Source: a virus
Length of the DNA stretch: 64,000 nt
Reading direction: 5' to 3' (one strand)
IMG/VR virus record: IMGVR_UViG_3300042945_001689
Location: 1 to 64,000 of that record
A program made the position numbers and the translations under genes. Positions 1 to 64,000 of this stretch are shown here, piece after piece (the first letter of the stretch is position 1; each line of letters opens with the position of its first letter). The notes beneath the pieces were generated by a model. That model did not search any database. It saw only the letters and a program-made list of their open reading frames with translations, and was not told where the DNA came from.

Positions 1-268
1 TCATTGTTGCTTCATCAATAACTTCATATGCCTTTGCAATAAGTTTTCCATAATGTGCATCTGCAGCAGCAAGTGCTTCTTTAGCCCTAGAACGAATGGC
101 ATCATTTGCAGATACCATAACTTTCCATTCATTTAAATGTGCAACAACACGAGTTCTTGGAATACTTAAATCTTTAGAAATTTTTGTTGGATCGCTACCT
201 TTTAAATATTCTTCAACAACCTTATTGATTTCATCTAGATGTTCTACTATTTCAATATCTTTAGACAT
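1..268 (-). CDS. Partial HTH-containing helical protein, runs off window start; possibly terminase small subunit-like
   Basis: Read by hand, not in ORF track: MSKDIEIVEHLDEINKVVEEYLKGSDPTKISKDLSIPRTRVVAHLNEW...; ATG at 268 overlaps the upstream stop; HTH-like segment PTKISKDLSIPRTRV. Terminase role is a guess. Confidence 0.6.
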   Translation of the reverse strand, partial: MSKDIEIVEHLDEINKVVEEYLKGSDPTKISKDLSIPRTRVVAHLNEWKVMVSANDAIRSRAKEALAAADAHYGKLIAKAYEVIDEATM

Positions 269-500
269 TTTTTCCTTCAATTCTATTAATTTCATCTTGT
301 ATATAAAAGATAGCCTTCTTTAAATCTTCAATATGTCTATACTCATCTTTTAATCCTGCTCTCCATAAATATTTAAATGCATTTCCAATATTAAAGTTTC
401 TATGACGGGTAATTTGAATACACTCAACACCAGATGGATCTGACGTGTAATGCTCAGGGTGATTCACCTGGTCTACTGTGATTTTAAGACTATCGCTCAT
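261..500 (-). CDS. DUF3310 (SaV-like / T7 gp1.7-like) protein
   Basis: Motif DQVNHPEHYT..GVECI...FNIGNAFKYLWRAG.K...EDLKKAIFYI; probable start MSDSLK at 500 (ATGA overlap). Confidence 0.8.
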   Translation of the reverse strand: MSDSLKITVDQVNHPEHYTSDPSGVECIQITRHRNFNIGNAFKYLWRAGLKDEYRHIEDLKKAIFYIQDEINRIEGKNV

Positions 501-652
501 CTTTTTGACTTCCTTAATCCAAATTTTGCAAGATAAACATAGATTGTTTCTATGCTTGCCCCACACTCTTTTGCAATTTCTTCTGGAGACTTTTTGTCAA
601 TAACAAATCTTTTCTTTAGCCATACCTCTGAAGTATAAAGTTTAGCAGACAT
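497..652 (-). CDS. Small HTH DNA-binding protein, 51 aa
   Basis: Not in ORF track: MSAKLYTSEVWLKKRFVIDKKSPEEIAKECGASIETIYVYLAKFGLRKSKR; fills the gap with TGATG and ATGA overlaps; HTH-like EEIAKECGASIETI. Confidence 0.75.
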   Translation of the reverse strand: MSAKLYTSEVWLKKRFVIDKKSPEEIAKECGASIETIYVYLAKFGLRKSKR

Positions 653-834
653 CATGCCTCTTTGTCAACTTTAATAACGGGATCAAGCCTATTCCAATAT
701 CCGTGAGGGCTACCTTGATACATCTGTCCAGTTTCACGATCCATCAATATCCACTTTGTTGGAGCAAGAGTTCTTACAGTTAAGATTACGTCAGAATCTT
801 CCTCTTTAAATAAAAACATGTCTCTATCGCTCAT
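652..834 (-). CDS. Hypothetical protein
   Basis: 60-aa ORF overlapping the start/stop of both neighbours. Confidence 0.7.
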   Translation of the reverse strand: MSDRDMFLFKEEDSDVILTVRTLAPTKWILMDRETGQMYQGSPHGYWNRLDPVIKVDKEA

Positions 835-1475
835 ACTTCACCATCAAATTCAAGAACATCATAGTTATAGGCATTGGAATCCTCAAGTATCCACTTGTCG
901 TAACTTTCAACATCCCATTTATTTGTATTAATTAGCCTATTTATTACTAGATCTTTTTTAGTAACAAATGATGGCTCTTTAATTCTTACCCTGTTGTTTG
1001 GCTGTACCGCAAAATTTCCATCATCTCTTTGTATTACATGTCCACATTTATGTTGTCCTGGATTTTCAGAATACCCATCATCCAAAATATTAGTTTCTGG
1101 GCTATGCCAATCTAAAGTAAATAGATAAGTTCCAGGAACATTAGTTTTATTTCTATCAATATAAGACATTCTCATATTGCTTAATGCCTGAAACTTTGTA
1201 ACAGAAACGTGTGAACTAAAAGAATTCCATAAAACAAGATTATGTATCGGCTCTTCTGGAACTCCTGGTTTAGTGCAGAATGCATTAATTGGCATTCTCC
1301 ACCAAATCCCACCATCTTCCATCATAAAATGAAACAGTGGGCTTCTTGCTTTAATACTTGAAACACCAAATATTACACATGGAAAATACTGATCATGACT
1401 ATCCAATTGATCTCTTAAAAAATTTCCACGAACATAACATTCAATTGGTGGTATGTTTGCATTTAACTCTGGCAT
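831..1475 (-). CDS. Conserved hypothetical phage protein
   Basis: LNANIPPIECYVR...WWRMPINAF...YLFTLDW...HKCGH...GNFAVQPNNR resembles a widespread aquatic phage family; start at 1475 by TAATG overlap. Confidence 0.7.
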   Translation of the reverse strand: MPELNANIPPIECYVRGNFLRDQLDSHDQYFPCVIFGVSSIKARSPLFHFMMEDGGIWWRMPINAFCTKPGVPEEPIHNLVLWNSFSSHVSVTKFQALSNMRMSYIDRNKTNVPGTYLFTLDWHSPETNILDDGYSENPGQHKCGHVIQRDDGNFAVQPNNRVRIKEPSFVTKKDLVINRLINTNKWDVESYDKWILEDSNAYNYDVLEFDGEV

Positions 1476-2047
1476 TAACCAACCCCCTTTTCCCAATTAT
1501 TTAAACCCCAATGTCCTATGCCACAAGCATCTGCCACATCATTGTCATCTATAATCTTATCATAGTTGATTTCAATAAACTTTATAGTTCTTTCTTTTCT
1601 TATGTTACGCTCATAAGATTTATACCACGCATCTGACTTACCTGGATTTTTTAATCTAATAACAAGTTTTTCTTCTTTAGATAATGCTTTATTTCCAATA
1701 TAATTTTGCCAAGTTATTGGTGATACCTTTGCTACATTAAGCACTCCAGAAACTCCTGCTGCTCCAATAATAGCGCCTTGAACCAACGCAAGATCTGCTG
1801 CAGTTTTTGGACTATTCATAAATACGGTATGTTCAATAATTATAGAATCAGTATTAATAAATGATTTATCTTTTAAAAACGACTGCACTTTTTTTGATGC
1901 ATCAATACATTTTTGATAAATATCTTTTCCTTCAAAATTAATCTTTCCAATCATTTTTAAATTACCAAACTCAAAAAGGGCAAATGCTAAACTATTAGTG
2001 CTTGCATCAATAGCAACAAATTTTTCTGGTCTAACGTATGTCATCAT
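1475..2047 (-). CDS. ruvC: RuvC-like Holliday junction resolvase
   Basis: AIDASTNSLAFA (strand-1 Asp), IIIEH, C-terminal DDNDVADACGIG. Confidence 0.8.
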   Translation of the reverse strand: MMTYVRPEKFVAIDASTNSLAFALFEFGNLKMIGKINFEGKDIYQKCIDASKKVQSFLKDKSFINTDSIIIEHTVFMNSPKTAADLALVQGAIIGAAGVSGVLNVAKVSPITWQNYIGNKALSKEEKLVIRLKNPGKSDAWYKSYERNIRKERTIKFIEINYDKIIDDNDVADACGIGHWGLNNWEKGVG

Positions 2048-2324
2048 AGTCTATCAACCCCTTCAACTCTTTTAATGCTTTATTAACTTTTTTATTATCT
2101 ACAGAACAGTTTTCACAATAGTTAGAGTCGTTATATGCTGAAAGAACAATCCCACATCCTCTTGCACATTTACGATCTTTGCCATGTCTTTTTTTGCGTT
2201 TATTAATTGCTTGCTTTTCTGCAATTTTAATTTTTGTCGCTTCAACTCGACATTCTGGACTACAATAAATTTGATAACTTACGGCAGGAGAAAATTCATT
2301 CTCGCACCACTCACATGGCTTCAC
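2031..2324 (-). CDS. Cys-rich putative zinc-binding protein
   Basis: CEWC, YCSPEC, CARGC and YCENC motifs. Confidence 0.65.
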   Translation of the reverse strand: MKPCEWCENEFSPAVSYQIYCSPECRVEATKIKIAEKQAINKRKKRHGKDRKCARGCGIVLSAYNDSNYCENCSVDNKKVNKALKELKGLIDYDDIR

Positions 2325-3123
2325 TCAATTGCTCCAGCGAACCAATTTTAATTACCCCTGGTTCTGATTGGGCGCATGCCTTTTGTATCGGACATCCTTT
2401 GCAAATTTTAGAGTTTGATCTATAATTTTTTTGTGGTAACTGCTTATCTTGCCATGCTTGCCTTACGGTTTTCATCCAGTCAAATGTAGTATTAATCCAT
2501 TGTCTATAGTGATCATTAACACTAATTGGAACTATAAACAACTCATAATTATTTTTATTCTCATAAATCATTAAACCATTAGACATCTTCAATATCTTCA
2601 TATAAATCAACAACTGTGCAATATGATATGTCTTTGCTTTGTTTGTTTTTTTAATATATTCAAAACCTTCATTGCTTACAGTTTTAATTTCAATAACAAA
2701 CTCTTCGTTATTCCACTCAACCATTCCATCTGCCCAGCCATAAATAGGAGGGTCGTTGCTAAGAATTTTAAACTCTGTCGTATCCTTACCATCTTCATCT
2801 ACAAACTTTTTAGCAATCCCAGACTTTAGTAGTGCATCTTGAATTCTACCGTGAGAAAGAGATCCATTAGACATATTTGCTACTGAAAACGGAGTGTTTG
2901 TGCTTTCAAAAACAACACCATCAAATGCGTGATACCAATATCTAGGACATTCTCCATGTCCATAAATTAAGCCTGATGGCGCAAATGTTTTTTTCTTTTG
3001 ATGTTTTGGATCTTGTCCGACCATATAGCCAGACTGTATTTGTTCAATAACTGCATTTACATCTATACTATTTTCTGATTTCGCTGGTCTAACCATTACT
3101 TGCTGTAGTAAACTTTTAGTCAT
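2311..3123 (-). CDS. Cas4-like PD-(D/E)xK exonuclease
   Basis: N-terminal CPRYWY, WADG...IEIKT, QLLIY, C-terminal CKGCPIQKAC (split 4-Cys Fe-S cluster). Confidence 0.85.
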   Translation of the reverse strand: MTKSLLQQVMVRPAKSENSIDVNAVIEQIQSGYMVGQDPKHQKKKTFAPSGLIYGHGECPRYWYHAFDGVVFESTNTPFSVANMSNGSLSHGRIQDALLKSGIAKKFVDEDGKDTTEFKILSNDPPIYGWADGMVEWNNEEFVIEIKTVSNEGFEYIKKTNKAKTYHIAQLLIYMKILKMSNGLMIYENKNNYELFIVPISVNDHYRQWINTTFDWMKTVRQAWQDKQLPQKNYRSNSKICKGCPIQKACAQSEPGVIKIGSLEQLSEAM

Positions 3124-3151
3124 TATATTCCTTTGTTTATATAAGTATACA

Positions 3152-3451
3152 CTATTTGGTAATATATTTTAGTGCTGATACTAAACTGTTTACTGATTCT
3201 GCTGCAGTGTAGTAAATATTTTTCTTTCCCCTGTTACTTTTGTCAACATTTGCCATCCAAGTTGCCCTTAATGATAATTTAGCAGCAATAGCCTGAAGCC
3301 TGACAATTTCTAATGTTGCTACCTGAATTGGGATATCTGGCTTAATAATAAGTTTAGCAATCATAGTAAGTGCAGTTGTAAGATCTTCATCTTCCATATA
3401 GTCTGATATTTCAGATAAACCATTAATCATTTCTAAGGTTGTTTTTTCCAT
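3152..3451 (-). CDS. Hypothetical helical protein
   Basis: 99-aa ORF in operon context. Confidence 0.7.
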   Translation of the reverse strand: MEKTTLEMINGLSEISDYMEDEDLTTALTMIAKLIIKPDIPIQVATLEIVRLQAIAAKLSLRATWMANVDKSNRGKKNIYYTAAESVNSLVSALKYITK

Positions 3452-4089
3452 TAGATTAATCCTTTCTCATATTTCAACTTTAGTGTTTTTTGTTTTATAT
3501 CTATTTGTTTTTTAAATTCTAAACTTATTAAATTATCTTTTTCCGTTTTTTCTGAAAATTGACATAAAAGCATGTCTACATGTTCCCCTTGATTAAATAT
3601 TTTTTTCTCTCGCCAATGAACTTGATGAGTTCCAGAAAAAATTAATGCCTCATTATTATTTAAAACATACTTAACATTTTCTATAATAATTGGCCACGAT
3701 GTATTACTTTTTAACTGAACATCAAATGTTAATCTTGGTTGTTTAAAATTTGTATCTACATGTGGCAATAATTTTGGATTACCGTAATCTAAAGAGTATC
3801 TTGTAAAAGATATGCTTTCTAATTCTAAGTCAACGTCTGAACTTTTTTGCGCTGTATCTATAATTTTATTTACAAGACTTGCACTAATCTTAAAATCAAC
3901 TGTTCCATTATTTTGTATTGTATTTTCTTTCCAATACAAAGCAGAATATAGTCTTCCTAAATCATCTTGTTTTCTATAAAAATTATTAATTTCTAAATTA
4001 ATTTCTGAATACAATAATTTTATTTCTTCTGCTGAAAATATATTGCTAACTACAAAATTATTATTTACAATACTGCTATCATTTGACAT
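3451..4089 (-). CDS. 2OG-Fe(II) oxygenase superfamily protein
   Basis: PHVD (HxD) ... WPI ... FSGTHQVHWR (distal His); probable start MSNDSS at 4089 with SD AAAGGTGA. Confidence 0.75.
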   Translation of the reverse strand: MSNDSSIVNNNFVVSNIFSAEEIKLLYSEINLEINNFYRKQDDLGRLYSALYWKENTIQNNGTVDFKISASLVNKIIDTAQKSSDVDLELESISFTRYSLDYGNPKLLPHVDTNFKQPRLTFDVQLKSNTSWPIIIENVKYVLNNNEALIFSGTHQVHWREKKIFNQGEHVDMLLCQFSEKTEKDNLISLEFKKQIDIKQKTLKLKYEKGLI

Positions 4090-4375
4090 TATTTTCACCT
4101 TTTAATATTTGTTCTAAAACATCTACCTCTATTATAGCAAGTCTTATTTTTTTATTTCCTTCTCCTAAAACAATAACAAGTGCTGGATCACTATTATTCT
4201 TGATTGCATCTGTTACTACTTTTGCCCAAACATCAGAATTCAAAGTAAATGATTTTGCACTTTCTTTAAAATCTACAGTAAAACCATTCCAAGATGCATC
4301 TCCCTTTTTAGTATTTCTACCAGAGTTTTTATGCTGTGCAGCACCTAACCTTTTAGACTCAGAACGCTCACTCAT
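4079..4375 (-). CDS. Hjc-type PD-(D/E)xK resolvase-like nuclease
   Basis: ERSE...NSGR...KGD...VDFKE pattern; about 100 aa. Confidence 0.65.
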   Translation of the reverse strand: MSERSESKRLGAAQHKNSGRNTKKGDASWNGFTVDFKESAKSFTLNSDVWAKVVTDAIKNNSDPALVIVLGEGNKKIRLAIIEVDVLEQILKGENNVK

Positions 4376-4544
4376 TTTCATAATCCCTTTTTGATTTAGG
4401 AAGTAGATTTACTTTAGACATATGTTTTTTCGTACACATCCAAGTTACGTCTTTTGTTTCAAGCCAAAACCTACAGATATCTACAACTTCACTACATTTT
4501 TGACATGCAAATTTACCAGTAAAAGTTTTAAACTTTTCAGACAT
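4368..4544 (-). CDS. Small Zn-ribbon-like protein, 58 aa
   Basis: Not in ORF track: MSEKFKTFTGKFACQKCSEVVDICRFWLETKDVTWMCTKKHMSKVNLLPKSKRDYENE; CxxC...CxxxH; overlaps both neighbours. Confidence 0.7.
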   Translation of the reverse strand: MSEKFKTFTGKFACQKCSEVVDICRFWLETKDVTWMCTKKHMSKVNLLPKSKRDYENE

Positions 4545-5559
4545 TATTAACTTTATTCTTTATCATATCTTGTAAGTCTAAATCTTCTCTTACTCTACTT
4601 ACAAATGTATCTCTACCCTGAATCTTTGTACCATCGTCAAGTTGATACCAAGCACCAGTCCTATTGATTATCCCCAAACTTTCTGCTGTATCAACCAAAT
4701 CAGCGATGGAATCAATACCAAGATCATCACCTCTAAAATAAAAATCATACTCACCAGATTGGAAGGATGGAGAAGTTTTTGAAAACTGTAACTCCCACCT
4801 AACTTTACGACCAACCTTTTCTTCAATGAGTTTGTCTCCGACATGTATCTTTCCCTTCAATGCTTGATTATCTGATTCTGATGAAAATAGTTTAACAACA
4901 GTTGATGAGTAAAACTTTGTTGCCTGACCACCAGTTGGTTGTTGGCTGGTATACATTGCATTAATATTATTTCTTGATTGTGAAATAAGAATAAACAAAG
5001 TTGGCTTAACTTTATTGTTTGCATAATTAATCATTTTCCACGCATTACTAAAATCACGAGATTCTGCACCAATTTGTTTAGTATTTTCTAATTGTTTTAG
5101 TTCATCCGTATCTTTTTCAAAATATATTGCTGGTAATAATGAAGTAATTGAGTCAACTACAATTAAATCAACTCCAGCCTCCATTAGTTGCACACCTACA
5201 TCAACCATTTCATTAATTGTTCTAGCCTTTGAAACAATTAATTTAGATGTATCTACGCCAAGTTTTTGTGACCATTCTTTATCATATGACATTTCAGCAT
5301 CAATCCAAGCACAAATCTTTCCTTCTTTTTGTGCTAAAGCAACTGTCTGAAGGCATAGAGAAGACTTTGCAGACGACTTAGATCCCCACATAAGAACTTG
5401 TCTACCATACGGCAAACCACCGTTTAAAGCCCTATTAAGACCAGTGCTAGGTGTTGCTGCATATTCTGTTGCTGGAACTGAATCTCCAGACATTATGCTT
5501 TTACGTAATTTAGGATTAAGTTGTGCTAAGACTTCTTCTATACTAACTGACATGTACAT
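4537..5559 (-). CDS. recA: RecA/UvsX-like recombinase
   Basis: LNRALNGGLPYGR, Walker A variant GSKSSAKSS, WIDAE, Walker B LIVVDSI, GG.ATKFYSS, GAWY. Confidence 0.92.
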   Translation of the reverse strand: MYMSVSIEEVLAQLNPKLRKSIMSGDSVPATEYAATPSTGLNRALNGGLPYGRQVLMWGSKSSAKSSLCLQTVALAQKEGKICAWIDAEMSYDKEWSQKLGVDTSKLIVSKARTINEMVDVGVQLMEAGVDLIVVDSITSLLPAIYFEKDTDELKQLENTKQIGAESRDFSNAWKMINYANNKVKPTLFILISQSRNNINAMYTSQQPTGGQATKFYSSTVVKLFSSESDNQALKGKIHVGDKLIEEKVGRKVRWELQFSKTSPSFQSGEYDFYFRGDDLGIDSIADLVDTAESLGIINRTGAWYQLDDGTKIQGRDTFVSRVREDLDLQDMIKNKVNNV

Positions 5560-8500
5560 CCTCCAATGTTACTGTTCCGTCTTTTGTCTTTCCAAAATCA
5601 AACTTATAGGATTTTCCTTCTTCAATATGCATATATGCTTTTGCAAATGCCGTAGGAAATACTGTGACAGAATGAAGATCTCTAGATGTATCTGCAAGTG
5701 TTAGAGAAGCCATCTTTTTACCTGTCTTTGTAATTCTTGGTTTAAGAGATATTACAAACATTTGATCGTCCTTGTATGGTAACTGTTTGTATCCAAGAAA
5801 CTTAACAAGTGCGTGAGATGATTCTTTTATTTCTTCAGAGGGTACGAAAGATACAATCCTATTATCATTGCAAAGAACCAAGTAAGAACGACCAGTCTCA
5901 ATAGTCGTATTTTCATCATCAAATATACCCACAGACCCAGTTTTGTCCAAAATTTCAACTCGTGACCATCCTGTTCCTCTTTTAATTGATTTTACCATAC
6001 CCATAAAAATGTATGATCCCTTTTCTTCAAAGTCAACAATATCCTGAATAAATGCATAGTAGTGAGAAGGTATTGTAATATTAAACTCTGGAAGATTTAA
6101 ATATTCATACAGGTTTTCTTTAATCTCCTGATCATTTCTAGGATTATCATCAAATGTTGCTGCACCAATTACTCTAAGTGCTTGGAGTGCACGACTGTTT
6201 ACTCCGTTGCCCTTGGTGAATGTAAACCCTTCAAGTTCTTTGTAAGAACTAAATGGTCGTGCTGCAATATATCTTTCTGCAATTTTGTCAGATATGTACT
6301 TGATAGCAGTGAGCCCAAACCGAATACCCTTACCTTCAATTTTAAAATCGATATCCGAATCGTTAATGTGAGGTAACTTAACGCTAATGCCCATTCTTTT
6401 TGCTTCAATAAGATATTCAGTTCTTGCATCTTTATCCTTTTCATTCTTTAGCACTGAGTACATAAACTCAAGTGGGTAATAATATTTTAGCCATGCTGTC
6501 CAATAAGATAGTGTAGAGTATGCTACTGCGTGTGACTTATTAAATGAATACCCCGCGTGAGCCTCAAAATCATGCCATAAGTCACGAGCAATGTTTGGAG
6601 AAACAAACTTAGATGCACCCTCTACGAACTTCTCTTTAAACTGATCAAATTCTTTAGCATCTTTTTTCTTGCCAATGATCTTTCTAACTTTATCTGCTTC
6701 TGACATGGACATACCGCCAAGGTGTACGCATGCTTGCATAACTTGTTCCTGGTAAAGAATGCAACCATAAGTATCCTCCGTAAATGGTTTTAGTACTTGG
6801 TGTGTATAAGAAATATTTTGACGACCATGTTTACGATCAATATAGTCCTTTCCAATAGTGTTCATTGCGCCTGGACGAACAAGTGCGTTTGATGCTGCAA
6901 GTTCATTTAGATTCTTGACACCCATTTTAACAAGAAGGTTTGTGTATGGTGCTGCTTCACATTGAAATACACCCTTTGTATATCCATCTGATAGCATCTG
7001 ATAAACATTTGCATCATCCATCTTAATCTTAAGAAGGTCAATCTTTTTGCCATCTCGTTCTTTGATTATGTTAATTGTATCCTTAAGAACAGATAAAGTC
7101 TTAAGACCCAATGCATCAATCTTAATCAAACCAATTCTTTCAGCCTCTTCCATATCAACACCAACTACAGGAATTCTTTCATCAGATCCAGTAGATGATC
7201 TTGTCTCAAGTGGTGCGTATCTAAAAATTGGTTCCTTGCTTGTTACTACACCTGCTGCGTGGATTCCTGTACCACGAATGCGACCACGAAGTTGTTCTCC
7301 ATAGACTTCTACTTCTGGATACTTCTCACGAAACTCTCTTGTTGATTTTGAACTACAGAAATCATCCCACGAGTCTACAGTCTTTAAAACCTTATTTACA
7401 TCTGACAGTGGAATATTTAGTACTCGTGAAACATCTCTCACAATTCCTTTGCCAGTAAACTCAAGGAAAGTAGCAATAGATGCAACGTGTCGATACTGTC
7501 TAACAAGATAATCTTTTACTTCTTCACGGCGAGTATCTTGAATATCTGTATCAATATCTGGAAAGTCATTACGCTCTGGGTTAATAAAACGGAAAAACAA
7601 AAGGTTATGCTCAATAGGATCTATGTCTGTAATCTTTAGTGCATAACAAACAAGAGAACCAGCAGATGAACCACGACCAGGCCCAACCATTATCTCTTCT
7701 TTCTTGGCCCAGTTGATCATGTTACTCACAACAAGGAAGTATGGAGCAAACTTCTTATCTTTGATAATTTGCAACTCTTCTTCAAGTCTATCAAGATACT
7801 CTTTGTTTTCTGATAAACCTCGCTCTGCCAAACCTTCTAATGCAACCTTTGCAAGTTCTTTATCAGGACTCTTGTACTGTACTGGTAGTAGGTTTAAGCC
7901 TTCTTGAATTCCATAGTCTCCTACTGTCTCTGCTAATAGGAGTGTGTTTGAGTATATGTCTGGTCTATCAATACCCTGCGCTTCCATGGCTGCTTTAATC
8001 TCTTCGTATGATAGCAAGTGTATATCAAACTTGTTAAATGACATCTGACGATCTTTGCCATAGAGATAGTCAAGGCGCTCCATCATGTTGCCCTTTTTCT
8101 TTGACTTTTCATATGTTGCATCTTTTACGAACTTACCGTGTGTGTTCATAAGCAACTTAAACTCTTGAACTTCTTTTTGTGATGAGTCAACATGGTGGCA
8201 GTCTGGTGTTACAACAACCTTAATACCAAACTCATCCGCAAGTTCAATTAAATACTTATTAATGTGCGCTTCGTTGTGAGGCATGACTTCAATATAGTAG
8301 TCATCCTCAAAGCGTTCCTTAAACCAAGATATATATTTCTTAGCAAGAGCAAACTCTTCTTCTTCTAGTGCCTTTACAAGTACGCTACTTGGACAGGCAG
8401 ATGTTACGATAATACCCTCTTTGTACTTTTCAAGAATCGTAAAATCAAATCGTGGCTTTTTAAAGAAACCATCTGTCCAAGATAATTCACTAATCTTGTT

Positions 8501-8818
8501 TAGGTTTTCTAAACCAATTTGATTCTTGGCTAGAAGGATAATGTGGTTGTAGACAAGATCTTGTTGACCTTGTCTTTCAGACTTATCTCGTGTATCAGAT
8601 ATGTCTGCACACATGTATCCTTCTAGACCTAGAATTGGCTTAATGCCCTTTGCTTTTGCAATACGGTGCAGTTCCCTATGCCCAGATAAAGTACCGTGGT
8701 CAGTGATGGCTATTGCAGGCATCCCTAACTCAACTGCTCGGTCAACGTATTCTTCTGGAGTAGCAATCCCATCAAATAAACTAAAATGGGTGTGGACATG
8801 TAAGCCTACGTAATTCAT
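5543..8818 (-). CDS. dnaE: DNA polymerase III alpha subunit (family C)
   Basis: PHP domain HVHTHFSLFDG/TDHG; GPGRGSSAGSLV; FPDIDTD; GIHAAGVV; KIDALGL; GYSFNKSHA; no intein. Confidence 0.97.
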   Translation of the reverse strand: MNYVGLHVHTHFSLFDGIATPEEYVDRAVELGMPAIAITDHGTLSGHRELHRIAKAKGIKPILGLEGYMCADISDTRDKSERQGQQDLVYNHIILLAKNQIGLENLNKISELSWTDGFFKKPRFDFTILEKYKEGIIVTSACPSSVLVKALEEEEFALAKKYISWFKERFEDDYYIEVMPHNEAHINKYLIELADEFGIKVVVTPDCHHVDSSQKEVQEFKLLMNTHGKFVKDATYEKSKKKGNMMERLDYLYGKDRQMSFNKFDIHLLSYEEIKAAMEAQGIDRPDIYSNTLLLAETVGDYGIQEGLNLLPVQYKSPDKELAKVALEGLAERGLSENKEYLDRLEEELQIIKDKKFAPYFLVVSNMINWAKKEEIMVGPGRGSSAGSLVCYALKITDIDPIEHNLLFFRFINPERNDFPDIDTDIQDTRREEVKDYLVRQYRHVASIATFLEFTGKGIVRDVSRVLNIPLSDVNKVLKTVDSWDDFCSSKSTREFREKYPEVEVYGEQLRGRIRGTGIHAAGVVTSKEPIFRYAPLETRSSTGSDERIPVVGVDMEEAERIGLIKIDALGLKTLSVLKDTINIIKERDGKKIDLLKIKMDDANVYQMLSDGYTKGVFQCEAAPYTNLLVKMGVKNLNELAASNALVRPGAMNTIGKDYIDRKHGRQNISYTHQVLKPFTEDTYGCILYQEQVMQACVHLGGMSMSEADKVRKIIGKKKDAKEFDQFKEKFVEGASKFVSPNIARDLWHDFEAHAGYSFNKSHAVAYSTLSYWTAWLKYYYPLEFMYSVLKNEKDKDARTEYLIEAKRMGISVKLPHINDSDIDFKIEGKGIRFGLTAIKYISDKIAERYIAARPFSSYKELEGFTFTKGNGVNSRALQALRVIGAATFDDNPRNDQEIKENLYEYLNLPEFNITIPSHYYAFIQDIVDFEEKGSYIFMGMVKSIKRGTGWSRVEILDKTGSVGIFDDENTTIETGRSYLVLCNDNRIVSFVPSEEIKESSHALVKFLGYKQLPYKDDQMFVISLKPRITKTGKKMASLTLADTSRDLHSVTVFPTAFAKAYMHIEEGKSYKFDFGKTKDGTVTLEDVHVS

Positions 8819-8821
8819 CTA

Positions 8822-9469
8822 CTACCAGTCAGTATTTGTGCTGGTAATAGATGGGCCGTCAAAGCCAAGATAGAACGCTTCTTGTTCTGCATAAGGAATC
8901 TTGCGAAGAGCAGACTCAAGTGGATATGGCTCTGTGCCTGTCCAATCAAATGGCTCCTTGTCTGGTGCAGATGGAATAAGTGTGTAGTTGGTTTCAGTTC
9001 CCTGACCATTACGTTTCAACTTCCAGACAACATTTGAAATGCTTCCAGTCTCCATTGCGTATTCCTTGATTGTATTAAATGATGATTGCTTGCTGATACC
9101 CATTGACCAGATAGCAACATATGGTGGCTCTAGGCCATCGTCTACAAGAACATTGCAGTAGAAACGAAGACGGGCTCTCCAGCCAGCCTTTGGATCTTTG
9201 CGATGCATCTCTTCTGCCCAATCACGACCTTCTGACTCCATTGTATCTAGAGCCTTACGCTTGTAGTCCTTTGGGTTGGTGTGTTCCTTGACAACTAGTG
9301 CAAGTCCACGACCTTCGTTATAGTTTGCAGAGTCTTCGTCAAGTTCTTCAATAAAACGAATCTTTGCTGATTGTCCGTCTGCTAACTTTAGCCAACGAAC
9401 CTTTGGTCCATCTGATTTTGGTTTTTCGAGCAGGGCATTGATGTTTTTTAGTCCCTTTACTACGCTCAT
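8822..9469 (-). CDS. Single-stranded DNA-binding protein (gp32-like OB fold)
   Basis: WLKLADGQSAKIRF...LKRNGQGTETNYTLIP; acidic tail ending in W; sits between primase and polymerase. Confidence 0.7.
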   Translation of the reverse strand: MSVVKGLKNINALLEKPKSDGPKVRWLKLADGQSAKIRFIEELDEDSANYNEGRGLALVVKEHTNPKDYKRKALDTMESEGRDWAEEMHRKDPKAGWRARLRFYCNVLVDDGLEPPYVAIWSMGISKQSSFNTIKEYAMETGSISNVVWKLKRNGQGTETNYTLIPSAPDKEPFDWTGTEPYPLESALRKIPYAEQEAFYLGFDGPSITSTNTDW

Positions 9470-9523
9470 ATTATTCTCCTTTGTTATATGTTTATTGTAT
9501 ATTGTTTGCTTGTGTTTGTCAAA

Positions 9524-10477
9524 CTATCTATTTGCTCCAAAAATTTGGTCAACAAAGTTGTCTGATTTTTGTAACAATTCTATTATATCACTGTCCAGCA
9601 TATCACCAATATCTTTATATTTATTGTCTAATTTTATCATATATGCTTTTGATCCTATTTTTTCAATAAGTTTATTAGCCATAGTGTTTCCAGCATCATC
9701 GTTATCTGCTACTACACATATCTCACTAAAATATTTTTTTAATAACTCAATCTGAGAACTTGATACATTTGCACCAAGAGTTGCTACTGCTGGAAATCCA
9801 ACCTGATCAACTCTTATAGCATCAAAAGACGACTCTAGAACATAAACTCTGCTAGAAGTCTTAATTCTATGCAGGTTAAAAAGTATTTTACTTTTTGGTA
9901 GACCTGGAGTATTTTTGAATTCTTTGCCTTCAATTGTTCGTGCAACAAAACCAATTGTCATTCCATCTGGAGATTGAACTGGTATTGTAACCATATCTTG
10001 TTTTTCAGAATAGCCAAGACTAAACTTCTCTATAGATCTTTTTGTTATTTTTCTACCTTCAAAATATCGCATTGCTCTAGGAGACTCTAGCGTTTGATTG
10101 TTTAATCTTTTTATTAATACCTCATCATATTGAATAAACTCTTTTGGTTTATATAACTTTTTATTAATAAGATCTTCAATGTTAGTTTCTTTTTCTTTAC
10201 TCTTGATAAATCTGATAGATTCAAAATAAGACCTATTAGTCATCTTCATAATAAGTTCTTGAAGATCTGCCGTTTGCTGACAACTAAAACAAAAGAACAG
10301 TCCACTTTGTTTAGACACTTCTCCTGCTGGCGTTTTTGTGTTATTGTGATATGGACAAAATATGATAAAGTCTGAACCAACTTCTGATTCTACGGTTATG
10401 CCTGATCCAACAAGGACTCTTTTAATCTGTTCTTCTGTATATGTATTGGTCTGTACCCGTCTACCGCGATTATCCAC
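9524..10477 (-). CDS. dnaG: DNA primase (Zn finger + TOPRIM)
   Basis: CPYH...FFCFSC; VLESSFDA; ATLGA; VADNDDAG; KDIGD. Confidence 0.9.
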   Translation of the reverse strand: MDNRGRRVQTNTYTEEQIKRVLVGSGITVESEVGSDFIIFCPYHNNTKTPAGEVSKQSGLFFCFSCQQTADLQELIMKMTNRSYFESIRFIKSKEKETNIEDLINKKLYKPKEFIQYDEVLIKRLNNQTLESPRAMRYFEGRKITKRSIEKFSLGYSEKQDMVTIPVQSPDGMTIGFVARTIEGKEFKNTPGLPKSKILFNLHRIKTSSRVYVLESSFDAIRVDQVGFPAVATLGANVSSSQIELLKKYFSEICVVADNDDAGNTMANKLIEKIGSKAYMIKLDNKYKDIGDMLDSDIIELLQKSDNFVDQIFGANR

Positions 10478-10719
10478 TGTATCTTCTTTCTTCCAACGTG
10501 CATTCCATATGCTGTAAGGCCAAACTCAAAATAATTTTTGTCACTATTATATTTTAGCGTAAAATCTGGTTCAATGTCAATTCTTGGCGCATATCCAGTT
10601 TCACGCATCTGTATGACCAAAAGACGTAAATATTCTTCCTTAAGTCTAGGTATGTGAGATTCATCCTTGATGATGCCATCAAGATAGAAGTTTTTAATCG
10701 GTTTATGATGAAGTGACAC
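10396..10719 (-). CDS. Hypothetical protein
   Basis: 107-aa GTG-start ORF between helicase and primase; TATAAT 5 nt upstream; overlaps the primase ORF by 82 nt. Confidence 0.65.
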   Translation of the reverse strand: MSLHHKPIKNFYLDGIIKDESHIPRLKEEYLRLLVIQMRETGYAPRIDIEPDFTLKYNSDKNYFEFGLTAYGMHVGRKKIQWIIAVDGYRPIHIQKNRLKESLLDQA

Positions 10720-10725
10720 ATTATA

Positions 10726-11952
10726 TTATAACGCCTTATCTTCGTAGTCTTTATATCGATAGTAACCTTTATCAAAATCTACCTGAACTAAAAACTCACC
10801 CATAAAACCATTGCGATTCTTTCTAAAGGCGCACTCGATAATATCTGAGTTAGTTGCCCTACCCAAAGCCATAACCCAGTCAGCATCGTACGCAATCTGT
10901 CTAGACCAGGCAGTCTGACCAAGCGTAGGAACACTGCTAAGATCATTTACATCATCTGGGGTAGCAGAGGAGATAGCAATAATTGGAACCTCTTCTGAAA
11001 TAGCCATAAGTTTAAGTTCACGAGACAAGTTCTTCATTCTTACTGTTTCATTATCAGATTTTTGATTTGGTGTCATAAGTTGTAGATAATCCACAATAAC
11101 AAAGTCTGGTTTATATTGGTCTATCTTGCCACGTAGAACAGACGGACTAATCTCTCCACCCTGATCATTTGAGATGATATGAAATGGGTTCTTGCCTTCA
11201 AGGTGACGCTTGTGCCATTCCTTTAATGTGTCTATCTCAATATTACCTTGACTAATTTTACGATGTGACCAAAGTCCTTCACCCATAATTGTAAATACAC
11301 GATTACGAACCTCTGTTTCAGACATCTCAAGACTAATAATTAGTGGTGTCTTGCCTTGCTTCCAAGCCTGTACCGCAAAATAAAGTGCAAGCCAAGACTT
11401 ACCAATTCCTGGATATGCAAGGAATACTCCTAGTTGTCCACCAGTAATCCCAGATGGTAGATAGTTGTCAAATCCTGGTAGGCCAGTTTTAATTCCTACA
11501 TTGCCCGCTGCTTCCATTTTTTTGAGATGATCAAAATAAGCAATTGCAGAATCTAGATCAATAACATCAATATCACGAACGGCAGATGTATTCTTTTTTA
11601 ACTCTGACGTTTTTGTAATTAAATTATTTAATGCTTCTACACCCTTGTCATTTTGAACATCTCCTGCTGCAGAACGCAGAATGTCTTTAAGGCTATCATT
11701 TAAATATTCATGCTGTAATTCTTCTAGATGGTGCTTAGTTGCTCCAATATCTTCAATTACCTCAAAGTCTCTAAACTTTTCAACGACAAGTGATGCTGGT
11801 GGAACAGAACTATTGTGCTCAAAATAATTTCTAATAAAATTCCAGATATCTGAGTGCGTTCTAAGAATGCCATCAACGTTAGCCTGTAATAGAACGTGTA
11901 TCTGCTTATCTTTTAATACAGCATTAATTACTTTTGCTTCTGAGTTATTCAC
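10726..11952 (-). CDS. dnaB: Replicative DNA helicase (SF4)
   Basis: AYPGIGKS, ISLEMS, IVDYLQLM, SRELKLMA, DAD, KNRNG. Confidence 0.95.
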   Translation of the reverse strand: MNNSEAKVINAVLKDKQIHVLLQANVDGILRTHSDIWNFIRNYFEHNSSVPPASLVVEKFRDFEVIEDIGATKHHLEELQHEYLNDSLKDILRSAAGDVQNDKGVEALNNLITKTSELKKNTSAVRDIDVIDLDSAIAYFDHLKKMEAAGNVGIKTGLPGFDNYLPSGITGGQLGVFLAYPGIGKSWLALYFAVQAWKQGKTPLIISLEMSETEVRNRVFTIMGEGLWSHRKISQGNIEIDTLKEWHKRHLEGKNPFHIISNDQGGEISPSVLRGKIDQYKPDFVIVDYLQLMTPNQKSDNETVRMKNLSRELKLMAISEEVPIIAISSATPDDVNDLSSVPTLGQTAWSRQIAYDADWVMALGRATNSDIIECAFRKNRNGFMGEFLVQVDFDKGYYRYKDYEDKAL

Positions 11953-12253
11953 TTAGCCACGCCCTTGCCTTCCTACGTCTTTCTAATCGATCTTTATCAT
12001 CTTGCTCTTTATCAAGTTTAGCCTTTAAAATTTTTTCAGCATTATATGCAAAATAATTCCAAGACGGATCTTGTGCCACTTTAAAATAGTATTGAAGTAG
12101 GTCGTAACATGCTGGCAATCCATAGGACTCAATTAACGCATCTGAGGCCCACTGTTCTACATTTAAATTTAAAGTAGACTTTGCCTGATATCTTTCGTTA
12201 TGATACTTAGAATATCTGCTTAGCAAAGCCATTCGGTCTTTGCGGTCTGCCAT
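11945..12253 (-). CDS. Hypothetical protein upstream of helicase
   Basis: 102-aa ORF coupled to dnaB. Confidence 0.7.
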   Translation of the reverse strand: MADRKDRMALLSRYSKYHNERYQAKSTLNLNVEQWASDALIESYGLPACYDLLQYYFKVAQDPSWNYFAYNAEKILKAKLDKEQDDKDRLERRRKARAWLSE

Positions 12254-12462
12254 TATTCTTCTATTTCTGCCTTAGCCTCATTGATCTTCTCAGTCAATTT
12301 AGCCTCTACAAAGCCATAGACACGTTCCATAGCATCGTTGGTTGTCTCACCCTGCCTCTTTGCATCTACTACTCCCAAATCAAGTCGTAGCGATTGAAAA
12401 TTGCCAAGATTTAATGTATATCCTAAAGTAACAGATACCTTAGTGTCTTCGTTTTGTTCCAT
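12253..12462 (-). CDS. Hypothetical protein
   Basis: 69-aa ORF with SD GGAGG; TLNLGNFQSLRLD. Confidence 0.7.
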   Translation of the reverse strand: MEQNEDTKVSVTLGYTLNLGNFQSLRLDLGVVDAKRQGETTNDAMERVYGFVEAKLTEKINEAKAEIEE

Positions 12463-12477
12463 TAGTCCTCCAAAGGC

Positions 12478-13023
12478 CTAGTTAATGCTTTCATTCCAAA
12501 CAGGGATAAATCTACCATCTTCAGTTCTTGTATATGTAAGTATACCATCGCCCATTCTGCGTGTCAACTCTTGTTTAGTGGGAGTATTATTATTTGTAAT
12601 TAATCCATCTTTTCTTGGTTGCCCCTGATGAATTGATGCAAGAATATCTCTCATTTCTCTAACCTGACTTTCAGAATAATATGATCTAATCTGAAAACCT
12701 ACTTTTCCATATTTACTACATCCTTTAGGAGATGGAATAATACCTTTTTTCATTAAACGTGGCATATATTTTCTATGTCTATTTAATAGTTGTGATGTTT
12801 CACTCACGGTATATGCTCGCTCTCTTTTCTTTTTAAACTCATGTAAAAAACAAATTTCATTTTGATCTTTATTAATGTTGTATAAAGTTATAGTACCAGT
12901 AGATCTGCTATTGTGATATATTCTTACAAGGTCTCCATTAAGAAACCATATTTTTTTGCTGCCAGAAATTACAGGGGCGCTATTGTAGTCTTTGCCCTTA
13001 TCTTTTCCTGAGAAAGCAGCCAT
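12478..13023 (-). CDS. Putative MerR/excisionase-like HTH DNA-binding protein
   Basis: AYTVSETSQLLNRHRKYM...GIIPSP...SYYSESQV; exact start uncertain. Confidence 0.6.
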   Translation of the reverse strand: MAAFSGKDKGKDYNSAPVISGSKKIWFLNGDLVRIYHNSRSTGTITLYNINKDQNEICFLHEFKKKRERAYTVSETSQLLNRHRKYMPRLMKKGIIPSPKGCSKYGKVGFQIRSYYSESQVREMRDILASIHQGQPRKDGLITNNNTPTKQELTRRMGDGILTYTRTEDGRFIPVWNESIN

Positions 13024-13157
13024 GATCCCTCTTTAGAACTATCTGGTGGATGATAAAATTTTCTTTTACCACACATAATACAGTATACCTCAAGATGCTC
13101 AGATGTGCTAAATTGACGGTCTACTAGGATTTTGCCTTTACATTTTATACATTTCAA
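12969..13157 (-). CDS. Small Zn-ribbon protein
   Basis: MKCIKCKG...YCIMCG. Confidence 0.65.
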   Translation of the reverse strand: MKCIKCKGKILVDRQFSTSEHLEVYCIMCGKRKFYHPPDSSKEGSWLLSQEKIRAKTTIAPL

Positions 13158-13597
13158 TTTGGAATTCCAATAACAAGAACATTAACATCTATCGTAGCAA
13201 CACCATTAGAAGAAAACTTTGCAACAAGGTTAGCCTCTGATGTTGTGACATTTGTAAGAAACACAGAAACATTTTTACCAGCCTCTGTTCCACCCTTATT
13301 CCATGGTGTTGCAACTACAATTGGTGGATATTTAAAACTAAAGTTAACTTTAAATGGAACTTCTCCTCCAGCCGTAGTGGTAGCAGCATTAGTTACGTTT
13401 ACAGTTTCGCCATATATAGAGGCTCCTGGTGTTGGAACGGCATACTCTGTTCTTGGTGTGGTAGTACCAACAATTTTAGTATTATTAGAAGATGTTGGAG
13501 AGGACTGTCTTAAAAGTTGATTAACTGTTGTAACAATGCTAGAGATGTATGAAACATCTAATGGCTGACCTCTTTGTGGTATTGGTAACTCAGGCAT
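13154..13597 (-). CDS. Probable minor tail / tail-tip protein
   Basis: LPIPQRGQPLD; C-terminal beta domain (FSFKYPPIVVAT...VLVIG); end of tail module. Confidence 0.55.
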   Translation of the reverse strand: MPELPIPQRGQPLDVSYISSIVTTVNQLLRQSSPTSSNNTKIVGTTTPRTEYAVPTPGASIYGETVNVTNAATTTAGGEVPFKVNFSFKYPPIVVATPWNKGGTEAGKNVSVFLTNVTTSEANLVAKFSSNGVATIDVNVLVIGIPN

Positions 13598-13605
13598 GAT
13601 ATTTA

Positions 13606-13614
13606 ATTATAGCA
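13606..13614 (-). promoter_or_regulatory. Extended -10 promoter, near-leaderless
   Basis: TGCTATAAT 8 nt before ATG 13597. Confidence 0.65.
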
Positions 13615-13623
13615 CATTCCGAA

Positions 13624-14109
13624 TTAAAGATTTTCTTTAGTTGTTTTAACTAAAATCTGATTGGTATTTATTATCCTATCATATGTTGCATTTTGAACAA
13701 TAACATTAAAATTGTCTACTTCATTTTGATCTAACAGAAATCTAACACTAAAAAATCCTTGTTCGGTCTTGCTATATGAATAGGTTGAAACTGCTGGTTC
13801 TCCAACCGCAGTATTTGTTTTTAAAAATATATCATAATTTCTCATTACTTGCAACTGTGCTCCTGGAGGAACCCACTGCAAGATTACTTCATAAATTGAA
13901 GTGCTTCCCTGTTGTTGTACAGATAAAGTATATGAATATGGAGAAGCAATTGTTGGCAACGCAACCTCTTGTATTTTTGACCAGTGCGATGCTCTGTTTC
14001 TATCTTCAGAAATAACTCTATATCTTAATCTAATTTTTCCACTTTGCCCACTAAAAGGTGGAAGATCTTTGTTTTTAATAATAGATTTTTTAATATTTTT
14101 ATCTGCCAT
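13624..14109 (-). CDS. Probable minor tail protein (FN3-like)
   Basis: RYRVISEDRNRASHWS; tail-module position. Confidence 0.55.
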   Translation of the reverse strand: MADKNIKKSIIKNKDLPPFSGQSGKIRLRYRVISEDRNRASHWSKIQEVALPTIASPYSYTLSVQQQGSTSIYEVILQWVPPGAQLQVMRNYDIFLKTNTAVGEPAVSTYSYSKTEQGFFSVRFLLDQNEVDNFNVIVQNATYDRIINTNQILVKTTKENL

Positions 14110-15236
14110 TATTCAACACCAACAGACATCCTATACTCTATATAATTATTTGTGTTTGATGCTTTTAATATTGGTTGCTCATCAGCATTTTTTACTACTG
14201 TATATGCTGTTAATCCATATAGTGGATTTTGAGTTGTTACGTTTTCAACTCTAATTGCATCAAGACCAATATAGTAACTATCGGTCAATGCATTACTTGT
14301 AACTGCACAAGCATATATTTTTAAAGATGTTACATCTGCCCAAGAAAATCCATCTTCTTGTACAACATCTGAAATATTTTTTTCAATAGTATAATATCTA
14401 TTGCTTGAAAAATCAATGCTTGCGTTTCCTGCATCAACAACATTAAAAATTAATCTTGCTTTTTTAGTAGATGTATTGATAAAATCAACAATAATTTTTA
14501 CGCTATCTGGGCCAGTGTAGGGGGTTGAAAGTGTTAGGGCTGCAGACTTATTTATAACAGAAAAGGCAATTTTAATTTTATCAGATAGAGAGTTTTGAGA
14601 TAAGTTAATTGATGTTCCAGTTTTTAAAATATGATATGCCGATGATAAATTTGTAGAAGATGTAGCATCTTTAATACTAGAAAAATCTCCAGCCACAAGA
14701 ATAACATTATTAAAAAACCTACATCTTTCATGATAGTCATTTCTATTATTTCTATAAAAAATTCTATTATCAGAATTTGCTTGAAAAACATCATAGGCAA
14801 CATCAATAACATTATCATCACCAGGATCTAATGCAGTAGTTACAACAGGTATATTTGCCGTTGATGCAGTTACTGATTGCCAAGCCTCTTCTTGTGAAAA
14901 TAAAACAATATTTCTGCTATCAAATCCCGCAGCAGATGGATTGCTTCCAGCAGAATAAATTCCAATTTCAGTAATCTCATATTTTTCCTGGCTAGGAAGT
15001 TCTCCTGTAAATACTAACTTATTTACTCCATCTTCAAATACATAACCACGAGATGAAATCGGTACCCTAAACATTTCAAAGTCTAGCGATTCTTTTTGTG
15101 CATATGTATTAAAACTATGTGAGTCTGCAGATCCTAATGGTTGTGGTCCAGAACCAAAAGCCATGTAGGATGCAAATGCTGGGGCAGTGCCTAAAAGGTA
15201 CTTTGCCACAATTTCTTTGCCAGTGTTAGTTATCAA
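14109..15236 (-). CDS. Minor tail / baseplate protein
   Basis: MITNTGKEIVAKYL...YEITEIGIYS, an N-terminus typical of tail collar/baseplate proteins. Confidence 0.65.
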   Translation of the reverse strand: MITNTGKEIVAKYLLGTAPAFASYMAFGSGPQPLGSADSHSFNTYAQKESLDFEMFRVPISSRGYVFEDGVNKLVFTGELPSQEKYEITEIGIYSAGSNPSAAGFDSRNIVLFSQEEAWQSVTASTANIPVVTTALDPGDDNVIDVAYDVFQANSDNRIFYRNNRNDYHERCRFFNNVILVAGDFSSIKDATSSTNLSSAYHILKTGTSINLSQNSLSDKIKIAFSVINKSAALTLSTPYTGPDSVKIIVDFINTSTKKARLIFNVVDAGNASIDFSSNRYYTIEKNISDVVQEDGFSWADVTSLKIYACAVTSNALTDSYYIGLDAIRVENVTTQNPLYGLTAYTVVKNADEQPILKASNTNNYIEYRMSVGVE

Positions 15237-15787
15237 GACTCATCAACTCCTAATGTATCATTATATATTGTACCACCTGAAATGATTTCAATTTGAATTC
15301 TTTCATCAGAAGCATTGTCTTTTGTTTCTATGACCAAATCTCCATTTGCATCTATATATACATTAGTTCCATTTGTGCTAGAACTTGTTGGAACATCTGG
15401 TATTCTAGTGAGAAGGTTAATAGCAAAATTAAAAAAATACACATCTGAAGTATCTTGAAGGGCTATAATCTTTTTTGGATCATAGGTGTTTTTAAAATTT
15501 GCAATATTTGCAATAGGCTGATAATCTATATTTTTAGTATTAACAAAATTTTTATTACTTAATATTAAAAGTTCGTGGCCAGCAATTTGTTCAAAAAACA
15601 AATTTACAATTTCTCCCTCTCCTATAGGGTTTATAACATTTTCATCAAAATTAACATATTGTGGAGTTGCTATTTTAATAGAGGCTTTTGTTACTAAATT
15701 AGATGATTGTTGATCTATTTGTGGGACTGCTGGTGTTGCTGCTTTATCTTTGGTCATGTCTAGCCACTCTTCTTCCCAAGTACCCAT
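15233..15787 (-). CDS. Probable minor tail protein
   Basis: Tail-module position; SD GAGGTG before the ATG at 15787. Confidence 0.55.
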   Translation of the reverse strand: MGTWEEEWLDMTKDKAATPAVPQIDQQSSNLVTKASIKIATPQYVNFDENVINPIGEGEIVNLFFEQIAGHELLILSNKNFVNTKNIDYQPIANIANFKNTYDPKKIIALQDTSDVYFFNFAINLLTRIPDVPTSSSTNGTNVYIDANGDLVIETKDNASDERIQIEIISGGTIYNDTLGVDES

Positions 15788-15788
15788 A

Positions 15789-18700
15789 TTACACCTCACT
15801 CAAATAAACTGTCATAGATGGTCCACTATTATTTCTGTTGTACTCAATATTATAAACAATAAACCTTGTATTTGTTGTTGCCACCATATCAACATCGTCA
15901 TTGTTTTTATAATCAATAGTAACAATATCTCCTAACTGAACTATTGGAGTTGCAAACATTTCAACCCCTACTGATTTTTTAGGTTGCATTAATTTATCAA
16001 TTATCCACCCCATTAAATTTTCAGCATCATCAGATGTTTGAATATAATCACTTTCAATAGAAAAGTCATTTTTTCCATAAATAATTCTGCTATTTTTAAT
16101 AGTGTTATATTTTTGTTCTTCAATAACAGGTGAATATACAATAGCATTTCCTTTAAGTTCTTGATCTGAAAAACTTGAAGTTTTCTTAAAATAGTCATCA
16201 ACAGTTAATGTGCTAGTGTTATCTTGTGTAAATGCAATACCTAGAATGTTTAAAAAGTTAAAAGATGTAGTTCCTAGGTCTAATAAAGAATCCGTTGAAT
16301 TAAAAACTAAAAACTCTGCGCCATAAGCATTTGATTGATAATTTGAAATAGTAAAATCTTTTACTCTATCTTGTGGTTTTAATATCTGTGAGGATAGTGC
16401 TGGATATGCATTATCAAATCTAATATTTAAATATGCACACTCTCTCATGATAGTTCCAAACTCATCATAAAAAATTTTATAATTTGGATTGTTTCCAGGT
16501 CCAACACCAGATAAATATGTATCTTGCAAAACACCGCTTAGTGCATATTTTCTTAATGAATCCTTAATGTTAATTGAGTTACCACTAAACACTTTACTAA
16601 TTGGCTCAGTTATAGTGGTTGCTCCATTAGTAGAATAATTTGGTCCCATAGCAAGTAGATGTTCAAACATACATTTTGATCCGCCACGAGTAAATAGTGC
16701 TGTATTATAATTTTTAGGAAGTGGATCTTTGTCATCAACTGTTGCAACTAAAACATTGTTTATGTACAAATAAAACCTTCTGCTATTTTGACCTAAAGCA
16801 TTGTCTACATACTCTACTGCCAAATCATAAACTGTTGTGTATTTGTCTTCAAACTTTTTAGAAACACCAACAAAGTTTCCAGAGTCAGATAAAATATCTC
16901 CGTTGCCACTCCACAAAAGTTCTGGTATTGCTTTAGTAGAACTTGAATCTTTTTTAATTTTATAAAATATAATATTTGCTTGTTCTTCAGTTCCACCATC
17001 TAAAGAAATAATTTCAAAATAATAGCCATTATTATTTGCTGCATTAACCAATACACCAAGTCCTCCAGAATTACCAGATAGTTTAATTGGTTGGTTTGGA
17101 GAACTTGTTGGTATTTGATAGTATATTGATCCATCTAGTGGTGTAAGTGTTTTATACGAATCATTATTTTCGTCTTGAATTTCTCCAACAGATGCACCAA
17201 TAATTCTAATTCTTGTACCAAAATAATTATATCGATCTTGAAAACTTTTAGTAATAAGCGTAATAAAATTTGTTGAATTTGGATCAGTACTTGTAAAGTT
17301 TGGCCCCTTTAAGACAAGTGCTGACGATTGTATAACTCCTTTATGTTTTTGTGGATTAATAATGTTAGTTGTTAATATTTCATTTTCTGTTAAATTAGAT
17401 TTACCCAAATACTTTTTAACAACACTGTTGGCTGTAGATTTTTTAGCCAAATCATTATTTACACCAGCAGGGCCAGTTGTTGTGCTTCCAGCAAAAGGAC
17501 TTCCTCCAAAAAGATACTGTGATTCCATAACACAGCCTTTTCTGTTATCATAACTTAACCATTCTTGTAAAAGTCCAGCAGTATGATAGGCAATTTGTGT
17601 TCCAAACTGCGCCCTTCCACTTGATATTACTGCACCCTCTTTCATTCTACTAGTTCCAGCAACAAGTTCATAATATGGCTCAGAATATATTCTTACTCTA
17701 CCAGTATGATATATTTTTCCATTAAATGGCATATTTGATAAATAATATTTATATTCAGCATCATTACTAATCCAAACATTTCCAATCCCTGCAACATTAT
17801 ACTCAACAGCATCATATTTTATAACTTCACCATTTGCATAAAAATAACCTTGATATCTGACTAACAAATATGCACTTTCGCCAAAATCAACAACATTGTT
17901 TTGAACAACTCCACCTTGAACAGTAGGTGGTAAATTGCTAAGATCTTTATTTAAAACAAGCGCAGCAAGACTATATCCTCCAGAACCATTACCGATTCTT
18001 GATTCTTTTGTATCTTGTACTTGCCATAACAAAGATGGTTTATATATCCAAGATTTGTCTTCAGAACTAATATTTGTTTCTTGTCCTAATTGACTATATA
18101 TCTTATCGATGTATCTTGTTTTATAAGTAATCTTTCCATCATTATATATTTTTTTATCTTGAGATGCCAGACTAATAATATTAGCAAGTTTTTTTCCGTC
18201 AATAATTTTGTTTTGAATAATATTGACAGTGTCAGTTACTTTTGAACCTATTAGTTCATAACTAGTAGGTCTTTGTGATGCGCTTGGCATTAAATAGTCT
18301 TTGCTCATAACTATAAAATTATTATATTCATCAAAAAACATTGCCGTTTGTGTTGATATTGCTAAATCATTTAATATTTGGGCTAAATTTTTATCTGGAC
18401 TGACAAAAAAATATGGAATAACTGGATCAATATCGCTAACATTTCTTTTATAAATATAATTGCTAAATCCAACATAATCAAGTAATAGTGCCACAGCATA
18501 ACTTAGTGAAACATTTGTAATAAATAATTCTGGTGCTGGCATTGACTCAAAATAAAAATATAAATCTCTTAACTTGATAGAAATTGTTCCACCTGTTATA
18601 TCTGCTTGAGGAAAACCTTCTGAGTATAAAGTTTTTATTGGAACTAAATAGTCATATCCAGAAACATTAATAATATTTTCATAAAAAGTAAATTTAACAT

Positions 18701-20135
18701 TTTTTCTAATATAGTCTGAAATCAAACTATTTGAGTTTTCATTAAAAGACTGATCTTCATCAAAAATATTTATTGTTCCAGTTGATGCAAGCAATTGTCC
18801 AATAGGAAGTGCACCAGAGCCGAGATCTCCTAGAGATTTTGTAACATTATAAGAAACAACTCTATCAGAAATGTCCACATTAAGTCGTGGAGAAAACTCA
18901 ATAAGGTCAAATGTTGAATTAAATTTATTCATAGAATCAACAACAATTCTAACACCACGAATATACTCAAACTCTCTATATGTAATTTGATTAGTTTTTG
19001 CTTCTAAATATGAAGATGGATTAACCAAGTTAGTTACAAAATGTTTTGTTTGATCTAATGATTCATCAGTCAAAAACCATGTATATTCTGGAACAAATTG
19101 ATCGTATTTATTTTCTAAATTATTCCAAATATAGTATGTACCTTTATCAGAACTACTAGTTATAACTAAATATGCATACCCATCTACTGCATCTTTTGGA
19201 AGCAAAGTTGTTGATGATAAAATTTCAGCATGAATAAAACGAGATTTATATTGATCTGGAATTTTTAATCCATAGGATAACTCTACGTACCCATCATCTG
19301 GAACAATTGGCAGTCCGCCTGGTCTTGTTGATGAAAAATTAAAATCTTGAACAGTTACCCATTGATTTCCTTTTAGTATTTGAATCTTCCATATAGTTGG
19401 AGTTGTTTTATTTAAGGTACCGTAAAAAGGATCTGCTAAAGTGCTAACTGTAGATTTATACGGACCTAAATTAACACCACCAACATTGGTCTGCATTTTA
19501 ACAATAACTCTATTAGATGGAACATTATTTTTATAAACAACAAATGGGGCTGCATCATCTATATAATACGACTGTCCTATAAGTCTATTTGCTATACCTC
19601 GTTCTGTTGTATTAGCAGAAGAAGTAGATTCTTTTTCGGTTCTATAAGAGGTCCAGTATTTAAATTCATCATTTCTATCTGGCATATAATATCTTGGCCT
19701 TTGTGTAAAAAAAGAACCTTGATCGTTTAATGCATCAGTAGTAAGTGAAGGGACATATCTGCCTGGAATATAAGATGTTTTGTTAATTCCTGATCTTGGT
19801 CTAAATGGCTTGATACAATCTTCTAAAGAATAATACAGTTTAAGTTGTTCTTTTGTTGCGGTATACAGTATTGGGTTGTCATCATCATCTACCCCACCAT
19901 CTACTACAACATCAGCATCTGTTGCACCAGTATAAAATTGTCCGACATCATTTGCATCAAATGTTGACTGAATTGTTAAATATCTAGTATCACTACTTTG
20001 TGGGCGATATCTATAGTTGCCTAACTTAAAAATATTATCTGGCATATTCATATTCCACTCAGCAACTATTTTTGATTTTGACTGAATAGTTGGTGAATTT
20101 TGAAAATGATTTTTTAATGCTGTATTATTAAACAT
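15789..20135 (-). CDS. Large tail-tip/hub protein, about 1450 aa
   Basis: Second gene after tape measure; hub-like motifs (MFFDEYNNFIVM; PIVQLGDIVTI...FIVYNIEY); start MFNNT by TAATG overlap. Confidence 0.7.
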   Translation of the reverse strand: MFNNTALKNHFQNSPTIQSKSKIVAEWNMNMPDNIFKLGNYRYRPQSSDTRYLTIQSTFDANDVGQFYTGATDADVVVDGGVDDDDNPILYTATKEQLKLYYSLEDCIKPFRPRSGINKTSYIPGRYVPSLTTDALNDQGSFFTQRPRYYMPDRNDEFKYWTSYRTEKESTSSANTTERGIANRLIGQSYYIDDAAPFVVYKNNVPSNRVIVKMQTNVGGVNLGPYKSTVSTLADPFYGTLNKTTPTIWKIQILKGNQWVTVQDFNFSSTRPGGLPIVPDDGYVELSYGLKIPDQYKSRFIHAEILSSTTLLPKDAVDGYAYLVITSSSDKGTYYIWNNLENKYDQFVPEYTWFLTDESLDQTKHFVTNLVNPSSYLEAKTNQITYREFEYIRGVRIVVDSMNKFNSTFDLIEFSPRLNVDISDRVVSYNVTKSLGDLGSGALPIGQLLASTGTINIFDEDQSFNENSNSLISDYIRKNVKFTFYENIINVSGYDYLVPIKTLYSEGFPQADITGGTISIKLRDLYFYFESMPAPELFITNVSLSYAVALLLDYVGFSNYIYKRNVSDIDPVIPYFFVSPDKNLAQILNDLAISTQTAMFFDEYNNFIVMSKDYLMPSASQRPTSYELIGSKVTDTVNIIQNKIIDGKKLANIISLASQDKKIYNDGKITYKTRYIDKIYSQLGQETNISSEDKSWIYKPSLLWQVQDTKESRIGNGSGGYSLAALVLNKDLSNLPPTVQGGVVQNNVVDFGESAYLLVRYQGYFYANGEVIKYDAVEYNVAGIGNVWISNDAEYKYYLSNMPFNGKIYHTGRVRIYSEPYYELVAGTSRMKEGAVISSGRAQFGTQIAYHTAGLLQEWLSYDNRKGCVMESQYLFGGSPFAGSTTTGPAGVNNDLAKKSTANSVVKKYLGKSNLTENEILTTNIINPQKHKGVIQSSALVLKGPNFTSTDPNSTNFITLITKSFQDRYNYFGTRIRIIGASVGEIQDENNDSYKTLTPLDGSIYYQIPTSSPNQPIKLSGNSGGLGVLVNAANNNGYYFEIISLDGGTEEQANIIFYKIKKDSSSTKAIPELLWSGNGDILSDSGNFVGVSKKFEDKYTTVYDLAVEYVDNALGQNSRRFYLYINNVLVATVDDKDPLPKNYNTALFTRGGSKCMFEHLLAMGPNYSTNGATTITEPISKVFSGNSINIKDSLRKYALSGVLQDTYLSGVGPGNNPNYKIFYDEFGTIMRECAYLNIRFDNAYPALSSQILKPQDRVKDFTISNYQSNAYGAEFLVFNSTDSLLDLGTTSFNFLNILGIAFTQDNTSTLTVDDYFKKTSSFSDQELKGNAIVYSPVIEEQKYNTIKNSRIIYGKNDFSIESDYIQTSDDAENLMGWIIDKLMQPKKSVGVEMFATPIVQLGDIVTIDYKNNDDVDMVATTNTRFIVYNIEYNRNNSGPSMTVYLSEV

Positions 20136-20770
20136 TACACTTCTTCCAAGGCAACAGAAATGTTCCAAAGATCGTGGTTATTCCTACCTCTTTTTACAAC
20201 ATCATAACTAAAGTCTGCAATATATACCTGAACAATTTCACTATAACTTGTTAAGTGTAAGAATGCTGCATCATCTGTTCCAAAATTTTTATAATTATCA
20301 TATGATAAAAACATCCAAAATGGACCTTGATGGTTTTCATACCAATCAAGAAGTTCAACTCCGCCTGCGCCACCGTCTGCTGTATACTCATTTTGTCCAG
20401 TAAGATCAGACTTGCCTGTTGAATTAAAATCTGCAACTCTTAAATATGCTCTTGATGGCAAATTATCCCATGACATAGATATAGTCATTTTGTCTGCAAT
20501 ATGATGAGATCTCATATTTCCATTAATCATTCTTTGTCTTTGTTCTATTCTTGTTGGTTTAAATTGTATTGATGATCTATTATGATCTGATAAAATTAAA
20601 AATTGATTTGCTGGTTGAGAAGTAGTTGCTAATGATGAATCAGCACCTATTTCTTGACCAGTAGGAATGTAAATACCAGTTGCATCTAATGTGCCAGAAT
20701 TTTCTGACCAAATTATAGCCTGTGGCCTAGCATATCTTTTTCTACCTAAAATATATGATGCTGTTGCCAT
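20135..20770 (-). CDS. Distal tail protein (Dit-like)
   Basis: Directly follows tape measure; RMINGNMRS...SMSWDNLP...WNISVALEEV. Confidence 0.65.
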   Translation of the reverse strand: MATASYILGRKRYARPQAIIWSENSGTLDATGIYIPTGQEIGADSSLATTSQPANQFLILSDHNRSSIQFKPTRIEQRQRMINGNMRSHHIADKMTISMSWDNLPSRAYLRVADFNSTGKSDLTGQNEYTADGGAGGVELLDWYENHQGPFWMFLSYDNYKNFGTDDAAFLHLTSYSEIVQVYIADFSYDVVKRGRNNHDLWNISVALEEV

Positions 20771-23700
20771 TATCTATTACCCCTAATTCTTTGTGCGTCA
20801 ATTTGTTTAATTTGATTAATAACAGTTCTTGCAATATCATTTGGATTTGCATTGCTATTTGATACATTGACGCTTAGACTATAATTATACACTGAGTTAC
20901 CTAGAACTTCTCCATTATTAATACTATTCATTACCCCTGTGCCAAGCATATCAACTGCTCTTTTTTGTACTACAAACTCCCCAGGAGTTAGCATTGCTGG
21001 GATAGTGTCTGTTCCTTTACCATATCCGCCTGCTGCAAAATATTTTGGAACAACTCCACCCATTGCCATATATTTAGGAACCATTCCACCAGAGTTCATT
21101 GGGATGCGTAGGTAATTTAAAGGGTTGTAGGCTGCAGGCTGAGGCTTAGGTTTAGTTTGTTTCGCTGCCCACACTGGCGGGGCTTCTTTTTGCACCCCAC
21201 CTAAATATTTGCCCATCTGAGTGGCCCAATCATCAGCAGCCTTTGGCGCATCTGGTGTTGGTAGATTCAGGTGATTTAGGAAAGGAGGTGATGTTGATGT
21301 TGGTGTCCCACCTGCTTCTGCAAGTGCTTTTAATCTTGCTTCTTCTTTTAATCTTGCTTCTTCTGCTTCTCTCTGTTTTTTTATCTCTTCATCTGAATAA
21401 CCACTACCTGTAAGTTCTACTTTTTTTGTAGACTGTTGTGCAAGCAATTCTTTAACTTGAACTCCAACAGCCTTAAGCGCAGTTACGGTAGCATTTGCAT
21501 CTCCAACAACACCCTGTAATATTTGTCCCAAGAAATCTTTATTGTTTGGATCAATGCCAGCATCAAGAGCCTTAGCAATTCCAGTAACTGCAGACTCTAT
21601 TTCAACTCGTGTCATTCCAATGGTTTTCTTAAGTTCATCGTCTAAAGCATTTTTAGCAAGTCTAATTCTTTCTTCAATATCTGATAGGCTATTAATAATA
21701 GCCTTATTATCTGCTTCAATTTTCTCTCTTGTTTTACCACCAAATTCAATGCCAGCAAGTTGTTTCTTTCTTGCATCTTCAATTGCCTTGCGTTTTCTTT
21801 CAATCTGTGCAGCAGCCTCTGCTTGTCTAATTTCCTGAATTGCTCCTGCTGCGCCTGCCATATCTCCACCAGCAAGTGCCTGAGCAAGACCAAATCTTCT
21901 TTGCTGTATTTGATTAATTTCTTCTTGTTTTACTGCAATCTTGTCTAATGCTTCAATTTGCTTGTCATACTTTTCATTAATTTTTTCTTCTTCTTGCGAT
22001 ATCTTTTCTAAAGCATATTCATTTGCTTCTTGACGAGAACTTAAAATTGCTTTTTCAGATGCATATTGATTTTCAATTAACTGCTCTTGTAATGCTACAA
22101 ACTTTTGCACCATTTCAAATCTAGCCTTTTGGCCATCCATCGCATCCATAAGACCAATTTTTTCTACTCTTTCATATTGTTTTTGAGCATGAGTTAGTTT
22201 TTGTGTTTCTTCTTTAAGTTTTTGTAGTTGTTCTGGACTAAGTTCCTTATTTGCAATTGCAAGAGCAAGAGTTTGATCTTTAGCAAGTTCTTGGGCTTCT
22301 GCAAAAGTAAATCCAGCCTTGACAAGTGTTGATGTGGCCTGTGTTTGCTGCTTAAGTGCTAGAACGTTGTTTCTAATGCTTACCTGGTACTCGCCTAGTT
22401 TTGCAGAAACCATACCACGCATAATTGCCTTACCAGCCTCATTGAGAATAAGTAGTCCCTTTTGACCTTTTTCAACAAACTTTTCAAGATTTTTTTGTAT
22501 TCCTTCTGGACCAAAAGAATCTACAAAATCTAAAAATTCTTGACTTACTTGGCCATTTCCTAAAAGTTGTTGATCAACACCTTTAAATTTTGTTAAACTG
22601 ATTGCATCTTTACCAGACATAACTCTCTTTAATTCTTTAAGTCCACCAAGAGCATTAATGCTGCGGTCTTGAACCATCTTTAGTCTCATTAATAAGTCAT
22701 CAAATGTTGTATCTCTTTCTTTTTTACCACCAGCACCTTTGCCACCACCTGGAACAGATGACTTATCTCCTGCAGTTTTTGTTACCTGTCTTGCTTTAAA
22801 GTCAGCATATTTTCTAAGGTAAGAATCTGTAAATCCGCTTTGGTCCGCTTGTCTTGGGTTAACACCCTGTTCTTTTAACCATGATTGAAATTCTGGATTA
22901 TTAGCATCTATAGTTTCCGTTGTTGTAATTAATGTTTTTAAATAAACTTTTTGATCTTCTGCTGGAAGTTTGAGATAATAATCAAGATTTTCATTAAGTG
23001 TTTGAATTGCTTTTGGACTTGAGCCTAAAATCTTAGTTGCAATATCTACCTTAATCTTGCCTTTCTTTGCATCAACTTGTTTAAAAATATCCATAAGACG
23101 TGCTTGTTTATCTACATCTTTTGATATTACGTTTCCAATTATACTTACGTCTAATACTCCGCCAACTTTGCTAATCTGATTCCAAAAATCAATTTTTTCT
23201 TGTGCTTCTTTAGATGTCGGTGCTGCTCCTACTTCAAGCATAATTTGTTTTTGTAGTTCAACGTTTGCGCCATCTTTTCCAGCAAACATTGAAGCAACGC
23301 TTAAGGCTTCATTTGACACTGCTCCACCAAACTTAGTGGTGATGTTAAAAAATTTTTCTTGATCTTCTTTAGTTTTAAAAATGTCTACAATATCAAGGAC
23401 CTGCATAGGATCAAGTTGTCCAGATGCTAATTGCATTTTAAGAGTATACTTTTGTTCATCTTTAAGTTCCATGTCATCAATAGTAGATTTTGATAATGTA
23501 GCAACATCTTCAAGTGCTGTACCTTTATATTTAGAAGTTATAGCCTTATCTACACCCGTCATAAGTTGTGATTGTGCCTTTGAATTTGTAAATGACTCAG
23601 TAATTTGTTGTGTTGTTTTTTGATTTTCTTCAACAAGTTTTTGCCTATTTGTATCATATTCTACTTGAAGTTTTTTGGCTTCTACAATTTTTCCTTCTGC

Positions 23701-26700
23701 TTTTAGAAGTTCTATTTTTCGTTGATATTCTAAATCCATAGAGTCTAACAATTCTTGTTGTTGTTCTAATGCAATTTTTTGTAATGCTACTTGAGCACCT
23801 GAACTCTCACCCATTCTTTTTGCTCTATCTTTTCTACCATATATTGCACCAGCAATTGCACCGCCAATTGAGCCGACAACAGCGCCAATGGCTGTACCAA
23901 CGACTGGAAGAATCATTGATCCCACCACTGCTCCCGCTAATGCACCTCCGCCAGCACCTGCTGCTTGCCAACCTTGAGCCTTAACCATATCCATGCCTGT
24001 CACTTTGCTTGACCTATTAGTAGCCGCTGCTGCTTGACCCATTCTTTCTCTTGTATCTTGAACTAATTTTGTTCTAACAGTTAATGGATCTGTCATTAAG
24101 TTTTCACCACTGGGGCCAAGGATAGATATTAACTTAGCGTTAACGCTCATTCCAAATGAATAATCTCCAAGTTCTTGAGCAATATTTGCAACAACGCTTC
24201 TTGCTTGTTCAGCGCTCATTGCTCCAGAACTTACTGCTGTTGCCATTTGTGAAACAAGTGCACTTTGAGCACCTGCTTGTCCACTTTGTTTAATGTTTTT
24301 TCCAACATCTTTAGCCATTTGCTTACCCTGCTCACCTTCAGCAAATGCTTGTCCAAATGTTTTTTTGCCTGGTTGAATTTGATAGATTCCAGTTTTTTCT
24401 TTTCTTCTTCTTTCCATAACTTCACCAGCAGATACTTTTCCTGCTGCTTCTGCAAACATTCTTATGTTTTTAGAACTTGCTCCCATTTGTTCTGCAAATG
24501 CAAGAGTTTCATCTTGTGCCTTATCAAAACTTCTTCTAACCAGTACTGCTGAAAGAGCAATTGCTCCAATTCCAACAACAGCAGCACTTATTGGTCCCTG
24601 AATCATGGACATGGCCATTATTGCTCCACTAGCAGCCGTCATCATTGGAGCAACCTTATCTGCAATTCCTCCACCCATCAATGACGCACCCTGAGCAACA
24701 GCACTTAAACCAAATGCAGCCATGTTTGCCCTTTGCATAAGCATTTGATTTCTTACTCTCATTGCTTCAACATCTTGTCCTCCTGCTCCACCCGCACCTC
24801 TACCAAACCTACCAAATCTTCTTTTAGTTGTTTGCTTAGTTTTTTCTTTTTCCTTATCTTCAAATGGATAATCAACACCTACTGGAATAGCAATTCCTCC
24901 AGGACTTACACGTTCACCAGATGGTAGTGTTGAAACAGGGTTTTGCATTGATGCTTGATTATTAAGTGCATCTCTAGTACTTCCAAGCAATGCTCGTGAT
25001 AGCACATTTGCAAACGCTGTACTTGCTTTTGATAAACCACTTTCTACAACAGTACTAAATCTTTTACCAGCACTATCTGCGCTTTGTGGACTTATTCCAA
25101 TATCTGCATATGGATTGCCTTGGCCTGGTGGAAGAGGGATAATCGGTTCATAAGGTGTGGGTCCTCCTGTGGTTCCTTTAGACCTATATTGAACCTTACC
25201 TGAATTCATTGCTTCAAGAATTGGACCATTTTCTTGTGTAGCCTTTTTATTTACTACAAATTCTCCTGGGGTAAGTAATGCTGGTACAGTGTCCTTCTCT
25301 CCATACCCTGGAACAGAGCCACCAGATGCAAATCTCTTTGGAGTTCCATATTTCCTATTGGCAACATTTAATTTACTAAATCCAACTCCACGCATTTTTA
25401 ACATATTAAACATCATATTTGGTGCTCTTAACATTTTTTTATGCGATTCTGGTAGTGCATCAAAATCAGATTGCCTTCTAGGAAAAAATCCCATAAATGC
25501 AGTAGAGTTTGATTTTTTAGAATGTATGGAACCTAGTGCATTAAGTACATGGCCTTGAATACCACCTTTTCCTGTTTGTTTAAGTCTTGGTTGGCCTTTA
25601 CTAGGGTCTATCTTCCCTCTAGATGTCATGCCCTTATCTTTAGACATTCCTAATCTATAATCTTTTGCAGCAAGTTTAACTATATTTTTTGATATATCTT
25701 CTGTATTTTTTAATTGAATAGACATAAAACGTTTATACAGTCTTCGGTAAGTTTTACCGTCTATTCCTTCTCCTTCGGACATTGCACCAGCAAGTGCATA
25801 TCGCATTGCCATTTCTTTTTTCCATTTAAGAGGATTAGAGTGTATTTTTAAATTAGTATCAAGATCTGCTAAAGCCATTTTCATAAACTTAGTATCTCTT
25901 TCTAATTTCACAAGACTTTGCTTAGTTGGTGGTTGTGGAGGTCTTGACTCCATCTTTTGTAATTCTTTTTGAATAGTTGCTTTTGATCGTATTGCATCTT
26001 CATAAGTTAAAGGATATGGTCTTGCAATATCAAGACTAGGTCTTTCGCTTATTTGATTATAACCATGATTTCCTAAAATAGTAAAACCACTATCGATTTT
26101 ATATCCTGCTTTTGCACCCATAGTATGCAAGTTTGAATCTTTTCCACTTGTAAAATGTAATTTTTCTAAAGAGTTTAAACTTGGATCATATTCTCCTGTT
26201 AACGGAGATCTTCTAGGAGTCCCCCCGTTCCTTAATACAAAACCACCCTTATTTAATCTTTGTAAAAATCCTTTATTTTCTTGTGCTGCATCTTTTCTTA
26301 CAACAAACTCTCCAGGAGTTAGCATTGCAGGAACTGTGTCTCCACTTCCTGATCCTGGAACAAATCCTCCTGCTGCAAATTTCTTTCTTCTAGTTGGCCC
26401 TAGCATGCCAGGGTTTGCTATTGCAAAATTATTTGCTGCAACAACACCACGTCTATATGCATTTGTTAATCCATCAACTGCACTAGATTCTAAAGTAAAT
26501 GTTTGAATTAATTTTGAATGTGCTTGATTTAAAGATGCAGCAATTGTAGCAGCCTCAATTTGTTCAGAAGACATGTATTGAGTTTGAAATGCTAACTGGT
26601 TAGATTGTTTTCCTAGACCAAGAAATCCACTTCTCATTGTTGTAAATAGTTTAATAATATTTGCTGCGCCGTTGGCAATCAAACCAAAAGTCATAAGGAA

Positions 26701-28371
26701 TACTGGACCAATTGCTCCTATAATTGTTGTAACTACAACTAATGCTTTTTTAGTTCCGTCTCCAAGACCATTAAACTTTTCGAGTATCTTGCCGACAAAC
26801 TCTGCTATTGGTGTAACTGCCTTTAAGAACTGTTCTCCAACTGGCGCAATTGCTGATTTAAGACCTTCCATTGCCTTTTGAAATTTTGTTCCAGTTGCAT
26901 TTTCTAATGTTTTTAATTCTCTTTCAGAAAGAATTGCCAACTCTTCGGTTGATTGTGAAACTAAATTTAAAACTCGTGATGCCTGTGTTCCATCTTTACT
27001 TACGTTTTGAAATAGAGTTGAAAGTCTTGAAAACTGGAATTTACCAAAAAGTTGCTCAATTGCTCTTGCTCTAGTTAGTGGGTCTAATGTATCTAATGCA
27101 GCAGCAAAATCTAAAACAATTCCTTTAACATTTCCTTGATTAGATTCAACAATTTGATTAATATTAACACCAAACTCCATAAGCATTGCTGATGCTTTTT
27201 CAGTTGGGTTAATTAATGCTGCAAGGCCAGACTTTAATGCGTTTGCACCTTCAGAAGCATTAATTCCACCTTCCTTCATTGCTGTAAGGAAGAATGCAAG
27301 ATCTTCTACGTCTCCACCAAGTTGTTTAACAACTGGACCAGCCTTTGGAATTGCAATAGTTAAATCTTCAATGCTGACAACAGTTTGGTTTTCAACTGCG
27401 TTAAGAAAATTAATTTTTCTAGCAAGGTCTTCTGCTGATGTTCCAAATGCATCTTGTAATGCAATTGTCGTAGATAAAGCCTCTGACTGCTCTACAGACC
27501 CAAGAACCGCAAGACGTGTTGCTTCTGTAACTTGCGCCATAAGGTCTGCGCCCATCTTACCGCTGGCTGCTGCATCTGCTGCAAGTTTCATAGTGTCTAC
27601 AACTGCAACACCGTATTTTGTAAACTCATCAGCAAGCAATCTTATATTTTCAAGAGCAGCATTTGTCTCTTCTGTTGTAGTAAATATTTCACCATAAACA
27701 CGCTTAAATCTAATTGCTTGTTTTTCTAAATCCATAAATACTTGAGATGCTTTAGTACCAAAAATAGTAAGAGGAATTGTAAAACCAACCATGAGTTGGC
27801 GACCAGCCCATTGTGTATTCTTACCAAAATTTAAAAGGTTTGTTGATCCTTGTTTTAATAGTTGTCCGAACAACTGTTGTTTTTGTGCAGCAAGAGCAAT
27901 TTTTGTTGATAAGTCTTGCATGTCTAGAGTAAGCGGTCTTACTGCTATAGACTGTAGCGCTCCGTTTGCTGAACGACCCATCTTAATATACTGGGTCTGC
28001 ATTGTTTTGACACGCTCTTCAGCAACCTTGCCAATTGTGTCAAATTCAGATTTAAATAATTTACCAAAAGTTCTTGTAGAACCAGCAGCAAACCTAAAGT
28101 ATTCTCTGGTAGAAAGTTTATTTCTTTCTAAAGAATCAGTAAATGATTCTGTTGTACTTTTTATTTCTCTAATGCCTGCTGAAAACTTACCCGTAGCATT
28201 GATAGAGTTAATTAAATTATTTTGTAAATCTTGTTGTGCCCTTGCTGCCTGAGCACTATTTTTTGCTAAAGAGGTGTGAAATGTTGATATTTGTCGTTGC
28301 AGTGCTTTTAATTGTGCTAACGCTTCACTAGCATCAATATTAACTTGAATATTGGACTGAATATCAGCCAT
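20770..28371 (-). CDS. Tail tape measure protein, 2533 aa
   Basis: Long Ala/Gln/Lys-rich helical ORF after the chaperones; TP901-like core (ASEGANALKS...LFGK); hydrophobic Gly-rich segments; repeated AxGG/TPGEFVV motifs. Confidence 0.93.
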   Translation of the reverse strand: MADIQSNIQVNIDASEALAQLKALQRQISTFHTSLAKNSAQAARAQQDLQNNLINSINATGKFSAGIREIKSTTESFTDSLERNKLSTREYFRFAAGSTRTFGKLFKSEFDTIGKVAEERVKTMQTQYIKMGRSANGALQSIAVRPLTLDMQDLSTKIALAAQKQQLFGQLLKQGSTNLLNFGKNTQWAGRQLMVGFTIPLTIFGTKASQVFMDLEKQAIRFKRVYGEIFTTTEETNAALENIRLLADEFTKYGVAVVDTMKLAADAAASGKMGADLMAQVTEATRLAVLGSVEQSEALSTTIALQDAFGTSAEDLARKINFLNAVENQTVVSIEDLTIAIPKAGPVVKQLGGDVEDLAFFLTAMKEGGINASEGANALKSGLAALINPTEKASAMLMEFGVNINQIVESNQGNVKGIVLDFAAALDTLDPLTRARAIEQLFGKFQFSRLSTLFQNVSKDGTQASRVLNLVSQSTEELAILSERELKTLENATGTKFQKAMEGLKSAIAPVGEQFLKAVTPIAEFVGKILEKFNGLGDGTKKALVVVTTIIGAIGPVFLMTFGLIANGAANIIKLFTTMRSGFLGLGKQSNQLAFQTQYMSSEQIEAATIAASLNQAHSKLIQTFTLESSAVDGLTNAYRRGVVAANNFAIANPGMLGPTRRKKFAAGGFVPGSGSGDTVPAMLTPGEFVVRKDAAQENKGFLQRLNKGGFVLRNGGTPRRSPLTGEYDPSLNSLEKLHFTSGKDSNLHTMGAKAGYKIDSGFTILGNHGYNQISERPSLDIARPYPLTYEDAIRSKATIQKELQKMESRPPQPPTKQSLVKLERDTKFMKMALADLDTNLKIHSNPLKWKKEMAMRYALAGAMSEGEGIDGKTYRRLYKRFMSIQLKNTEDISKNIVKLAAKDYRLGMSKDKGMTSRGKIDPSKGQPRLKQTGKGGIQGHVLNALGSIHSKKSNSTAFMGFFPRRQSDFDALPESHKKMLRAPNMMFNMLKMRGVGFSKLNVANRKYGTPKRFASGGSVPGYGEKDTVPALLTPGEFVVNKKATQENGPILEAMNSGKVQYRSKGTTGGPTPYEPIIPLPPGQGNPYADIGISPQSADSAGKRFSTVVESGLSKASTAFANVLSRALLGSTRDALNNQASMQNPVSTLPSGERVSPGGIAIPVGVDYPFEDKEKEKTKQTTKRRFGRFGRGAGGAGGQDVEAMRVRNQMLMQRANMAAFGLSAVAQGASLMGGGIADKVAPMMTAASGAIMAMSMIQGPISAAVVGIGAIALSAVLVRRSFDKAQDETLAFAEQMGASSKNIRMFAEAAGKVSAGEVMERRRKEKTGIYQIQPGKKTFGQAFAEGEQGKQMAKDVGKNIKQSGQAGAQSALVSQMATAVSSGAMSAEQARSVVANIAQELGDYSFGMSVNAKLISILGPSGENLMTDPLTVRTKLVQDTRERMGQAAAATNRSSKVTGMDMVKAQGWQAAGAGGGALAGAVVGSMILPVVGTAIGAVVGSIGGAIAGAIYGRKDRAKRMGESSGAQVALQKIALEQQQELLDSMDLEYQRKIELLKAEGKIVEAKKLQVEYDTNRQKLVEENQKTTQQITESFTNSKAQSQLMTGVDKAITSKYKGTALEDVATLSKSTIDDMELKDEQKYTLKMQLASGQLDPMQVLDIVDIFKTKEDQEKFFNITTKFGGAVSNEALSVASMFAGKDGANVELQKQIMLEVGAAPTSKEAQEKIDFWNQISKVGGVLDVSIIGNVISKDVDKQARLMDIFKQVDAKKGKIKVDIATKILGSSPKAIQTLNENLDYYLKLPAEDQKVYLKTLITTTETIDANNPEFQSWLKEQGVNPRQADQSGFTDSYLRKYADFKARQVTKTAGDKSSVPGGGKGAGGKKERDTTFDDLLMRLKMVQDRSINALGGLKELKRVMSGKDAISLTKFKGVDQQLLGNGQVSQEFLDFVDSFGPEGIQKNLEKFVEKGQKGLLILNEAGKAIMRGMVSAKLGEYQVSIRNNVLALKQQTQATSTLVKAGFTFAEAQELAKDQTLALAIANKELSPEQLQKLKEETQKLTHAQKQYERVEKIGLMDAMDGQKARFEMVQKFVALQEQLIENQYASEKAILSSRQEANEYALEKISQEEEKINEKYDKQIEALDKIAVKQEEINQIQQRRFGLAQALAGGDMAGAAGAIQEIRQAEAAAQIERKRKAIEDARKKQLAGIEFGGKTREKIEADNKAIINSLSDIEERIRLAKNALDDELKKTIGMTRVEIESAVTGIAKALDAGIDPNNKDFLGQILQGVVGDANATVTALKAVGVQVKELLAQQSTKKVELTGSGYSDEEIKKQREAEEARLKEEARLKALAEAGGTPTSTSPPFLNHLNLPTPDAPKAADDWATQMGKYLGGVQKEAPPVWAAKQTKPKPQPAAYNPLNYLRIPMNSGGMVPKYMAMGGVVPKYFAAGGYGKGTDTIPAMLTPGEFVVQKRAVDMLGTGVMNSINNGEVLGNSVYNYSLSVNVSNSNANPNDIARTVINQIKQIDAQRIRGNR

Positions 28372-28390
28372 TCACAGCACCTCTTTAGTT

Positions 28391-28708
28391 TTAAATATTT
28401 AGAAGGTCAGCCTCTTGAAGATTAACTCCAGATGCTGCTTCAATAATCTTATATACAGTTGGAAGATCCAAGATTTCTTCTAACTTTTCCATGTCGTCTG
28501 CTAATTCTGGCTTATATTGCTGCAATGCAATATTTACACATTCTAGAAGAACGACAAGCGACTTTTCGTTATCCTGAGAAACAGTTGCAATCTCCTCAAA
28601 CTTTTTCATAAAAGGCTTAAGCAATGATATTTTTAGAGGTCTTAGTGCAATCTTAGTTCCATCAATAAGAACTACAGTTTTTTCATCTTTTGCAGTAGTT
28701 GCTGCCAT
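28391..28708 (-). CDS. Tail assembly chaperone, short form
   Basis: Directly upstream of tape measure; start MAATTAK with SD GAAAGGAA; paralog of the N-half of 28754..29446. Confidence 0.7.
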   Translation of the reverse strand: MAATTAKDEKTVVLIDGTKIALRPLKISLLKPFMKKFEEIATVSQDNEKSLVVLLECVNIALQQYKPELADDMEKLEEILDLPTVYKIIEAASGVNLQEADLLNI

Positions 28709-28737
28709 TATATTGTTCCTTTCAACATAGTAAATCA

Positions 28738-28746
28738 ATTATAGCA
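28738..28746 (-). promoter_or_regulatory. Extended -10 promoter of short chaperone / tape measure
   Basis: TGCTATAAT, followed by a short leader with SD. Confidence 0.65.
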
Positions 28747-28753
28747 TAAAACA

Positions 28754-29446
28754 CTATTTTTGGGTAAGATCTTCGTACTCTAAACCCATTCCTATTCCAA
28801 ACCCAGCCATTTGTGCATTTGCACCTTGTAATGATAAAACATCATTACCATCAGATGTTTTTCCTTTGCTAAATACTCTAGCCTTTAAGTTTTCCCATTC
28901 ATTTTGCTGATTTTTTCCCTTGTCAATATCTACACCTTGTATTGCTGCTAAAAACTTTTTTTCTTCATAATCTAACTCTCTTCGTGAAGCAAGGGTTGCC
29001 ATAAGTTCTGGCATTGATAAAGATAGTTCTAATTCTCTATAATCTTTCCAAATTCCTATTAAAAATACTTCAGACTCTAGTTTTGCAAGATCTAAATCTG
29101 ACCATCCAGATGCTTTTTCACCATCCATAGTTTTTTGTTTTACATCTTTATCATCTTTACTATTTACTTTAATATTGGCTGCATACTCTAATATTTCATA
29201 AACCATATGTAAATCTACTAAATTTTCTACATCTTCCAGGGATTTAGCCTCGGGATAATATTGTCTCATTGCAATAGCAGCGCACTTAACCAAAACATCA
29301 ACTGCATCCATATCATCTTTTACATCTTTTATATTTTCAAATTCGTCCATAAGATCATGCAAATGTTTAATTTTTAATGGCACCATCTCAATGTACCTGC
29401 CATTTAATAACTCAAGATTTTTTGAAGAATATATTTTTGTAGCCAT
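28754..29446 (-). CDS. Tail assembly chaperone, long form
   Basis: Lies between tail tube and tape measure; N-half aligns with the short chaperone. Confidence 0.7.
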   Translation of the reverse strand: MATKIYSSKNLELLNGRYIEMVPLKIKHLHDLMDEFENIKDVKDDMDAVDVLVKCAAIAMRQYYPEAKSLEDVENLVDLHMVYEILEYAANIKVNSKDDKDVKQKTMDGEKASGWSDLDLAKLESEVFLIGIWKDYRELELSLSMPELMATLASRRELDYEEKKFLAAIQGVDIDKGKNQQNEWENLKARVFSKGKTSDGNDVLSLQGANAQMAGFGIGMGLEYEDLTQK

Positions 29447-29453
29447 TTACATA

Positions 29454-29462
29454 ATTTTAGCA
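29454..29462 (-). promoter_or_regulatory. Extended -10 promoter, leaderless
   Basis: TGCTAAAAT 7 nt before ATG 29446, just after the terminator. Confidence 0.6.
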
Positions 29463-29474
29463 CAAAAAGACAAA

Positions 29475-29495
29475 GCCCATCTATAAAAGATGGGC
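29475..29495 (-). terminator. Intrinsic terminator after major tail gene
   Basis: Stem GCCCATCT/AGATGGGC, 5-nt loop, followed on the minus strand by TTTGTCTTTTT. Confidence 0.8.
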
Positions 29496-29513
29496 CTTAT
29501 CAATCAGTTAAGA

Positions 29514-30155
29514 TTATGATGCAGTGTGAGTGCGATCAACGATCTTGCCGTATGTTGCTGTCAAGTCATCTGGAAGAAGACGGAATGAAACTTCAAACAT
29601 TGAAGCCTCGTCACGCTTAGCAGATACTGTAACATTTTCAATGGAAAGAGCACGATACGCAACGTATACACGCTCAACGTTTCCAGAATCTTCACAGTCA
29701 CCAGTTCCTGGACCTACTGCAACGATACCACGCTCAACTGGGCATTCTCCAATGTCTCCTGCGGAGAGATTAAGAGTGCGACCTGCTGATGAAGCCTTGT
29801 TGCCTGAAAGGTCGGAATCCTGGCCTGCGGTAGCAAGAAGAAGATTCTCAAGAGTTGCCTCTGCAAAAGCGGTAGCAAGATTTACTTGCATTCCCTGCTT
29901 GTAGAGTTTTGCAACGTCTAGAATCTGGTCGACCTGAACCTCACCAAAATCTGGTTGGAATTGAAGTTCAATACCGTTCATTGTATAACCAACGTTTGTG
30001 TAGTCTGGGTCTGCTGAAAGAGTAGACTTGTAAGACTCTGTGCTTACAAACGATGGAATAGCGTTAGTAGTGGTATTGAGATTGGCATCAGCAACGAAAA
30101 GGGCTGCTGCACCTACGATAATATTAGTGGATGTACCACGAGAATATGCTGGCAT
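29514..30155 (-). CDS. Major tail tube protein
   Basis: NIIVGAAALF...VGYTMNG...VDQ...EATLENL...FEVSFRLLP; strong SD GAGGTG; followed by terminator. Confidence 0.85.
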   Translation of the reverse strand: MPAYSRGTSTNIIVGAAALFVADANLNTTTNAIPSFVSTESYKSTLSADPDYTNVGYTMNGIELQFQPDFGEVQVDQILDVAKLYKQGMQVNLATAFAEATLENLLLATAGQDSDLSGNKASSAGRTLNLSAGDIGECPVERGIVAVGPGTGDCEDSGNVERVYVAYRALSIENVTVSAKRDEASMFEVSFRLLPDDLTATYGKIVDRTHTAS

Positions 30156-30243
30156 ATTTAATTCACCTCTTTTTTAGTTTTGTATTAAGTTGTGTAGTGG
30201 TAAACAAGGCGATGTTTCCTCTAAACCCAGTATATCAGTGTTT

Positions 30244-30855
30244 TTAGGTATAATTAATATCAGGATCTGGGATGGCAGTATTAATGATTTTCTGCTGATT
30301 AATGGAATGGTAGTCATATTCAATAACGAATTTATTGAGCGTCAAGCCTCTTAAAGCAGCAAGTTCAGTTAGGTCTCTAACTTCTTCCAATTGATAAACT
30401 TTAATGTCATGAAAATATACGTTATGTGTAATTGGTACGGCTGAATCACTTATTGGGCTATTCCCGTTTTGCTTAGCCATGCACCATCTATTTAGGTCCT
30501 CTGCAGCAGCATCTGATCTATCAAGAAGTTGTGAAATTATAATTCCAGCATCTATGATCTTGCTTGGGACTGAATAGACATAATATAAGAGTTGTTCACA
30601 CTTCATAGGATAAAAAGCATCTCTTCTAAATCTTAGGAGCCTATCATACTGAATAGCAATATCCCATTGCACTGAAAGAGCAGTTCCATTTTCATCATAT
30701 TGTTGTGGAATATCAACTCTGTTTTTTGTTAAATCATCTATTGCATTCGGACTGCTTGGAATTGTAAGAACACTAAAGCCATACTTGTTTAGTTCTTCTT
30801 TAATATATTCATTAATCCAGATAGGTGGAAATGGAAGGTCTCTTATGTCTTTCAT
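30244..30855 (-). CDS. Probable tail terminator / neck protein
   Basis: Position immediately upstream of tail tube. Confidence 0.5.
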   Translation of the reverse strand: MKDIRDLPFPPIWINEYIKEELNKYGFSVLTIPSSPNAIDDLTKNRVDIPQQYDENGTALSVQWDIAIQYDRLLRFRRDAFYPMKCEQLLYYVYSVPSKIIDAGIIISQLLDRSDAAAEDLNRWCMAKQNGNSPISDSAVPITHNVYFHDIKVYQLEEVRDLTELAALRGLTLNKFVIEYDYHSINQQKIINTAIPDPDINYT

Positions 30856-30859
30856 ACTC

Positions 30860-31540
30860 TTATTCTACCCCAATTGTTGCATTCAATATCCAATTATATC
30901 CTGTTTGTATTCCTTTTGATTTGCCTTGCTTAGATCCTGCTTTAAAATTATTCTTATAGGCTTTTGGACTTTCTAAATAGTCAATAAGGCCACTAGATCT
31001 TAAAAATATCTGACTAAAATATGATCTAAAAAATGAATCAAAAACTTTTTCATATGACCCCTGAACTTGATCTCCTCCAGGATTTTCTACTGTAACTGGT
31101 TGTTTGGTAAACACCTGTTCTCCATTGTCTTCAAATGCAAGAACACTTTTATTTTTAGGTCTAATGGTTACTGGAATTCCATTTTCCATTATTCTAGCCT
31201 TGTCATAAAACGGAACAGAGGATCCACTTTTTCTTGATCTTGACTGAGTAAAGGTAGAATTAAAAGAAATTCCAATATCATTTACAATATACTTAATTTC
31301 ATATAGTCTTGCTGATGGGCTTGCAATTCTATCCCACTCATAAATATGATGTAACGCCCCTGGACTCATTCTTGCATTAACATCAATATATTTTTTTAAA
31401 CCGTCTATAGTTCCTTTTGCTAAATTTGTCATAAATCTTGACTCACCCAATTTTGTTCCATCAATAAATCCTATTGAATAATCAACAACATTAAGCATAG
31501 TTTTTTCAAACTTTAAAGAATTTAATCTTGTTGTTATCAT
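30860..31540 (-). CDS. Probable neck / tail completion protein
   Basis: Basic protein with IMENG..VTIRPK..VLAF...V.NPG; position in head-tail block. Confidence 0.5.
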   Translation of the reverse strand: MITTRLNSLKFEKTMLNVVDYSIGFIDGTKLGESRFMTNLAKGTIDGLKKYIDVNARMSPGALHHIYEWDRIASPSARLYEIKYIVNDIGISFNSTFTQSRSRKSGSSVPFYDKARIMENGIPVTIRPKNKSVLAFEDNGEQVFTKQPVTVENPGGDQVQGSYEKVFDSFFRSYFSQIFLRSSGLIDYLESPKAYKNNFKAGSKQGKSKGIQTGYNWILNATIGVE

Positions 31541-31986
31541 TAATCATCAACGCCTTGATTTTCTGCTCGTCTAACAAGTATTTTATAGTATTCAATATTT
31601 CCAAATGGACCAGTGAATGGCTCAAGAGTTGCAATTTCAAATATTGTTCCACGATCTTCTCTAGCACCAGATGTTTCTTTATAAATAACTTCTCCAGAAC
31701 AGTTACGAACATTAGTAATTAAAATATTTGTAATTGAATTATTTGTTCCATCTTTTCCTATACGAATATCATTTTTAACTCTGCCAAGAAGCATGTTTTC
31801 GTACTGTACAAATATTTTTGGTTTTACCTCTTCTTCAAATGCTGAGCCTACTGGATTTAAACTAATTACGATAGTTCTGTCAAATCCCCAGTCTTTTTTT
31901 ATTTGACCATAAACATCTTGTTCAACAATGGGATGATATATATCTGCAATCATTGGGTACATAAAATCTATTTCGTTGCATGACAT
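31540..31986 (-). CDS. Probable head closure (stopper) protein
   Basis: 148 aa; EQDVYGQIKKDW; follows the adaptor gene. Confidence 0.55.
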   Translation of the reverse strand: MSCNEIDFMYPMIADIYHPIVEQDVYGQIKKDWGFDRTIVISLNPVGSAFEEEVKPKIFVQYENMLLGRVKNDIRIGKDGTNNSITNILITNVRNCSGEVIYKETSGAREDRGTIFEIATLEPFTGPFGNIEYYKILVRRAENQGVDD

Positions 31987-32900
31987 TACAATACCCCAGG
32001 AACAATAATGTTACTCGCATATCTCTCAAGAATCTTATCAACAATAAGGTTTCCAGTACCAGCAAACAGGGTCTTATCAAACTGAATTCTAAATTGATCT
32101 GTATTATATGCAGAGGCATACCTCTTAAAATAATCTAACTTTCCACACTTAATGTCATCCATTAACATTAATGTTGCTTCTTTTATATCTGTAGGAACAA
32201 CCTTATATCCTGCTTCTACCACAAACGTATAGTCTGAACCCTTAGAAAATGTATTGCCCCAGCCAATTGGACCAAGCCAGTCTGATTGTGCAGTAGGCAG
32301 CATAAGCGGTGCTTGATCTGCTCTATTGTAAGCACCTGTAATTTCTTGAATAATAGCAGTTTTGTTGTCACTTAATTTATAAGTAACTCCAAAAATTGCT
32401 GGCTCTGCCAAGGAAGAGTCATACCAAAGTTCGTTGTTTTGATATACCTTCAATACTTTACGTGCTCTATGTTTGATTGGAGCATAGTCTGTGTTAAGAC
32501 CAGTATGCTCTATTGTTTCAGTTTTATAATAAAATCCACCAGTAATAGCATCAATAATTAATCTTGCTGTTAATTCTCTTTGAGTAATTTCCGCTATTTC
32601 TGTTGCTGTTGTGCCAAGGCTTGCTGGATCAACATACGGCCTTGTAATTTGAAGCATATCTTCTACAACAACATCTTCATCAACCTCTTGAATTCTTAAC
32701 GCATAAACTTTATCGTATAAATGCCACTCATCTGTTTCAAACGCATAGTTTATTTTTTTGCCTGTTGTTGATGTTATTCTTTCTTCTAAAATAACTACAT
32801 CTCTATCTTCGTCTTCAATAATCAAATCATATGCTGTAGATGCTGCTGGTACATCATAGGAAATGCTTAACGGGTAAGGGGGAAGACGAAGTATTTTCAT
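31986..32900 (-). CDS. Head-tail adaptor/connector protein
   Basis: ARLIIDAITG...AGYKVVPTDIKEATLML...VDKILERY. Confidence 0.7.
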   Translation of the reverse strand: MKILRLPPYPLSISYDVPAASTAYDLIIEDEDRDVVILEERITSTTGKKINYAFETDEWHLYDKVYALRIQEVDEDVVVEDMLQITRPYVDPASLGTTATEIAEITQRELTARLIIDAITGGFYYKTETIEHTGLNTDYAPIKHRARKVLKVYQNNELWYDSSLAEPAIFGVTYKLSDNKTAIIQEITGAYNRADQAPLMLPTAQSDWLGPIGWGNTFSKGSDYTFVVEAGYKVVPTDIKEATLMLMDDIKCGKLDYFKRYASAYNTDQFRIQFDKTLFAGTGNLIVDKILERYASNIIVPGVL

Positions 32901-33112
32901 TTATTTTTGCCGTAATATTTTGCTAATTCAACGGCGCTAACCTCTCGTACAGACTTAGATTGTAAAAATACCTCTAAATTTCCTTTATCAATAATAGAAA
33001 ATCCTTGATCAACATGTCCATATCCTTCAAAATATAAATTCTTTTCAGAATAAATGACTGTTTGATCATTAACATCAGCCTTTGATGTTACCTTTTTGTT
33101 TGTAGTTGCCAT
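32897..33112 (-). CDS. Small hypothetical protein after capsid gene
   Basis: 71-aa ORF with SD AAGGAG and its own TGCTATAAT. Confidence 0.65.
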   Translation of the reverse strand: MATTNKKVTSKADVNDQTVIYSEKNLYFEGYGHVDQGFSIIDKGNLEVFLQSKSVREVSAVELAKYYGKNK

Positions 33113-33158
33113 GTGTTACGCTCCTTAATAGTACCTTAATTATAGCAGATTGTTAAAA

Positions 33159-33184
33159 AGGGCAGAGGACGAATCCCCTGCCCT
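33159..33184 (-). terminator. Intrinsic terminator after major capsid gene
   Basis: Minus strand AGGGCAGGGGA-TTCG-TCCTCTGCCCT-TTTT; UUCG tetraloop, one G-U pair. Confidence 0.85.
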
Positions 33185-33202
33185 AATTAATTTTTTTAGT
33201 GA

Positions 33203-34324
33203 TTAGGAAGCAGCAATGTCCTTATAGGCAATTGCATCTTCTTCTTCAATCTGGATACCGAAACGGACAAACACTGTGTATTCGATAGTATCTTTCTTTG
33301 GTTGATACTGACGGTTTACAGTGATATCGCGTTGGAAGCCCCAGATACGGTTTGCTGGGAATGTCAAATCGACATAATCTGCTGGATAGTAAGGAACTTC
33401 CATTACGTCAATGCCGAGTACACGAGTGGTACGAGCATTGCCAATAACCTGTCCTTGACCATCAAGATACGCTTGACGATTTGCTTGTGTGCTACCTGTA
33501 CGGCTTGAAAAAGCCTCAGAAATAGCATCAGCAAGTGTACCGTTGTTGCGAACAATGCTCTGGAACACATCTGTACCTGCATAAAACTTAAGATTATTCT
33601 TAAGTGCACGATACTTACGTGGCATTGCATTGATAATACCCTGCATAACTGGAGTTGTCCAGTTATCGGATGTAACTGCTGGAAGCACAGAATCGTGTGC
33701 ATCTCCATTAGTTGTAATTAAGTGGTGGAAACCTTCCATGATTGACAAGAAGTTTCCTGTTGAACCATCTCCGTTGATAGCCAAATCTTCGATATCATTA
33801 CCGAATGCATTGGTCATCAAACGAACAAGATGATCTTCAAGTGCTGCACCTTCAACGTTATCTTCAAGTGCTTCTGTAGTAACTTCCCAATCAAGACGAA
33901 TCTTCTTGGTTGTTAATTCTACCTTAGTAAATGTTGCACCTGTGTTAGCAAAAGCACCATCTCCTTGAGCAGCAGCGCGAAGAACACGCTCACCAACGTT
34001 AACTTTTTCAAGTTCCATTGTGTTGGCTCGCATAGTAACTCTACGGCCATCCTTAGCGAGAACTGTAGCATCCCAGACATAATCAATAAATTGACGTGCC
34101 TGTTCTGGTCTCAGAATTCCACTAGCAGCAGATCCCGAAGGATTTACAGCGTTTGCACCAGTTGTTACACCGAATTGTGCGGTTGGGATGTTACCCAAGG
34201 TGCTTGCACCTGGAGTAGAAACACCACCGATTCCACCAGAAGCAAAGCCACCATCCGCGTTATATAAACCCGAGTCTGATGCGCCTGCGCTACCTGGTTG
34301 ATTCTTAATAATTTCTTCTGACAT
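33203..34324 (-). CDS. Major capsid protein (HK97 fold)
   Basis: GILRPEQARQFID...VELTTKKIRLDWEVTTEALEDNVEG...DIEDLAINGD; SD AGGAGGTG; follows protease/scaffold. Confidence 0.92.
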   Translation of the reverse strand: MSEEIIKNQPGSAGASDSGLYNADGGFASGGIGGVSTPGASTLGNIPTAQFGVTTGANAVNPSGSAASGILRPEQARQFIDYVWDATVLAKDGRRVTMRANTMELEKVNVGERVLRAAAQGDGAFANTGATFTKVELTTKKIRLDWEVTTEALEDNVEGAALEDHLVRLMTNAFGNDIEDLAINGDGSTGNFLSIMEGFHHLITTNGDAHDSVLPAVTSDNWTTPVMQGIINAMPRKYRALKNNLKFYAGTDVFQSIVRNNGTLADAISEAFSSRTGSTQANRQAYLDGQGQVIGNARTTRVLGIDVMEVPYYPADYVDLTFPANRIWGFQRDITVNRQYQPKKDTIEYTVFVRFGIQIEEEDAIAYKDIAAS

Positions 34325-34349
34325 ATTGTTCACCTCCTAGTGAATTTCC

Positions 34350-35642
34350 TTACTTAAATAGGTCGGTTGCGAGGAAACGACCGCCCCATAAGGATTTCTG
34401 AACCATTTCTGGTTCCTGTACGATTTCGCCTAGATCGCCAGATTTGCGGAAAGCAGTGTCTTGCTCTACAGCATCGACTCTCTTTCCAAACTCAGCATTA
34501 CTTTCTTTGACGTTCTTAACCTCTTTAGATACGTCTGTAATGGACTTGCTTAATTCAGCAACTTGAGTCTGGACCATCTTCATGGTCTCTTCATTCAAGG
34601 ACTTAATAGTTGCTGCTAGATCGCCAAAGGCACTCGCAAGAGTTTCTTTAATTTCGGCAACTGCATTGACTACCACCTCGTCAGATTTTACAATCTCTTC
34701 AGTTGCTTTTGCAACTTCATCTGACTTAGCAAGTTCAGTCTCAACAACTGCTTCGGCTGCCTCAGTTGTTTCAGCAACAATTGCTTCTTCAACTTCAACA
34801 CTCTTGGTAACAGTTTCAACATCTGTTGCCTTTGGAGCGACCTCAACATCTTCAACAACTTCTGTTGTTTCATTTGTCATAGGACTTACCTCCTTTTGAA
34901 TCTCAGTTGGACTAATACCTTTGGCACTATCAACTAAGAACTTTATCATGTTTGTTTTTTCATCATCATTTTTCTCAACAAAACCTATATTTTTCATTGC
35001 TTGTCCAGAAGTGGGGCTAACTTCTGTTTCATTTTCTGAAACCATAACAAGGCCAGACTCTTTGTCCCAAAATACGTTTTCTACAACAATATCTGCTGCA
35101 GAACCCTTAAAAACATTTATCCCATCTACTTTTTCAATAGAAATAATGCTTGCAAATTGATTTGCTGGGTTATCAACAAGTGAAAGTTCTATAAGATCAT
35201 AGTCTTTAATAATTCTAATTGGCTTATCCATTTTCTCATCATAGCCATCATCCCACTTATTCATTCTTCCGCCAATTGAAAAACCTGTATATGTTCCATC
35301 CAATACTTTCTCCCACGCATTTTGTGCGCCTTTTGATACATATGCAGAAACAAAAACACCAGAATAAAACTTCTTTGACTCTGGATCAAAATATTTATCT
35401 TCTTTAAATGCCACCATTTTGCCTACTGCAGATGGCTGATGCATTTCACGGATGTTCCCTCTAAACTGAGAAAAAGCCTTTAAACTAGCGTCATTTGTTA
35501 CAATATCGTTTTGTACATCAAGATTGTCAAGTGTTGCAAAACCTGATACAATTCTACGTTCCTTATCAACTTTAGCAAAAGGCATTGACAACCTTACGTT
35601 GTCTCCTTGTGTTGACCAGTGGGCTTTATTTATGATACTCAT
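34350..35642 (-). CDS. Prohead protease fused to scaffold
   Basis: RIVSGFA..D.QND...REMH...GFSIGG...ELSLVDNPAN; acidic coiled-coil C-half. Confidence 0.88.
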   Translation of the reverse strand: MSIINKAHWSTQGDNVRLSMPFAKVDKERRIVSGFATLDNLDVQNDIVTNDASLKAFSQFRGNIREMHQPSAVGKMVAFKEDKYFDPESKKFYSGVFVSAYVSKGAQNAWEKVLDGTYTGFSIGGRMNKWDDGYDEKMDKPIRIIKDYDLIELSLVDNPANQFASIISIEKVDGINVFKGSAADIVVENVFWDKESGLVMVSENETEVSPTSGQAMKNIGFVEKNDDEKTNMIKFLVDSAKGISPTEIQKEVSPMTNETTEVVEDVEVAPKATDVETVTKSVEVEEAIVAETTEAAEAVVETELAKSDEVAKATEEIVKSDEVVVNAVAEIKETLASAFGDLAATIKSLNEETMKMVQTQVAELSKSITDVSKEVKNVKESNAEFGKRVDAVEQDTAFRKSGDLGEIVQEPEMVQKSLWGGRFLATDLFK

Positions 35643-35651
35643 ATCACATCC

Positions 35652-35660
35652 ATTATATCA
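35652..35660 (-). promoter_or_regulatory. Extended -10 promoter of protease/capsid genes
   Basis: TGATATAAT 9 nt before ATG 35642. Confidence 0.65.
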
Positions 35661-35683
35661 ACTATTTTATCAGTTTGTTGATA

Positions 35684-37285
35684 TTATGTGGAAGACCTTC
35701 CCTCTCCTTGTGGATTACGTCCAGAAATTGTGGATGGAGAGTCTGAATTGTTATTTGTTCTTTGAGAGTCTCTTTCTCTATTTCCAGAAAGATTTGCTCT
35801 AGCATCTGTTGCTTGTCTTGCAGACATCTCAAATGGTGCATCTCCATCTGGTCTTTGTGGCAAGCCAATAGCCTCTCTAGCCTCGTTTGGCATCATAACC
35901 TGAGTCTTAACATATCTTTCTAGAATCTGAGATTGTGCAATTTCATCAGTTAATGTAAGTTCATTAAACTTAAGTTCAAGAATATCTGTTTTTTCACGAA
36001 CAACTTTGTTAATAAGTTTTTCTAATTCTTGTTGTGCTGGTCTAGCAACCTGCTCTTTGAATGTTCTATCTTGTGATAAAGCAGCAGCAATTGATCCACT
36101 ATCTGATCCACCCAGTTTAGAAATGGGCACTTGATGAGCAATCAAAATGTCATCACGATTTCTAATTCTATATTCATTAAATGAAGCCTCTTGAATTCCA
36201 TTTTCAATTGGATCCATTTTAAACTCAACTTTATTATTTTCACTATCTCCAGGAAGTGGGATATAAAGCGTTCTATGTGATTGTGATTTTAATCCAGTTT
36301 GTAAGAACCTAAACATCTTATCTTCTGCGTCTGCGCTTAATTTTGCACCCTTAAGAGTAATTATGTATCTAGGAACTGCCTTATTTTCAAAATAATCAAT
36401 GTTATATTGTGTTGCTAGTTGATCTCCAACAAGTGCTGGCAATGCAGCAATAATATCTGGTACACCATAATATGTGTTTAATGGTGAGTATTGTTTAAAG
36501 TGAATAATTTCATTTGGTCTACGATCTGTTGTAATTGGGTTTGGATTCTTTGCCCCAAAATTTCTAAAGTAAATTACAGATGGACCAATAATTTGAACAT
36601 AACCATCTCTTAGTCTGCGAACACGAATAGTTGTGGCTGGAATGTGTCCAATATACCCAATCTCTCCAGCAACAGTACGACCAATTTCTAGATATGCATT
36701 GCCAGTTGCTTGCATATCTACATAGATTTTTTCCATTGTTTTCGTAAAACTATCATCATCATTAAGGCCCTCTAGCCAATCTTTCATTTCAATCTTTGCA
36801 CGTTCAATACGCTTTCTTGCTCTACCCAAGGATGTCTCATCTTCAACATTTTCAAGTTTAAGCATTGTACGTGAACCAACGACAAAGTCATATCCAAGAC
36901 CAACAACATTTTCTACTTTTGCATCAATCGCTGCATGATTTGCAAAAGAAGTGTCATAATAATTTGCTAATTCATAAAGATTATATGGTGGTGTAATAAC
37001 ATCAAATAATCCGTAGCCATTTCTAATTACTGCACCAGGATTAATAGCCTTTGATCGTGCATCTTCAACACCTGCTGGACTTGAGTTTGCACTATTAAGA
37101 TATGCAGTTGCTGCTGTATCTGCCTTGCCTAAATTTCTTGATGTGCGTCTTTTAAAGTTTTGATCTAAATTTGCTAAACCCTTTAAATCATCCCAAGACT
37201 TTCCAAAAATATCGTTTTTCTTAAAGGTGTCATCTTTTTCTACTGGATCGCTAATTGAAGCGCCAATAATGTAATCTTCATTCAT
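35684..37285 (-). CDS. Portal protein
   Basis: GNAYLEI, NEIIHFK, YYGVPD, YFENKAVP, HQVP, PNEAR. Confidence 0.92.
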   Translation of the reverse strand: MNEDYIIGASISDPVEKDDTFKKNDIFGKSWDDLKGLANLDQNFKRRTSRNLGKADTAATAYLNSANSSPAGVEDARSKAINPGAVIRNGYGLFDVITPPYNLYELANYYDTSFANHAAIDAKVENVVGLGYDFVVGSRTMLKLENVEDETSLGRARKRIERAKIEMKDWLEGLNDDDSFTKTMEKIYVDMQATGNAYLEIGRTVAGEIGYIGHIPATTIRVRRLRDGYVQIIGPSVIYFRNFGAKNPNPITTDRRPNEIIHFKQYSPLNTYYGVPDIIAALPALVGDQLATQYNIDYFENKAVPRYIITLKGAKLSADAEDKMFRFLQTGLKSQSHRTLYIPLPGDSENNKVEFKMDPIENGIQEASFNEYRIRNRDDILIAHQVPISKLGGSDSGSIAAALSQDRTFKEQVARPAQQELEKLINKVVREKTDILELKFNELTLTDEIAQSQILERYVKTQVMMPNEAREAIGLPQRPDGDAPFEMSARQATDARANLSGNRERDSQRTNNNSDSPSTISGRNPQGEGRSST

Positions 37286-37650
37286 TATTCTTCACCATGT
37301 TCCTTTAATGTTTGCTGTGCATCATAAACTGCACCAAGATCGTTCATGTTTGGAATAAGACCTTCACGCATTCTTGATAGTTGCTCTGTATATTCCATCT
37401 CACTTACTCTTTTAATTCCTGCATGAAATTCTGCATGACCACCTTCACAGCCATAATATTCCGCTGATCTTCTTAACTCAGCCATTTTTTGTATATCGCC
37501 ACGCATTGATGGTATGTTAAGAAGGTTTCCATGACCATCTCCAAACGCCTTTCCATTAGGCTTCATCCAAATATAAATACCCCAGTCGTAACCTTTTTCA
37601 ATTACTTTGAGTTTAGTTTTACCAACTTTTTCTGGTTTTGAATTATTCAT
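37285..37650 (-). CDS. Hypothetical protein upstream of portal
   Basis: ATG at 37650 lies 7 nt after TGGTATACT; TAATG overlap with the portal gene. Confidence 0.7.
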   Translation of the reverse strand: MNNSKPEKVGKTKLKVIEKGYDWGIYIWMKPNGKAFGDGHGNLLNIPSMRGDIQKMAELRRSAEYYGCEGGHAEFHAGIKRVSEMEYTEQLSRMREGLIPNMNDLGAVYDAQQTLKEHGEE

Positions 37651-37657
37651 AACCACA

Positions 37658-37666
37658 AGTATACCA
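37658..37666 (-). promoter_or_regulatory. Extended -10 promoter, leaderless
   Basis: TGGTATACT 7 nt before ATG 37650. Confidence 0.65.
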
Positions 37667-37668
37667 TA

Positions 37669-40600
37669 TTATGCTGGGGTGACAATATATTCTTGCCAGG
37701 ATGTGTCCTGATATGCAGCAACGCTATTTGATACTATTCTAAAATCATTATTAAAATCATCTACGACAGTTGTTCTATTTCCAATATATGTCTTATAGAC
37801 TTCTGATGGATTAACAATATATCTAGAATCTCTAGACCTAATTAACATATTGTTCCAGTCTCCTTCATTTTCCCACCCCTGCCAACTAGCCTCTTCATCT
37901 TCAACTTCCTGCCAAGTTCTTAAAACAAGGCGTTGTACTACCTGCAAGGCTGTTCCTTGATAAAAAGAAATATTGTTAAACATCATCAAATATTTCAAAA
38001 CAATACTTCCAGAATAATTATCAAAATTTAAAGATGAGTTAAATGATATACCAAAAGAATACCATTGCTGAATATCAATAACTGGTTGACCAACTAATTT
38101 ACCATTTAAATAATATGACAAATCTGTAAAAATAGTACCAGATGACCTTAACTTGCTAAATATAACTCCTCGCTTTCCAGTTGATGAGTTTGACTGGATG
38201 TAGAAATCTAAAGAATCTCCTTTATAATTAACTTCAAATATCTTAACTGGATTTTCTGGAAATGCATAAAGGTCACATCTTGTAAACATTTGTATAGCAC
38301 TTAAAGAATATTTATCTATAAGTGTTGATGAAACTGGTATTGAAACTCCTCTTTCAATATCATTGATACCATTTCGTAATTCTAGACCACTCTTTCTTGT
38401 TAAATATAAATATGGAGTATTGTCTTTATCAATAATTAATGGATTTTTTCCTTTATGGCCAGTATAAAATCCAACTTTTTTAAATGGATAAAGATCTATT
38501 CCATATTTTGTTCCAATTGGTGTACTAGATGTATAGTTTAGCGTTCTTGCAGCAAACTCTAGTTTTCTCAAAAAAACTTTTTTCTTTAAAATACTTTTTA
38601 CTTTAAAGTTAACAAAATATATTAATGACATATTTTCTAAATTAACATTTTTATCTGGATATATTAAATAGCCATCCACTAACTCAAACTTTTTATCTGT
38701 CCATGATGTTGTATTTAAATCTAAAACTCTTGACTGGTTTGCAGAAACATCTGTATAATCTTCATCTGGTTTTGAATATCCATTCGATGTATAGTCAAAT
38801 GCTATGTAAGATCTGACAGATGCGTCTGATGTAGAATATGTATTTGATACAGAAGAATTAGTCCAATAGTTTTGTCCTGCTGCTGGGATATCTGATGGAG
38901 ACGGATAATCAATGTTAAACTGAACATAATCTAAATCACTAACTATATTATTTTCTGAGTTTGCTACTTGAGACATTAATGAGGATACTGGCAGATAATC
39001 TCTCCAGTATCCCGCCACTGAAATATCTAAAAAGAATTTACCGTATTCTTTAAATGGAGAGAGTGTATAACTTGCAATATGTGGTAGCAAAGAAGAATAG
39101 GCATTTATTGTTGCAGTACCATTAGAAGCAAAATGATGATCTATTTCTAAAGAATTTTTAATAGTTGATATTCCAAAAGTATAAATTCTACCAGTAAACT
39201 TGTTATCATCAAAATCATTGCCAACATACATTTTTAAAGATAATGAATTAGATAAAAATTGAGATAACCCTAATATATTATTGCTTAAAAGTTTACTAAA
39301 CTCAAAACCAGCAACAAACTCGTGTAATGGAATTACACCAGATGCAATTGTAGAAATTGTTCCATTATAACAAAAGACATAGTTAATACTTCCATTACTT
39401 GCAAGTCTTCTAACTTTTAAATAATTGTTGTTATCTTGAAATAAACAAATCAAAGTTTGATCTGTTGAAGAACTTGTAAACTCAAAAATACCATATATAG
39501 CATTAATTGGTGATTGAATAAAACTTAAATCATTAAAATAAATAGAAGAATTTACTGTATTCCATGTTGAGTTAGGATTAAGAGAGAAAAATGCTTCGCC
39601 ATCATCTTGTATTGCAAAACTATCTTCTTCTAACTCTGATAAAGTTTTTGTTCCTAAATTAAATGTTGGCAAACTATATTCTGGAGTTTTTAATGATGTA
39701 TCTGTTGCATTTAAATTATCGATGTCTGCTTGTTGCCACGATAGATTTAATGGGTATGTTTTATTATTATTATACTTAGAAACAGAGTAATCAATTTCTA
39801 CTGATGTACCTCCATAATAACTATCAATAACTTCAGAAGACAATGGAATGCCTTGTCCATAAACATAATGCGATTTAGCAACTAGTGTTGACATAGAATA
39901 TGGAAAGATAGAAAATGATCCCAAAATAATTGGATCTACAACATTATCTTTATATGCATAAAATCCAATCCAGTCATTGCTTTTATCATTTAATGTAAAT
40001 TCTTCTGGCAAAGTTAAATCTTTTGTAGTAAAAGATAATTGTCCAACTTCTTCTCCATTTACCAATAAAGTAGCAGAATCTTTAATAAGTCTAATATGAA
40101 CTAGCATTGGCCTAAACCATTCGCCAACGTAATGAGAAACAAAATTATTTCCAACTACTAGAGTTAAAAATGCATTTTCTACATATAAACCATCTGTAGA
40201 AGTAATTGGACCAAATATTCTTTTTGGTGTGGTTGCATTAGAATCTATATTAAGCCAACATTCTACTGTGTAATCTTGATTTCTACCCGCCTCGTTTAAA
40301 AATCCACAACCTGGAAAAATAATTGATGGTTTTGCACTAATAATAAATTCACTTTGATCAAGATCTCTTAAACTTTGCCATGTTTCGTTTTCTTCCCAAT
40401 ATGCCCAATCCTCTTCTGCAGTTTGATCCCATGACTGGGTAGTAAGCAATTCTTCATGTGGTATCAATTCTATAGAACCACTAGATCCAAAAACAAGTGG
40501 AATTGATCCATCCCTAGCAACAAGATTATTATTTGCTACAACATAGTATCCATTGCGATCTGAAAGACCATATGCATCTGCAACTACTACACCATCTAAA

Positions 40601-41268
40601 TTTAAATTTATAGAAGATGGTAAATTTATTTTTTGTTTACCTAATGATTCCGCATGGTATTCTTCACATAATTGTCCCATTGTTAGCCCATGCCAACTAA
40701 ACCGATAATCTGATGATGATGAGCCTGCTGTGCTTGTTGTTATTTTAACAAGAATATCAATTGCCTCATTTGTTACTCCAGCAGGTATGTCGAAAGTACC
40801 AGAGACAAAAAACCATCCTGTTTTTTCTTGTGTATTAGAAAAATTTAAATCTTTATATACTGTTGATCCACCAGAATACTTATAGCCAATAGAAAGTTTA
40901 GTTAGATGTCTGCTTTCTGAATAAACCCAGGCACCAATACAAAAAGTTTGAAGATTAATGTCAAGATCATCAAAACCTATAAAGCCTGGAGTTTCTAATA
41001 CTATTGGACTATTTTCATTTATAATTTCAACAGAAAGAATATCTTCTTCAGGAAATGGGTACGGAGACATTGATTTAATTACTGCAGATGCTGGAGAATA
41101 CGTTGTTACTGCATTTGTAACAGTCCAATCTTCGTACCCAGTAAATAAATCTGCTCTAACTGCATCACTAATCAAACTAATATAATCAGCACTATCGTCT
41201 AAATGCCAGATGGCAATAGGATGCTCTGCATATAGTTTTTCAGCATACAGATTTGATAAAACTGTCAT
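37669..41268 (-). CDS. Large virion protein with LamG/concanavalin-A-like domains
   Basis: AEHPIAIWHLDD start; YTVECWL...WFRPMLVH...LLVNGEEV; two Trp/acidic repeats (WDQ...WAYW...W). Confidence 0.6.
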   Translation of the reverse strand: MTVLSNLYAEKLYAEHPIAIWHLDDSADYISLISDAVRADLFTGYEDWTVTNAVTTYSPASAVIKSMSPYPFPEEDILSVEIINENSPIVLETPGFIGFDDLDINLQTFCIGAWVYSESRHLTKLSIGYKYSGGSTVYKDLNFSNTQEKTGWFFVSGTFDIPAGVTNEAIDILVKITTSTAGSSSSDYRFSWHGLTMGQLCEEYHAESLGKQKINLPSSINLNLDGVVVADAYGLSDRNGYYVVANNNLVARDGSIPLVFGSSGSIELIPHEELLTTQSWDQTAEEDWAYWEENETWQSLRDLDQSEFIISAKPSIIFPGCGFLNEAGRNQDYTVECWLNIDSNATTPKRIFGPITSTDGLYVENAFLTLVVGNNFVSHYVGEWFRPMLVHIRLIKDSATLLVNGEEVGQLSFTTKDLTLPEEFTLNDKSNDWIGFYAYKDNVVDPIILGSFSIFPYSMSTLVAKSHYVYGQGIPLSSEVIDSYYGGTSVEIDYSVSKYNNNKTYPLNLSWQQADIDNLNATDTSLKTPEYSLPTFNLGTKTLSELEEDSFAIQDDGEAFFSLNPNSTWNTVNSSIYFNDLSFIQSPINAIYGIFEFTSSSTDQTLICLFQDNNNYLKVRRLASNGSINYVFCYNGTISTIASGVIPLHEFVAGFEFSKLLSNNILGLSQFLSNSLSLKMYVGNDFDDNKFTGRIYTFGISTIKNSLEIDHHFASNGTATINAYSSLLPHIASYTLSPFKEYGKFFLDISVAGYWRDYLPVSSLMSQVANSENNIVSDLDYVQFNIDYPSPSDIPAAGQNYWTNSSVSNTYSTSDASVRSYIAFDYTSNGYSKPDEDYTDVSANQSRVLDLNTTSWTDKKFELVDGYLIYPDKNVNLENMSLIYFVNFKVKSILKKKVFLRKLEFAARTLNYTSSTPIGTKYGIDLYPFKKVGFYTGHKGKNPLIIDKDNTPYLYLTRKSGLELRNGINDIERGVSIPVSSTLIDKYSLSAIQMFTRCDLYAFPENPVKIFEVNYKGDSLDFYIQSNSSTGKRGVIFSKLRSSGTIFTDLSYYLNGKLVGQPVIDIQQWYSFGISFNSSLNFDNYSGSIVLKYLMMFNNISFYQGTALQVVQRLVLRTWQEVEDEEASWQGWENEGDWNNMLIRSRDSRYIVNPSEVYKTYIGNRTTVVDDFNNDFRIVSNSVAAYQDTSWQEYIVTPA

Positions 41269-41277
41269 AGTAGCCTA

Positions 41278-41286
41278 ATTATATCA
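41278..41286 (-). promoter_or_regulatory. Extended -10 promoter overlapping the nrdJ stop codon
   Basis: TGATATAAT 9 nt before ATG 41268. Confidence 0.6.
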
Positions 41287-43317
41287 GGAAACAGTTTTAA
41301 TTTCACAATAGTCTGTAGTACAGTACATTTCTCCAATAGAATCAAGATTTTCAACACCATCATAAATTGCATCAAAGTTAATATGAGCAACCTTTCCAAC
41401 ATAAACATCATACTCTTCTTTAGTAATTTGTGTGTATGGCTGTTGTGGATAGGTATGATTTCCCATTGGGAGGAATGAAACTGCTTTTAATTGACCTTCA
41501 TACATGTGAAGTGCTGGAGCAATATGTTTTGTTTCTGTTTCTTTGTCAAAAGATAAAGTTACAGAGACTCCATTATCTGACCAATATTTTTGTGTAGTTG
41601 CAGCAAGACCAATCTTTTCAAAAAGACTTACATCCTTCTCTGATCTTGGATGTCCTGAAGACACTGGGAAGTATACTACGCTAGTATTTGCCGATACTAA
41701 ATCATCTTCAATTTTATACCCTGCTGCTTTAAATAAATGCAACATTGGATCTGTATTTCCAAAACGAATTGCACGTAAGAAATATTCTCCACCAACAGAC
41801 CAATGAACTCCTGGAGATGCTCCAGAAAGTAATGAGACAGATCCTGAAGGTTTTACAGTAGTTACACGAATTGACTCACGAACACATAGCCATTCTGAAT
41901 ATTGCTTATCGTAATGGCGAATCTTTTTATATCCTTCGTCCATCCACTCTCTGGTTGTTGGCATTCCATTAATATCAGTGAAAGATGCAATTCCAGTTAA
42001 AGATGTTCCAATTCTGCGGTTTCTTTGCATAATACCGTTTGTAATTTGCCAATGTGTTGGAAGTAATGTTACAGTTTTTCCATAAAGATATGCAAACTTT
42101 AGTGTACGCATAAAATCTTCTTTATCTGTGTGACGATTTAAATGAACTTCAACAAGTGTACAAAGTTCATAGGACTCTAGTGGTTGTTCCGCACAAGGAT
42201 TAAAACCCATAACACGATAATCTTTTCCATCTGCTGGATCTGCTAATCTTCCATAATTTCTTGCAACATCAAGCCAAATAAAACCAGGCTCTCCGTTATC
42301 TGCAATTAAATCTACATAGTCTTCATAATGAGTTCCAACTTCAGCAGAGATTGAGTTATTACTCATCCATGCCCACCCTGGATTTTCTGAATCAAATGAG
42401 TTACGATCTGGAAATACTTCTGAGTTTTTAAGATTAATAAAGTCTTTATCATTTGGATTTCCAAGAGCAAGAGTTGCAGATCTTCGAACATTTCCAGAAA
42501 CAACACATGTTCCAATAAGATTTACAATATCTACGATTGCTCTAGAATCTAACTTCTCTCCTGCTCTGGAGCCAATAACTTTGCGTATCCTTGTATGTAG
42601 ATCAATCAATGGTTTTGGACCGCTTGCAACCCCACCAAAGCCTTTAATTGGTGCTCCTAGAGGACGGATCAGATCATAGTTAAATTCTTGAATTGGTTGA
42701 TTTGTTCTTAAGAATGAATTAAGCAAAAGCCTAACAGATTCTACCCAACCTTCACGAGTATCTGGAATATCATATACAGATGCTGGTTCTGTTGGTGCAT
42801 AAATAGATAAATCTTTTTCTTGACCTACCGTGTCAAATCCAACTCCGATTCCAAGCATTAAAGCATCCATAACCCACGCAAATAAAGATCCAGGATCATT
42901 ACGATCAATATCTCTGGTTGAAACCATCGCACAGTTCTGAAGAGAAGCAGAGTTTTTCTTTTCCATTGTCATTGGAGTACCAAAAGCCCATAGACCTCTT
43001 CCTGGTGGAGTCCACTTCAAAGTAAACATACGGTCATAGGCTTCTTGTGCTGATTTTTGTGCCTTATAGTCATTCCAAGGTAGTCTGTTTTCTTTTGCAT
43101 GATTCTTTTGTACTGAATACATACCTTCGATCACTCTTTTACAAACCTCATGCCATCTTTCCTTAGTTCCATCCTCTTTTACACGGGAATAAGTACGGAT
43201 AAAAGTAATCTCTCCTAATGAGTTAAGACCAGCATCCTTAAAGCCAAAAGGAGGCTCTATTTCTGCATATTTTGTAACAAAATCATCGGAAAGGCGAAAA
43301 GAAAAAACATCTGACAT
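41284..43317 (-). CDS. nrdJ: Class II adenosylcobalamin-dependent ribonucleotide reductase, monomeric RTPR type
   Basis: PPGRGLW, LQNC, GNVRRSA, GFNPCAEQPLE, TTVKPSGSVS, C-terminal YCTTDYC; no small-subunit gene nearby. Confidence 0.93.
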   Translation of the reverse strand: MSDVFSFRLSDDFVTKYAEIEPPFGFKDAGLNSLGEITFIRTYSRVKEDGTKERWHEVCKRVIEGMYSVQKNHAKENRLPWNDYKAQKSAQEAYDRMFTLKWTPPGRGLWAFGTPMTMEKKNSASLQNCAMVSTRDIDRNDPGSLFAWVMDALMLGIGVGFDTVGQEKDLSIYAPTEPASVYDIPDTREGWVESVRLLLNSFLRTNQPIQEFNYDLIRPLGAPIKGFGGVASGPKPLIDLHTRIRKVIGSRAGEKLDSRAIVDIVNLIGTCVVSGNVRRSATLALGNPNDKDFINLKNSEVFPDRNSFDSENPGWAWMSNNSISAEVGTHYEDYVDLIADNGEPGFIWLDVARNYGRLADPADGKDYRVMGFNPCAEQPLESYELCTLVEVHLNRHTDKEDFMRTLKFAYLYGKTVTLLPTHWQITNGIMQRNRRIGTSLTGIASFTDINGMPTTREWMDEGYKKIRHYDKQYSEWLCVRESIRVTTVKPSGSVSLLSGASPGVHWSVGGEYFLRAIRFGNTDPMLHLFKAAGYKIEDDLVSANTSVVYFPVSSGHPRSEKDVSLFEKIGLAATTQKYWSDNGVSVTLSFDKETETKHIAPALHMYEGQLKAVSFLPMGNHTYPQQPYTQITKEEYDVYVGKVAHINFDAIYDGVENLDSIGEMYCTTDYCEIKTVS

Positions 43318-43385
43318 AAGTATAAATCTCCTAATTAAATTGAATTTGAATAATAACTAATTGTAGCAGAGTTTTTATTTTCTAC

Positions 43386-43416
43386 AAACTCTACATCTTT
43401 AGATTAGGTAGAGTTT
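43386..43416. terminator. Inverted repeat between oxygenase cluster A and nrdJ; possible terminator
   Basis: AAACTCTAC...GTAGAGTTT, 9-bp arms with a 13-nt loop. Confidence 0.4.
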
Positions 43417-43433
43417 TTAATATATAAAAACTA

Positions 43434-44165
43434 CTACTTGTATGTTCTTTGTTCCCAAATTTTATTTTTATATACTCCACCATTTGGTTTTCTGTATATT
43501 TTACTATTTGCAATATTTTTATAAACTATAACATTTGAATTAATTATATTGAATTCACTTTCCCAATTATCCCTTTTAAATGGAATCATTTGAACTATTG
43601 GAGTACCTTTTGGTAATATTCCAGAAAATTCTTTATTTATAAAAAATGGCATGCTTCCTGGCAACAAGACCTTATCATTATCTACAATTCCAGAAACTGT
43701 ATAAAAAGGCAACTCAAACCTATTTAAAGGATGTGTATACAATACGCTATAACCCTCTGGAACTTGAATTCCCCAATCTGCAAACCAAGCAAAATGATCA
43801 TCTCTATATCCATGTGGTGTAACAAAACCATCCATTTTGCTTCTTGGTGTACAAAAATCTTTATATTTTAAGTCTTCTATTTCAACACTTAATCCATTTT
43901 CACTTTGTATAAAATTAATATCACACGGTGTTAAATATGTGTATCCAGATCCCATTACGTCAAAAACTGCTGGACAGGCCTTCCAAGTTGGCATTTTGCC
44001 ACCATCTTGCCCAATATAAAAATCATTATTTTGTGGATTTTTAATAAATCTATCCATTTTTCGATACCACTCTGGAATAGTTTTAAGTATAGATGTTGGC
44101 TTAAATAGACTGTCTTGGTTTAACCATGGTCTATTATTAGTAAAAATTATTTTTTTAATGTCCAT
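43434..44165 (-). CDS. DUF6065-related protein
   Basis: IPEWY...TWKACPAVFD..GSGY...PEGYSVLYTHPLNR...GIVDND...KGTPIVQMIPFKRDNW. Confidence 0.55.
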   Translation of the reverse strand: MDIKKIIFTNNRPWLNQDSLFKPTSILKTIPEWYRKMDRFIKNPQNNDFYIGQDGGKMPTWKACPAVFDVMGSGYTYLTPCDINFIQSENGLSVEIEDLKYKDFCTPRSKMDGFVTPHGYRDDHFAWFADWGIQVPEGYSVLYTHPLNRFELPFYTVSGIVDNDKVLLPGSMPFFINKEFSGILPKGTPIVQMIPFKRDNWESEFNIINSNVIVYKNIANSKIYRKPNGGVYKNKIWEQRTYK

Positions 44166-44881
44166 TATTTTTTTCTTTTATCATTTGTTTTTAATCTAAT
44201 TGTTTTTAATTCATGCTTTCCTACAGGAATATCTGATTCGTCTGTAGCATTTCTGTAAAAGTGTGTCCACTCACCAACTCTATTTTTTAATTGAGACACC
44301 TCTCCATATTTTTTATTTTTAATTTCATCTTCTTTAGAAAAAACATAATCATTAATATCTAATTCATATTGGTTTATGTTTTGTAAAGATATTGGAACAA
44401 TAGCAGCAATAGGAGTTTTTGCTGGAATTGTTATAACAACATTTGGTTTTGTAACTTTGGCTGCTAGTGGCAATGGATATCTAAAAAAAGAAGTAGAAAT
44501 AAGTGTTGTGTATAAATGAATTCCATCAATAAATAGATTTGGAACTGGCATTGTTAACAAAGTTGTATTTTCATCAGTAATAAATTTAGTAAATGTATCA
44601 AAACTTAGCGTTGCACTTCTTCTATTTTCATTGACATATTTGTTACCAGATAGGATAGTTATATGACCATCCTCTTTATCTGTATCAATTCCGTCCCAAA
44701 TAAAACTAATATCTTCATCAAAACTAATTCCCCAACCTAATGTATTTGAAATTGATAACGGAAAACAATGATATGCGTGTGCATTTGACACATTGTCCAT
44801 CCAATCTCTTTTAGCAGAAATTTGAGAGATGTTTACACCAGAATTTGGCATCATGTATGCATTAAAAACTTTATTAGTCAT
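44165..44881 (-). CDS. DUF6065-like protein
   Basis: KRDWMD...HAYHCFPLSISNTLGW; paralog of 56106..56825; start MTNKVF. Confidence 0.7.
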   Translation of the reverse strand: MTNKVFNAYMMPNSGVNISQISAKRDWMDNVSNAHAYHCFPLSISNTLGWGISFDEDISFIWDGIDTDKEDGHITILSGNKYVNENRRSATLSFDTFTKFITDENTTLLTMPVPNLFIDGIHLYTTLISTSFFRYPLPLAAKVTKPNVVITIPAKTPIAAIVPISLQNINQYELDINDYVFSKEDEIKNKKYGEVSQLKNRVGEWTHFYRNATDESDIPVGKHELKTIRLKTNDKRKK

Positions 44882-45554
44882 TTGTTTCTTCATGAAGGTC
44901 TGGCCTATGATATTTTGCGCTATAATCAAGCATTGTTACTAACGAATATTTTGTTCCAGATACCACTGGCATTGCTGTATGAGGATACATATAGTTTGAT
45001 GGAAAAATATATAAATCACCTGCCTGTGGTTTAACTTTTATTCCTTGTAGTCTAAAATCCAACTCTCCACCTTCGTAATCATCATTTAAATATCCTACTA
45101 AAGAAACTACACAGTTATATGTAGGACCTTGATCATGATGCTCTTGAAAATGTTGTCCTGGACCATATTTTATAAAATTAAATGATTCCCAGTATCTTAG
45201 TTCTCCAACACGAAAAAAATGAGAGTAGTCTTTAACTGCTGGAAGTTGTAAGTCATAACAGTCCTGCCAGACTTCTTGCAGCAAAACTGATTGAACGCTT
45301 TTATCATTCAGTAAATTTTCTTTTCTATATTTAAAATCAACACAGTCTCTATATTCTGGAATTTTTTGGGCATATCCAACTAAAGCCTCTCTCCAAAAAT
45401 AATTTGGATTTTTGCCTGTTAGACTATTTTCTAGTCTACTAATTATTTTCATGTCTTTTTTAAATACATTTCTATAAACTGCTATTCCATCTGCAAGTAA
45501 TTCTTTACTATCCCAAGTTGGATTTTCAACAACATTTGGTTCAAAATTAATCAT
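44874..45554 (-). CDS. Prolyl-4-hydroxylase-like 2OG-Fe(II) oxygenase
   Basis: HHD...YLNDDYEGGEL...IFPSNYMYPH..MPVVSGTKY. Confidence 0.88.
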   Translation of the reverse strand: MINFEPNVVENPTWDSKELLADGIAVYRNVFKKDMKIISRLENSLTGKNPNYFWREALVGYAQKIPEYRDCVDFKYRKENLLNDKSVQSVLLQEVWQDCYDLQLPAVKDYSHFFRVGELRYWESFNFIKYGPGQHFQEHHDQGPTYNCVVSLVGYLNDDYEGGELDFRLQGIKVKPQAGDLYIFPSNYMYPHTAMPVVSGTKYSLVTMLDYSAKYHRPDLHEETND

Positions 45555-46285
45555 TGTTGCCTTTCTGTGTAAGTATACTTATGTCCCAATTCATTAATAT
45601 CTGTCATAATAACAATACAATATTTTGTTCCATTAACCATGTCCATTGACGCATGCTCATAAATATAATTAGATGGAAAAATTGCTATATCACCAAACTT
45701 TGGTTTATAAACTAAGTTGTCTAGCCTTGGAAAAAATAATTCTCCGCCTTCATAATCATCATTTAAATAAATTACAACAGAAACTGTTGTATTATATGCT
45801 GGACCGTGATCTGCATGAATTCTAAATTGCTGTCCTACACCTTCATACTTTACAAAATTAAATGCTTCATAATAGACCACATTAATTCCCCAATAACGAG
45901 CATAGTCATCAACACATAATTTTAAAGTATTGTAAATTTCTTCATACATATCAATTAATTCAGCATTTTGCTCATCTCTTGCTCCCAGAGAATAAGGATT
46001 ATACTTAAAATCAGAGCAGTTTCTAGCATACTTTATTGGTTGATCTGAGTTTGTAACTTTTGCTTCATTCCACTTATACCTTGTTTGTCCATTTAAATTA
46101 TTTTCTAATATACTTAAATATTTTTCACAATTTTCTTTTGAAATTGCATTATTATAGATATTTAAACCTAATCCTGGATTGCTTACTTTAATATTATTAA
46201 AAGTTTTGTCTGGCATTCTAAAAGATGCAGATTCTGACCTATCTTTTGTAAACCAAGGATTTTGTGATTCATTTACTTCAATCAT
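45551..46285 (-). CDS. Prolyl-4-hydroxylase-like 2OG-Fe(II) oxygenase
   Basis: HAD...YLNDDYEGGELFF...IFPSNYIYEH...GTKY. Confidence 0.88.
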   Translation of the reverse strand: MIEVNESQNPWFTKDRSESASFRMPDKTFNNIKVSNPGLGLNIYNNAISKENCEKYLSILENNLNGQTRYKWNEAKVTNSDQPIKYARNCSDFKYNPYSLGARDEQNAELIDMYEEIYNTLKLCVDDYARYWGINVVYYEAFNFVKYEGVGQQFRIHADHGPAYNTTVSVVIYLNDDYEGGELFFPRLDNLVYKPKFGDIAIFPSNYIYEHASMDMVNGTKYCIVIMTDINELGHKYTYTERQQ

Positions 46286-46286
46286 T

Positions 46287-46341
46287 AGCGAGTCTCCTTT
46301 ATTTAATTATAGCATAAGAATTATTTAAAGGAGACTGCGCT
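46287..46341 (-). promoter_or_regulatory. RBS-sequestering hairpin with an extended -10 promoter in its loop
   Basis: Arms AGTCTCCTTTA (46291-46301) and TAAAGGAGACT (46326-46336); TGCTATAAT at 46314-46306; SD AAAGGAG lies in the 3' arm. Confidence 0.7.
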
Positions 46342-46343
46342 TT

Positions 46344-47648
46344 TTATTCAATACTTTGATCTCTTGTGTCATATACTAACATATTTTCTGTAAAGAAGTT
46401 GTCGTATGGTTCACAGTTAATCGAATATACTGTTTCTTCATAATTTAGAACGTCTAATGAATCAATATTGACAAACCCTAACTCTTCATATGAATATACC
46501 ATATATGTGTCATCAATTGAATCAATTCTTAAGAATTTTGAAACATTATCTTTTTTAGTTAAAATATAATGCGTTTCAGAATATGCATCGCCGTTAAGAA
46601 GATATACTTTATCTACTTGCTTTGATGATACTGCATAAACTGTAGTTTCTCTTAAATTGGTTTCATTTAGGATTAAGTCTTCTGCTGTCCAATTTAACCA
46701 ATCAGCGTTATGTGCTGAGGCTTGTTCTGGAAGTTCCATAGCAATTAAAACATCTCCTACAACTATGTCTTTGGCTTCTTTTCTGCCATTGGTAGTCATG
46801 ATGCCTGTATTGCTGGCAATGGAATACTCTGAGAATCCAAACCCTGGGAAAAATGGTCCGAATGGTGGTGGGAATGGTGGTGGGAATGGTGGTGGGAATG
46901 GTGGTGGGAATGGTGGTGGGAATGGTGGTGGTGCGAAACTTGGGAAGAACGGAAAGAACGGGAAGAATGGGAAAAATGGGAAGAATGGGAAGAATGGTGA
47001 AAGTGTAGTAACGCTAGAAGTTGTTGCTCCTAATGATGCTCCATTAGCATTTGTTGCAGTAACAGTGTAAGTCTGTGAAGTTCCTGCTGTATCAGCAATA
47101 GTTGATGATGTTGCTGATGATGCTAAATCTCCAGAAGAAGTTCCGTCAGAACCAGTAACGTTATGCTTAGATAAAGCCTTTCCACCAGTGGCACCAATTG
47201 TCCAACTGATTGTGTTTTGGTTAACACCAGCACTGGCGACCGCACCTTGAGGCGCTTGTGGAACTGTTGTTGCAGTTACTGAAGAAGAAGTTGTTCCGCT
47301 TGCAGTTCCTGCAGCGTTTGTTCCTTTTACTGTAAATGTGTATGAAGTATTTGATGCTAATCCCTGAAAAGTATAAGAAGGAGTGGAAGAGCCAGTATTT
47401 ACTTCGTAAGTTGAGGGGGTTGTTGTAATGATATAAGCAGTTGCTGCTGGAGATCCCGCTGGCAATGTCCAAGTAAGGCTTACTGCTCCACCTGTGCCTG
47501 CTGCAGATGCTGCTGAAGTAGTATTAGCAGTAGCAAGATAAGGACGAGATGTTCCTACATCTGTACCACTTAAGGAAGTAACATTATCTGGTTGCAAAAA
47601 GTTGTCTTGTGCTGAAGACTTGATACCTCTTTTTTTACTAACTGCCAT
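46344..47648 (-). CDS. Two FN3-like domains + (PFF)6/(PPPF)6 repeats + C-terminal Hint domain (copy A)
   Basis: FN3 signatures (LTWT...Y...GLASNTSYTFTV..TN); repeats; Hint from Ser276 (SIASNTGIMTTNGRKEAKDIVVGD...SETH...VYSINCEPYDNFFTENMLVYD). Confidence 0.85.
   Translation of the reverse strand: MAVSKKRGIKSSAQDNFLQPDNVTSLSGTDVGTSRPYLATANTTSAASAAGTGGAVSLTWTLPAGSPAATAYIITTTPSTYEVNTGSSTPSYTFQGLASNTSYTFTVKGTNAAGTASGTTSSSVTATTVPQAPQGAVASAGVNQNTISWTIGATGGKALSKHNVTGSDGTSSGDLASSATSSTIADTAGTSQTYTVTATNANGASLGATTSSVTTLSPFFPFFPFFPFFPFFPFFPSFAPPPFPPPFPPPFPPPFPPPFPPPFGPFFPGFGFSEYSIASNTGIMTTNGRKEAKDIVVGDVLIAMELPEQASAHNADWLNWTAEDLILNETNLRETTVYAVSSKQVDKVYLLNGDAYSETHYILTKKDNVSKFLRIDSIDDTYMVYSYEELGFVNIDSLDVLNYEETVYSINCEPYDNFFTENMLVYDTRDQSIE
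46861..46932 (-). repeat. 12-bp tandem repeat x6 encoding PPPF
   Basis: AATGGTGGTGG(G) repeated on the plus strand. Confidence 0.95.
46942..46998 (-). repeat. Degenerate 9-bp tandem repeat x6 encoding PFF
   Basis: GGGAAGAA(C/T)-type units. Confidence 0.9.
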
Positions 47649-47679
47649 TTTTACTCCTCTTTTCTATTATATCAAACTA

Positions 47680-49623
47680 TTATGCTTTTAAATCTCCCAT
47701 TACAACCCAAAGATTTGCTGCTCTCTTAAATAATGTTGCTGATGACCATTGTGCACGAAGTTTTAATCCAGGAGTTGCATTTACTGTTGTTGTTCCTGGT
47801 GTTACTGCTTCAATTGTCACTTCGCCAGTATTTGTTCGAAGAATATCAATTGATGTTCCGACTGGATAATTAAGTGTAGCATCTGTTGGGATTAAAACCT
47901 TAACTGCAGTTCCACCTGTATGTGAAACTTCAATTAATGAGTCTCTTTCATTTGCTGCTGAAAGGGTGTATTCTGCTGTCTTCTGAATAATTGATGTCCG
48001 TGATGGAACACCTTCTTTTGTTTGTGTACCGTCGGTAAAAATAAATCCACCAGCAGTTGTACTAATAACTGAAGTTCCGTTTACTTTAAGATCTTTTCCT
48101 GAAGCAAGGTTGATATGCTCGGAAGATGTCCAAGAATCTGTAGAATCTACCCAGTTAAAGGTTTTGTCTGTTGCGCCTTTAAGTGTAATACCTCCGCCAT
48201 CTGCAGTTGTATCAGTAGGAGTTCCTGTATCTCCAAGAACAATGTTTTTGTCTTCAATAACAAGGTTAGTTGAGTTAAGGTTTGTTGTAGTTCCATTAAT
48301 CGTTAAGTTTCCAGAAAGAGTTAAGTCTGTTCCAGAAACGGCTCCTGTAAATGTTGCTCCAGTAAGAGAAGCCTTAGCGTCTAACTGTGTTTGAATGGCT
48401 GAAGTTACCCCATCAACGTAGTTAAGTTCTGTAGTTGATGTGGTTACACCATCAAGAATGTTAAGTTCTGCTGCTGTAGAAGTAATAGAACTTCCAGCAA
48501 TCTGTAAAGTTGTGGCGTTTACTTCGCCTGCAGAGCCATAAATAACTGCTTTGCTATTTGCAATAGTTCCTGCTGATGATCCATCTACTAAGTTAAGTTC
48601 TGCTGCTGTAGAAGTAATAGAAGTGCCAGCAATTTGTAAAGTTGTAGCATTTACTTGGCCTGCTGGACCATAAATTACTGCCTTGCTATCTACAATTGTT
48701 CCAGCAATAGATCCATCTATTAAATTAACTTCTGATGCTGTTGCAGTGACATCTGTTGCACCTGCTGAAAGAACATGTGTATGACCTGTTCCTGCTTTTC
48801 CATCAATCTGTCCTTGAATTCCAGCAGAAACTCCTTCTAGGTACCCTATTTCTGTTGAAGATAGATCTCCAATTGATGTGGTACTTGGAAGAGTTACTGT
48901 TCCAGTAAATGTAGGACCTGCTAGTGCTGCTTTAGCATCTAACTGAGTTTGAATTGCTGAGGTTACACCATTAAGATAACTAATTTCAGTATTTGATACA
49001 TCTGCAACAACTGCTTGCTTATTGTCTAATTGTGTTTGAATTGCTGAAGTAACACCAGCAAGATATCCTAATTCTGTTGATGTTGCACCAGTTGCACTAA
49101 GGTTTCCTGTTGTAACAACAGTTCCGCTTACGTTTGGAAATGTAATAGTTCTATCGGCTGTAGGATCTGTTACTGTTAAAGTGGTTTCATAATCGTTTGC
49201 TGTAGTACCTTCAAAAACAATTCCTGTTGTAGCATTAATTGTTGTGCTGTTAATAGTAGTGGTTGTACCACTTACTGTTAAATCTCCTGAAACGGTAACG
49301 TTTCCACTACCATCGGACAAAACAACTGTGCCTGTTGCATCTGGAAATGTAATTGTACGGTCTGCTGTAGGATCTGTTACGGCAAGAGTTGTTTCAAATG
49401 CGTTGTCTGTAGCACCTTCAAATGTAATGCTTGAACCAAATGATGGGTTTACTGTAGAGGATTGGTCAATAAAGTAGTCAATATTTGCCCAGTGGTTAGT
49501 GCCATCACCGATCTTAAACTTATTAGTGTCTGATTCCCATCCGATTTCACCAGCATTTAGTATTGGGTTTGCTGATGTCCATTGTGCTGCAGTACCTCTG
49601 CGTTGCTGCATTCTTGTTGCCAT
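47680..49623 (-). CDS. Tail fibre-like protein
   Basis: N-terminal MQQRRGTAAQWTSANPIL..GEIGWE.DT.KFKIGDG module; Thr/Gly-rich internal repeats; C-terminal LRAQWSSATL.KR...W...GDL domain. Confidence 0.8.
   Translation of the reverse strand: MATRMQQRRGTAAQWTSANPILNAGEIGWESDTNKFKIGDGTNHWANIDYFIDQSSTVNPSFGSSITFEGATDNAFETTLAVTDPTADRTITFPDATGTVVLSDGSGNVTVSGDLTVSGTTTTINSTTINATTGIVFEGTTANDYETTLTVTDPTADRTITFPNVSGTVVTTGNLSATGATSTELGYLAGVTSAIQTQLDNKQAVVADVSNTEISYLNGVTSAIQTQLDAKAALAGPTFTGTVTLPSTTSIGDLSSTEIGYLEGVSAGIQGQIDGKAGTGHTHVLSAGATDVTATASEVNLIDGSIAGTIVDSKAVIYGPAGQVNATTLQIAGTSITSTAAELNLVDGSSAGTIANSKAVIYGSAGEVNATTLQIAGSSITSTAAELNILDGVTTSTTELNYVDGVTSAIQTQLDAKASLTGATFTGAVSGTDLTLSGNLTINGTTTNLNSTNLVIEDKNIVLGDTGTPTDTTADGGGITLKGATDKTFNWVDSTDSWTSSEHINLASGKDLKVNGTSVISTTAGGFIFTDGTQTKEGVPSRTSIIQKTAEYTLSAANERDSLIEVSHTGGTAVKVLIPTDATLNYPVGTSIDILRTNTGEVTIEAVTPGTTTVNATPGLKLRAQWSSATLFKRAANLWVVMGDLKA
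48460..48725 (-). repeat. 132-bp (44-aa) tandem duplication within fibre gene
   Basis: ELNLVDGSSAGTIANSKAVIYG.AGEVNATTLQIAG.SITSTAA unit twice; GTTAAGTTCTGCTGCTGTAGAAGTAATAGA at 48460 and 48592. Confidence 0.85.
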
Positions 49624-49671
49624 ATTATTTTCCTCCTACAGAAAATTTCTTATTTTTATTATAACAGATAA

Positions 49672-50130
49672 TTAATTAAAGTTATCTGTTGCAACTCCTC
49701 CATCATAGGTATTTTCCCATGATGAAGTGCTATAGTCTCCTGCGCTTACTAGAACACCTGGTTCATTATAAGCACCTCCAGAAACAAATGTACTTACAAT
49801 AAGACCAGATCCATCAATTGCGGTATTGTGAATGTGGTCTTGTAATACTTCTGCATCTTCAAGAGTTGCAATTGCTACCCATTGAGATCCATAATAAACA
49901 TGAACTCTTTCTGTTAATGTGTCAAACCAAAGATTTCCATTTGATGGAGAATTTGGTGCTGTTCCGCTAACAGTTACTCCTGCACTACCCGCAACACTAT
50001 CAACATATGCTTTTGTTGCTGCATGTGTATTTTGAGTTGGAGTGGCAACTGTAACCGTTGATCCGAAAGTACCGCCATCGGCTACGACTAAGCCATGTTT
50101 TACCTTAAAATCTCTGTTTACAGTTGCCAT
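49672..50130 (-). CDS. Small fibre-associated structural protein
   Basis: MATVNRDFKVKHGL; HAATKAYVD; APNSPSNGNLWFD. Confidence 0.65.
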   Translation of the reverse strand: MATVNRDFKVKHGLVVADGGTFGSTVTVATPTQNTHAATKAYVDSVAGSAGVTVSGTAPNSPSNGNLWFDTLTERVHVYYGSQWVAIATLEDAEVLQDHIHNTAIDGSGLIVSTFVSGGAYNEPGVLVSAGDYSTSSWENTYDGGVATDNFN

Positions 50131-50142
50131 TTAATCTCCTTT

Positions 50143-51969
50143 TTATGCCTCTATGTATGTCTTTGAAACCTTAACAGAAGTATCTGCTGCTGCTGCAGTA
50201 ACTTGAAGAAGAACATTTCCACCGCTATAAACAGCATTTGTTGTTCCAAGTTCTGTATTGCTTATAACATTAGCATACTCTGTTACATAAACATTATTGT
50301 CACCATCTATAGCAACAAGCATTTCAATTACTTCAATGTTGCCAGACTTTTTCATCTGAATAACATACTTAGCAGCAGAATATGTTGTTGCTGAGAATGT
50401 ATCAATTGTTGTTGCTGAAGTGCCAGCAGTTGCTGTTGCAGATCCAACAAGAGCATCTGGTAGAGCAAGGCTAGTACCTGTTGCTGCTCCAAGTTCTGGA
50501 GTTACAAGAGTTGGTGTATTAGCAAATACCAGTGCACCAGTTCCTGTTTCATCAGTTACTGCTGAAGCAAGGTTTGCTGAAGAAGGGGTTCCCAAAAATG
50601 TTGCAACACCTGCTGCCAAACCAGAAACATCATTTGCAATTCTTACTGTAAGTGTATTGTTTGCACCGCTGATTGTCTTGTTTGTAAGAGTTTCGGCTGC
50701 ATCTTTAAGTGATGTTCCATTAACCTTAAATTCTTTTCCTGAAGCAAGGTTTAAGTGTTCAGATGAGGTCCATGCATCAGTTGCATCTACCCATGAGAAA
50801 GTCTTGTCTGTAGCACCCTTAAGAGTAATACCACCACCATCAGCACCTGCATCTGTTGGAGATGTTACTGCACCAAGTGTAAGGTTCTTGTCATCAACTG
50901 TGATTTCTGTTGAGTTAATTGTAGTTGTTGTACCGTTAACTGTTAGGTCCCCTGAAAGAACCAAAGATGTACCAGTTGCTGCACCAATGTTTGGTGTTAC
51001 GAGTGTTGGTGTATTAGCAAAAACAAGTGCTCCAGTACCAGTCTCGTCTGAAATAATTCCAGCGAGTTCTGATGAAGATGTTGCTGCAAGTACGTTTAAC
51101 TTATCTGTTGTTACAACAAGAGTCTTTGTGTTTGGAATAGTTGTACCATTGATAGAATCAGCAGTAGCAACACCAAGTGCTGGAGTTGTAAGTGTTGGGC
51201 TTGTAAGTGTCTTATTTGTAAGTGTCTGTGTGTTAGTTGTTCCAACTACCGCACCAGTTGCACCATGTGCTTCTGTAAGGTTGCCATGAGTTGTAAGATC
51301 TGAAGAAGTAGCCTTAGCATCCAACTGAGTCTGGATTGCTGAAGTTACGCCATCTACGTAGTTAAGTTCTGTAGCGGTTGCAGTAAGTGATGTACCAGCA
51401 ATTTGTAGAGTTGTAGCATTTACTTCTCCTGCTGCTCCATAAATAACTGCCTTACCATTTGCAATAGTCCCTGCAGATGATCCATCTACTAAGTTGAGTT
51501 CAGAAGCACTTGCAGTCAAATCCGAAACATTTGCTACTTGAACTGTAACTGTGTTGTTTGTATAAGAAATTGTTTTGTTGCTTAATGTTTGTGTTGCATC
51601 ATTAAGTGTTACAGTGCCTGTAGCGTTTGGAAGTGTGATAGTACGATCTGCTGTTGGATCTGCTACTTCAAGAATTGTCTCATAGTCATCTGCTGTTGCA
51701 CCTTCAAATGAAATTGAAGAACCAAATACACCAACGGCTGCTGGGGCTGACCACTCAACTCCGTATGTTGCACTTGAATTTGCTGTGAGGACCTGTCCGT
51801 TTGTACCAATGGCTAAACGTGCTACTGCATCATCTGCACTACCAACAATTAAGTCACCCTTAGCATCTACGGTTCCTGCGGTAAGAACATTCTTACCATT
51901 AACGGTTGCTGTTGATCCTTCAACAACTAATCCCGATTTTACTCTAAAATCTTTATTTACTGTTGCCAT
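50143..51969 (-). CDS. Tail fibre-like protein
   Basis: Shares several modules with 47680..49623; TQTLTNKT and DETGTGALVFANTPTLVTP repeats. Confidence 0.75.
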   Translation of the reverse strand: MATVNKDFRVKSGLVVEGSTATVNGKNVLTAGTVDAKGDLIVGSADDAVARLAIGTNGQVLTANSSATYGVEWSAPAAVGVFGSSISFEGATADDYETILEVADPTADRTITLPNATGTVTLNDATQTLSNKTISYTNNTVTVQVANVSDLTASASELNLVDGSSAGTIANGKAVIYGAAGEVNATTLQIAGTSLTATATELNYVDGVTSAIQTQLDAKATSSDLTTHGNLTEAHGATGAVVGTTNTQTLTNKTLTSPTLTTPALGVATADSINGTTIPNTKTLVVTTDKLNVLAATSSSELAGIISDETGTGALVFANTPTLVTPNIGAATGTSLVLSGDLTVNGTTTTINSTEITVDDKNLTLGAVTSPTDAGADGGGITLKGATDKTFSWVDATDAWTSSEHLNLASGKEFKVNGTSLKDAAETLTNKTISGANNTLTVRIANDVSGLAAGVATFLGTPSSANLASAVTDETGTGALVFANTPTLVTPELGAATGTSLALPDALVGSATATAGTSATTIDTFSATTYSAAKYVIQMKKSGNIEVIEMLVAIDGDNNVYVTEYANVISNTELGTTNAVYSGGNVLLQVTAAAADTSVKVSKTYIEA

Positions 51970-51982
51970 TTTTTATCTCCTT

Positions 51983-52429
51983 TTATGCCTTTAATCCTAT
52001 ACGTGCATAACGTACGGTTATAGGTGTTGTACCGACTACTGGAGTAACCGTTAAGGATACTGTATTTCCAGCGCGGGAGACGCTTATGGTGCCAATATTC
52101 CCATCGTTGTCTATAGTTCCATATTCACTAACGCTAACATCTGTACCGTCAATTAATATGTTAATCTCTGTGGCGTAATATTTATTAGCGCCTCCAGAAG
52201 TATGTTTGATTGAGATTAGGTATTTAACCATTCTCCATTCTGTTGCGTTAAAATTATCAACTACCGTAGAACTTTCAATTCCGTTAATTGTTGATTCATT
52301 ATTACCAGTAGTTCCTAAGTCTGTGGCTTGGGCTGATGTTGAGTCAATTAAATCTTCATAATCTTGCTGAGTAGGACGATCTCCTGTTTGAAACAAGGCC
52401 TTGACTGATGCTAATGATATTTTTGCCAT
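51983..52429 (-). CDS. Virion structural protein
   Basis: FQTGDRPTQQDYEDLIDS; C-terminal domain paralogous to the C-terminus of 50143..51969. Confidence 0.6.
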   Translation of the reverse strand: MAKISLASVKALFQTGDRPTQQDYEDLIDSTSAQATDLGTTGNNESTINGIESSTVVDNFNATEWRMVKYLISIKHTSGGANKYYATEINILIDGTDVSVSEYGTIDNDGNIGTISVSRAGNTVSLTVTPVVGTTPITVRYARIGLKA

Positions 52430-52435
52430 ACCTAG

Positions 52436-52444
52436 ATTATAACA
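52436..52444 (-). promoter_or_regulatory. Extended -10 promoter, leaderless
   Basis: TGTTATAAT 6 nt before ATG 52429. Confidence 0.7.
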
Positions 52445-52469
52445 TAATTATTTTAATAGTTTTATAATT

Positions 52470-52697
52470 TTATAAAATATAGTTGCTTACACCAATCATT
52501 TGTAAGGGAATTGGTGGCGCATTATTAGCGTTAAAGGCTATAATATCTATATCAGTTATTCTTACTCTAAATGGTAAAAATTCATTTATTGTTATCCCTC
52601 TGTCAATCTTTTCTTCAATAGAAACTTTAGGAAATGTGTGTTGATCAATTGATTTTAATATTGTTGTTTGTTTATCAAATATTGCAACAGAAGCCAT
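52470..52697 (-). CDS. Hypothetical protein, probably structural
   Basis: 75-aa ORF coupled to its upstream gene. Confidence 0.6.
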   Translation of the reverse strand: MASVAIFDKQTTILKSIDQHTFPKVSIEEKIDRGITINEFLPFRVRITDIDIIAFNANNAPPIPLQMIGVSNYIL

Positions 52698-53098
52698 TAA
52701 CTTGTTACGTCTTCTAAAACAACCATTTGACCTCTAGCAACTGTCCAAACTCGTGTTGCATCAGATAGTTGAACATCAAAAACATCTCCAGTTTTTAATT
52801 GTGCTGACTGTACAGATGTTAATTTAACTGTAAATTCTCCAGTTTCATCTCCCGCGTCTGGGGCAGGCGTTATTGTAAATACTGTACCAGCAGAATCTTG
52901 ATCAAAATTATTTTCTATATCTGGTCTTCTAAATCTTGCAGCAATTGTCCAGTTGGCTATTACAAGTGGATTTTTAGCATCATCTGTAACATATATCCTA
53001 AATGCAACGGTATCTCCCTTTACAATTGTCCATTTTACTAATGGCGGGGCATCACCAATATCATAAACAGATTGTCCAGCACCTCTATAATTAGCCAT
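52697..53098 (-). CDS. BppU-N-like small structural/adaptor protein
   Basis: WTIVKGDT...FDVQL...WTVARG; paralog of 60389..60778 and 61623..62009. Confidence 0.55.
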   Translation of the reverse strand: MANYRGAGQSVYDIGDAPPLVKWTIVKGDTVAFRIYVTDDAKNPLVIANWTIAARFRRPDIENNFDQDSAGTVFTITPAPDAGDETGEFTVKLTSVQSAQLKTGDVFDVQLSDATRVWTVARGQMVVLEDVTS

Positions 53099-53104
53099 AT
53101 AAGA

Positions 53105-53113
53105 ATTATAACA
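53105..53113 (-). promoter_or_regulatory. Extended -10 promoter, leaderless
   Basis: TGTTATAAT 6 nt before ATG 53098. Confidence 0.7.
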
Positions 53114-53136
53114 TAATTACAAGAATATGTAAAAAG

Positions 53137-53166
53137 TTGACAAAAAACAAAACTTCATGTTATACT
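53137..53166 (+). promoter_or_regulatory. Sigma70/SigA-type promoter of the transglycosylase gene
   Basis: TTGACA-18 nt-TATACT with TG extension. Confidence 0.75.
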
Positions 53167-53215
53167 GGTAGGTAACACCATAAAAAATGGTGTTTTGTTT
53201 TCTAAGGAGGAAACT

Positions 53216-53782
53216 ATGATTAAATTTATCGAAAGAAACAAAGAGGTCATTAGTATACTCGGCATACTGACTTTAGTAACGACATTGTCAAACGTTGCTA
53301 ATGCTGAAACACGAATAAGTGACAAAAATAATTTGAGTATAGAACAGGCTCAGGAGCAGGAAAACGCCTCGAAAGAGGTTTTTTTGGTTTCTAAAGAAGA
53401 AAATAATAAAATTAACAAAAAATACAAATATGGAACCCCCCTTGAAAAAGACGAACTAATTAAAATATTAAAGCAAGTAGGCTTTAAAGGATATTCACTA
53501 AAGGTTGCTTGGGCAACGGTAATGAAAGAATCTATGGGCACTCCTAACTCTTGGAATCCTAATAGACAGACTGGAGATAATTCTTATGGCCTATTTCAAA
53601 TCAATATGCTTGGAGGACTGGGCGAAGAAAGAAGAAGCAAGTTTAATCTAAAGTCTAACGAAGATCTGTTTGATCCAGTTAGAAATGCAGAAATCGCTTA
53701 TCATATGAGTAATGGTGGTGAAGATTGGTCTGCCTGGAAAGGCATTACCTGGAAAACTAAAGAGTGGATGGAAAGATATTAA
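53216..53782 (+). CDS. Secreted lysozyme-fold lytic transglycosylase (SLT-like)
   Basis: Signal-like VISILGILTLVTTLSNVANA; catalytic MKES...GDNSYGLFQIN...W..W; SD AAGGAGG. Confidence 0.85.
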   Translation: MIKFIERNKEVISILGILTLVTTLSNVANAETRISDKNNLSIEQAQEQENASKEVFLVSKEENNKINKKYKYGTPLEKDELIKILKQVGFKGYSLKVAWATVMKESMGTPNSWNPNRQTGDNSYGLFQINMLGGLGEERRSKFNLKSNEDLFDPVRNAEIAYHMSNGGEDWSAWKGITWKTKEWMERY

Positions 53783-54783
53783 TTTTTAATATCTTGTATT
53801 ATCTCTAAAAATCCTTCTGCCCAATGCATATGTTTATGAACTCCACTATGCCTTGCCTTTTTTGAATAATACTTTTCATCTTCTATGTCTGTTGATGTAT
53901 CAAAATTTTTTGGATACAAATGTCTTAAATGTTCGTGTTTATTACATTCGTCTAAATATACATCAAGTCCATCATCACTTTTGTACCATCTATTAGACTT
54001 TAAATAAACAAAATTATTTGATACATTTTCTTGTTGTGTTATTAAGTCATACAAAAAACCACTCCACGTTGACCATAAAAATAAAATTTTTGCTTCTTTA
54101 CAATACTGCTCTAACATTTTAATATATTGATATGAGTAAAAAAATGGTAAATCTGGAGAAAAAACATCTTCAGAATAATGTGGTTTTTTAGAATATTTTT
54201 CTGATTCTTGATAAATTACGTGAGTTGAAGACAACATACTCTCTGGATGTACTGGAAAATAAGTATTTTTTGTTATTAATGTTTCAGTATTTACTGGAAC
54301 CATAAATCTATAAAAATCTGGAAACAAACATAAAAGAGTTTTTGGATGACCATATTCTTCAAAATATTTATATATATTATTTATAATTGCAACAACAGAG
54401 TCTCCTGGTTGACTTATATTTGAATACTTTACATTTAAAGCCTTTGCTACTTGACTGCCCCATATTTCTTTTTCTGGCAATCCCAACCCAAATGTAAAAG
54501 AACAGCCACCAAAAACAAGTTCATTGTTTTCATTAAAATCTTTTCCTCTAAAACCTAAATTATTTATAATATATGAATTAGACTGGTCCAATAAAAATTC
54601 TGTTTCTGTATAATGTCCCGTCCATAGCAAACCATTTGGATACAAACCTGGTTTTCTTTTATTTGTAATAATCCAATCATTTAAAAATAAATGTTTAACA
54701 TTTTCATGATCAACTACATCATTTCCAATTAAACCTAAGTCACTTATAGTTTCTTTTATAGTTTTAGTATATGTATTTTTCAT
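53779..54783 (-). CDS. SGNH-hydrolase-like protein
   Basis: NNLGFRG...FGGCSFTFGLGL...W...NISQPGDS; C-terminal RHSGVHKH. Confidence 0.55.
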   Translation of the reverse strand: MKNTYTKTIKETISDLGLIGNDVVDHENVKHLFLNDWIITNKRKPGLYPNGLLWTGHYTETEFLLDQSNSYIINNLGFRGKDFNENNELVFGGCSFTFGLGLPEKEIWGSQVAKALNVKYSNISQPGDSVVAIINNIYKYFEEYGHPKTLLCLFPDFYRFMVPVNTETLITKNTYFPVHPESMLSSTHVIYQESEKYSKKPHYSEDVFSPDLPFFYSYQYIKMLEQYCKEAKILFLWSTWSGFLYDLITQQENVSNNFVYLKSNRWYKSDDGLDVYLDECNKHEHLRHLYPKNFDTSTDIEDEKYYSKKARHSGVHKHMHWAEGFLEIIQDIKN

Positions 54784-54833
54784 ATTTTTTATCCTTTTTT
54801 TTAAATATTTTTTTAAATTTATACAAATAATAT

Positions 54834-55424
54834 TTAATTTTTATTAACATATTTATTTCTAATTTCATTTTCAAATATTCTGTATTTAGTTGGAATCCAA
54901 AAAGATGGTGTGGTATATCTTGTGCCTTTTGTTATCTCCCGCACACCGTGTATATACATTGTGTTTGATGGGAAAAATACCAATGTACCAGCACTAGGTT
55001 TAAAGTCTAAGTTATGATCTGGGAAGTATATCTCTCCGCCTTCGTAGTCATCGTTCAAATATATAACAGCCCCATAGTCAACTATAAATGCTTCATTTGG
55101 ATGTCCTTCTGGATCTTCTCCATCTGCATGTAGTGGTTGAAACTCTCCTGCGTCCCATCTTCTTATTCCAGCAGAATTTGTTTCAAGAGGTCTTCCAAAA
55201 TAAAGTTCTATCTCTTGCTGTACTCTATCAATTGCTTTTTTTAGTATGGCATGGGCCTCTGGCTTTTCAGAAGCAAGATTTCTTGTTACTTTGTCTGGTA
55301 TTCCAGCCATTGAATTAGAACCCCAAGAAATTGTATCGTCTATTGATGATAATACAATGTCTAAATCTTTCTTTGAAACAAAATTTTCTTTTATAACAAT
55401 ATTTTTTGTAGATCCTATTTTCAT
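54834..55424 (-). CDS. Prolyl-4-hydroxylase-like 2OG-Fe(II) oxygenase
   Basis: QPLHADGE...YLNDDYEGGEIYF...HGV..ITKGTRY. Confidence 0.88.
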   Translation of the reverse strand: MKIGSTKNIVIKENFVSKKDLDIVLSSIDDTISWGSNSMAGIPDKVTRNLASEKPEAHAILKKAIDRVQQEIELYFGRPLETNSAGIRRWDAGEFQPLHADGEDPEGHPNEAFIVDYGAVIYLNDDYEGGEIYFPDHNLDFKPSAGTLVFFPSNTMYIHGVREITKGTRYTTPSFWIPTKYRIFENEIRNKYVNKN

Positions 55425-55433
55425 TTTTTCTCC

Positions 55434-55592
55434 TTAATTAGGTAACTCTGATTGCTCTGCTATTTCTTTTACTTTGTCAAAGTTTGATGCATCAACCATT
55501 GAAGATAAAACATAACATATCCATTGATAAGATGACTTTTCGCAATACCCCTTTGACTGCATAATTTTAGCAATATCTTCTATAATTTCCAT
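55434..55592 (-). CDS. Small hypothetical protein, 52 aa
   Basis: Not in ORF track: MEIIEDIAKIMQSKGYCEKSSYQWICYVLSSMVDASNFDKVKEIAEQSELPN; TAATG overlap upstream; stop abuts the next SD. Confidence 0.6.
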   Translation of the reverse strand: MEIIEDIAKIMQSKGYCEKSSYQWICYVLSSMVDASNFDKVKEIAEQSELPN

Positions 55593-56113
55593 TACTTATA
55601 CTCCAAAAATATGTTAATTGCATATCTTGTTCCAGAATGAACCTGATGCGCTATGTGCATATATGGGTAGTTTGATGGAAATAATACCATAGAATTTTTT
55701 ACTGGCTTAACTTTAATGTCAAAGTTGCAAAATTCTATCTCTCCGCCTTCGTAGTCATCGTTTAAATATATAACGCAACTAGTAACTCTGTTAGAAACAT
55801 GCTTTGAGCCATCATCATAGTGCATTACATACTTTTCTCCAGGCTCGTATTTTAATGCCTCTATTGTAAGATATGTTAGTTCTGGAAGAAAATATAAATC
55901 ACGATATGCACTTAAAGAACTATGCAGCGCCTCATCTATAATTTTAAAAATTTCTTTTTGCAACTCTTTGTCTTGAAAGTATATGACTGAATTAGATCTA
56001 TCTTCTGTTTTTACATTTAGTGGTTTTGTCCACTCATACTTATTAATTTCTTTAATTAATAAATCTGAATTATTCAAAACATTATAATAAAACTCTATTC
56101 CGTTTTTATTCAT
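55592..56113 (-). CDS. Prolyl-4-hydroxylase-like 2OG-Fe(II) oxygenase
   Basis: HYD...YLNDDYEGGEIEF...FPSNYPYMH...SGTRY. Confidence 0.88.
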   Translation of the reverse strand: MNKNGIEFYYNVLNNSDLLIKEINKYEWTKPLNVKTEDRSNSVIYFQDKELQKEIFKIIDEALHSSLSAYRDLYFLPELTYLTIEALKYEPGEKYVMHYDDGSKHVSNRVTSCVIYLNDDYEGGEIEFCNFDIKVKPVKNSMVLFPSNYPYMHIAHQVHSGTRYAINIFLEYK

Positions 56114-56825
56114 TTTTTTTCCTTATGTCTTTGGTATGCAACTTTATTTTTTTTACTTCGTGTGATCCAACAGAATTGCCAAATTGATCAGTAGCGCTTC
56201 GATAAAAATCAGAAAACTTTGGAATTTTATTATTTTCTAATATTACATTTCCATAGTCTGTTACTTTTTTATGGTATTCATTAATATTATGTGGATTATT
56301 ATTTAAAGTAATTGTAGAATTTTGTAAATTTGTTAAAGATATTGGCAAAACAGAAATAATTGGAGAGTTTGCTTTAAACGTAATAACAGTGTTTGGCCTT
56401 GTAATTTTCCAAGATACTGGTATAGGTTTTTGCCAAAAACTAGAACTAATTAAGTTTGTTAACGGAACTGCGCCATCAATGTCTAAATTTGGTGGACCAA
56501 AAAACAATAAACTAGTTTCTGGATTTGTTTCAAAAAACCAACCTATATTAAAAATTAGTGTTGCAGTTCCTCTGTTAGTGTCAACAAATTCTTTACCTTT
56601 TAAAACCGTTATGTGATTTCCTTCAGAAGAGTCGTTTCCATCCCAAACAACAGAAATATCTTTGGGGAATGAAAATCCCCATCCCATTTGATTTGTTAAC
56701 GATAAAGGAAAACACCTGTATGCATGTTGATCAAATGTTTTATCCATCCAGTCTCTTTTTAAAGAAAGTTGTTCTATTCTTGCACCTAAACCTGGATTTA
56801 CTTCATATGCATTGATTTCATACAT
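56106..56825 (-). CDS. DUF6065-like protein
   Basis: KRDWMD...HAYRCFPLSLTNQMGW. Confidence 0.72.
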   Translation of the reverse strand: MYEINAYEVNPGLGARIEQLSLKRDWMDKTFDQHAYRCFPLSLTNQMGWGFSFPKDISVVWDGNDSSEGNHITVLKGKEFVDTNRGTATLIFNIGWFFETNPETSLLFFGPPNLDIDGAVPLTNLISSSFWQKPIPVSWKITRPNTVITFKANSPIISVLPISLTNLQNSTITLNNNPHNINEYHKKVTDYGNVILENNKIPKFSDFYRSATDQFGNSVGSHEVKKIKLHTKDIRKKNE

Positions 56826-57488
56826 TTATTGTTTTTGCCTTAGTGGAGAGTTTGCTCCGTGTACCCTATCATTATAGTCAAACATTGTTACTGCAGAATA
56901 TTTTATTCCTTCTTTTACAGGCAAAGCAGCATGAGAATATAAAAAGTTTGATGGGAACAAAACAATATCTCCCTCTTCTGGAGTATAAGTATAGTTTATG
57001 TATGGGAAAAACAATTCTCCTCCAGTATAGTTGTCATTTAAATACATAACTGTAGAAACAGTACATACATAACTAAAACCATGATCTGAATGAACCTGAA
57101 AGTGTTGATCTTTTCCATATCTAACAAAATTAACTGCTTCTTGATACTCTAAGTTTAAATTAAAAAGTGAAGAATAATGTTTTACACATTCCTGTAGTCG
57201 TTCATCTATGTCAAAGTATATTTTTCTTAAATCTGACATAGTTGCTCTTGGGTTATTTACAAAATCATTTTTTCTTACTTTAAAGTCTACGCAATCTCTA
57301 TAATCTTTTCTTGTTTCATAATCACCAACTTGTGCTTCGCTCCATTTGAAAAAATTATCGCCATGTTTTTCAATAACATCTTCAAGTCGCTGAACAAGAT
57401 TTAAGTCTTTATTAAGCGCATTTTTATAAACGAATACAGCAGGCGCAGGATTTTCTATAGTGGTTGTTTCTATAAAGTTAGATAACAT
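56826..57488 (-). CDS. Prolyl-4-hydroxylase-like 2OG-Fe(II) oxygenase
   Basis: HSD...YLNDNYTGGELFF...FPSNFLYSH...GIKY; paralog of 44874..45554 (shared YRDCVDFK, VTM.DY). Confidence 0.88.
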   Translation of the reverse strand: MLSNFIETTTIENPAPAVFVYKNALNKDLNLVQRLEDVIEKHGDNFFKWSEAQVGDYETRKDYRDCVDFKVRKNDFVNNPRATMSDLRKIYFDIDERLQECVKHYSSLFNLNLEYQEAVNFVRYGKDQHFQVHSDHGFSYVCTVSTVMYLNDNYTGGELFFPYINYTYTPEEGDIVLFPSNFLYSHAALPVKEGIKYSAVTMFDYNDRVHGANSPLRQKQ

Positions 57489-57512
57489 TTAATCTCCTTT
57501 TTGGTCAATATA

Positions 57513-57522
57513 TAGTATACTA
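57513..57522. promoter_or_regulatory. Palindromic bidirectional -10 element
   Basis: TAGTATACTA gives TATACT on both strands within a 39-bp gap between divergent genes. Confidence 0.6.
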
Positions 57523-57527
57523 CATAT

Positions 57528-58112
57528 ATGGACAATATGTATAAGGTACAACCTGGCTATTTTGGGGACTCTGTTGATAATATCATTGTTTTAGAAAATT
57601 TTATAAGTCCAGATGACTTAGATAAATTTTACTTTTACTCTAAATCAATAGAAAATTTTTTATCCATACCTGATGACAACTGGGACAACAGGGTTCATAG
57701 TTCAGAGTTATTTAAAAATAGTAATAAGGCATTATTTCTTAAACTTTTAGAATATCAAAAAAAATTAAAAATAGAAATAGAAAAAAGATTTAACTTTGTT
57801 TTACAAGAAAATTCACCATCAATAGTTCTTTGGAGACCTGGAGACGATCAGCCTCCTCATGCAGACAAACAGGAGCAAGATGGTAATCCAAATTCTTATC
57901 CTGAAAATGATGTGGCATCCCTAATGTATATAAACGACAATTATGATGGTGGAGAAATATACTTTACTAACCAGGATATAACCATAAAGCCCAAGGCTGG
58001 TTCTGCAATATTTTTTCCTGGAGATATACATTATACTCATGGGGTAACAAAAGTATTAAATAACAACAGATATACATCGCCAGCATTTTGGCGTGTAAAA
58101 AACTTTAATTAA
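57528..58112 (+). CDS. Prolyl-4-hydroxylase-like 2OG-Fe(II) oxygenase, inverted orientation
   Basis: QPPHADK...YINDNYDGGEIYF...HGV...RYTSPAFW; similar to 54834..55424. Confidence 0.88.
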   Translation: MDNMYKVQPGYFGDSVDNIIVLENFISPDDLDKFYFYSKSIENFLSIPDDNWDNRVHSSELFKNSNKALFLKLLEYQKKLKIEIEKRFNFVLQENSPSIVLWRPGDDQPPHADKQEQDGNPNSYPENDVASLMYINDNYDGGEIYFTNQDITIKPKAGSAIFFPGDIHYTHGVTKVLNNNRYTSPAFWRVKNFN

Positions 58113-59014
58113 ATATTATCCCTAACATCAAAAACCAACATATTTTCTGTAAAGAAATTATCATATGGTTCGCAATTGATTGAATAAACCGTATCTTCAT
58201 ATTCTATAATATCGAACACTTCTATTGGAACAAACTGTAGATCAGCAAAAGAGTATACAAAATATGAACTATCAATTTCTGATGTTTGTATAAATTTAAC
58301 AACATTATCTTTTTTAGTTAAAATATAATGCGTTCCCGAATATGCATCTCCGTTAATTATATAAAGTGTACCGATAGGTCTTGAGGTAATAGAAACAACC
58401 TCTGTTTCTCTTAAATTGGTTTCATCTAATAATAAATCTTCTTTACTCCAAGTTGTCCAATCAGAAACATTGTTGGTATCTAAATCCATAGCAACCAAAA
58501 CGTCTCCTACTACAATATCTTTAGCGTCTTTTCTTCCATTAATAGTTATAATTCCAGTATTGCTTGCAATGGAATATTCTGAATAGACTCCAAACCCTGG
58601 GAAAAATGGTGGTATTGGGAACGGTGGTGGGAACGGTGGTGGGGCAACGGCGAACGGTGGTGGGAACGGTGGTGGGAACGGTGGTGGGAACGGTGGTGGT
58701 GCTGGGGCTACTGGAGTAACAGAATTACTTGCTGCAGATTCTAACGATGTAGCAACACCATTTCCTAGTTTTACTTTAAATGTATAGGCTGTTCCATTTG
58801 ACAAACCACTAACAGTTATTGGAGAAGTTGAAGATGTTCCTGTTATATCTGATGGAGTTGAAGTTGCAGTGTAAGTTGTTCCAATTGGTTTGCCTAAATA
58901 GGCTGGTGCTGTAAATGAAACTGTTGCTGTTTCATTACCTTCTGTTGCAGTTCCAATTGTTGGAGTTCCTGGTTGTATTCCTCCACTACCTGAAGATATT
59001 GGTGGTAATGGCAT
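58109..59014 (-). CDS. FN3-like domain + (PPPF)4+2 repeats + C-terminal Hint domain (copy B)
   Basis: PGTPTIGTA...VSFTAP...GLSNGTAYTF.V...SAASNSVTP; Hint from Ser148 (SIASNTGIITINGRKDAKDIVVGD...SGTH...VYSINCEPYDNFFTENMLVFD); start by TAATG overlap. Confidence 0.85.
   Translation of the reverse strand: MPLPPISSGSGGIQPGTPTIGTATEGNETATVSFTAPAYLGKPIGTTYTATSTPSDITGTSSTSPITVSGLSNGTAYTFKVKLGNGVATSLESAASNSVTPVAPAPPPFPPPFPPPFPPPFAVAPPPFPPPFPIPPFFPGFGVYSEYSIASNTGIITINGRKDAKDIVVGDVLVAMDLDTNNVSDWTTWSKEDLLLDETNLRETEVVSITSRPIGTLYIINGDAYSGTHYILTKKDNVVKFIQTSEIDSSYFVYSFADLQFVPIEVFDIIEYEDTVYSINCEPYDNFFTENMLVFDVRDNI
58619..58700 (-). repeat. Interrupted 12-bp tandem repeat (4+2) encoding PPPF
   Basis: AACGGTGGTGG(G) units on the plus strand. 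Confidence 0.92.
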
Positions 59015-59814
59015 TATGCACTCAGATCGCCAATTGCAATCCAAGTATTGGTTGCTCGTTTAATTAATGTACAAGATGAATACTGTGTTCTTAATTTTGC
59101 TGCATTTGAAGAAACTTGAGGTGTGCAATTTAGTGTAACTCCTGCAGTGACTACTACTGTTGTTGCTCCAGTTCCAGTTTGAATAATTGTAATTTGTGAA
59201 CCAATTGCAAATGCTTGAGTTGCATTAAGTGGAATAGTAACTGTATTTGCAGTTGATGTTAAATTCATTTCAATAATTTTATATGCATCTGACAAAACCA
59301 ATGCGTGATTTGCTGTTTTTTCTAAAATAGTAAAATCTAATGCAGATTTAGTATCTTGAACTGCTTTGACTGCAGTTGGTGTTGCTGCTTTAACTGATGA
59401 AGTCTCTGATGTTGAATCTGACAATTGAACAACTCCAGGTGTTGAAACTGATGCTGCTGTAGGTGCAGCCCATTTAAGACCAAATGTGCCCTGTGTTGAG
59501 TCTGCAGTTAAAATATGTCCATCGCTACCAACTGTTAAATTATCTAAATTATTATTTGATGTCCCTACTAAAAGATCGCCTTTAGCGTCAATGACAGTTT
59601 CTTCTACAGCATTTGTTAAAGTTGCATCAATTGCATCAATTCTTGTATCTATATCATCTAGATACTTTGAAATACCTGCGGTTGCTGTGCCTTCTGGCTC
59701 TGCTTCTTGTCCCCAATGATAATATTTAAGTGCAACCTGTATGTCGGCTGGATCAGCCATTGCTGGAATTTTTGCTAGGGGATACTTAGAACTTCCTATA
59801 TTTGTGGCTGCCAT
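59014..59814 (-). CDS. Short fibre-like structural protein
   Basis: DAKGDLLVG module; GVVQLSD...AATPTAVK tail-fibre repeat; C-terminal LRTQYSSCTL.KR...W...GDL domain. Confidence 0.7.
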   Translation of the reverse strand: MAATNIGSSKYPLAKIPAMADPADIQVALKYYHWGQEAEPEGTATAGISKYLDDIDTRIDAIDATLTNAVEETVIDAKGDLLVGTSNNNLDNLTVGSDGHILTADSTQGTFGLKWAAPTAASVSTPGVVQLSDSTSETSSVKAATPTAVKAVQDTKSALDFTILEKTANHALVLSDAYKIIEMNLTSTANTVTIPLNATQAFAIGSQITIIQTGTGATTVVVTAGVTLNCTPQVSSNAAKLRTQYSSCTLIKRATNTWIAIGDLSA

Positions 59815-59823
59815 AGTCTAAAT

Positions 59824-59832
59824 ATTATAGCA
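59824..59832 (-). promoter_or_regulatory. Extended -10 promoter of cassette B
   Basis: TGCTATAAT 9 nt before ATG 59814. Confidence 0.65.
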
Positions 59833-59840
59833 TAGTTATT

Positions 59841-60389
59841 CTAAGAAGCAGAAGATGTGTTGTCTTCCCCTATGCTAATTGAAATCATTACATCATAATC
59901 CCCTGATAAATTTGACCAGGTTGATCCGCTCAAAGACTTAGCCTTAATTGTAAAGTCTAGATCAGTAGCGGTTAATGTTGGCTGAGTTATCACAGAGGCT
60001 ATAACATTTGTTGTTCCAATGATGTTGTGATGTACAACAAAACTTCCAGTTGTTTCTGTTATTCCAAACATATCATTAATGTCATATGTAAAATCTGCGC
60101 TTCCAGAAATAAAAGTGACAGTTTCATTAACGTTATATGTTAGTGGAGCAAACTTACCAACAATAGTCCAGACGTTATCAATATACTGATAAAGTTCTGA
60201 AGTAGAAACATCTAAATACATATCGTTTGCTAGTGGAGTTTCTGCAATTGTTAAACCACTTGGCAACCCAGTTCCAACAAATTGTTTGCTTCCTCTTGTG
60301 CCAGTTTGTCCAATGTCAACTGATACAGTAATTTCTTCTACTGGGCCATAAACAGAAAGTTCGGGATCAAGGACAACTACCTCTGGCAT
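59841..60389 (-). CDS. Probable structural protein
   Basis: DIGQTGTRGS..FVG.G.P...DMYLD; located in the structural operon. Confidence 0.55.
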   Translation of the reverse strand: MPEVVVLDPELSVYGPVEEITVSVDIGQTGTRGSKQFVGTGLPSGLTIAETPLANDMYLDVSTSELYQYIDNVWTIVGKFAPLTYNVNETVTFISGSADFTYDINDMFGITETTGSFVVHHNIIGTTNVIASVITQPTLTATDLDFTIKAKSLSGSTWSNLSGDYDVMISISIGEDNTSSAS

Positions 60390-60778
60390 TAAACTGCCCC
60401 AGTAACATCATCTTGAACTGTAATTGTGCCAGTTAATAAAGTATATCTAAGTGCTGCGCCATTATAAATTTCAAGATCATAATAATAAGTTGAGCCACCC
60501 TCTAGATCTCTTCCTCCATCAGGAGTAATCGTACATGTTATTGTATTGTCTGAAGTGTTGATAGATGCACCTAAATCTGAAGATCCGTTAGATGTTAGGA
60601 CTAATTCTCTGGTACTGCCTCTAGCGTCTGCTATTGTAAAAATTGCATCTCTTGCTGGACTTGCTGATTTATAAGCAGAAAGAGCAAATGCTGCTCCTGT
60701 AGAATCTTTTGGGGATACAACAAACCTAAATGTATCGCCACGATAATAGTCAAAATTATAAGTGCCTGGAAATGCCAT
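60389..60778 (-). CDS. BppU-N-like small structural/adaptor protein
   Basis: YYRGDTF...YYYDLEI...TLLTGTITVQDDVT. Confidence 0.6.
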   Translation of the reverse strand: MAFPGTYNFDYYRGDTFRFVVSPKDSTGAAFALSAYKSASPARDAIFTIADARGSTRELVLTSNGSSDLGASINTSDNTITCTITPDGGRDLEGGSTYYYDLEIYNGAALRYTLLTGTITVQDDVTGAV

Positions 60779-60784
60779 GTATTT

Positions 60785-60793
60785 ATTATACCA
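60785..60793 (-). promoter_or_regulatory. Extended -10 promoter, leaderless
   Basis: TGGTATAAT 6 nt before ATG 60778. Confidence 0.7.
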
Positions 60794-61540
60794 CTAAGAA
60801 ATATGGACTGTAAAGGATTTGACCTTTACGGCAGAATCTAGATCAGTTCTTATCTGTGGAACAACATTTGCTCGTTTCATTTTTTCATTTAAAATATACA
60901 GTGTTTGAGAAATTGAAAAGTCATAAGTATACTTATATTTTAGATTAGCAACAAATTGTGAAACATTTACAGCGGGAATAGAATAGGTCCTTAGCCAAAC
61001 CTCAACATTATTATCAAATGTTTCTATTTCAAAATTATAAACTATCTCTACCCTTGTGCCAATCTCTAATTGTTTAAAATTTAACTTCTGTGTTTCTGTA
61101 TTCCACAAACTTACTTTTCCTATTGGCAAATGTTTTTCTATTGTTTGTCCTTTAGAATCATTTAATAGGTCTACCCAGCCCTCGTCACCTTTATCTAATC
61201 CTAAAAATATTTGCTCTTGGTTTAAATTTTCGTAATATGCCCAACCAGATTTTGTTGGTTGTATTTCAGCACCTTCTTTATTTATATATAAAGTTTCTCC
61301 AGCAGGTCCTCTTTCACCCTTTGGTCCCCTTTCTCCCTTTTCTCCAGGATCCCCTTTATCGCCTTTTGGACCAGCCTCTCCAGCCCTTCCAGTTAGTCCT
61401 TGAGGTCCTTGTGGCCCTACAAGTATTCTATAGTCTATATCGGGCTCTGGAGCCGTTTTTTCTTCTTCAACAACTTTGCCATAAGAAGGTTTATTTTTTT
61501 GATTACCTGGAATTTCTGCTTTACGACTAATACTCATCAT
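60794..61540 (-). CDS. Collagen triple-helix repeat protein
   Basis: 14 consecutive Gly-X-Y triplets at 61292-61417, then a globular C-domain. Confidence 0.85.
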   Translation of the reverse strand: MMSISRKAEIPGNQKNKPSYGKVVEEEKTAPEPDIDYRILVGPQGPQGLTGRAGEAGPKGDKGDPGEKGERGPKGERGPAGETLYINKEGAEIQPTKSGWAYYENLNQEQIFLGLDKGDEGWVDLLNDSKGQTIEKHLPIGKVSLWNTETQKLNFKQLEIGTRVEIVYNFEIETFDNNVEVWLRTYSIPAVNVSQFVANLKYKYTYDFSISQTLYILNEKMKRANVVPQIRTDLDSAVKVKSFTVHIS

Positions 61541-61626
61541 TCACCAGTTTTAATTATAAATGTTTTGTCATCGACTTTTATAACTTTTGCTGGCGTTACT
61601 GCAGGGGAAGTAATTTTAATTATCAT
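61537..61626 (-). CDS. Micro-ORF, 29 aa
   Basis: MIIKITSPAVTPAKVIKVDDKTFIIKTGE; fills the gap with start/stop overlaps at both ends. Confidence 0.55.
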   Translation of the reverse strand: MIIKITSPAVTPAKVIKVDDKTFIIKTGE

Positions 61627-62009
61627 AGTCCACCTGGAGTTATATCACTGTATACACTAATTGTTCCAATAATTGGAGTCCAAACAATATCATCATCTGT
61701 AATGATCTGAACGTCAAAAGGTAGGTTTGCTACAACATTTTTATAACCATTTCCCCAGAACGTTGTTAAGTCTGAAGGGGCTGTAACAATAATATATCCA
61801 TCATATTTAGTAACAGTGAGTTCGTCTAACAAGTCCCCAGAAGAATCGTATGACGTTGCTGAAACTGTCCAATCATCAATATCTATTTCTGTTGTTTCAT
61901 CATCTTCTAAAAAATCTACCCTTAGAGTTGCGGTATCACCACGAACTACTTTCCATTTAATATTGATTGGCTCTGCGCCTACCTGTTCAATAGAAGATAT
62001 TGTACTCAT
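61623..62009 (-). CDS. BppU-N-like small structural/adaptor protein
   Basis: WKVVRGDT...FDVQI...WTPIIGTISVYSDIT. Confidence 0.55.
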   Translation of the reverse strand: MSTISSIEQVGAEPINIKWKVVRGDTATLRVDFLEDDETTEIDIDDWTVSATSYDSSGDLLDELTVTKYDGYIIVTAPSDLTTFWGNGYKNVVANLPFDVQIITDDDIVWTPIIGTISVYSDITPGGL

Positions 62010-62016
62010 ACGTAAA

Positions 62017-62025
62017 ATTATAACA
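62017..62025 (-). promoter_or_regulatory. Extended -10 promoter, leaderless
   Basis: TGTTATAAT 7 nt before ATG 62009. Confidence 0.7.
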
Positions 62026-62060
62026 CAATAATCAATTTTTTCTAGCCAGGAGAAGGAAAC

Positions 62061-62089
62061 TTGACAAACTTAGAAAGTTGGTGTATACT
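62061..62089 (+). promoter_or_regulatory. Near-consensus sigma70/SigA promoter
   Basis: TTGACA-17 nt-TATACT. Confidence 0.7.
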
Positions 62090-62167
62090 TTAAATATATA
62101 AGAAAAAAGAACTATCTTTAAGTTAAATATATAGAAGATATCTTATATATAGTATATAGAGTATATC

Positions 62168-62383
62168 TTATTTATTAGAATCTGAAACTCGATTTTCAAT
62201 TAAAATGTCATACAGTTTGTCAACCTTAATTTCTAACCTGTTGACCTGGTCTTTTACACTAGATCCACCATTTGGGCGGAGTTCAGAAAGATAATGTTTT
62301 ACAAGCCACTTGATTCCAAAGGCGATTGATGATACAATTGTTAAGATGGCTACTAAAAGGGAAGCCCAATCTTGCACTGTCAT
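62168..62383 (-). CDS. Small single-TM membrane protein, possibly holin-like
   Basis: One TM helix, then ELRPNGGSSVKDQVNRLE coiled coil. Confidence 0.6.
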   Translation of the reverse strand: MTVQDWASLLVAILTIVSSIAFGIKWLVKHYLSELRPNGGSSVKDQVNRLEIKVDKLYDILIENRVSDSNK

Positions 62384-62418
62384 AATAAAATTAATTCTAT
62401 CACATTTTTAGGAGTGTT

Positions 62419-63195
62419 TTGAAAAAACAAATTCTGGATACCATTGCGTACTCCAAAAAGTTGATAGTCTCGCCAGATATCGATGGACTCATGTCGGCAA
62501 TGTTGTTATCAAAATATAATGGTTCGTCAGTGGTAGGTACATACGATAAAAATCTTTTAGTTCTCGCGGATGGCATTGATCCAAAAGACTGTCTATTCGT
62601 TGACTGCGATATGAACTCTCCAGACTATGTATCAATTGGAAACCATATGCGACTTATGGAAGACAATATTTCAGTCGAATCGTTTAATCCAAATACGCAT
62701 TACGAAGTCAAGCAATACAATCAAAAGTTTCCATTTGCAACGTGTTTCCTTCTCGCGTTTGGAATAGAGACTCAAACATCCCTATCTGACAACCTATGCA
62801 TGGCATATGCAGATTCGACTTACAAGAATAAAGTCAACTATGCACCTAACATGCAGCATTGGTCAATGTTGATGGATTGTCCAGAAGTTCAATTTGTTAT
62901 GAACAATGATGTCCACACATCTGTGGAAAACCATATGGGTTATATGGAAGGTAAGCAAGGTTTTGTTTCAAGACGATTAGGCAAGGAAAAGTATATTGAT
63001 CAAATGAACCAGGCATTAGATAATCAAGGCGCATGGTCATTTGCATTTCCTAATAAATTAACCAGGGGATACAAATACCAAACAGGCCTAATAGACAAAA
63101 CAACCTGTATACGATATAATAAAGATATAATCTCATACGCAGAAGTATATGGAGGAGAATATAGCGTGACTTATAAGGATGAAGTAGAATGGTAG
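62419..63195 (+). CDS. DHH phosphoesterase-like protein
   Basis: SPDIDGLMSA (motif I), FVDCD (motif II), IGNH at the DHH position, NPN. Confidence 0.55.
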   Translation: MKKQILDTIAYSKKLIVSPDIDGLMSAMLLSKYNGSSVVGTYDKNLLVLADGIDPKDCLFVDCDMNSPDYVSIGNHMRLMEDNISVESFNPNTHYEVKQYNQKFPFATCFLLAFGIETQTSLSDNLCMAYADSTYKNKVNYAPNMQHWSMLMDCPEVQFVMNNDVHTSVENHMGYMEGKQGFVSRRLGKEKYIDQMNQALDNQGAWSFAFPNKLTRGYKYQTGLIDKTTCIRYNKDIISYAEVYGGEYSVTYKDEVEW

Positions 63196-63380
63196 GGCCT
63201 TGGGATTTATTAAATCCAAATGCGCCAAGAACACCAGAAGGTCTTGCTGCTGCCCGCCTAGAAATCTGTCAATCGTGTGATTGGTTTAGACCAAAAACTC
63301 AAACATGTAAAAAGTGTGGATGTTTTATGAAACTTAAGACTACCCTTGAACAGGCTAAGTGTCCATTGGGTAAGTGGTAG
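63189..63380 (+). CDS. Small Cys-rich protein (DUF6171-like)
   Basis: RLEICQSC...CKKCGCFM..K......CPLGKW. Confidence 0.7.
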   Translation: MVGPWDLLNPNAPRTPEGLAAARLEICQSCDWFRPKTQTCKKCGCFMKLKTTLEQAKCPLGKW

Positions 63381-63957
63381 ACTCATTACGATATATCCTA
63401 ACTAGGTTAGATATTGTTGGATATTGAGAGTTATACTTGTTTTCCATAAGAAGTAAGCCATGAACGTTGTTTGCTTCGCATTCCCTCAAAAATTCAATAA
63501 ACTCATTTTCTGAAAAATTTTCTAGATCTACATTGTCTGGTCTATCATCTCCTATTACAGGACAAATTGAGATAACATACTTTTTGTCAGTTAGATCAAA
63601 CTTATTTATTTTATACCAAGAATATGGAACAATCATTGGAAAGTCATTATCTGCACAAACATTAAAAACCTCTTTGTTTGTTGTTGAAATGTAAAAGTCA
63701 TTATCGCTTATTCTTTTAAATTCTTTTGCATATTCAAGCATATAGTTAGATCTTTCAATATTTGATGAATTGTCGTTTAGATCAGACAATATACCGCCAA
63801 AAATTTTTTCTTTCTCGTAGATAAATCCACTTATAAAATTAATTGATACTGCCTTGTCATTAATTTCATTTATAGAAGAACATATCATAGATAGATACTG
63901 TGGCGAGATTGAGTGAGGCCTAATTGCAACTATAAATTTAAAGTTATCTTTTTCCAT
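63355..63957 (-). CDS. Divergent or truncated luciferase-like (LLM) flavin monooxygenase-fold protein
   Basis: FIVAIRPHSISPQYLSMICSSINEI....VSINFISG resembles the SsuD segment FLVA.RP...SP...AR...TLD.LS.GR..IN.V.G. Confidence 0.5.
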   Translation of the reverse strand: MEKDNFKFIVAIRPHSISPQYLSMICSSINEINDKAVSINFISGFIYEKEKIFGGILSDLNDNSSNIERSNYMLEYAKEFKRISDNDFYISTTNKEVFNVCADNDFPMIVPYSWYKINKFDLTDKKYVISICPVIGDDRPDNVDLENFSENEFIEFLRECEANNVHGLLLMENKYNSQYPTISNLVRIYRNESTTYPMDT

Positions 63958-64000
63958 TATTCTAGATATTTTTGTAAAGTAGTCATTGCTATAGATTGTG
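63957..64000 (-). CDS. 3' end of a gene entering from beyond the window
   Basis: ...QSIAMTTLQKYLE* with TAATG overlap onto the next gene. Confidence 0.4.
   Translation of the reverse strand, partial: QSIAMTTLQKYLE

Follow-up and report, generated by a model that had tools for sequence, protein, structure and literature searches.

A duplicated tail-fibre cassette of a lake phage that places Hint-capped Pro/Phe-repeat proteins beside prolyl-hydroxylase-like oxygenases

The window analysed here is a stretch of 64,000 nucleotides (positions 1 to 64,000 of IMG/VR record IMGVR_UViG_3300042945_001689) from the 108-kb genome of a whiB-carrying siphophage, a lake phage of Actinobacteria. All open reading frames described in an earlier note on this DNA were recovered at the same coordinates. 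They form two paralogous cassettes on the minus strand, with the exception of the oxygenase gene at 57528. In each cassette a fibre gene is followed by a gene for an FN3-(PFF/PPPF)-Hint protein (the precursor), and then by genes for P4H-like 2OG-Fe(II) oxygenases and a DUF6065 protein. The features are:

41284-43317: ribonucleotide reductase (RNR)
43434-44165, minus: p243, phrog_7084 (1.3e-34), abutting the RNR gene
44165-44929, minus: DUF6065 protein A, PF19541 (1.1e-25)
44874-45554, minus: P4H-like 2OG-Fe(II) oxygenase A2, 226 aa, PF13640 (2.9e-15)
45551-46285, minus: P4H-like 2OG-Fe(II) oxygenase A1, 244 aa, PF13640 (3.4e-12), HAD...H...K motif
46344-47648, minus: precursor A, 434 aa; N-terminal region, two FN3-like domains, (PFF)6, (PPPF)6, FFPGFGFSEY linker, C-terminal Hint
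46347-46823, minus: Hint domain A; Ser276 as residue 1, block-B His360, end at ...NMLVYD plus 7 aa
46860-46997, minus: Pro/Phe repeat tract A; six PFF at 46944-46997, six PPPF at 46860-46931
47680-49623, minus: tail-fibre protein A, 647 aa; Pfam Mtd_N at the N-terminus (2.7e-13), many tail-fibre PHROGs, a C-terminal domain of ~105 aa in common with fibre B
53779-54783, minus: 334-aa protein at the end of cassette B, with a homologue in the related contig L025
54834-55424, minus: P4H-like oxygenase B5, PF13640 (1.6e-9)
55592-56113, minus: P4H-like oxygenase B4, PF13640 (7.6e-17)
56106-56825, minus: DUF6065 protein B, PF19541 (4.9e-36)
56826-57488, minus: P4H-like oxygenase B2, PF13640 (6.3e-13)
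57528-58112, plus: P4H-like oxygenase B1, PF13640 (5.7e-10), convergent with precursor B
58109-59014, minus: precursor B, 301 aa from the ATG at 59014; one FN3-like domain, PPPF in groups of four and two, FFPGFGVYSEY linker, Hint
58112-58573, minus: Hint domain B; Ser148, His229
59014-59814, minus: tail-fibre protein B, 266 aa; Phage_fiber_2 (7.5e-7), PHROG tail matches

The repeated gene order that the note had pointed out was confirmed by blastp, in which four gene pairs were paralogous: the precursors (63% identity over 164 aa of the Hint region, E 9e-74), the DUF6065 proteins (46%, E 6e-67), oxygenases A2 and B2 (42%, E 6e-56), and the C-termini of the fibres (40% over 108 aa, E 1e-11). 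Judged from these alignments, the paralogy of the cassettes is far past chance. In all relatives examined, the Hint gene comes immediately after a fibre gene. The stop codon of fibre B and the start codon of precursor B overlap in a TAATG junction, and precursor B is translationally coupled to the fibre.

The translations of both precursors bear out the described architecture of FN3, six PPPF units, an FFPGFG(F/VY)SEY linker, and Hint, the Hint domain starting at Ser276 in A and Ser148 in B. The Pfam fn3 match is above the cut-off in A (34.4 bits) and just below it in B (23.3 bits). The six PPPF units of B are split 4 + 2 (58619-58699). In A the array consists of six perfect tandem copies of a 12-bp unit (Tandem Repeats Finder); a 95%-identical relative (L001) carries five intact PPPF and one degenerate APPF versus the six in the window. 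The label "RiPP-like" does not suit these proteins, because they are 300-434 aa long and contain folded FN3 domains. Their proposed location at the fibre tip is not supported.

The Hint assignment holds for both precursors. An AF2 model of Hint A (pLDDT 86) was compared with the PDB using Foldseek, and the top folds were BIL2, the C. thermocellum BIL domain, (mini-)inteins, and Hedgehog (E 3e-7 to 1e-4; top matches 6y75, 2lwy, and 1at0). A profile match to the gp41-1 intein places Ser1 on the intein Cys1.

All six oxygenases matched PF13640 (2OG-FeII_Oxy_3) above the cut-off, and intact HxD...H triads as well as the Lys/Arg are readable in their translations. Lysyl hydroxylase LH3 was the top PDB sequence match of A2, with B. 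anthracis P4H and PBCV-1 P4H also among the best; B4 matched B. anthracis P4H (6e-7) and PBCV-1 P4H (3e-5). By sequence, the oxygenases are thus closest to collagen-type prolyl/lysyl hydroxylases; the note had called them a prolyl-hydroxylase cluster. It had also counted six of seven oxygenases in the window beside the precursors; six do lie in the two cassettes, but they are all that the window holds, and the seventh (at 82235) is outside it. Oxygenase B1 adjoins precursor B and is convergent with it on the plus strand, unlike the rest of the cassette; this orientation is kept in the relatives L006 and L007.

DUF6065 protein B models as a dUTPase-like-fold protein. Residues 1-166 form a dUTPase-like beta fold (AF2 pLDDT 66), and in a wide VIA-align search the top 22 chains were all dUTPase, dCTP deaminase, or herpesvirus dUTPase-related (Z 10.5-5.6, the next below 5). 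Elsewhere DUF6065 is fused to 2OG-FeII_Oxy_3 and to Cupin_8/JmjC (Atlas), and it would work with the oxygenases here. The gene at 43434 (p243), which had been called DUF6065-like, is a remote relative of DUF6065 (hhalign probability 61%, E 8e-5) but gives no Pfam DUF6065 match. Of 43 loci, 38 carry it beside the Hint gene. Homologues occur next to the RNR gene in the cyanomyovirus S-RIM4, and in haloviruses they neighbour the genes for thymidylate synthase and DNA polymerase. Because these neighbours are nucleotide-metabolism genes in unrelated viruses, membership of p243 in the system is doubtful, and it may belong to the adjoining nucleotide-metabolism module instead. The 53779 protein had been described as SGNH-like; this is unsupported, since Pfam, NCBIfam, PHROG, and PDB sequence searches gave no match.

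A survey of ~100 contigs of related phages revealed a constant core, a fibre gene followed by an FN3-aromatic repeat-Hint gene, in which the repeat chemistry is highly variable (PFF, PPPF, FGAFGA, GFSHYGG, and others). In most members the repeat is poor in or free of proline and no oxygenase is present, so hydroxylation appears to be a clade-specific addition rather than the core of the system, as the note had it. An oxygenase was found within 1.5 kb of the Hint gene in 21 of 25 proline-rich loci versus 1 of 38 proline-poor loci. The mean number of oxygenases was 0, 1.0, and 3.7 at proline fractions of <0.1, 0.1-0.25, and >=0.25, respectively (Spearman rho 0.78, n=43). The co-occurrence that the note had suggested looking for is therefore present across relatives, but it loses significance when phylogeny is taken into account: the proline-rich, oxygenase-bearing state falls mostly in one clade, leaving ~3 independent contrasts (~2 concordant, 0 discordant; sign test p ~0.5). 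With so few contrasts, the link between proline-rich repeats and oxygenases is suggestive, not proven. Among rearranged, distant lineages, an oxygenase lies between the fibre and Hint genes in L101, L103, and L105 (PYYNPYSNPPPYDN repeat) and 1.1 kb downstream in L079 (PPGFF type). Within the PFF clade, the nested lineages L005 and L009 carry xPF repeats, and both the oxygenases and DUF6065 have been lost from them. Three proline-rich rows have no oxygenase nearby (L017, L005, and the B-type of L043), and single oxygenases 6-9 kb away also occur in phages with proline-free repeats.

The best explanation, to which we give a probability of roughly 0.55 as a whole, is that the two cassettes are diverged, old copies of one cassette within the distal tail-fibre module, and that the oxygenases hydroxylate the Pro/Phe tract of its Hint-capped protein. 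The core cassette (the fibre and the FN3/aromatic-repeat/Hint protein) is widespread among related lake phages, and in the proline-rich clade of this phage it has gained several collagen-type (P4H-like) 2OG-Fe(II) oxygenases together with DUF6065. Going by the comparative association, the oxygenases most likely hydroxylate the prolines of the repeat, either before or after removal of the Hint domain, and would in this way tune a sticky or extended virion appendage. Of the pathway drawn in the earlier note, the Hint fold, the P4H-like oxygenases, and their association with proline-rich repeats are retained, but not the RiPP-like character, the fibre tip, the membership of p243, or hydroxylation as the core.

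Throughout the phage group the genes follow the order SLT-...-fibre-Hint-p243-RNR-portal, and the oxygenases sit in accessory-gene hot spots beside RNR and SLT. For this reason the adjacency of fibre, Hint, and oxygenase genes could be inherited synteny, with oxygenases gathering at the borders of the module. The oxygenases, DUF6065, and p243 would then be an accessory island in recombination hot spots bordering the fibre module (before RNR and before SLT), with nucleotides or DNA, small metabolites, or host proteins as targets, and the link to proline would be a by-product of shared ancestry. This possible, if unlikely, account agrees with the non-significant contrast test, with the presence, in proline-free phages, of oxygenases ahead of SLT and in the interval from RNR to g1199, with the modelled fold of DUF6065, with the nucleotide-metabolism neighbours of p243, and with the failure to find a canonical dUTPase in four such genomes tested. 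However, the number of oxygenases rises with proline content, the pairing survives in the rearranged genomes L079 and L103, where the oxygenase lies amid fibre genes and far from RNR, and the oxygenases, DUF6065, and the PFF repeat disappeared jointly in L005 and L009. The nearest relatives of the oxygenases are protein hydroxylases, the Pfam dUTPase model has no match in this genome, and the fusions of DUF6065 and p243 are with protein-modifying types (P4H-like, JmjC, and, in one p243 relative, the PF11397 'GlcNAc' glycosyltransferase).

In the preferred reading, hydroxylation of the Pro/Phe tract, the Hint domain most likely performs the first step of its chemistry only. The Tyr|Ser bond would undergo an N-to-O acyl shift, and resolution of the resulting ester, by water or another nucleophile, would release an ~18-kDa Hint cap and leave an FN3-repeat fragment ending in ...SEY. 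Cleavage at the N-terminal Y|S junction alone is expected, because the domain has neither the terminal His-Asn nor a C-extein; in an alignment of 19 sequences the proteins end 5-10 aa past an ...LV(F/Y)D or ...LVLES motif. Activity is not certain, since the block-F Asp is replaced by Ser. Together with the replaced His-Asn, and with Pfam Intein_splicing scores that are weak and below the cut-off for both precursors (8e-5 for A), this would fit a catalytically dead Hint, a mere folded C-terminal domain serving, for example, receptor binding or assembly, with the full-length protein as the mature form. We regard this as quite improbable. Ser1, Thr at +5, and the block-B His (in THYILTKK) are invariant in the same alignment at only 37-70% identity, which is hard to account for without acyl-shift chemistry, and Hedgehog and BIL domains cleave although they lack splicing residues (PMC8616854).

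Least probable is that the oxygenases modify fibres or other structural proteins of the virion rather than the Pro/Phe tract: they do lie inside a block of at least five fibre-like genes, and the top match of A2 is to an LH3-type lysyl hydroxylase, but fibres occur in all relatives, yet oxygenases track the proline content of the Hint-protein repeat, and the translated fibres are rich in Thr, Ser, Ala, and Gly, with no proline-rich tract seen.

No publication describing the combined system of fibre, FN3-repeat-Hint protein, and oxygenases was found in the literature; its parts resemble several known systems. The C-terminal intramolecular chaperones of phage tailspikes and fibres (Peptidase_S74 type) self-cleave. 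As is predicted for the phage Hint, the C-terminal domain of a tail appendage protein removes itself after its task; however, fold and chemistry are unrelated (a Ser-Lys dyad versus the Hint acyl shift), and no S74 match was seen in the Pfam search of the cassette proteins. In the Skp1 pathway (PhyA and Gnt1) and in plant extensin-type Hyp-glycoproteins, a P4H is paired with a glycosyltransferase that acts on hydroxyproline. The fusion of a p243 relative to PF11397, which we take to be the Skp1 Hyp-GlcNAc transferase family, and a PF11397-like gene beside two oxygenases in L021 recall this arrangement, whereas this phage genome has no match to PF11397 or GT2, the two glycosyltransferase families searched.

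Hedgehog/Hog and BIL domains have the same fold, and in them Hint serves N-terminal cleavage or transfer and not splicing, as predicted for the phage proteins. It has been shown that BIL2 of Tetrahymena BUBL transfers its N-terminal flank to lysine as an isopeptide (PMC8616854). The phage Hint differs in having Ser for Cys1, in lacking a sterol-recognition region, in ending just past the Hint domain, and in its cargo, a putative FN3 and aromatic-repeat virion protein. Multi-copy 2OG-Fe(II) oxygenase genes have been described in plastic regions of marine cyanomyoviruses, where they are commonly classed as auxiliary metabolic genes (PMC3037559). Many paralogous PF13640-type genes in plastic regions of an aquatic phage are found here as well, but a plausible protein substrate is encoded next to them, and they are more numerous where it contains more proline. 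A further parallel is chlorovirus PBCV-1, whose P4H hydroxylates viral proline-rich repeats, (Pro-Ala-Pro-Lys)n (PMC3634087). Both viruses encode P4H or P4H-like enzymes of the collagen type (PDB 5c5t is among the sequence matches), and the PBCV-1 genome also has proline-rich repeat proteins. The system predicted here differs in belonging to a bacteriophage, in having six paralogous enzymes in the two cassettes (up to nine in relatives) with the candidate substrate gene directly adjacent, and in combining a Pro/Phe repeat (PFF, PPPF) with a Hint cap and a DUF6065 partner.

The two precursor genes belong to an extensive family of phage tail-module proteins, not described before, that is defined by this work and joins FN3 and an aromatic low-complexity repeat to a C-terminal Hint domain of the Ser type. 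The duplicated cassette in which they lie, reported in an earlier note, proved to be real, and every ORF listed there was found in its place; the observation was thus confirmed, while its interpretation was supported in part only. The features to which the text refers are the following.

Features of the two cassettes and their surroundings (window numbering)
43434-44165, p243 gene (phrog_7084), adjoining ribonucleotide reductase (RNR)
44165-44929, minus strand, DUF6065 protein of cassette A
46344-47648, minus strand, precursor A (434 aa; Hint Ser1 = Ser276)
46860-46931, minus strand, PPPF array of precursor A
46944-46997, minus strand, PFF array of precursor A
48460-48741, minus strand, tandem duplication in fibre A
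53195-53782, plus strand, lysozyme-like (SLT_3) gene
53779-54783, gene labelled "SGNH-like" in the earlier note
56106-56825, minus strand, DUF6065 protein of cassette B
58109-59014, minus strand, precursor B (301 aa; Hint Ser1 = Ser148)
59012-59016, minus strand, overlap of fibre B and precursor B

The cassettes are diverged paralogues, as shown by the identities of the paired precursors (63% over the Hint region, E 9e-74), DUF6065 proteins (46%), oxygenases A2 and B2 (at 44874 and 56826; 42%) and fibre C-termini (40%). Pfam searches detected six PF13640 oxygenases and two DUF6065 proteins in the cassettes, fibre signatures in both fibre genes, and fn3 together with a weak intein-splicing match in both precursors. 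Against a cut-off of 25, the fn3 score was 34.4 bits for precursor A and 23.3 bits, slightly below, for precursor B; PF00041 is carried by many homologues of the precursors. The oxygenase at 57528 lies on the plus strand, which corrects the earlier note. Seven oxygenases had been counted in the window, where only six were found; the seventh PF13640 oxygenase is located outside it, at genome positions 82235-82465 (+), distant from both cassettes. The SGNH-like label could not be supported, as searches of Pfam, NCBIfam, PHROGs and PDB sequences gave no SGNH or other family match for that gene. The stop of fibre B overlaps the start of precursor B as TAATG, which suggests translational coupling of the two genes. 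A 132-bp stretch of fibre A is repeated in tandem (2.1 copies, 85% match) and encodes a "...AGTIA/VDSKAVIYG...ATTLQIAG" unit that is also found in a 608-aa fibre-like protein. The SLT_3 gene lies on the opposite strand between the two fibre blocks, and its place and orientation are kept in nearly all related contigs.

Viral and metagenome contigs were scanned for the family, which yielded about 100 loci. All of them have FN3, a tract of low complexity with roughly one-third aromatic residues, and a Ser-type Hint domain. The tract takes many forms (PFF/PFFPPFF, PPPF, xPF, FGFTPF, FGAFGA, GFSHYGG/GFYHxF, PPGFFA and PYYNPYSNPPPYDN), and the gene order is kept group-wide: SLT(-), five fibre-module genes, fibre, Hint protein, p243, RNR, a 1,200-aa protein and portal. 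Because the tract varies within a fixed architecture, the fibre and the FN3-aromatic repeat-Hint protein are the constant core, and proline richness is one variant of the family. Members from uncultured phages are already in UniProt, where they are listed as uncharacterised "Fibronectin type III" proteins. Nearly all related contigs come from lake metagenomes, and a megablast search of the whole region against isolated phages gave no match. In the Yersinia jumbo phage fHe-Yen9-02 (L109), the tail-fibre block includes a "virion structural protein" (2996-4438) whose C-terminal end resembles a Hint domain, with 29% identity over 145 aa; tail proteins capped in this way may therefore be more widespread. 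Different genes fill the island that follows the Hint gene in clades whose repeats are of the His/Tyr/Gly or FG type (L066 14013-16185, L021 13837-14664, L079 10694-11161), namely a sugar epimerase/dehydratase and a weak GT2 match, together with a PF11397-like glycosyltransferase and a Pol-beta-type nucleotidyltransferase.

The virus record is 108 kb long and is rated 99% complete; its first 64 kb form the window. Among the products encoded there are the portal, a head protease, a major head protein and a tape-measure protein of 2,533 aa, and the virus is therefore a long-tailed siphophage; genes for DNA polymerase, helicase and RNR are also present. A WhiB-family gene outside the window (genome 95839-96012; 48.5 bits) points to an actinobacterial host. 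A weak second WhiB match was seen at window 2368-2430. One 222-kb metagenome contig carries the same locus twice, 112 kb apart (L053 and L054), and probably represents two copies of a phage genome of about 111 kb assembled head to tail.

The repeat counts and the FFPGFG(F/VY)SEY linker agreed with the earlier account. The PPPF array of precursor A is a perfect tandem of six 12-bp units. In a 95%-identical relative (L001), five PPPF units are intact and the sixth is replaced by a degenerate APPF. This difference fits unstable repeat DNA, and repeat length appears to change fast, in the manner of a contingency locus. A plus-strand ORF at window 46657-47070 (137 aa, GNGGG and GKN repeats) arises from the Pro/Phe tract read on the opposite strand and was rejected as a gene. 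The description of the pathway as RiPP-like was not upheld: with 301-434 aa, folded FN3 domains and a site in the virion gene block, the precursors are large folded virion-module proteins rather than short leader/core precursors, and a RiPP precursor reading was ruled out. The position at the fibre tip given in the earlier note is putative.

The AF2 model of the Hint domain (pLDDT 86, pTM 0.83) matched 58 PDB chains at E<=1e-3, all of them Hint domains, with TM up to 0.81. The best matches were Tetrahymena BIL2, the Clostridium (C. thermocellum) BIL domain, mini-inteins and Hedgehog; in the comparison of BIL motifs, the structural best matches are BIL domains and the sequence-profile match to 2lwy is weak (E 0.23). 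An alignment of 19 Hint domains from the window and related loci showed an invariant Ser1, a Thr five residues on, the His of THYILTKK and a CEP.DNFFT block. The beta-fold, the N-terminal nucleophile Ser and the block-B (T/S)xxH His of Hint domains are all present. Ser1 stands opposite Cys1 of the gp41-1 intein, since the profile alignment to that intein starts one residue past both. With Ser1 and the block-B His in place, the residues required for the first acyl shift are therefore available. The 19 domains terminate in LV(Y/F)D or LVLES, with 5-10 further residues before the end of the protein; a terminal (His-)Asn, a C-extein with +1 Cys/Ser/Thr and an endonuclease insert are absent. The missing C-terminal Asn and C-extein rule out a true intein, and a Hedgehog protein was rejected because no sterol-recognition region, or any other sequence, follows the Hint domain, and residue 1 is Ser. 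The requirements for splicing or C-terminal cleavage are lacking. We infer that it acts, and is cleaved, as a Hog/BIL-type N-terminal autoprocessing module.

All six oxygenases of the cassettes scored 39-62 bits against PF13640 (cut-off 27), and all translations contain an intact HxD...H iron triad with Lys/Arg at the 2OG position. Their nearest solved relatives by sequence are the B. anthracis P4H, the PBCV-1 P4H and lysyl hydroxylase LH3, which fits a role as protein hydroxylases. It has been shown that the PBCV-1 P4H hydroxylates that virus's own Pro-rich repeats (PMC3634087).

Co-occurrence and adjacency of repeat-Hint genes and oxygenases, proposed earlier as a check on the pathway, gave a strong raw association but few independent events. 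The Hint gene had an oxygenase at a distance of 1.5 kb or less in 21/25 distinct loci with a proline fraction of at least 0.25 in the repeat tract, vs 1/38 below this value (raw Fisher p 9e-12). The mean number of oxygenase genes was 0, 1.0 and 3.7 in the low (<0.1), middle (0.1-0.25) and high (>=0.25) proline classes (rho 0.78, n=43). In the Hint-domain tree, most Pro-rich rows form one clade. Independent contrasts of Pro-rich state and oxygenase adjacency number three, about two of them concordant and none discordant, and with only three the phylogenetically independent contrast test did not reach significance. The adjacency could be incidental if oxygenases simply collect in accessory-gene hot spots; in favour of this, single oxygenases also occur in other hot spots of phages with proline-free repeats, and the module borders at which the oxygenase islands lie tend to collect accessory genes. 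The concordant cases are informative here. Two loci inside the PFF clade (L005, L009) have xPF repeats and have lost both oxygenases and DUF6065. One very distant, rearranged lineage (L101, L103, L105) has PYYNP...PPPYDN repeats and carries an oxygenase and p243 between the fibre and Hint genes; its FGAFGA sister L102 has none. In a further locus (L079), an oxygenase follows the gene of a PPGFF-type protein at a distance of 1.1 kb. A link between the oxygenases and the proline-rich repeat is probable; for prolyl hydroxylation of a peptide substrate by these enzymes, the association with proline-rich repeats is indirect evidence.

The DUF6065 proteins scored 90.9 bits (44165-44929) and 124.8 bits (56106-56825) against PF19541 (cut-off 26.6). 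Among the loci surveyed, DUF6065 is confined to the PFF/PPPF clade. In the ESM Atlas it is mostly viral; viral members occur fused to 2OG-FeII_Oxy_3 and bacterial ones to Cupin_8/JmjC, which indicates a functional tie to oxygenases. The structural model, of middling quality only (pLDDT 66), places residues 1-166 in the dUTPase/dCTP deaminase superfamily: the 22 top chains are all dUTPases, dCTP deaminases or herpesvirus dUTPase-related proteins (Z 10.5-5.6), followed by a clear gap. This is the first fold assignment (dUTPase-like, from a model) for DUF6065, together with its fusion partners. The herpesvirus dUTPase-related proteins show that such a fold can be non-enzymatic. Neither a canonical dUTPase (PF00692 HMM) nor PF11397 or GT2 was matched in the phage genome. 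No paper mentioning DUF6065 was found, tblastn of DUF6065 against phages gave no match, and a word-index search for longer, fused forms returned none. The genome-collection scan detected it on two short MAG contigs only, and these gave no bacterial gene context.

The gene at 43434-44165, described earlier as DUF6065-like, is not a member of the Pfam family and has no Pfam match; hhalign (probability 61%, E 8e-5) and its Atlas neighbours indicate that p243 is a remote relative of DUF6065. Profiles of both gave no useful match among PDB sequences. The p243 family (2,862 cluster representatives) is far wider than the Hint family. It follows the Hint gene in 38/43 loci and is also kept together with it in rearranged genomes. 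A homologue in cyanophage S-RIM4 (L108 4968-5762) lies 0.8 kb after nrdAB, and those in haloviruses (e.g., HSTV-2, L026 5851-6720) lie beside thymidylate synthase and DNA polymerase; in three unrelated groups of viruses, the family thus adjoins RNR or thymidylate synthase. Canonical dUTPase is absent from all four p243-carrying genomes tested, and strings resembling dUTPase motifs (AxFD, PxNR, SGIIDxD, GTPxxQxIP) were seen by eye only, in one alignment. p243 may be an unrecognised nucleotide enzyme. Contrary to such a role, a PF11397 "GlcNAc" glycosyltransferase is the fusion partner of one relative, and islands of other clades contain the sugar epimerase/dehydratase, the weak GT2 match and a PF11397-like gene beside two oxygenases; PDB sequence searches with the fusion and with the PF11397-like ORF of L021 gave no informative match. 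In view of these conflicting contexts, p243 is not counted as an established part of the system.

It has been shown that Tetrahymena BIL2 uses its thioester to form isopeptide bonds with target lysines (PMC8616854). As BIL2 is the top structural match, a ligation role is conceivable for the phage Hint domain, though we regard it as unlikely. The Tyr|Ser ester would be captured, as in BUBL/BIL2, by a lysine or hydroxyl on the fibre, another virion protein or a host envelope component, and the FN3-anchored aromatic tail would be welded on covalently with no need for ATP. Tail chemistry would then be tuned in each phage clade by an enzyme set of its own, with hydroxylases and DUF6065 for Pro/Phe tails and sugar enzymes in other clades. 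If true, these proteins would represent a new class of enzyme-tailored, self-installing phage adhesins.

The reading preferred here is that of an autoprocessing Hint domain and a Pro-rich repeat probably linked to the oxygenases. Genes for 2OG-Fe(II) oxygenases are very numerous in aquatic phages and are routinely listed as auxiliary metabolic genes and, to our knowledge, without a known substrate. In the present system a candidate substrate gene directly adjoins the oxygenases, and oxygenase number tracks its proline content, which makes the substrate question testable. If confirmed, this would represent post-translational hydroxylation of bacteriophage virion proteins and a new use of Hint autoprocessing.

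A literature search for the whole combination found no paper, and the papers found on "Hint domain", phage and tail fibre concern terminase inteins only. The union of an aromatic-repeat tail-module protein, a Ser-type Hint cap, arrays of P4H-like enzymes and a dUTPase-fold partner was not found in the literature and is in this sense new. The kinds of component are already known, from the viral P4H and Pro-rich repeats of PBCV-1 and from Hog/BIL autoprocessing. What the precursors have in common with RiPP pathways is limited to the idea of enzyme-tailored repeats.

Follow-up and report, generated by a model that had tools for sequence, protein, structure and literature searches.

An uncultured 108-kb phage encodes two related, virion-type proteins that end in genuine mini-Hint domains with unusual catalytic residues. 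The domain is most likely an active, Hedgehog- or BIL-like self-processing cap, carried at the end of a finished precursor from which it cuts itself off. This reading is based on the fold, the correspondence of residues, purifying selection, the C-terminal position across a family and the existence of orthologues that end without the domain, all of which were obtained directly. Inteins, Hedgehog, bacterial BILs and ciliate BUBL loci are the settings in which Hint chemistry is already known. A large family of Hint caps terminates virion and fibre proteins of phages, and it lies below the Pfam and NCBIfam thresholds. No description of a terminal Hint domain on phage structural proteins was found in the literature searched, and the phiCbK, CBB and PaBG papers mention inteins only in terminase or RNR. 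Both genes, here called copy A and copy B, lie in a 64,000-nt stretch of phage DNA that was analysed as a whole (the window).

Copy A encodes a precursor of 434 aa on the minus strand (46344..47648), defined by the ORF list, a Pfam fn3 match (2.7e-08) and a full-length AF2 model. From its N-terminus it consists of a module with two FN3-like domains, a Pro/Phe repeat linker, the Hint domain and a 7-aa tail. Residues 1-215 (47004..47648, minus strand), delimited by Pfam, AF2 and homologues, comprise the conserved N-terminus and the FN3-like domains, which are modelled as beta domains at ~22-128 and 130-212. The low-complexity linker (residues 216-275; 46824..47003, minus strand), evident from the translation and from tandem repeats, is built of (PFF)n and (PPPF)n and ends in GFGFSEY. 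Its DNA contains a perfect 12-nt repeat of 6.0 copies and a 9-nt repeat of 6.3 copies, and AF2 assigns residues 215-272 a pLDDT<50, predicting disorder. The Hint domain proper extends over 152 aa from Ser276 to Asp427 (46368..46823, minus strand; AF2, Foldseek, VIA-align). The full-length model covers it at residues 276-428 with a pLDDT of ~90, and together with the tail it forms residues 276-434, the final 159 of the protein. Ser276, Hint residue 1 (A:1) and the predicted nucleophile of an N-O acyl shift by superposition and invariance, has its codon at 46821..46823 (minus strand, checked), so that 46823 is exact as the start of the feature.

An earlier note, made from the letters alone, had described a domain of about 150 aa that starts at Ser276, contains SETH and closes with an F/G stretch followed by only TRDQSIE; each of these elements was found again on the minus strand. 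The block-A-like stretch begins SIASNTG. Block B, placed by alignment, reads S357-E-T-H360, with Ser at B:7 and His at B:10 (46569..46580, minus strand). Blocks F/G begin at V407 (VYSINCEPYDNFF...) and finish in Tyr426-Asp427, the YD that the note had recognised in place of the terminal HN. Their portion from S409 to D427 (SINCEPYDNFFTENMLVYD; 46368..46424, minus strand), marked by invariance at the protein level, holds Ser409 at F:4, Cys412 at F:7, Asp416 at F:13, Tyr426 at G:6 and Asp427 at G:7. Because only 152 aa lie between Ser1 and Asp427, inclusive, there is no room for an endonuclease insert, in keeping with the note's remark that a homing endonuclease is missing. The tail TRDQSIE with its stop codon (46344..46367, minus strand; stop 46344-46346) is, by comparison of tails across the family, too short and variable for a C-extein. 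A C-extein reached by read-through was rejected: a gap of 58 nt separates the stop at 46344 from the next ORF (46285), which by arithmetic is in another frame.

Copy B (58109..59014, minus strand) encodes 301 aa from the ATG at 59014, a likelier start than the TTG at 59044 because homologues begin MPLPPIS; it comprises one FN3 domain, a PPPF linker, the Hint domain and the tail VRDNI. Here the Hint domain runs from Ser148 (58571-58573) to Asp296 (58127-58129), contains SGTH and ends in Phe-Asp directly before the tail. Over the Hint domain the two copies share 64% identity, far beyond chance. In PHROGs, the match of copy B is confined to the C-terminus of phrog_38766 ('virion structural protein'), and a search with copy A gave no match.

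Is this truly a Hint fold? A predicted fold other than the Hint beta-horseshoe had been set beforehand as the outcome that would sink the idea; AF2, Foldseek and VIA-align all recovered the horseshoe. The AF2 model of the Hint domain has a pLDDT of 90.1. Foldseek found 58 matches in the PDB at E<=1e-3 (best 3.4e-08), and among the matches listed all are inteins, BIL or Hedgehog Hint domains. Alignment of the model to Hint structures with VIA-align gave Z scores of 14-18.5 over 120-136 residues, with BIL2, Ssp DnaB, Mtu RecA and Hedgehog Hint structures superposing at 16.7-18.5. Model residues 4..155 fall on residues 1..440 of the Mtu RecA intein and model residue 4 falls on Hedgehog Cys258; Ser276 is thereby placed on intein Cys1 and on Hedgehog Cys258, and Asp427, in end-to-end register, on the terminal Asn.

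A weak point lies at the sequence level, where curated models stay under threshold: the window proteins score 17.0-26.4 bits against Pfam Intein_splicing (PF14890), below its gathering score of 35.8, and Hint_2 is absent among their Pfam matches. NCBIfam models gave no match to the Hint proteins, nor did phmmer with the domain against PDB sequences; profile A2 matched only block A of the gp41-1 intein among PDB sequences (E 0.07). Could the domain nonetheless be a true protein-splicing intein, or the decaying remnant of one? The weak Pfam similarity and the resemblance of block A to gp41-1 speak for it. The anatomy contradicts it, since the domain is not inserted into a host protein and lacks a C-extein, an endonuclease and a conserved +1 nucleophile; at +1, copy A has Thr, copy B has Val, and the Phe-Asp class as a whole has R, T, S, V, Y, A, M or K. 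Purifying selection has also maintained it, across hundreds of clusters and in both paralogues, and we find a splicing intein or its remnant scarcely credible.

A profile search retrieved 486 clusters (50% identity) at E<=1e-3. The best 150 of these 486 are phage proteins of varied kinds that almost always carry the domain at their very C-terminus. Among the matches listed, carriers range from ~150 to 1300 aa and differ entirely in their N-terminal parts (FN3, collagen-like, PASTA); the terminal Hint residue is followed by 3-7 variable residues (median 5 aa in the family). The Hint module is mobile and terminal. Nearly all members have Asp, Asn or Glu as their terminal residue, and the classes grade from Cys1/His-Asn through Ser1/His-Asp and Ser1/Tyr-Asn to Ser1/Phe-Asp. 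The domains described here belong to the Ser1...Phe/Tyr-Asp type, one class of a large phage family and not a lone oddity. This series, from Cys1/His-Asn to Ser1/Phe-Asp, provides a ready-made set in which to study the rewiring of a Hint active site. Canonical Cys1/TxxH/His-Asn members include tail-cluster proteins of the cultured jumbo phages NCTB and fHe-Yen9-02; in the phage collection no cultured member of the Ser1...Phe/Tyr-Asp class was found. Cultured relatives with the canonical form include gene 333c of Yersinia phage fHe-Yen9-02 and a homologue in Erwinia phage pEa_SNUABM_2. A tblastn search of 50,697 phage records with the whole copy A protein gave no match, probably because of low-complexity filtering, and megablast with 10 kb of the window found none among phages.

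Which part of the Hint machinery has been kept? Position 1 is Ser or Cys in 97/97 complete domains, and His occupies B:10 in 95/97. Ser1 (Ser276 in copy A), which superposes on Cys1, is invariant in sequence sets A1 and A2, as is the block-B His in A2; B:7 is Ser or Thr in 37/39 clusters of the Phe-Asp class and Ala in 2/39. At 64% identity, both paralogues keep these residues of the N-terminal step. The residues of Asn cyclisation are replaced: His F:13 by Asp, His G:6 by Phe or Tyr, and Asn G:7 by Asp. The proposal of a dedicated N-terminal module therefore stood in so far as Ser1, the B:7 Ser/Thr and the B:10 His are kept while the Asn-cyclisation residues and the +1 nucleophile are gone; the cysteine chemistry attached to it was not supported. 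The note was right that the block-F Asp has become Ser (F:4, Ser409), but its suggestion that the Cys of 'INC' alters the chemistry found no support. Canonical inteins are hydrophobic at the position that pairs with F:7 in a hand alignment to intein block F, and a catalytic role for Cys412 was rejected because sister classes that keep Ser1 and His have Thr or Val there. A class 3 mechanism via F:4 was likewise rejected: class 3 inteins lack a residue-1 nucleophile and have Cys at F:4 as part of a Trp-Cys-Thr (WCT) triplet, whereas the phage domain has Ser1 and no such triplet (F:4 Ser, B:12 Ile, G:5 Val).

The 19-residue F/G motif is invariant across sequences that are 40-70% identical, and third codon positions within it are only 62% identical, with both TCN and AGY codons in use for Ser409. 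An invariant motif with varying synonymous sites indicates selection on the protein and not on the DNA; conservation at the nucleotide level, as a recombination site or RNA element, was dropped for this reason.

The domain might instead be a catalytically silent Hint that is never removed from the virion protein and serves, at its distal end, in structure, assembly or binding, with Ser1 and His kept for the sake of the structure. Replacement of the F:4 Asp, the F:13 His, the G:6 His and the G:7 Asn would fit such a domain, the C-terminal domains of fibre-type proteins are often receptor-binding, and orthologues that lack the Hint (described below) indicate that it is optional. Yet diversification is usual for receptor-binding tips, and in this domain it is the active-site blocks that are invariant, the variation lying in the loop from block A to block B. 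Ser1 is invariant even though Tyr, Asp, Glu, Asn, Lys, Phe and Met all occur at -1, and no break separates the family from canonical Cys1/His-Asn members. We consider a silent domain unlikely, though not to be lightly dismissed.

Under the preferred reading of an active, self-cleaving cap, Ser276 would attack the Tyr275-Ser276 peptide bond once the precursor has folded, an N-O acyl shift in which Ser357 and His360 of block B would assist. The ester would then be hydrolysed, presumably by water, releasing a mature protein (N-terminal module, two FN3 domains and the Pro/Phe-rich tail to Tyr275) and a free Hint fragment of 159 aa. As there is no C-extein, no splicing would follow. That the acyl shift and hydrolysis remove the cap in this way we hold to be reasonably probable. 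The invariant Asp, Phe/Tyr, Asp set that stands in place of the Asn-cyclisation apparatus may aid the weaker Ser nucleophile or the hydrolysis; simple N-terminal cleavage, however, leaves the strict invariance of Asp416, Phe/Tyr426 and Asp427 unexplained. Ser1 is a weaker nucleophile than Cys, and this counts against cleavage, as do the change of the F:4 Asp to Ser and the Ala at B:7 in 2/39 clusters. In class 1 inteins the F:4 Asp assists the N-terminal step; functional inteins can have Ser1 or end in Asp, and inteins whose last residue is Gln or Glu also exist (PMC4031507).

Those Asp-, Gln- and Glu-ended inteins also lend some colour to a main reaction at the C-terminal end, in which Asp427 cyclises and the 7-residue tail is clipped, with or without N-terminal cleavage, and so does the presence of a terminal Asp, Asn or Glu in nearly all members despite their tiny tails. 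Both assisting histidines (F:13, G:6) are gone, however, and the tail varies in length and sequence, which leaves its removal without an evident purpose. Three residues beyond Asp427 there is a second, nearly invariant Asp, which suggests that the start of the tail is part of the fold. We judge cyclisation of Asp427 to be very improbable.

What would the product of cleavage look like in nature? On three contigs of 41-93 kb (L037, L038, L040) the orthologues stop right after the Phe-rich repeat; the gene order is as here (g49672 homologue, fibre, FN3 gene), and no Hint is detectable within 5 kb of these genes. They end where cleavage would end copy A and are natural equivalents of the predicted product: residues 1-215 would form its mature body and Tyr275 its new C-terminus, and the shorter homologues (225-237 aa) consist of the same part with only a Phe-rich tail. 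The Hint-less orthologues favour plain cleavage over obligatory ligation; they are also compatible with a Hint that remains attached as an optional extra domain. By analogy with the S74 domain, the cap probably holds the aromatic repeat tail harmless until the protein has folded or assembled.

Ligation, in which the Tyr275 ester is transferred and not hydrolysed, would pass the FN3 protein to a Lys, Ser or Thr of the fibre or of another virion protein, or to a lipid or glycan, and leave it covalently tethered, as in Hedgehog cholesteroylation or the BUBL/BIL2 isopeptide. Several observations point this way: BIL2, the best structural match, is reported to conjugate its N-extein to lysines (PMC8616854), and the invariant Asp416/Asp427 set is unexplained. 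A fibre gene is found upstream in 31/32 loci and a DUF6065-like gene <=3 kb downstream in 29/32, the latter not found in the three Hint-less loci, although these counts come from few loci that are related to each other. In this phage fibre A lies at 47680-49623 and DUF6065-like proteins at 43434-44929, and there are two oxygenases. Against transfer, no sterol- or adduct-recognition region lies behind the Hint, just 3-7 variable residues, and the Hint-less orthologues keep the same gene order with no activated C-terminus, from which it follows that ligation is not essential to the protein's role. We think transfer improbable. In a more specific version, the Pro/Phe-rich and possibly hydroxylated tail would be handed as a Tyr275 ester to the fibre, another virion part, an envelope lipid or a glycan, perhaps with the DUF6065-like protein, the Asp416/Asp427 pair adapting a Ser1 Hint to transfer; the cap as such a ligase is equally doubtful. 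The gene A_43434 was rejected as a close relative of the DUF6065 gene, since BLASTP was insignificant and the link exists only in a language-model atlas.

Provided that the caps are active, phage appendages would widely mature by ester- or thioester-mediated self-cleavage, a step that would stand beside that of the S74 domain. The class described here would also represent a natural Ser1 module that needs neither Cys nor His-Asn at its termini, which could interest engineers of self-cleaving tags. Should the ligase reading be true, the phage particle would contain an ATP-free covalent assembly step in the style of Hedgehog and BUBL.

How does the domain relate to known systems? Its whole-length horseshoe fold, residue-1 nucleophile and B:10 His place it in the HINT superfamily. 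The Peptidase S74 chaperone domain offers a working analogy only: it is C-terminal on phage tailspikes and fibres with low-complexity parts and, once folded, releases itself by a cut at a Ser (PMC7824862), but its fold and chemistry (a Ser-Lys dyad) are unrelated, and neither sequence nor structure matches the phage Hint. Class 1 mini-inteins (Ssp DnaB 1mi8, Mtu RecA 2in0, gp41-1 6qaz) have blocks A, B, F and G in register with the phage domain, which differs from them in having no exteins to join and no conserved +1 Cys, Ser or Thr, in changes at F:4, F:13 and G:6, in lacking the terminal His-Asn with F:13 His, and in scoring below the PF14890 gathering threshold. Asp-ended inteins share the terminal Asp but have a C-extein (PMC4031507). 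The Hedgehog Hog/Hint domain (PDB 1at0; Z 16.8, model residue 4 on Cys258) is similar in being C-terminal in its precursor, in needing only the first acyl-shift step and in yielding an N-fragment as the functional product. Hog, however, combines Cys1 with a sterol- or adduct-recognition region behind the Hint that transfers cholesterol, whereas the phage domains have Ser1 and a tail of 5-7 aa, 7 in copy A. BIL2 of the Tetrahymena thermophila BUBL1 locus (PDB 6y75, 6tmm) is the best structural match (Foldseek E 3.4e-08; for 6y75, VIA-align Z 18.5, rmsd 1.8 A over 136 residues) at only ~16% sequence identity; it has Cys1 and a terminal Asn, lies between ubiquitin-like domains and produces isopeptide conjugates (PMC8616854).

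The likeness to type A BILs extends to the Hint fold, with the Clostridium thermocellum BIL (PDB 2lwy) superposing at Z 16.9 and rmsd 1.8 A over 130 residues, and to a residue-1 nucleophile, a block-B His and the lack of a +1 nucleophile. BILs end in His-Asn, have a C-terminal flank and lie within variable regions of bacterial secreted proteins. The phage domain departs from them in its Phe/Tyr-Asp end, the Asp at F:13, its terminal position without such a flank and its phage virion-type carriers. BIL domains are reported to yield mostly cleaved products (PMC7664689), and canonical His-Asn relatives, ending as BILs do, occur within the phage Hint family itself.

The Hint domain described in the earlier note forms residues 276-434 of a 434-aa precursor, copy A, encoded by ORF 46344-47648 on the minus strand. 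Inspection of the ORF showed every detail noted for this stretch to be correct: it starts at Ser276 (codon 46821-46823, minus strand), carries the block-B motif S357-E-T-H360, and closes with a block F/G stretch that runs from V407 to Tyr426-Asp427, followed by a tail of only 7 residues before the stop codon (46344-46346, minus strand). A second gene, copy B (58109-59014, minus strand), is 64% identical to copy A across the Hint domain, which here begins at Ser148 and ends in Phe-Asp, then VRDNI. Mechanical calling places the copy B start at TTG 59044; because homologues begin MPLPPIS, the true start is, judging by the sequence, most likely ATG 59014, a base shared with the end of the upstream fibre ORF (59014-59814). 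The source virus record is 108 kb long, is estimated to be 99% complete and encodes portal, protease, major capsid, RNR and helicase; no close cultured relative was found in the phage collection searched.

Is this domain a Hint domain by fold? Sequence models alone are inconclusive: the window Hint proteins score 17-26 bits against Pfam Intein_splicing (cut-off 35.8), PDB sequence searches return block A of the gp41-1 intein as the sole match (E 0.07), and an NCBIfam search yields no match. It is the predicted structure that settles the identity. An AlphaFold2 model, computed from an alignment of 18 Hint domains from the window and viral contigs, reaches a mean pLDDT of 90.1 and a pTM of 0.85. 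A Foldseek search of the PDB retrieves 58 hits with E<=1e-3, exclusively Hint domains among those listed, including BIL2 of Tetrahymena BUBL1 (6y75, E 3.4e-08), the Ssp DnaB intein (1mi8, E 1.7e-07), a C. thermocellum BIL (2lwy, E 2.7e-07) and Hedgehog (1at0, E 6.0e-05). VIA-align superposes the model on 136 residues of BIL2 (Z 18.5, rmsd 1.8 A), and on Mtu RecA and Hedgehog with Z 16.8-17.2. Since the model superposes end to end on Hint structures, the beta-horseshoe fold claimed from the sequence holds up. Model residues 4..155 match RecA intein residues 1..440, and model residue 4 matches Hedgehog residue 258; Ser276 thus occupies the position of the residue-1 nucleophile, and Asp427 that of the terminal Asn.

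In the block nomenclature of Mills, Johnson and Perler (PMC4031507), with F-block positions taken from a hand alignment of the motif to canonical intein block F, copy A retains the first-step residues (A:1 Ser, B:7 Ser, B:10 His), and the residues for Asn cyclisation are substituted (F:13 His by Asp416, G:6 His by Tyr/Phe, G:7 Asn by Asp427). Replacement of the terminal His-Asn by Tyr-Asp and of the usual block-F Asp by Ser (Ser409, F:4), both proposed earlier, is confirmed. The suggestion that the Cys of the INC motif (Cys412, F:7) signals altered chemistry did not survive: the residue aligns by hand with a position that is hydrophobic in canonical inteins, and sister classes in which Ser1 and His are retained have Thr or Val there, so we consider it non-catalytic.

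We propose that the Hint domain cleaves itself off, a reading that we regard as moderately probable. Ser276, aided by Ser357 and His360, would perform an N-O acyl shift at the Tyr275-Ser276 bond, water would resolve the ester, and the Hint fragment would depart. Could the domain instead be silent and simply stay on the protein? Loss of the F:4 Asp and of the His-Asn apparatus would fit this possibility, yet invariance falls precisely on the active-site blocks, and it is the loop from block A to block B that varies; we hold a silent domain to be unlikely, if the most serious competitor. Columns invariant across the 18 aligned domains are Ser1, a Thr at +5, His B:10, some Gly, Lys and Trp residues, and all of the C-terminal stretch S-I-[NH]-C-E-P-Y-D-N-F-F-T-E-N-M-L-x-x-D. 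In its codons, identity is 96% at the first two positions but only 62% at the third, and Ser409 codons are of the TCN as well as the AGY type; selection thus acts on the protein. C-terminal clipping driven by Asp427 is very improbable as the main event.

What would be released? Pfam finds an FN3 domain in the copy A protein, and in a full-length AlphaFold2 model a pair of FN3-like beta domains (residues ~22-128 and 130-212) is followed by an unstructured linker (residues 215-272, pLDDT <50) and a confidently modelled C-terminal domain. The linker consists of (PFF)n followed by (PPPF)n, and its DNA is tandemly repeated (window 46860-46997; 12 nt x 6.0 at 100% match and 9 nt x 6.3), as is that of copy B (window 58616-58699; 12 nt x 7.2). 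A 95%-identical relative has another linker sequence in an ORF two residues longer, and with the tandem repeats this suggests that linker length probably changes by slippage. An aromatic low-complexity repeat lies directly ahead of Ser1 in 32/32 carriers among the related viral loci, its unit varying by locus (PFF, PPPF, PPFF, PFS/PFA, GAF, FGFTP or HYAGFG).

Using the N-terminal 215 residues as a query among shorter proteins, we found many homologues of 225-237 aa that consist of the N-terminal module, with two FN3 and a Phe-rich repeat, and nothing after; their contigs reach 121 kb, so they are not truncated by contig ends. At three loci (L037, L038, L040; contigs of 41-93 kb) such a gene occupies the same syntenic slot behind the fibre gene and stops just past the repeat, and a six-frame search with the 18-domain profile detected no Hint domain in the 5 kb to its left or right. 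The N-terminal fragment that cleavage is predicted to release therefore exists naturally as a stand-alone gene, which argues, from sequence comparison, that the working form is the FN3 protein ending in a free aromatic tail, with the Hint domain as a dispensable cap. Such a cap could plausibly shield the sticky repeat tail until the protein folds or is assembled, an analogy being the autocleaving S74 chaperone of tailspikes (PMC7824862). Might the ester be transferred to a defined nucleophile instead? BIL2, the best structural match, is reported to form isopeptide conjugates (PMC8616854), and simple N-terminal cleavage does not account for the invariant acidic pair, but the Hint-less orthologues make obligatory ligation unlikely, and we view transfer as improbable. 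Other FN3-module relatives (L042, L044-L049) run on into long Gly-rich C-terminal regions (480-850 aa) and not into repeat and Hint; one N-terminal module thus occurs with a variety of C-terminal ends.

Gene order is conserved in 32 related viral loci: a g50143-like fibre, a g49672 homologue, a fibre that starts with Mtd_N, and the Hint gene. In the window a fibre-type gene precedes each Hint gene, 47680-49623 (minus strand, with the Mtd_N N-terminus) for copy A and 59014-59814 (minus strand) for copy B; the two fibres have a C-terminal domain in common, and it matches the end of phrog_8780 'minor tail protein'. P4H-like 2OG-Fe(II) oxygenase genes (PF13640) are found in the window at 44874-46285 (minus strand) and 54834-58112. 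Among the loci, which are related and not independent, PF13640 genes lie <=3 kb downstream of the Hint gene in 11/11 with Pro-Pro-run linkers (PPPF, PPFF, PFFP) and are absent from 21/21 with GAF, FGFTP, HYAGFG or PFS/PFA linkers, a co-occurrence consistent with prolyl hydroxylation of the linker. DUF6065 or DUF6065-like genes (43434-44929 and 56106-56825, both minus strand; the former tied to DUF6065 by a language-model atlas alone, not by BLASTP) recur <=3 kb downstream in 29/32 of these same non-independent loci, start 24-90 nt past the Hint-gene stop in distant ones, and were not detected in the three Hint-less loci.

The profile, searched against 1.84 billion representatives, retrieves 486 clusters at E<=1e-3 (133 at E<=1e-10). 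In nearly all of the 150 matches listed, in proteins of ~150-1300 aa, the Hint domain sits at the extreme C-terminus, behind mutually unrelated N-terminal parts (FN3 arrays, collagen-like repeats, PASTA, Cys-rich modules). Re-alignment to the profile gave 97 complete domains, with a median tail of 5 aa beyond the terminal residue. By position 1, B:10 and end they comprise Ser-His-Phe-Asp (39 clusters), Ser-His-His-Asp (32, with Ser at +1 in 25), Ser-His-Tyr-Asp (7), Ser-His-Tyr-Asn (7), Cys-His-His-Asn (6) and a few other ends; many members of every class share the block-F core E-P-Y-D. A few Ser1/His-Asp members (P0107, P0097, P0094, P0115) extend 40-98 aa past His-Asp-Ser and, on their sequences, may represent true Asp-ended elements that splice or cleave at the C-terminal side. 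Tandem Hint pairs occur in P0093, P0122 and P0175, the second copy of P0093 without the block-B His. The canonical Cys1/TxxH/His-Asn form ends proteins of tail-fibre clusters in cultured jumbo phages: it is carried by gene 333c ('virion structural protein') of Yersinia phage fHe-Yen9-02, the NCTB gene bears the annotation 'putative phage tail protein, contains intein domain', and Erwinia phage pEa_SNUABM_2 also has a match. Consistent with the profile search, BFVD holds uncultured Caudovirales proteins automatically named 'Hint domain containing protein' and 'Fibronectin type III'. A literature search found no publication on a phage terminal Hint family.

How does this domain relate to known systems? 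Fold and first-step residues place it in the HINT superfamily. Unlike class 1 inteins, it has no exteins, +1 nucleophile or His-Asn, and falls below the Pfam threshold; a true or decaying intein is contradicted by this anatomy and is extremely unlikely. It lacks the WCT triplet of class 3 inteins, the His-Asn and C-terminal flank of Type A BILs, and the recognition region and Cys1 of Hog domains. Because the defining tests of these narrower families come out negative, we assign it to a separate class, Ser1/Phe-Tyr-Asp, within a terminal Hint family specific to phages. In its mode of action, as seen through sequence and model, the domain comes closest to autoprocessing domains of the BIL or Hedgehog type.
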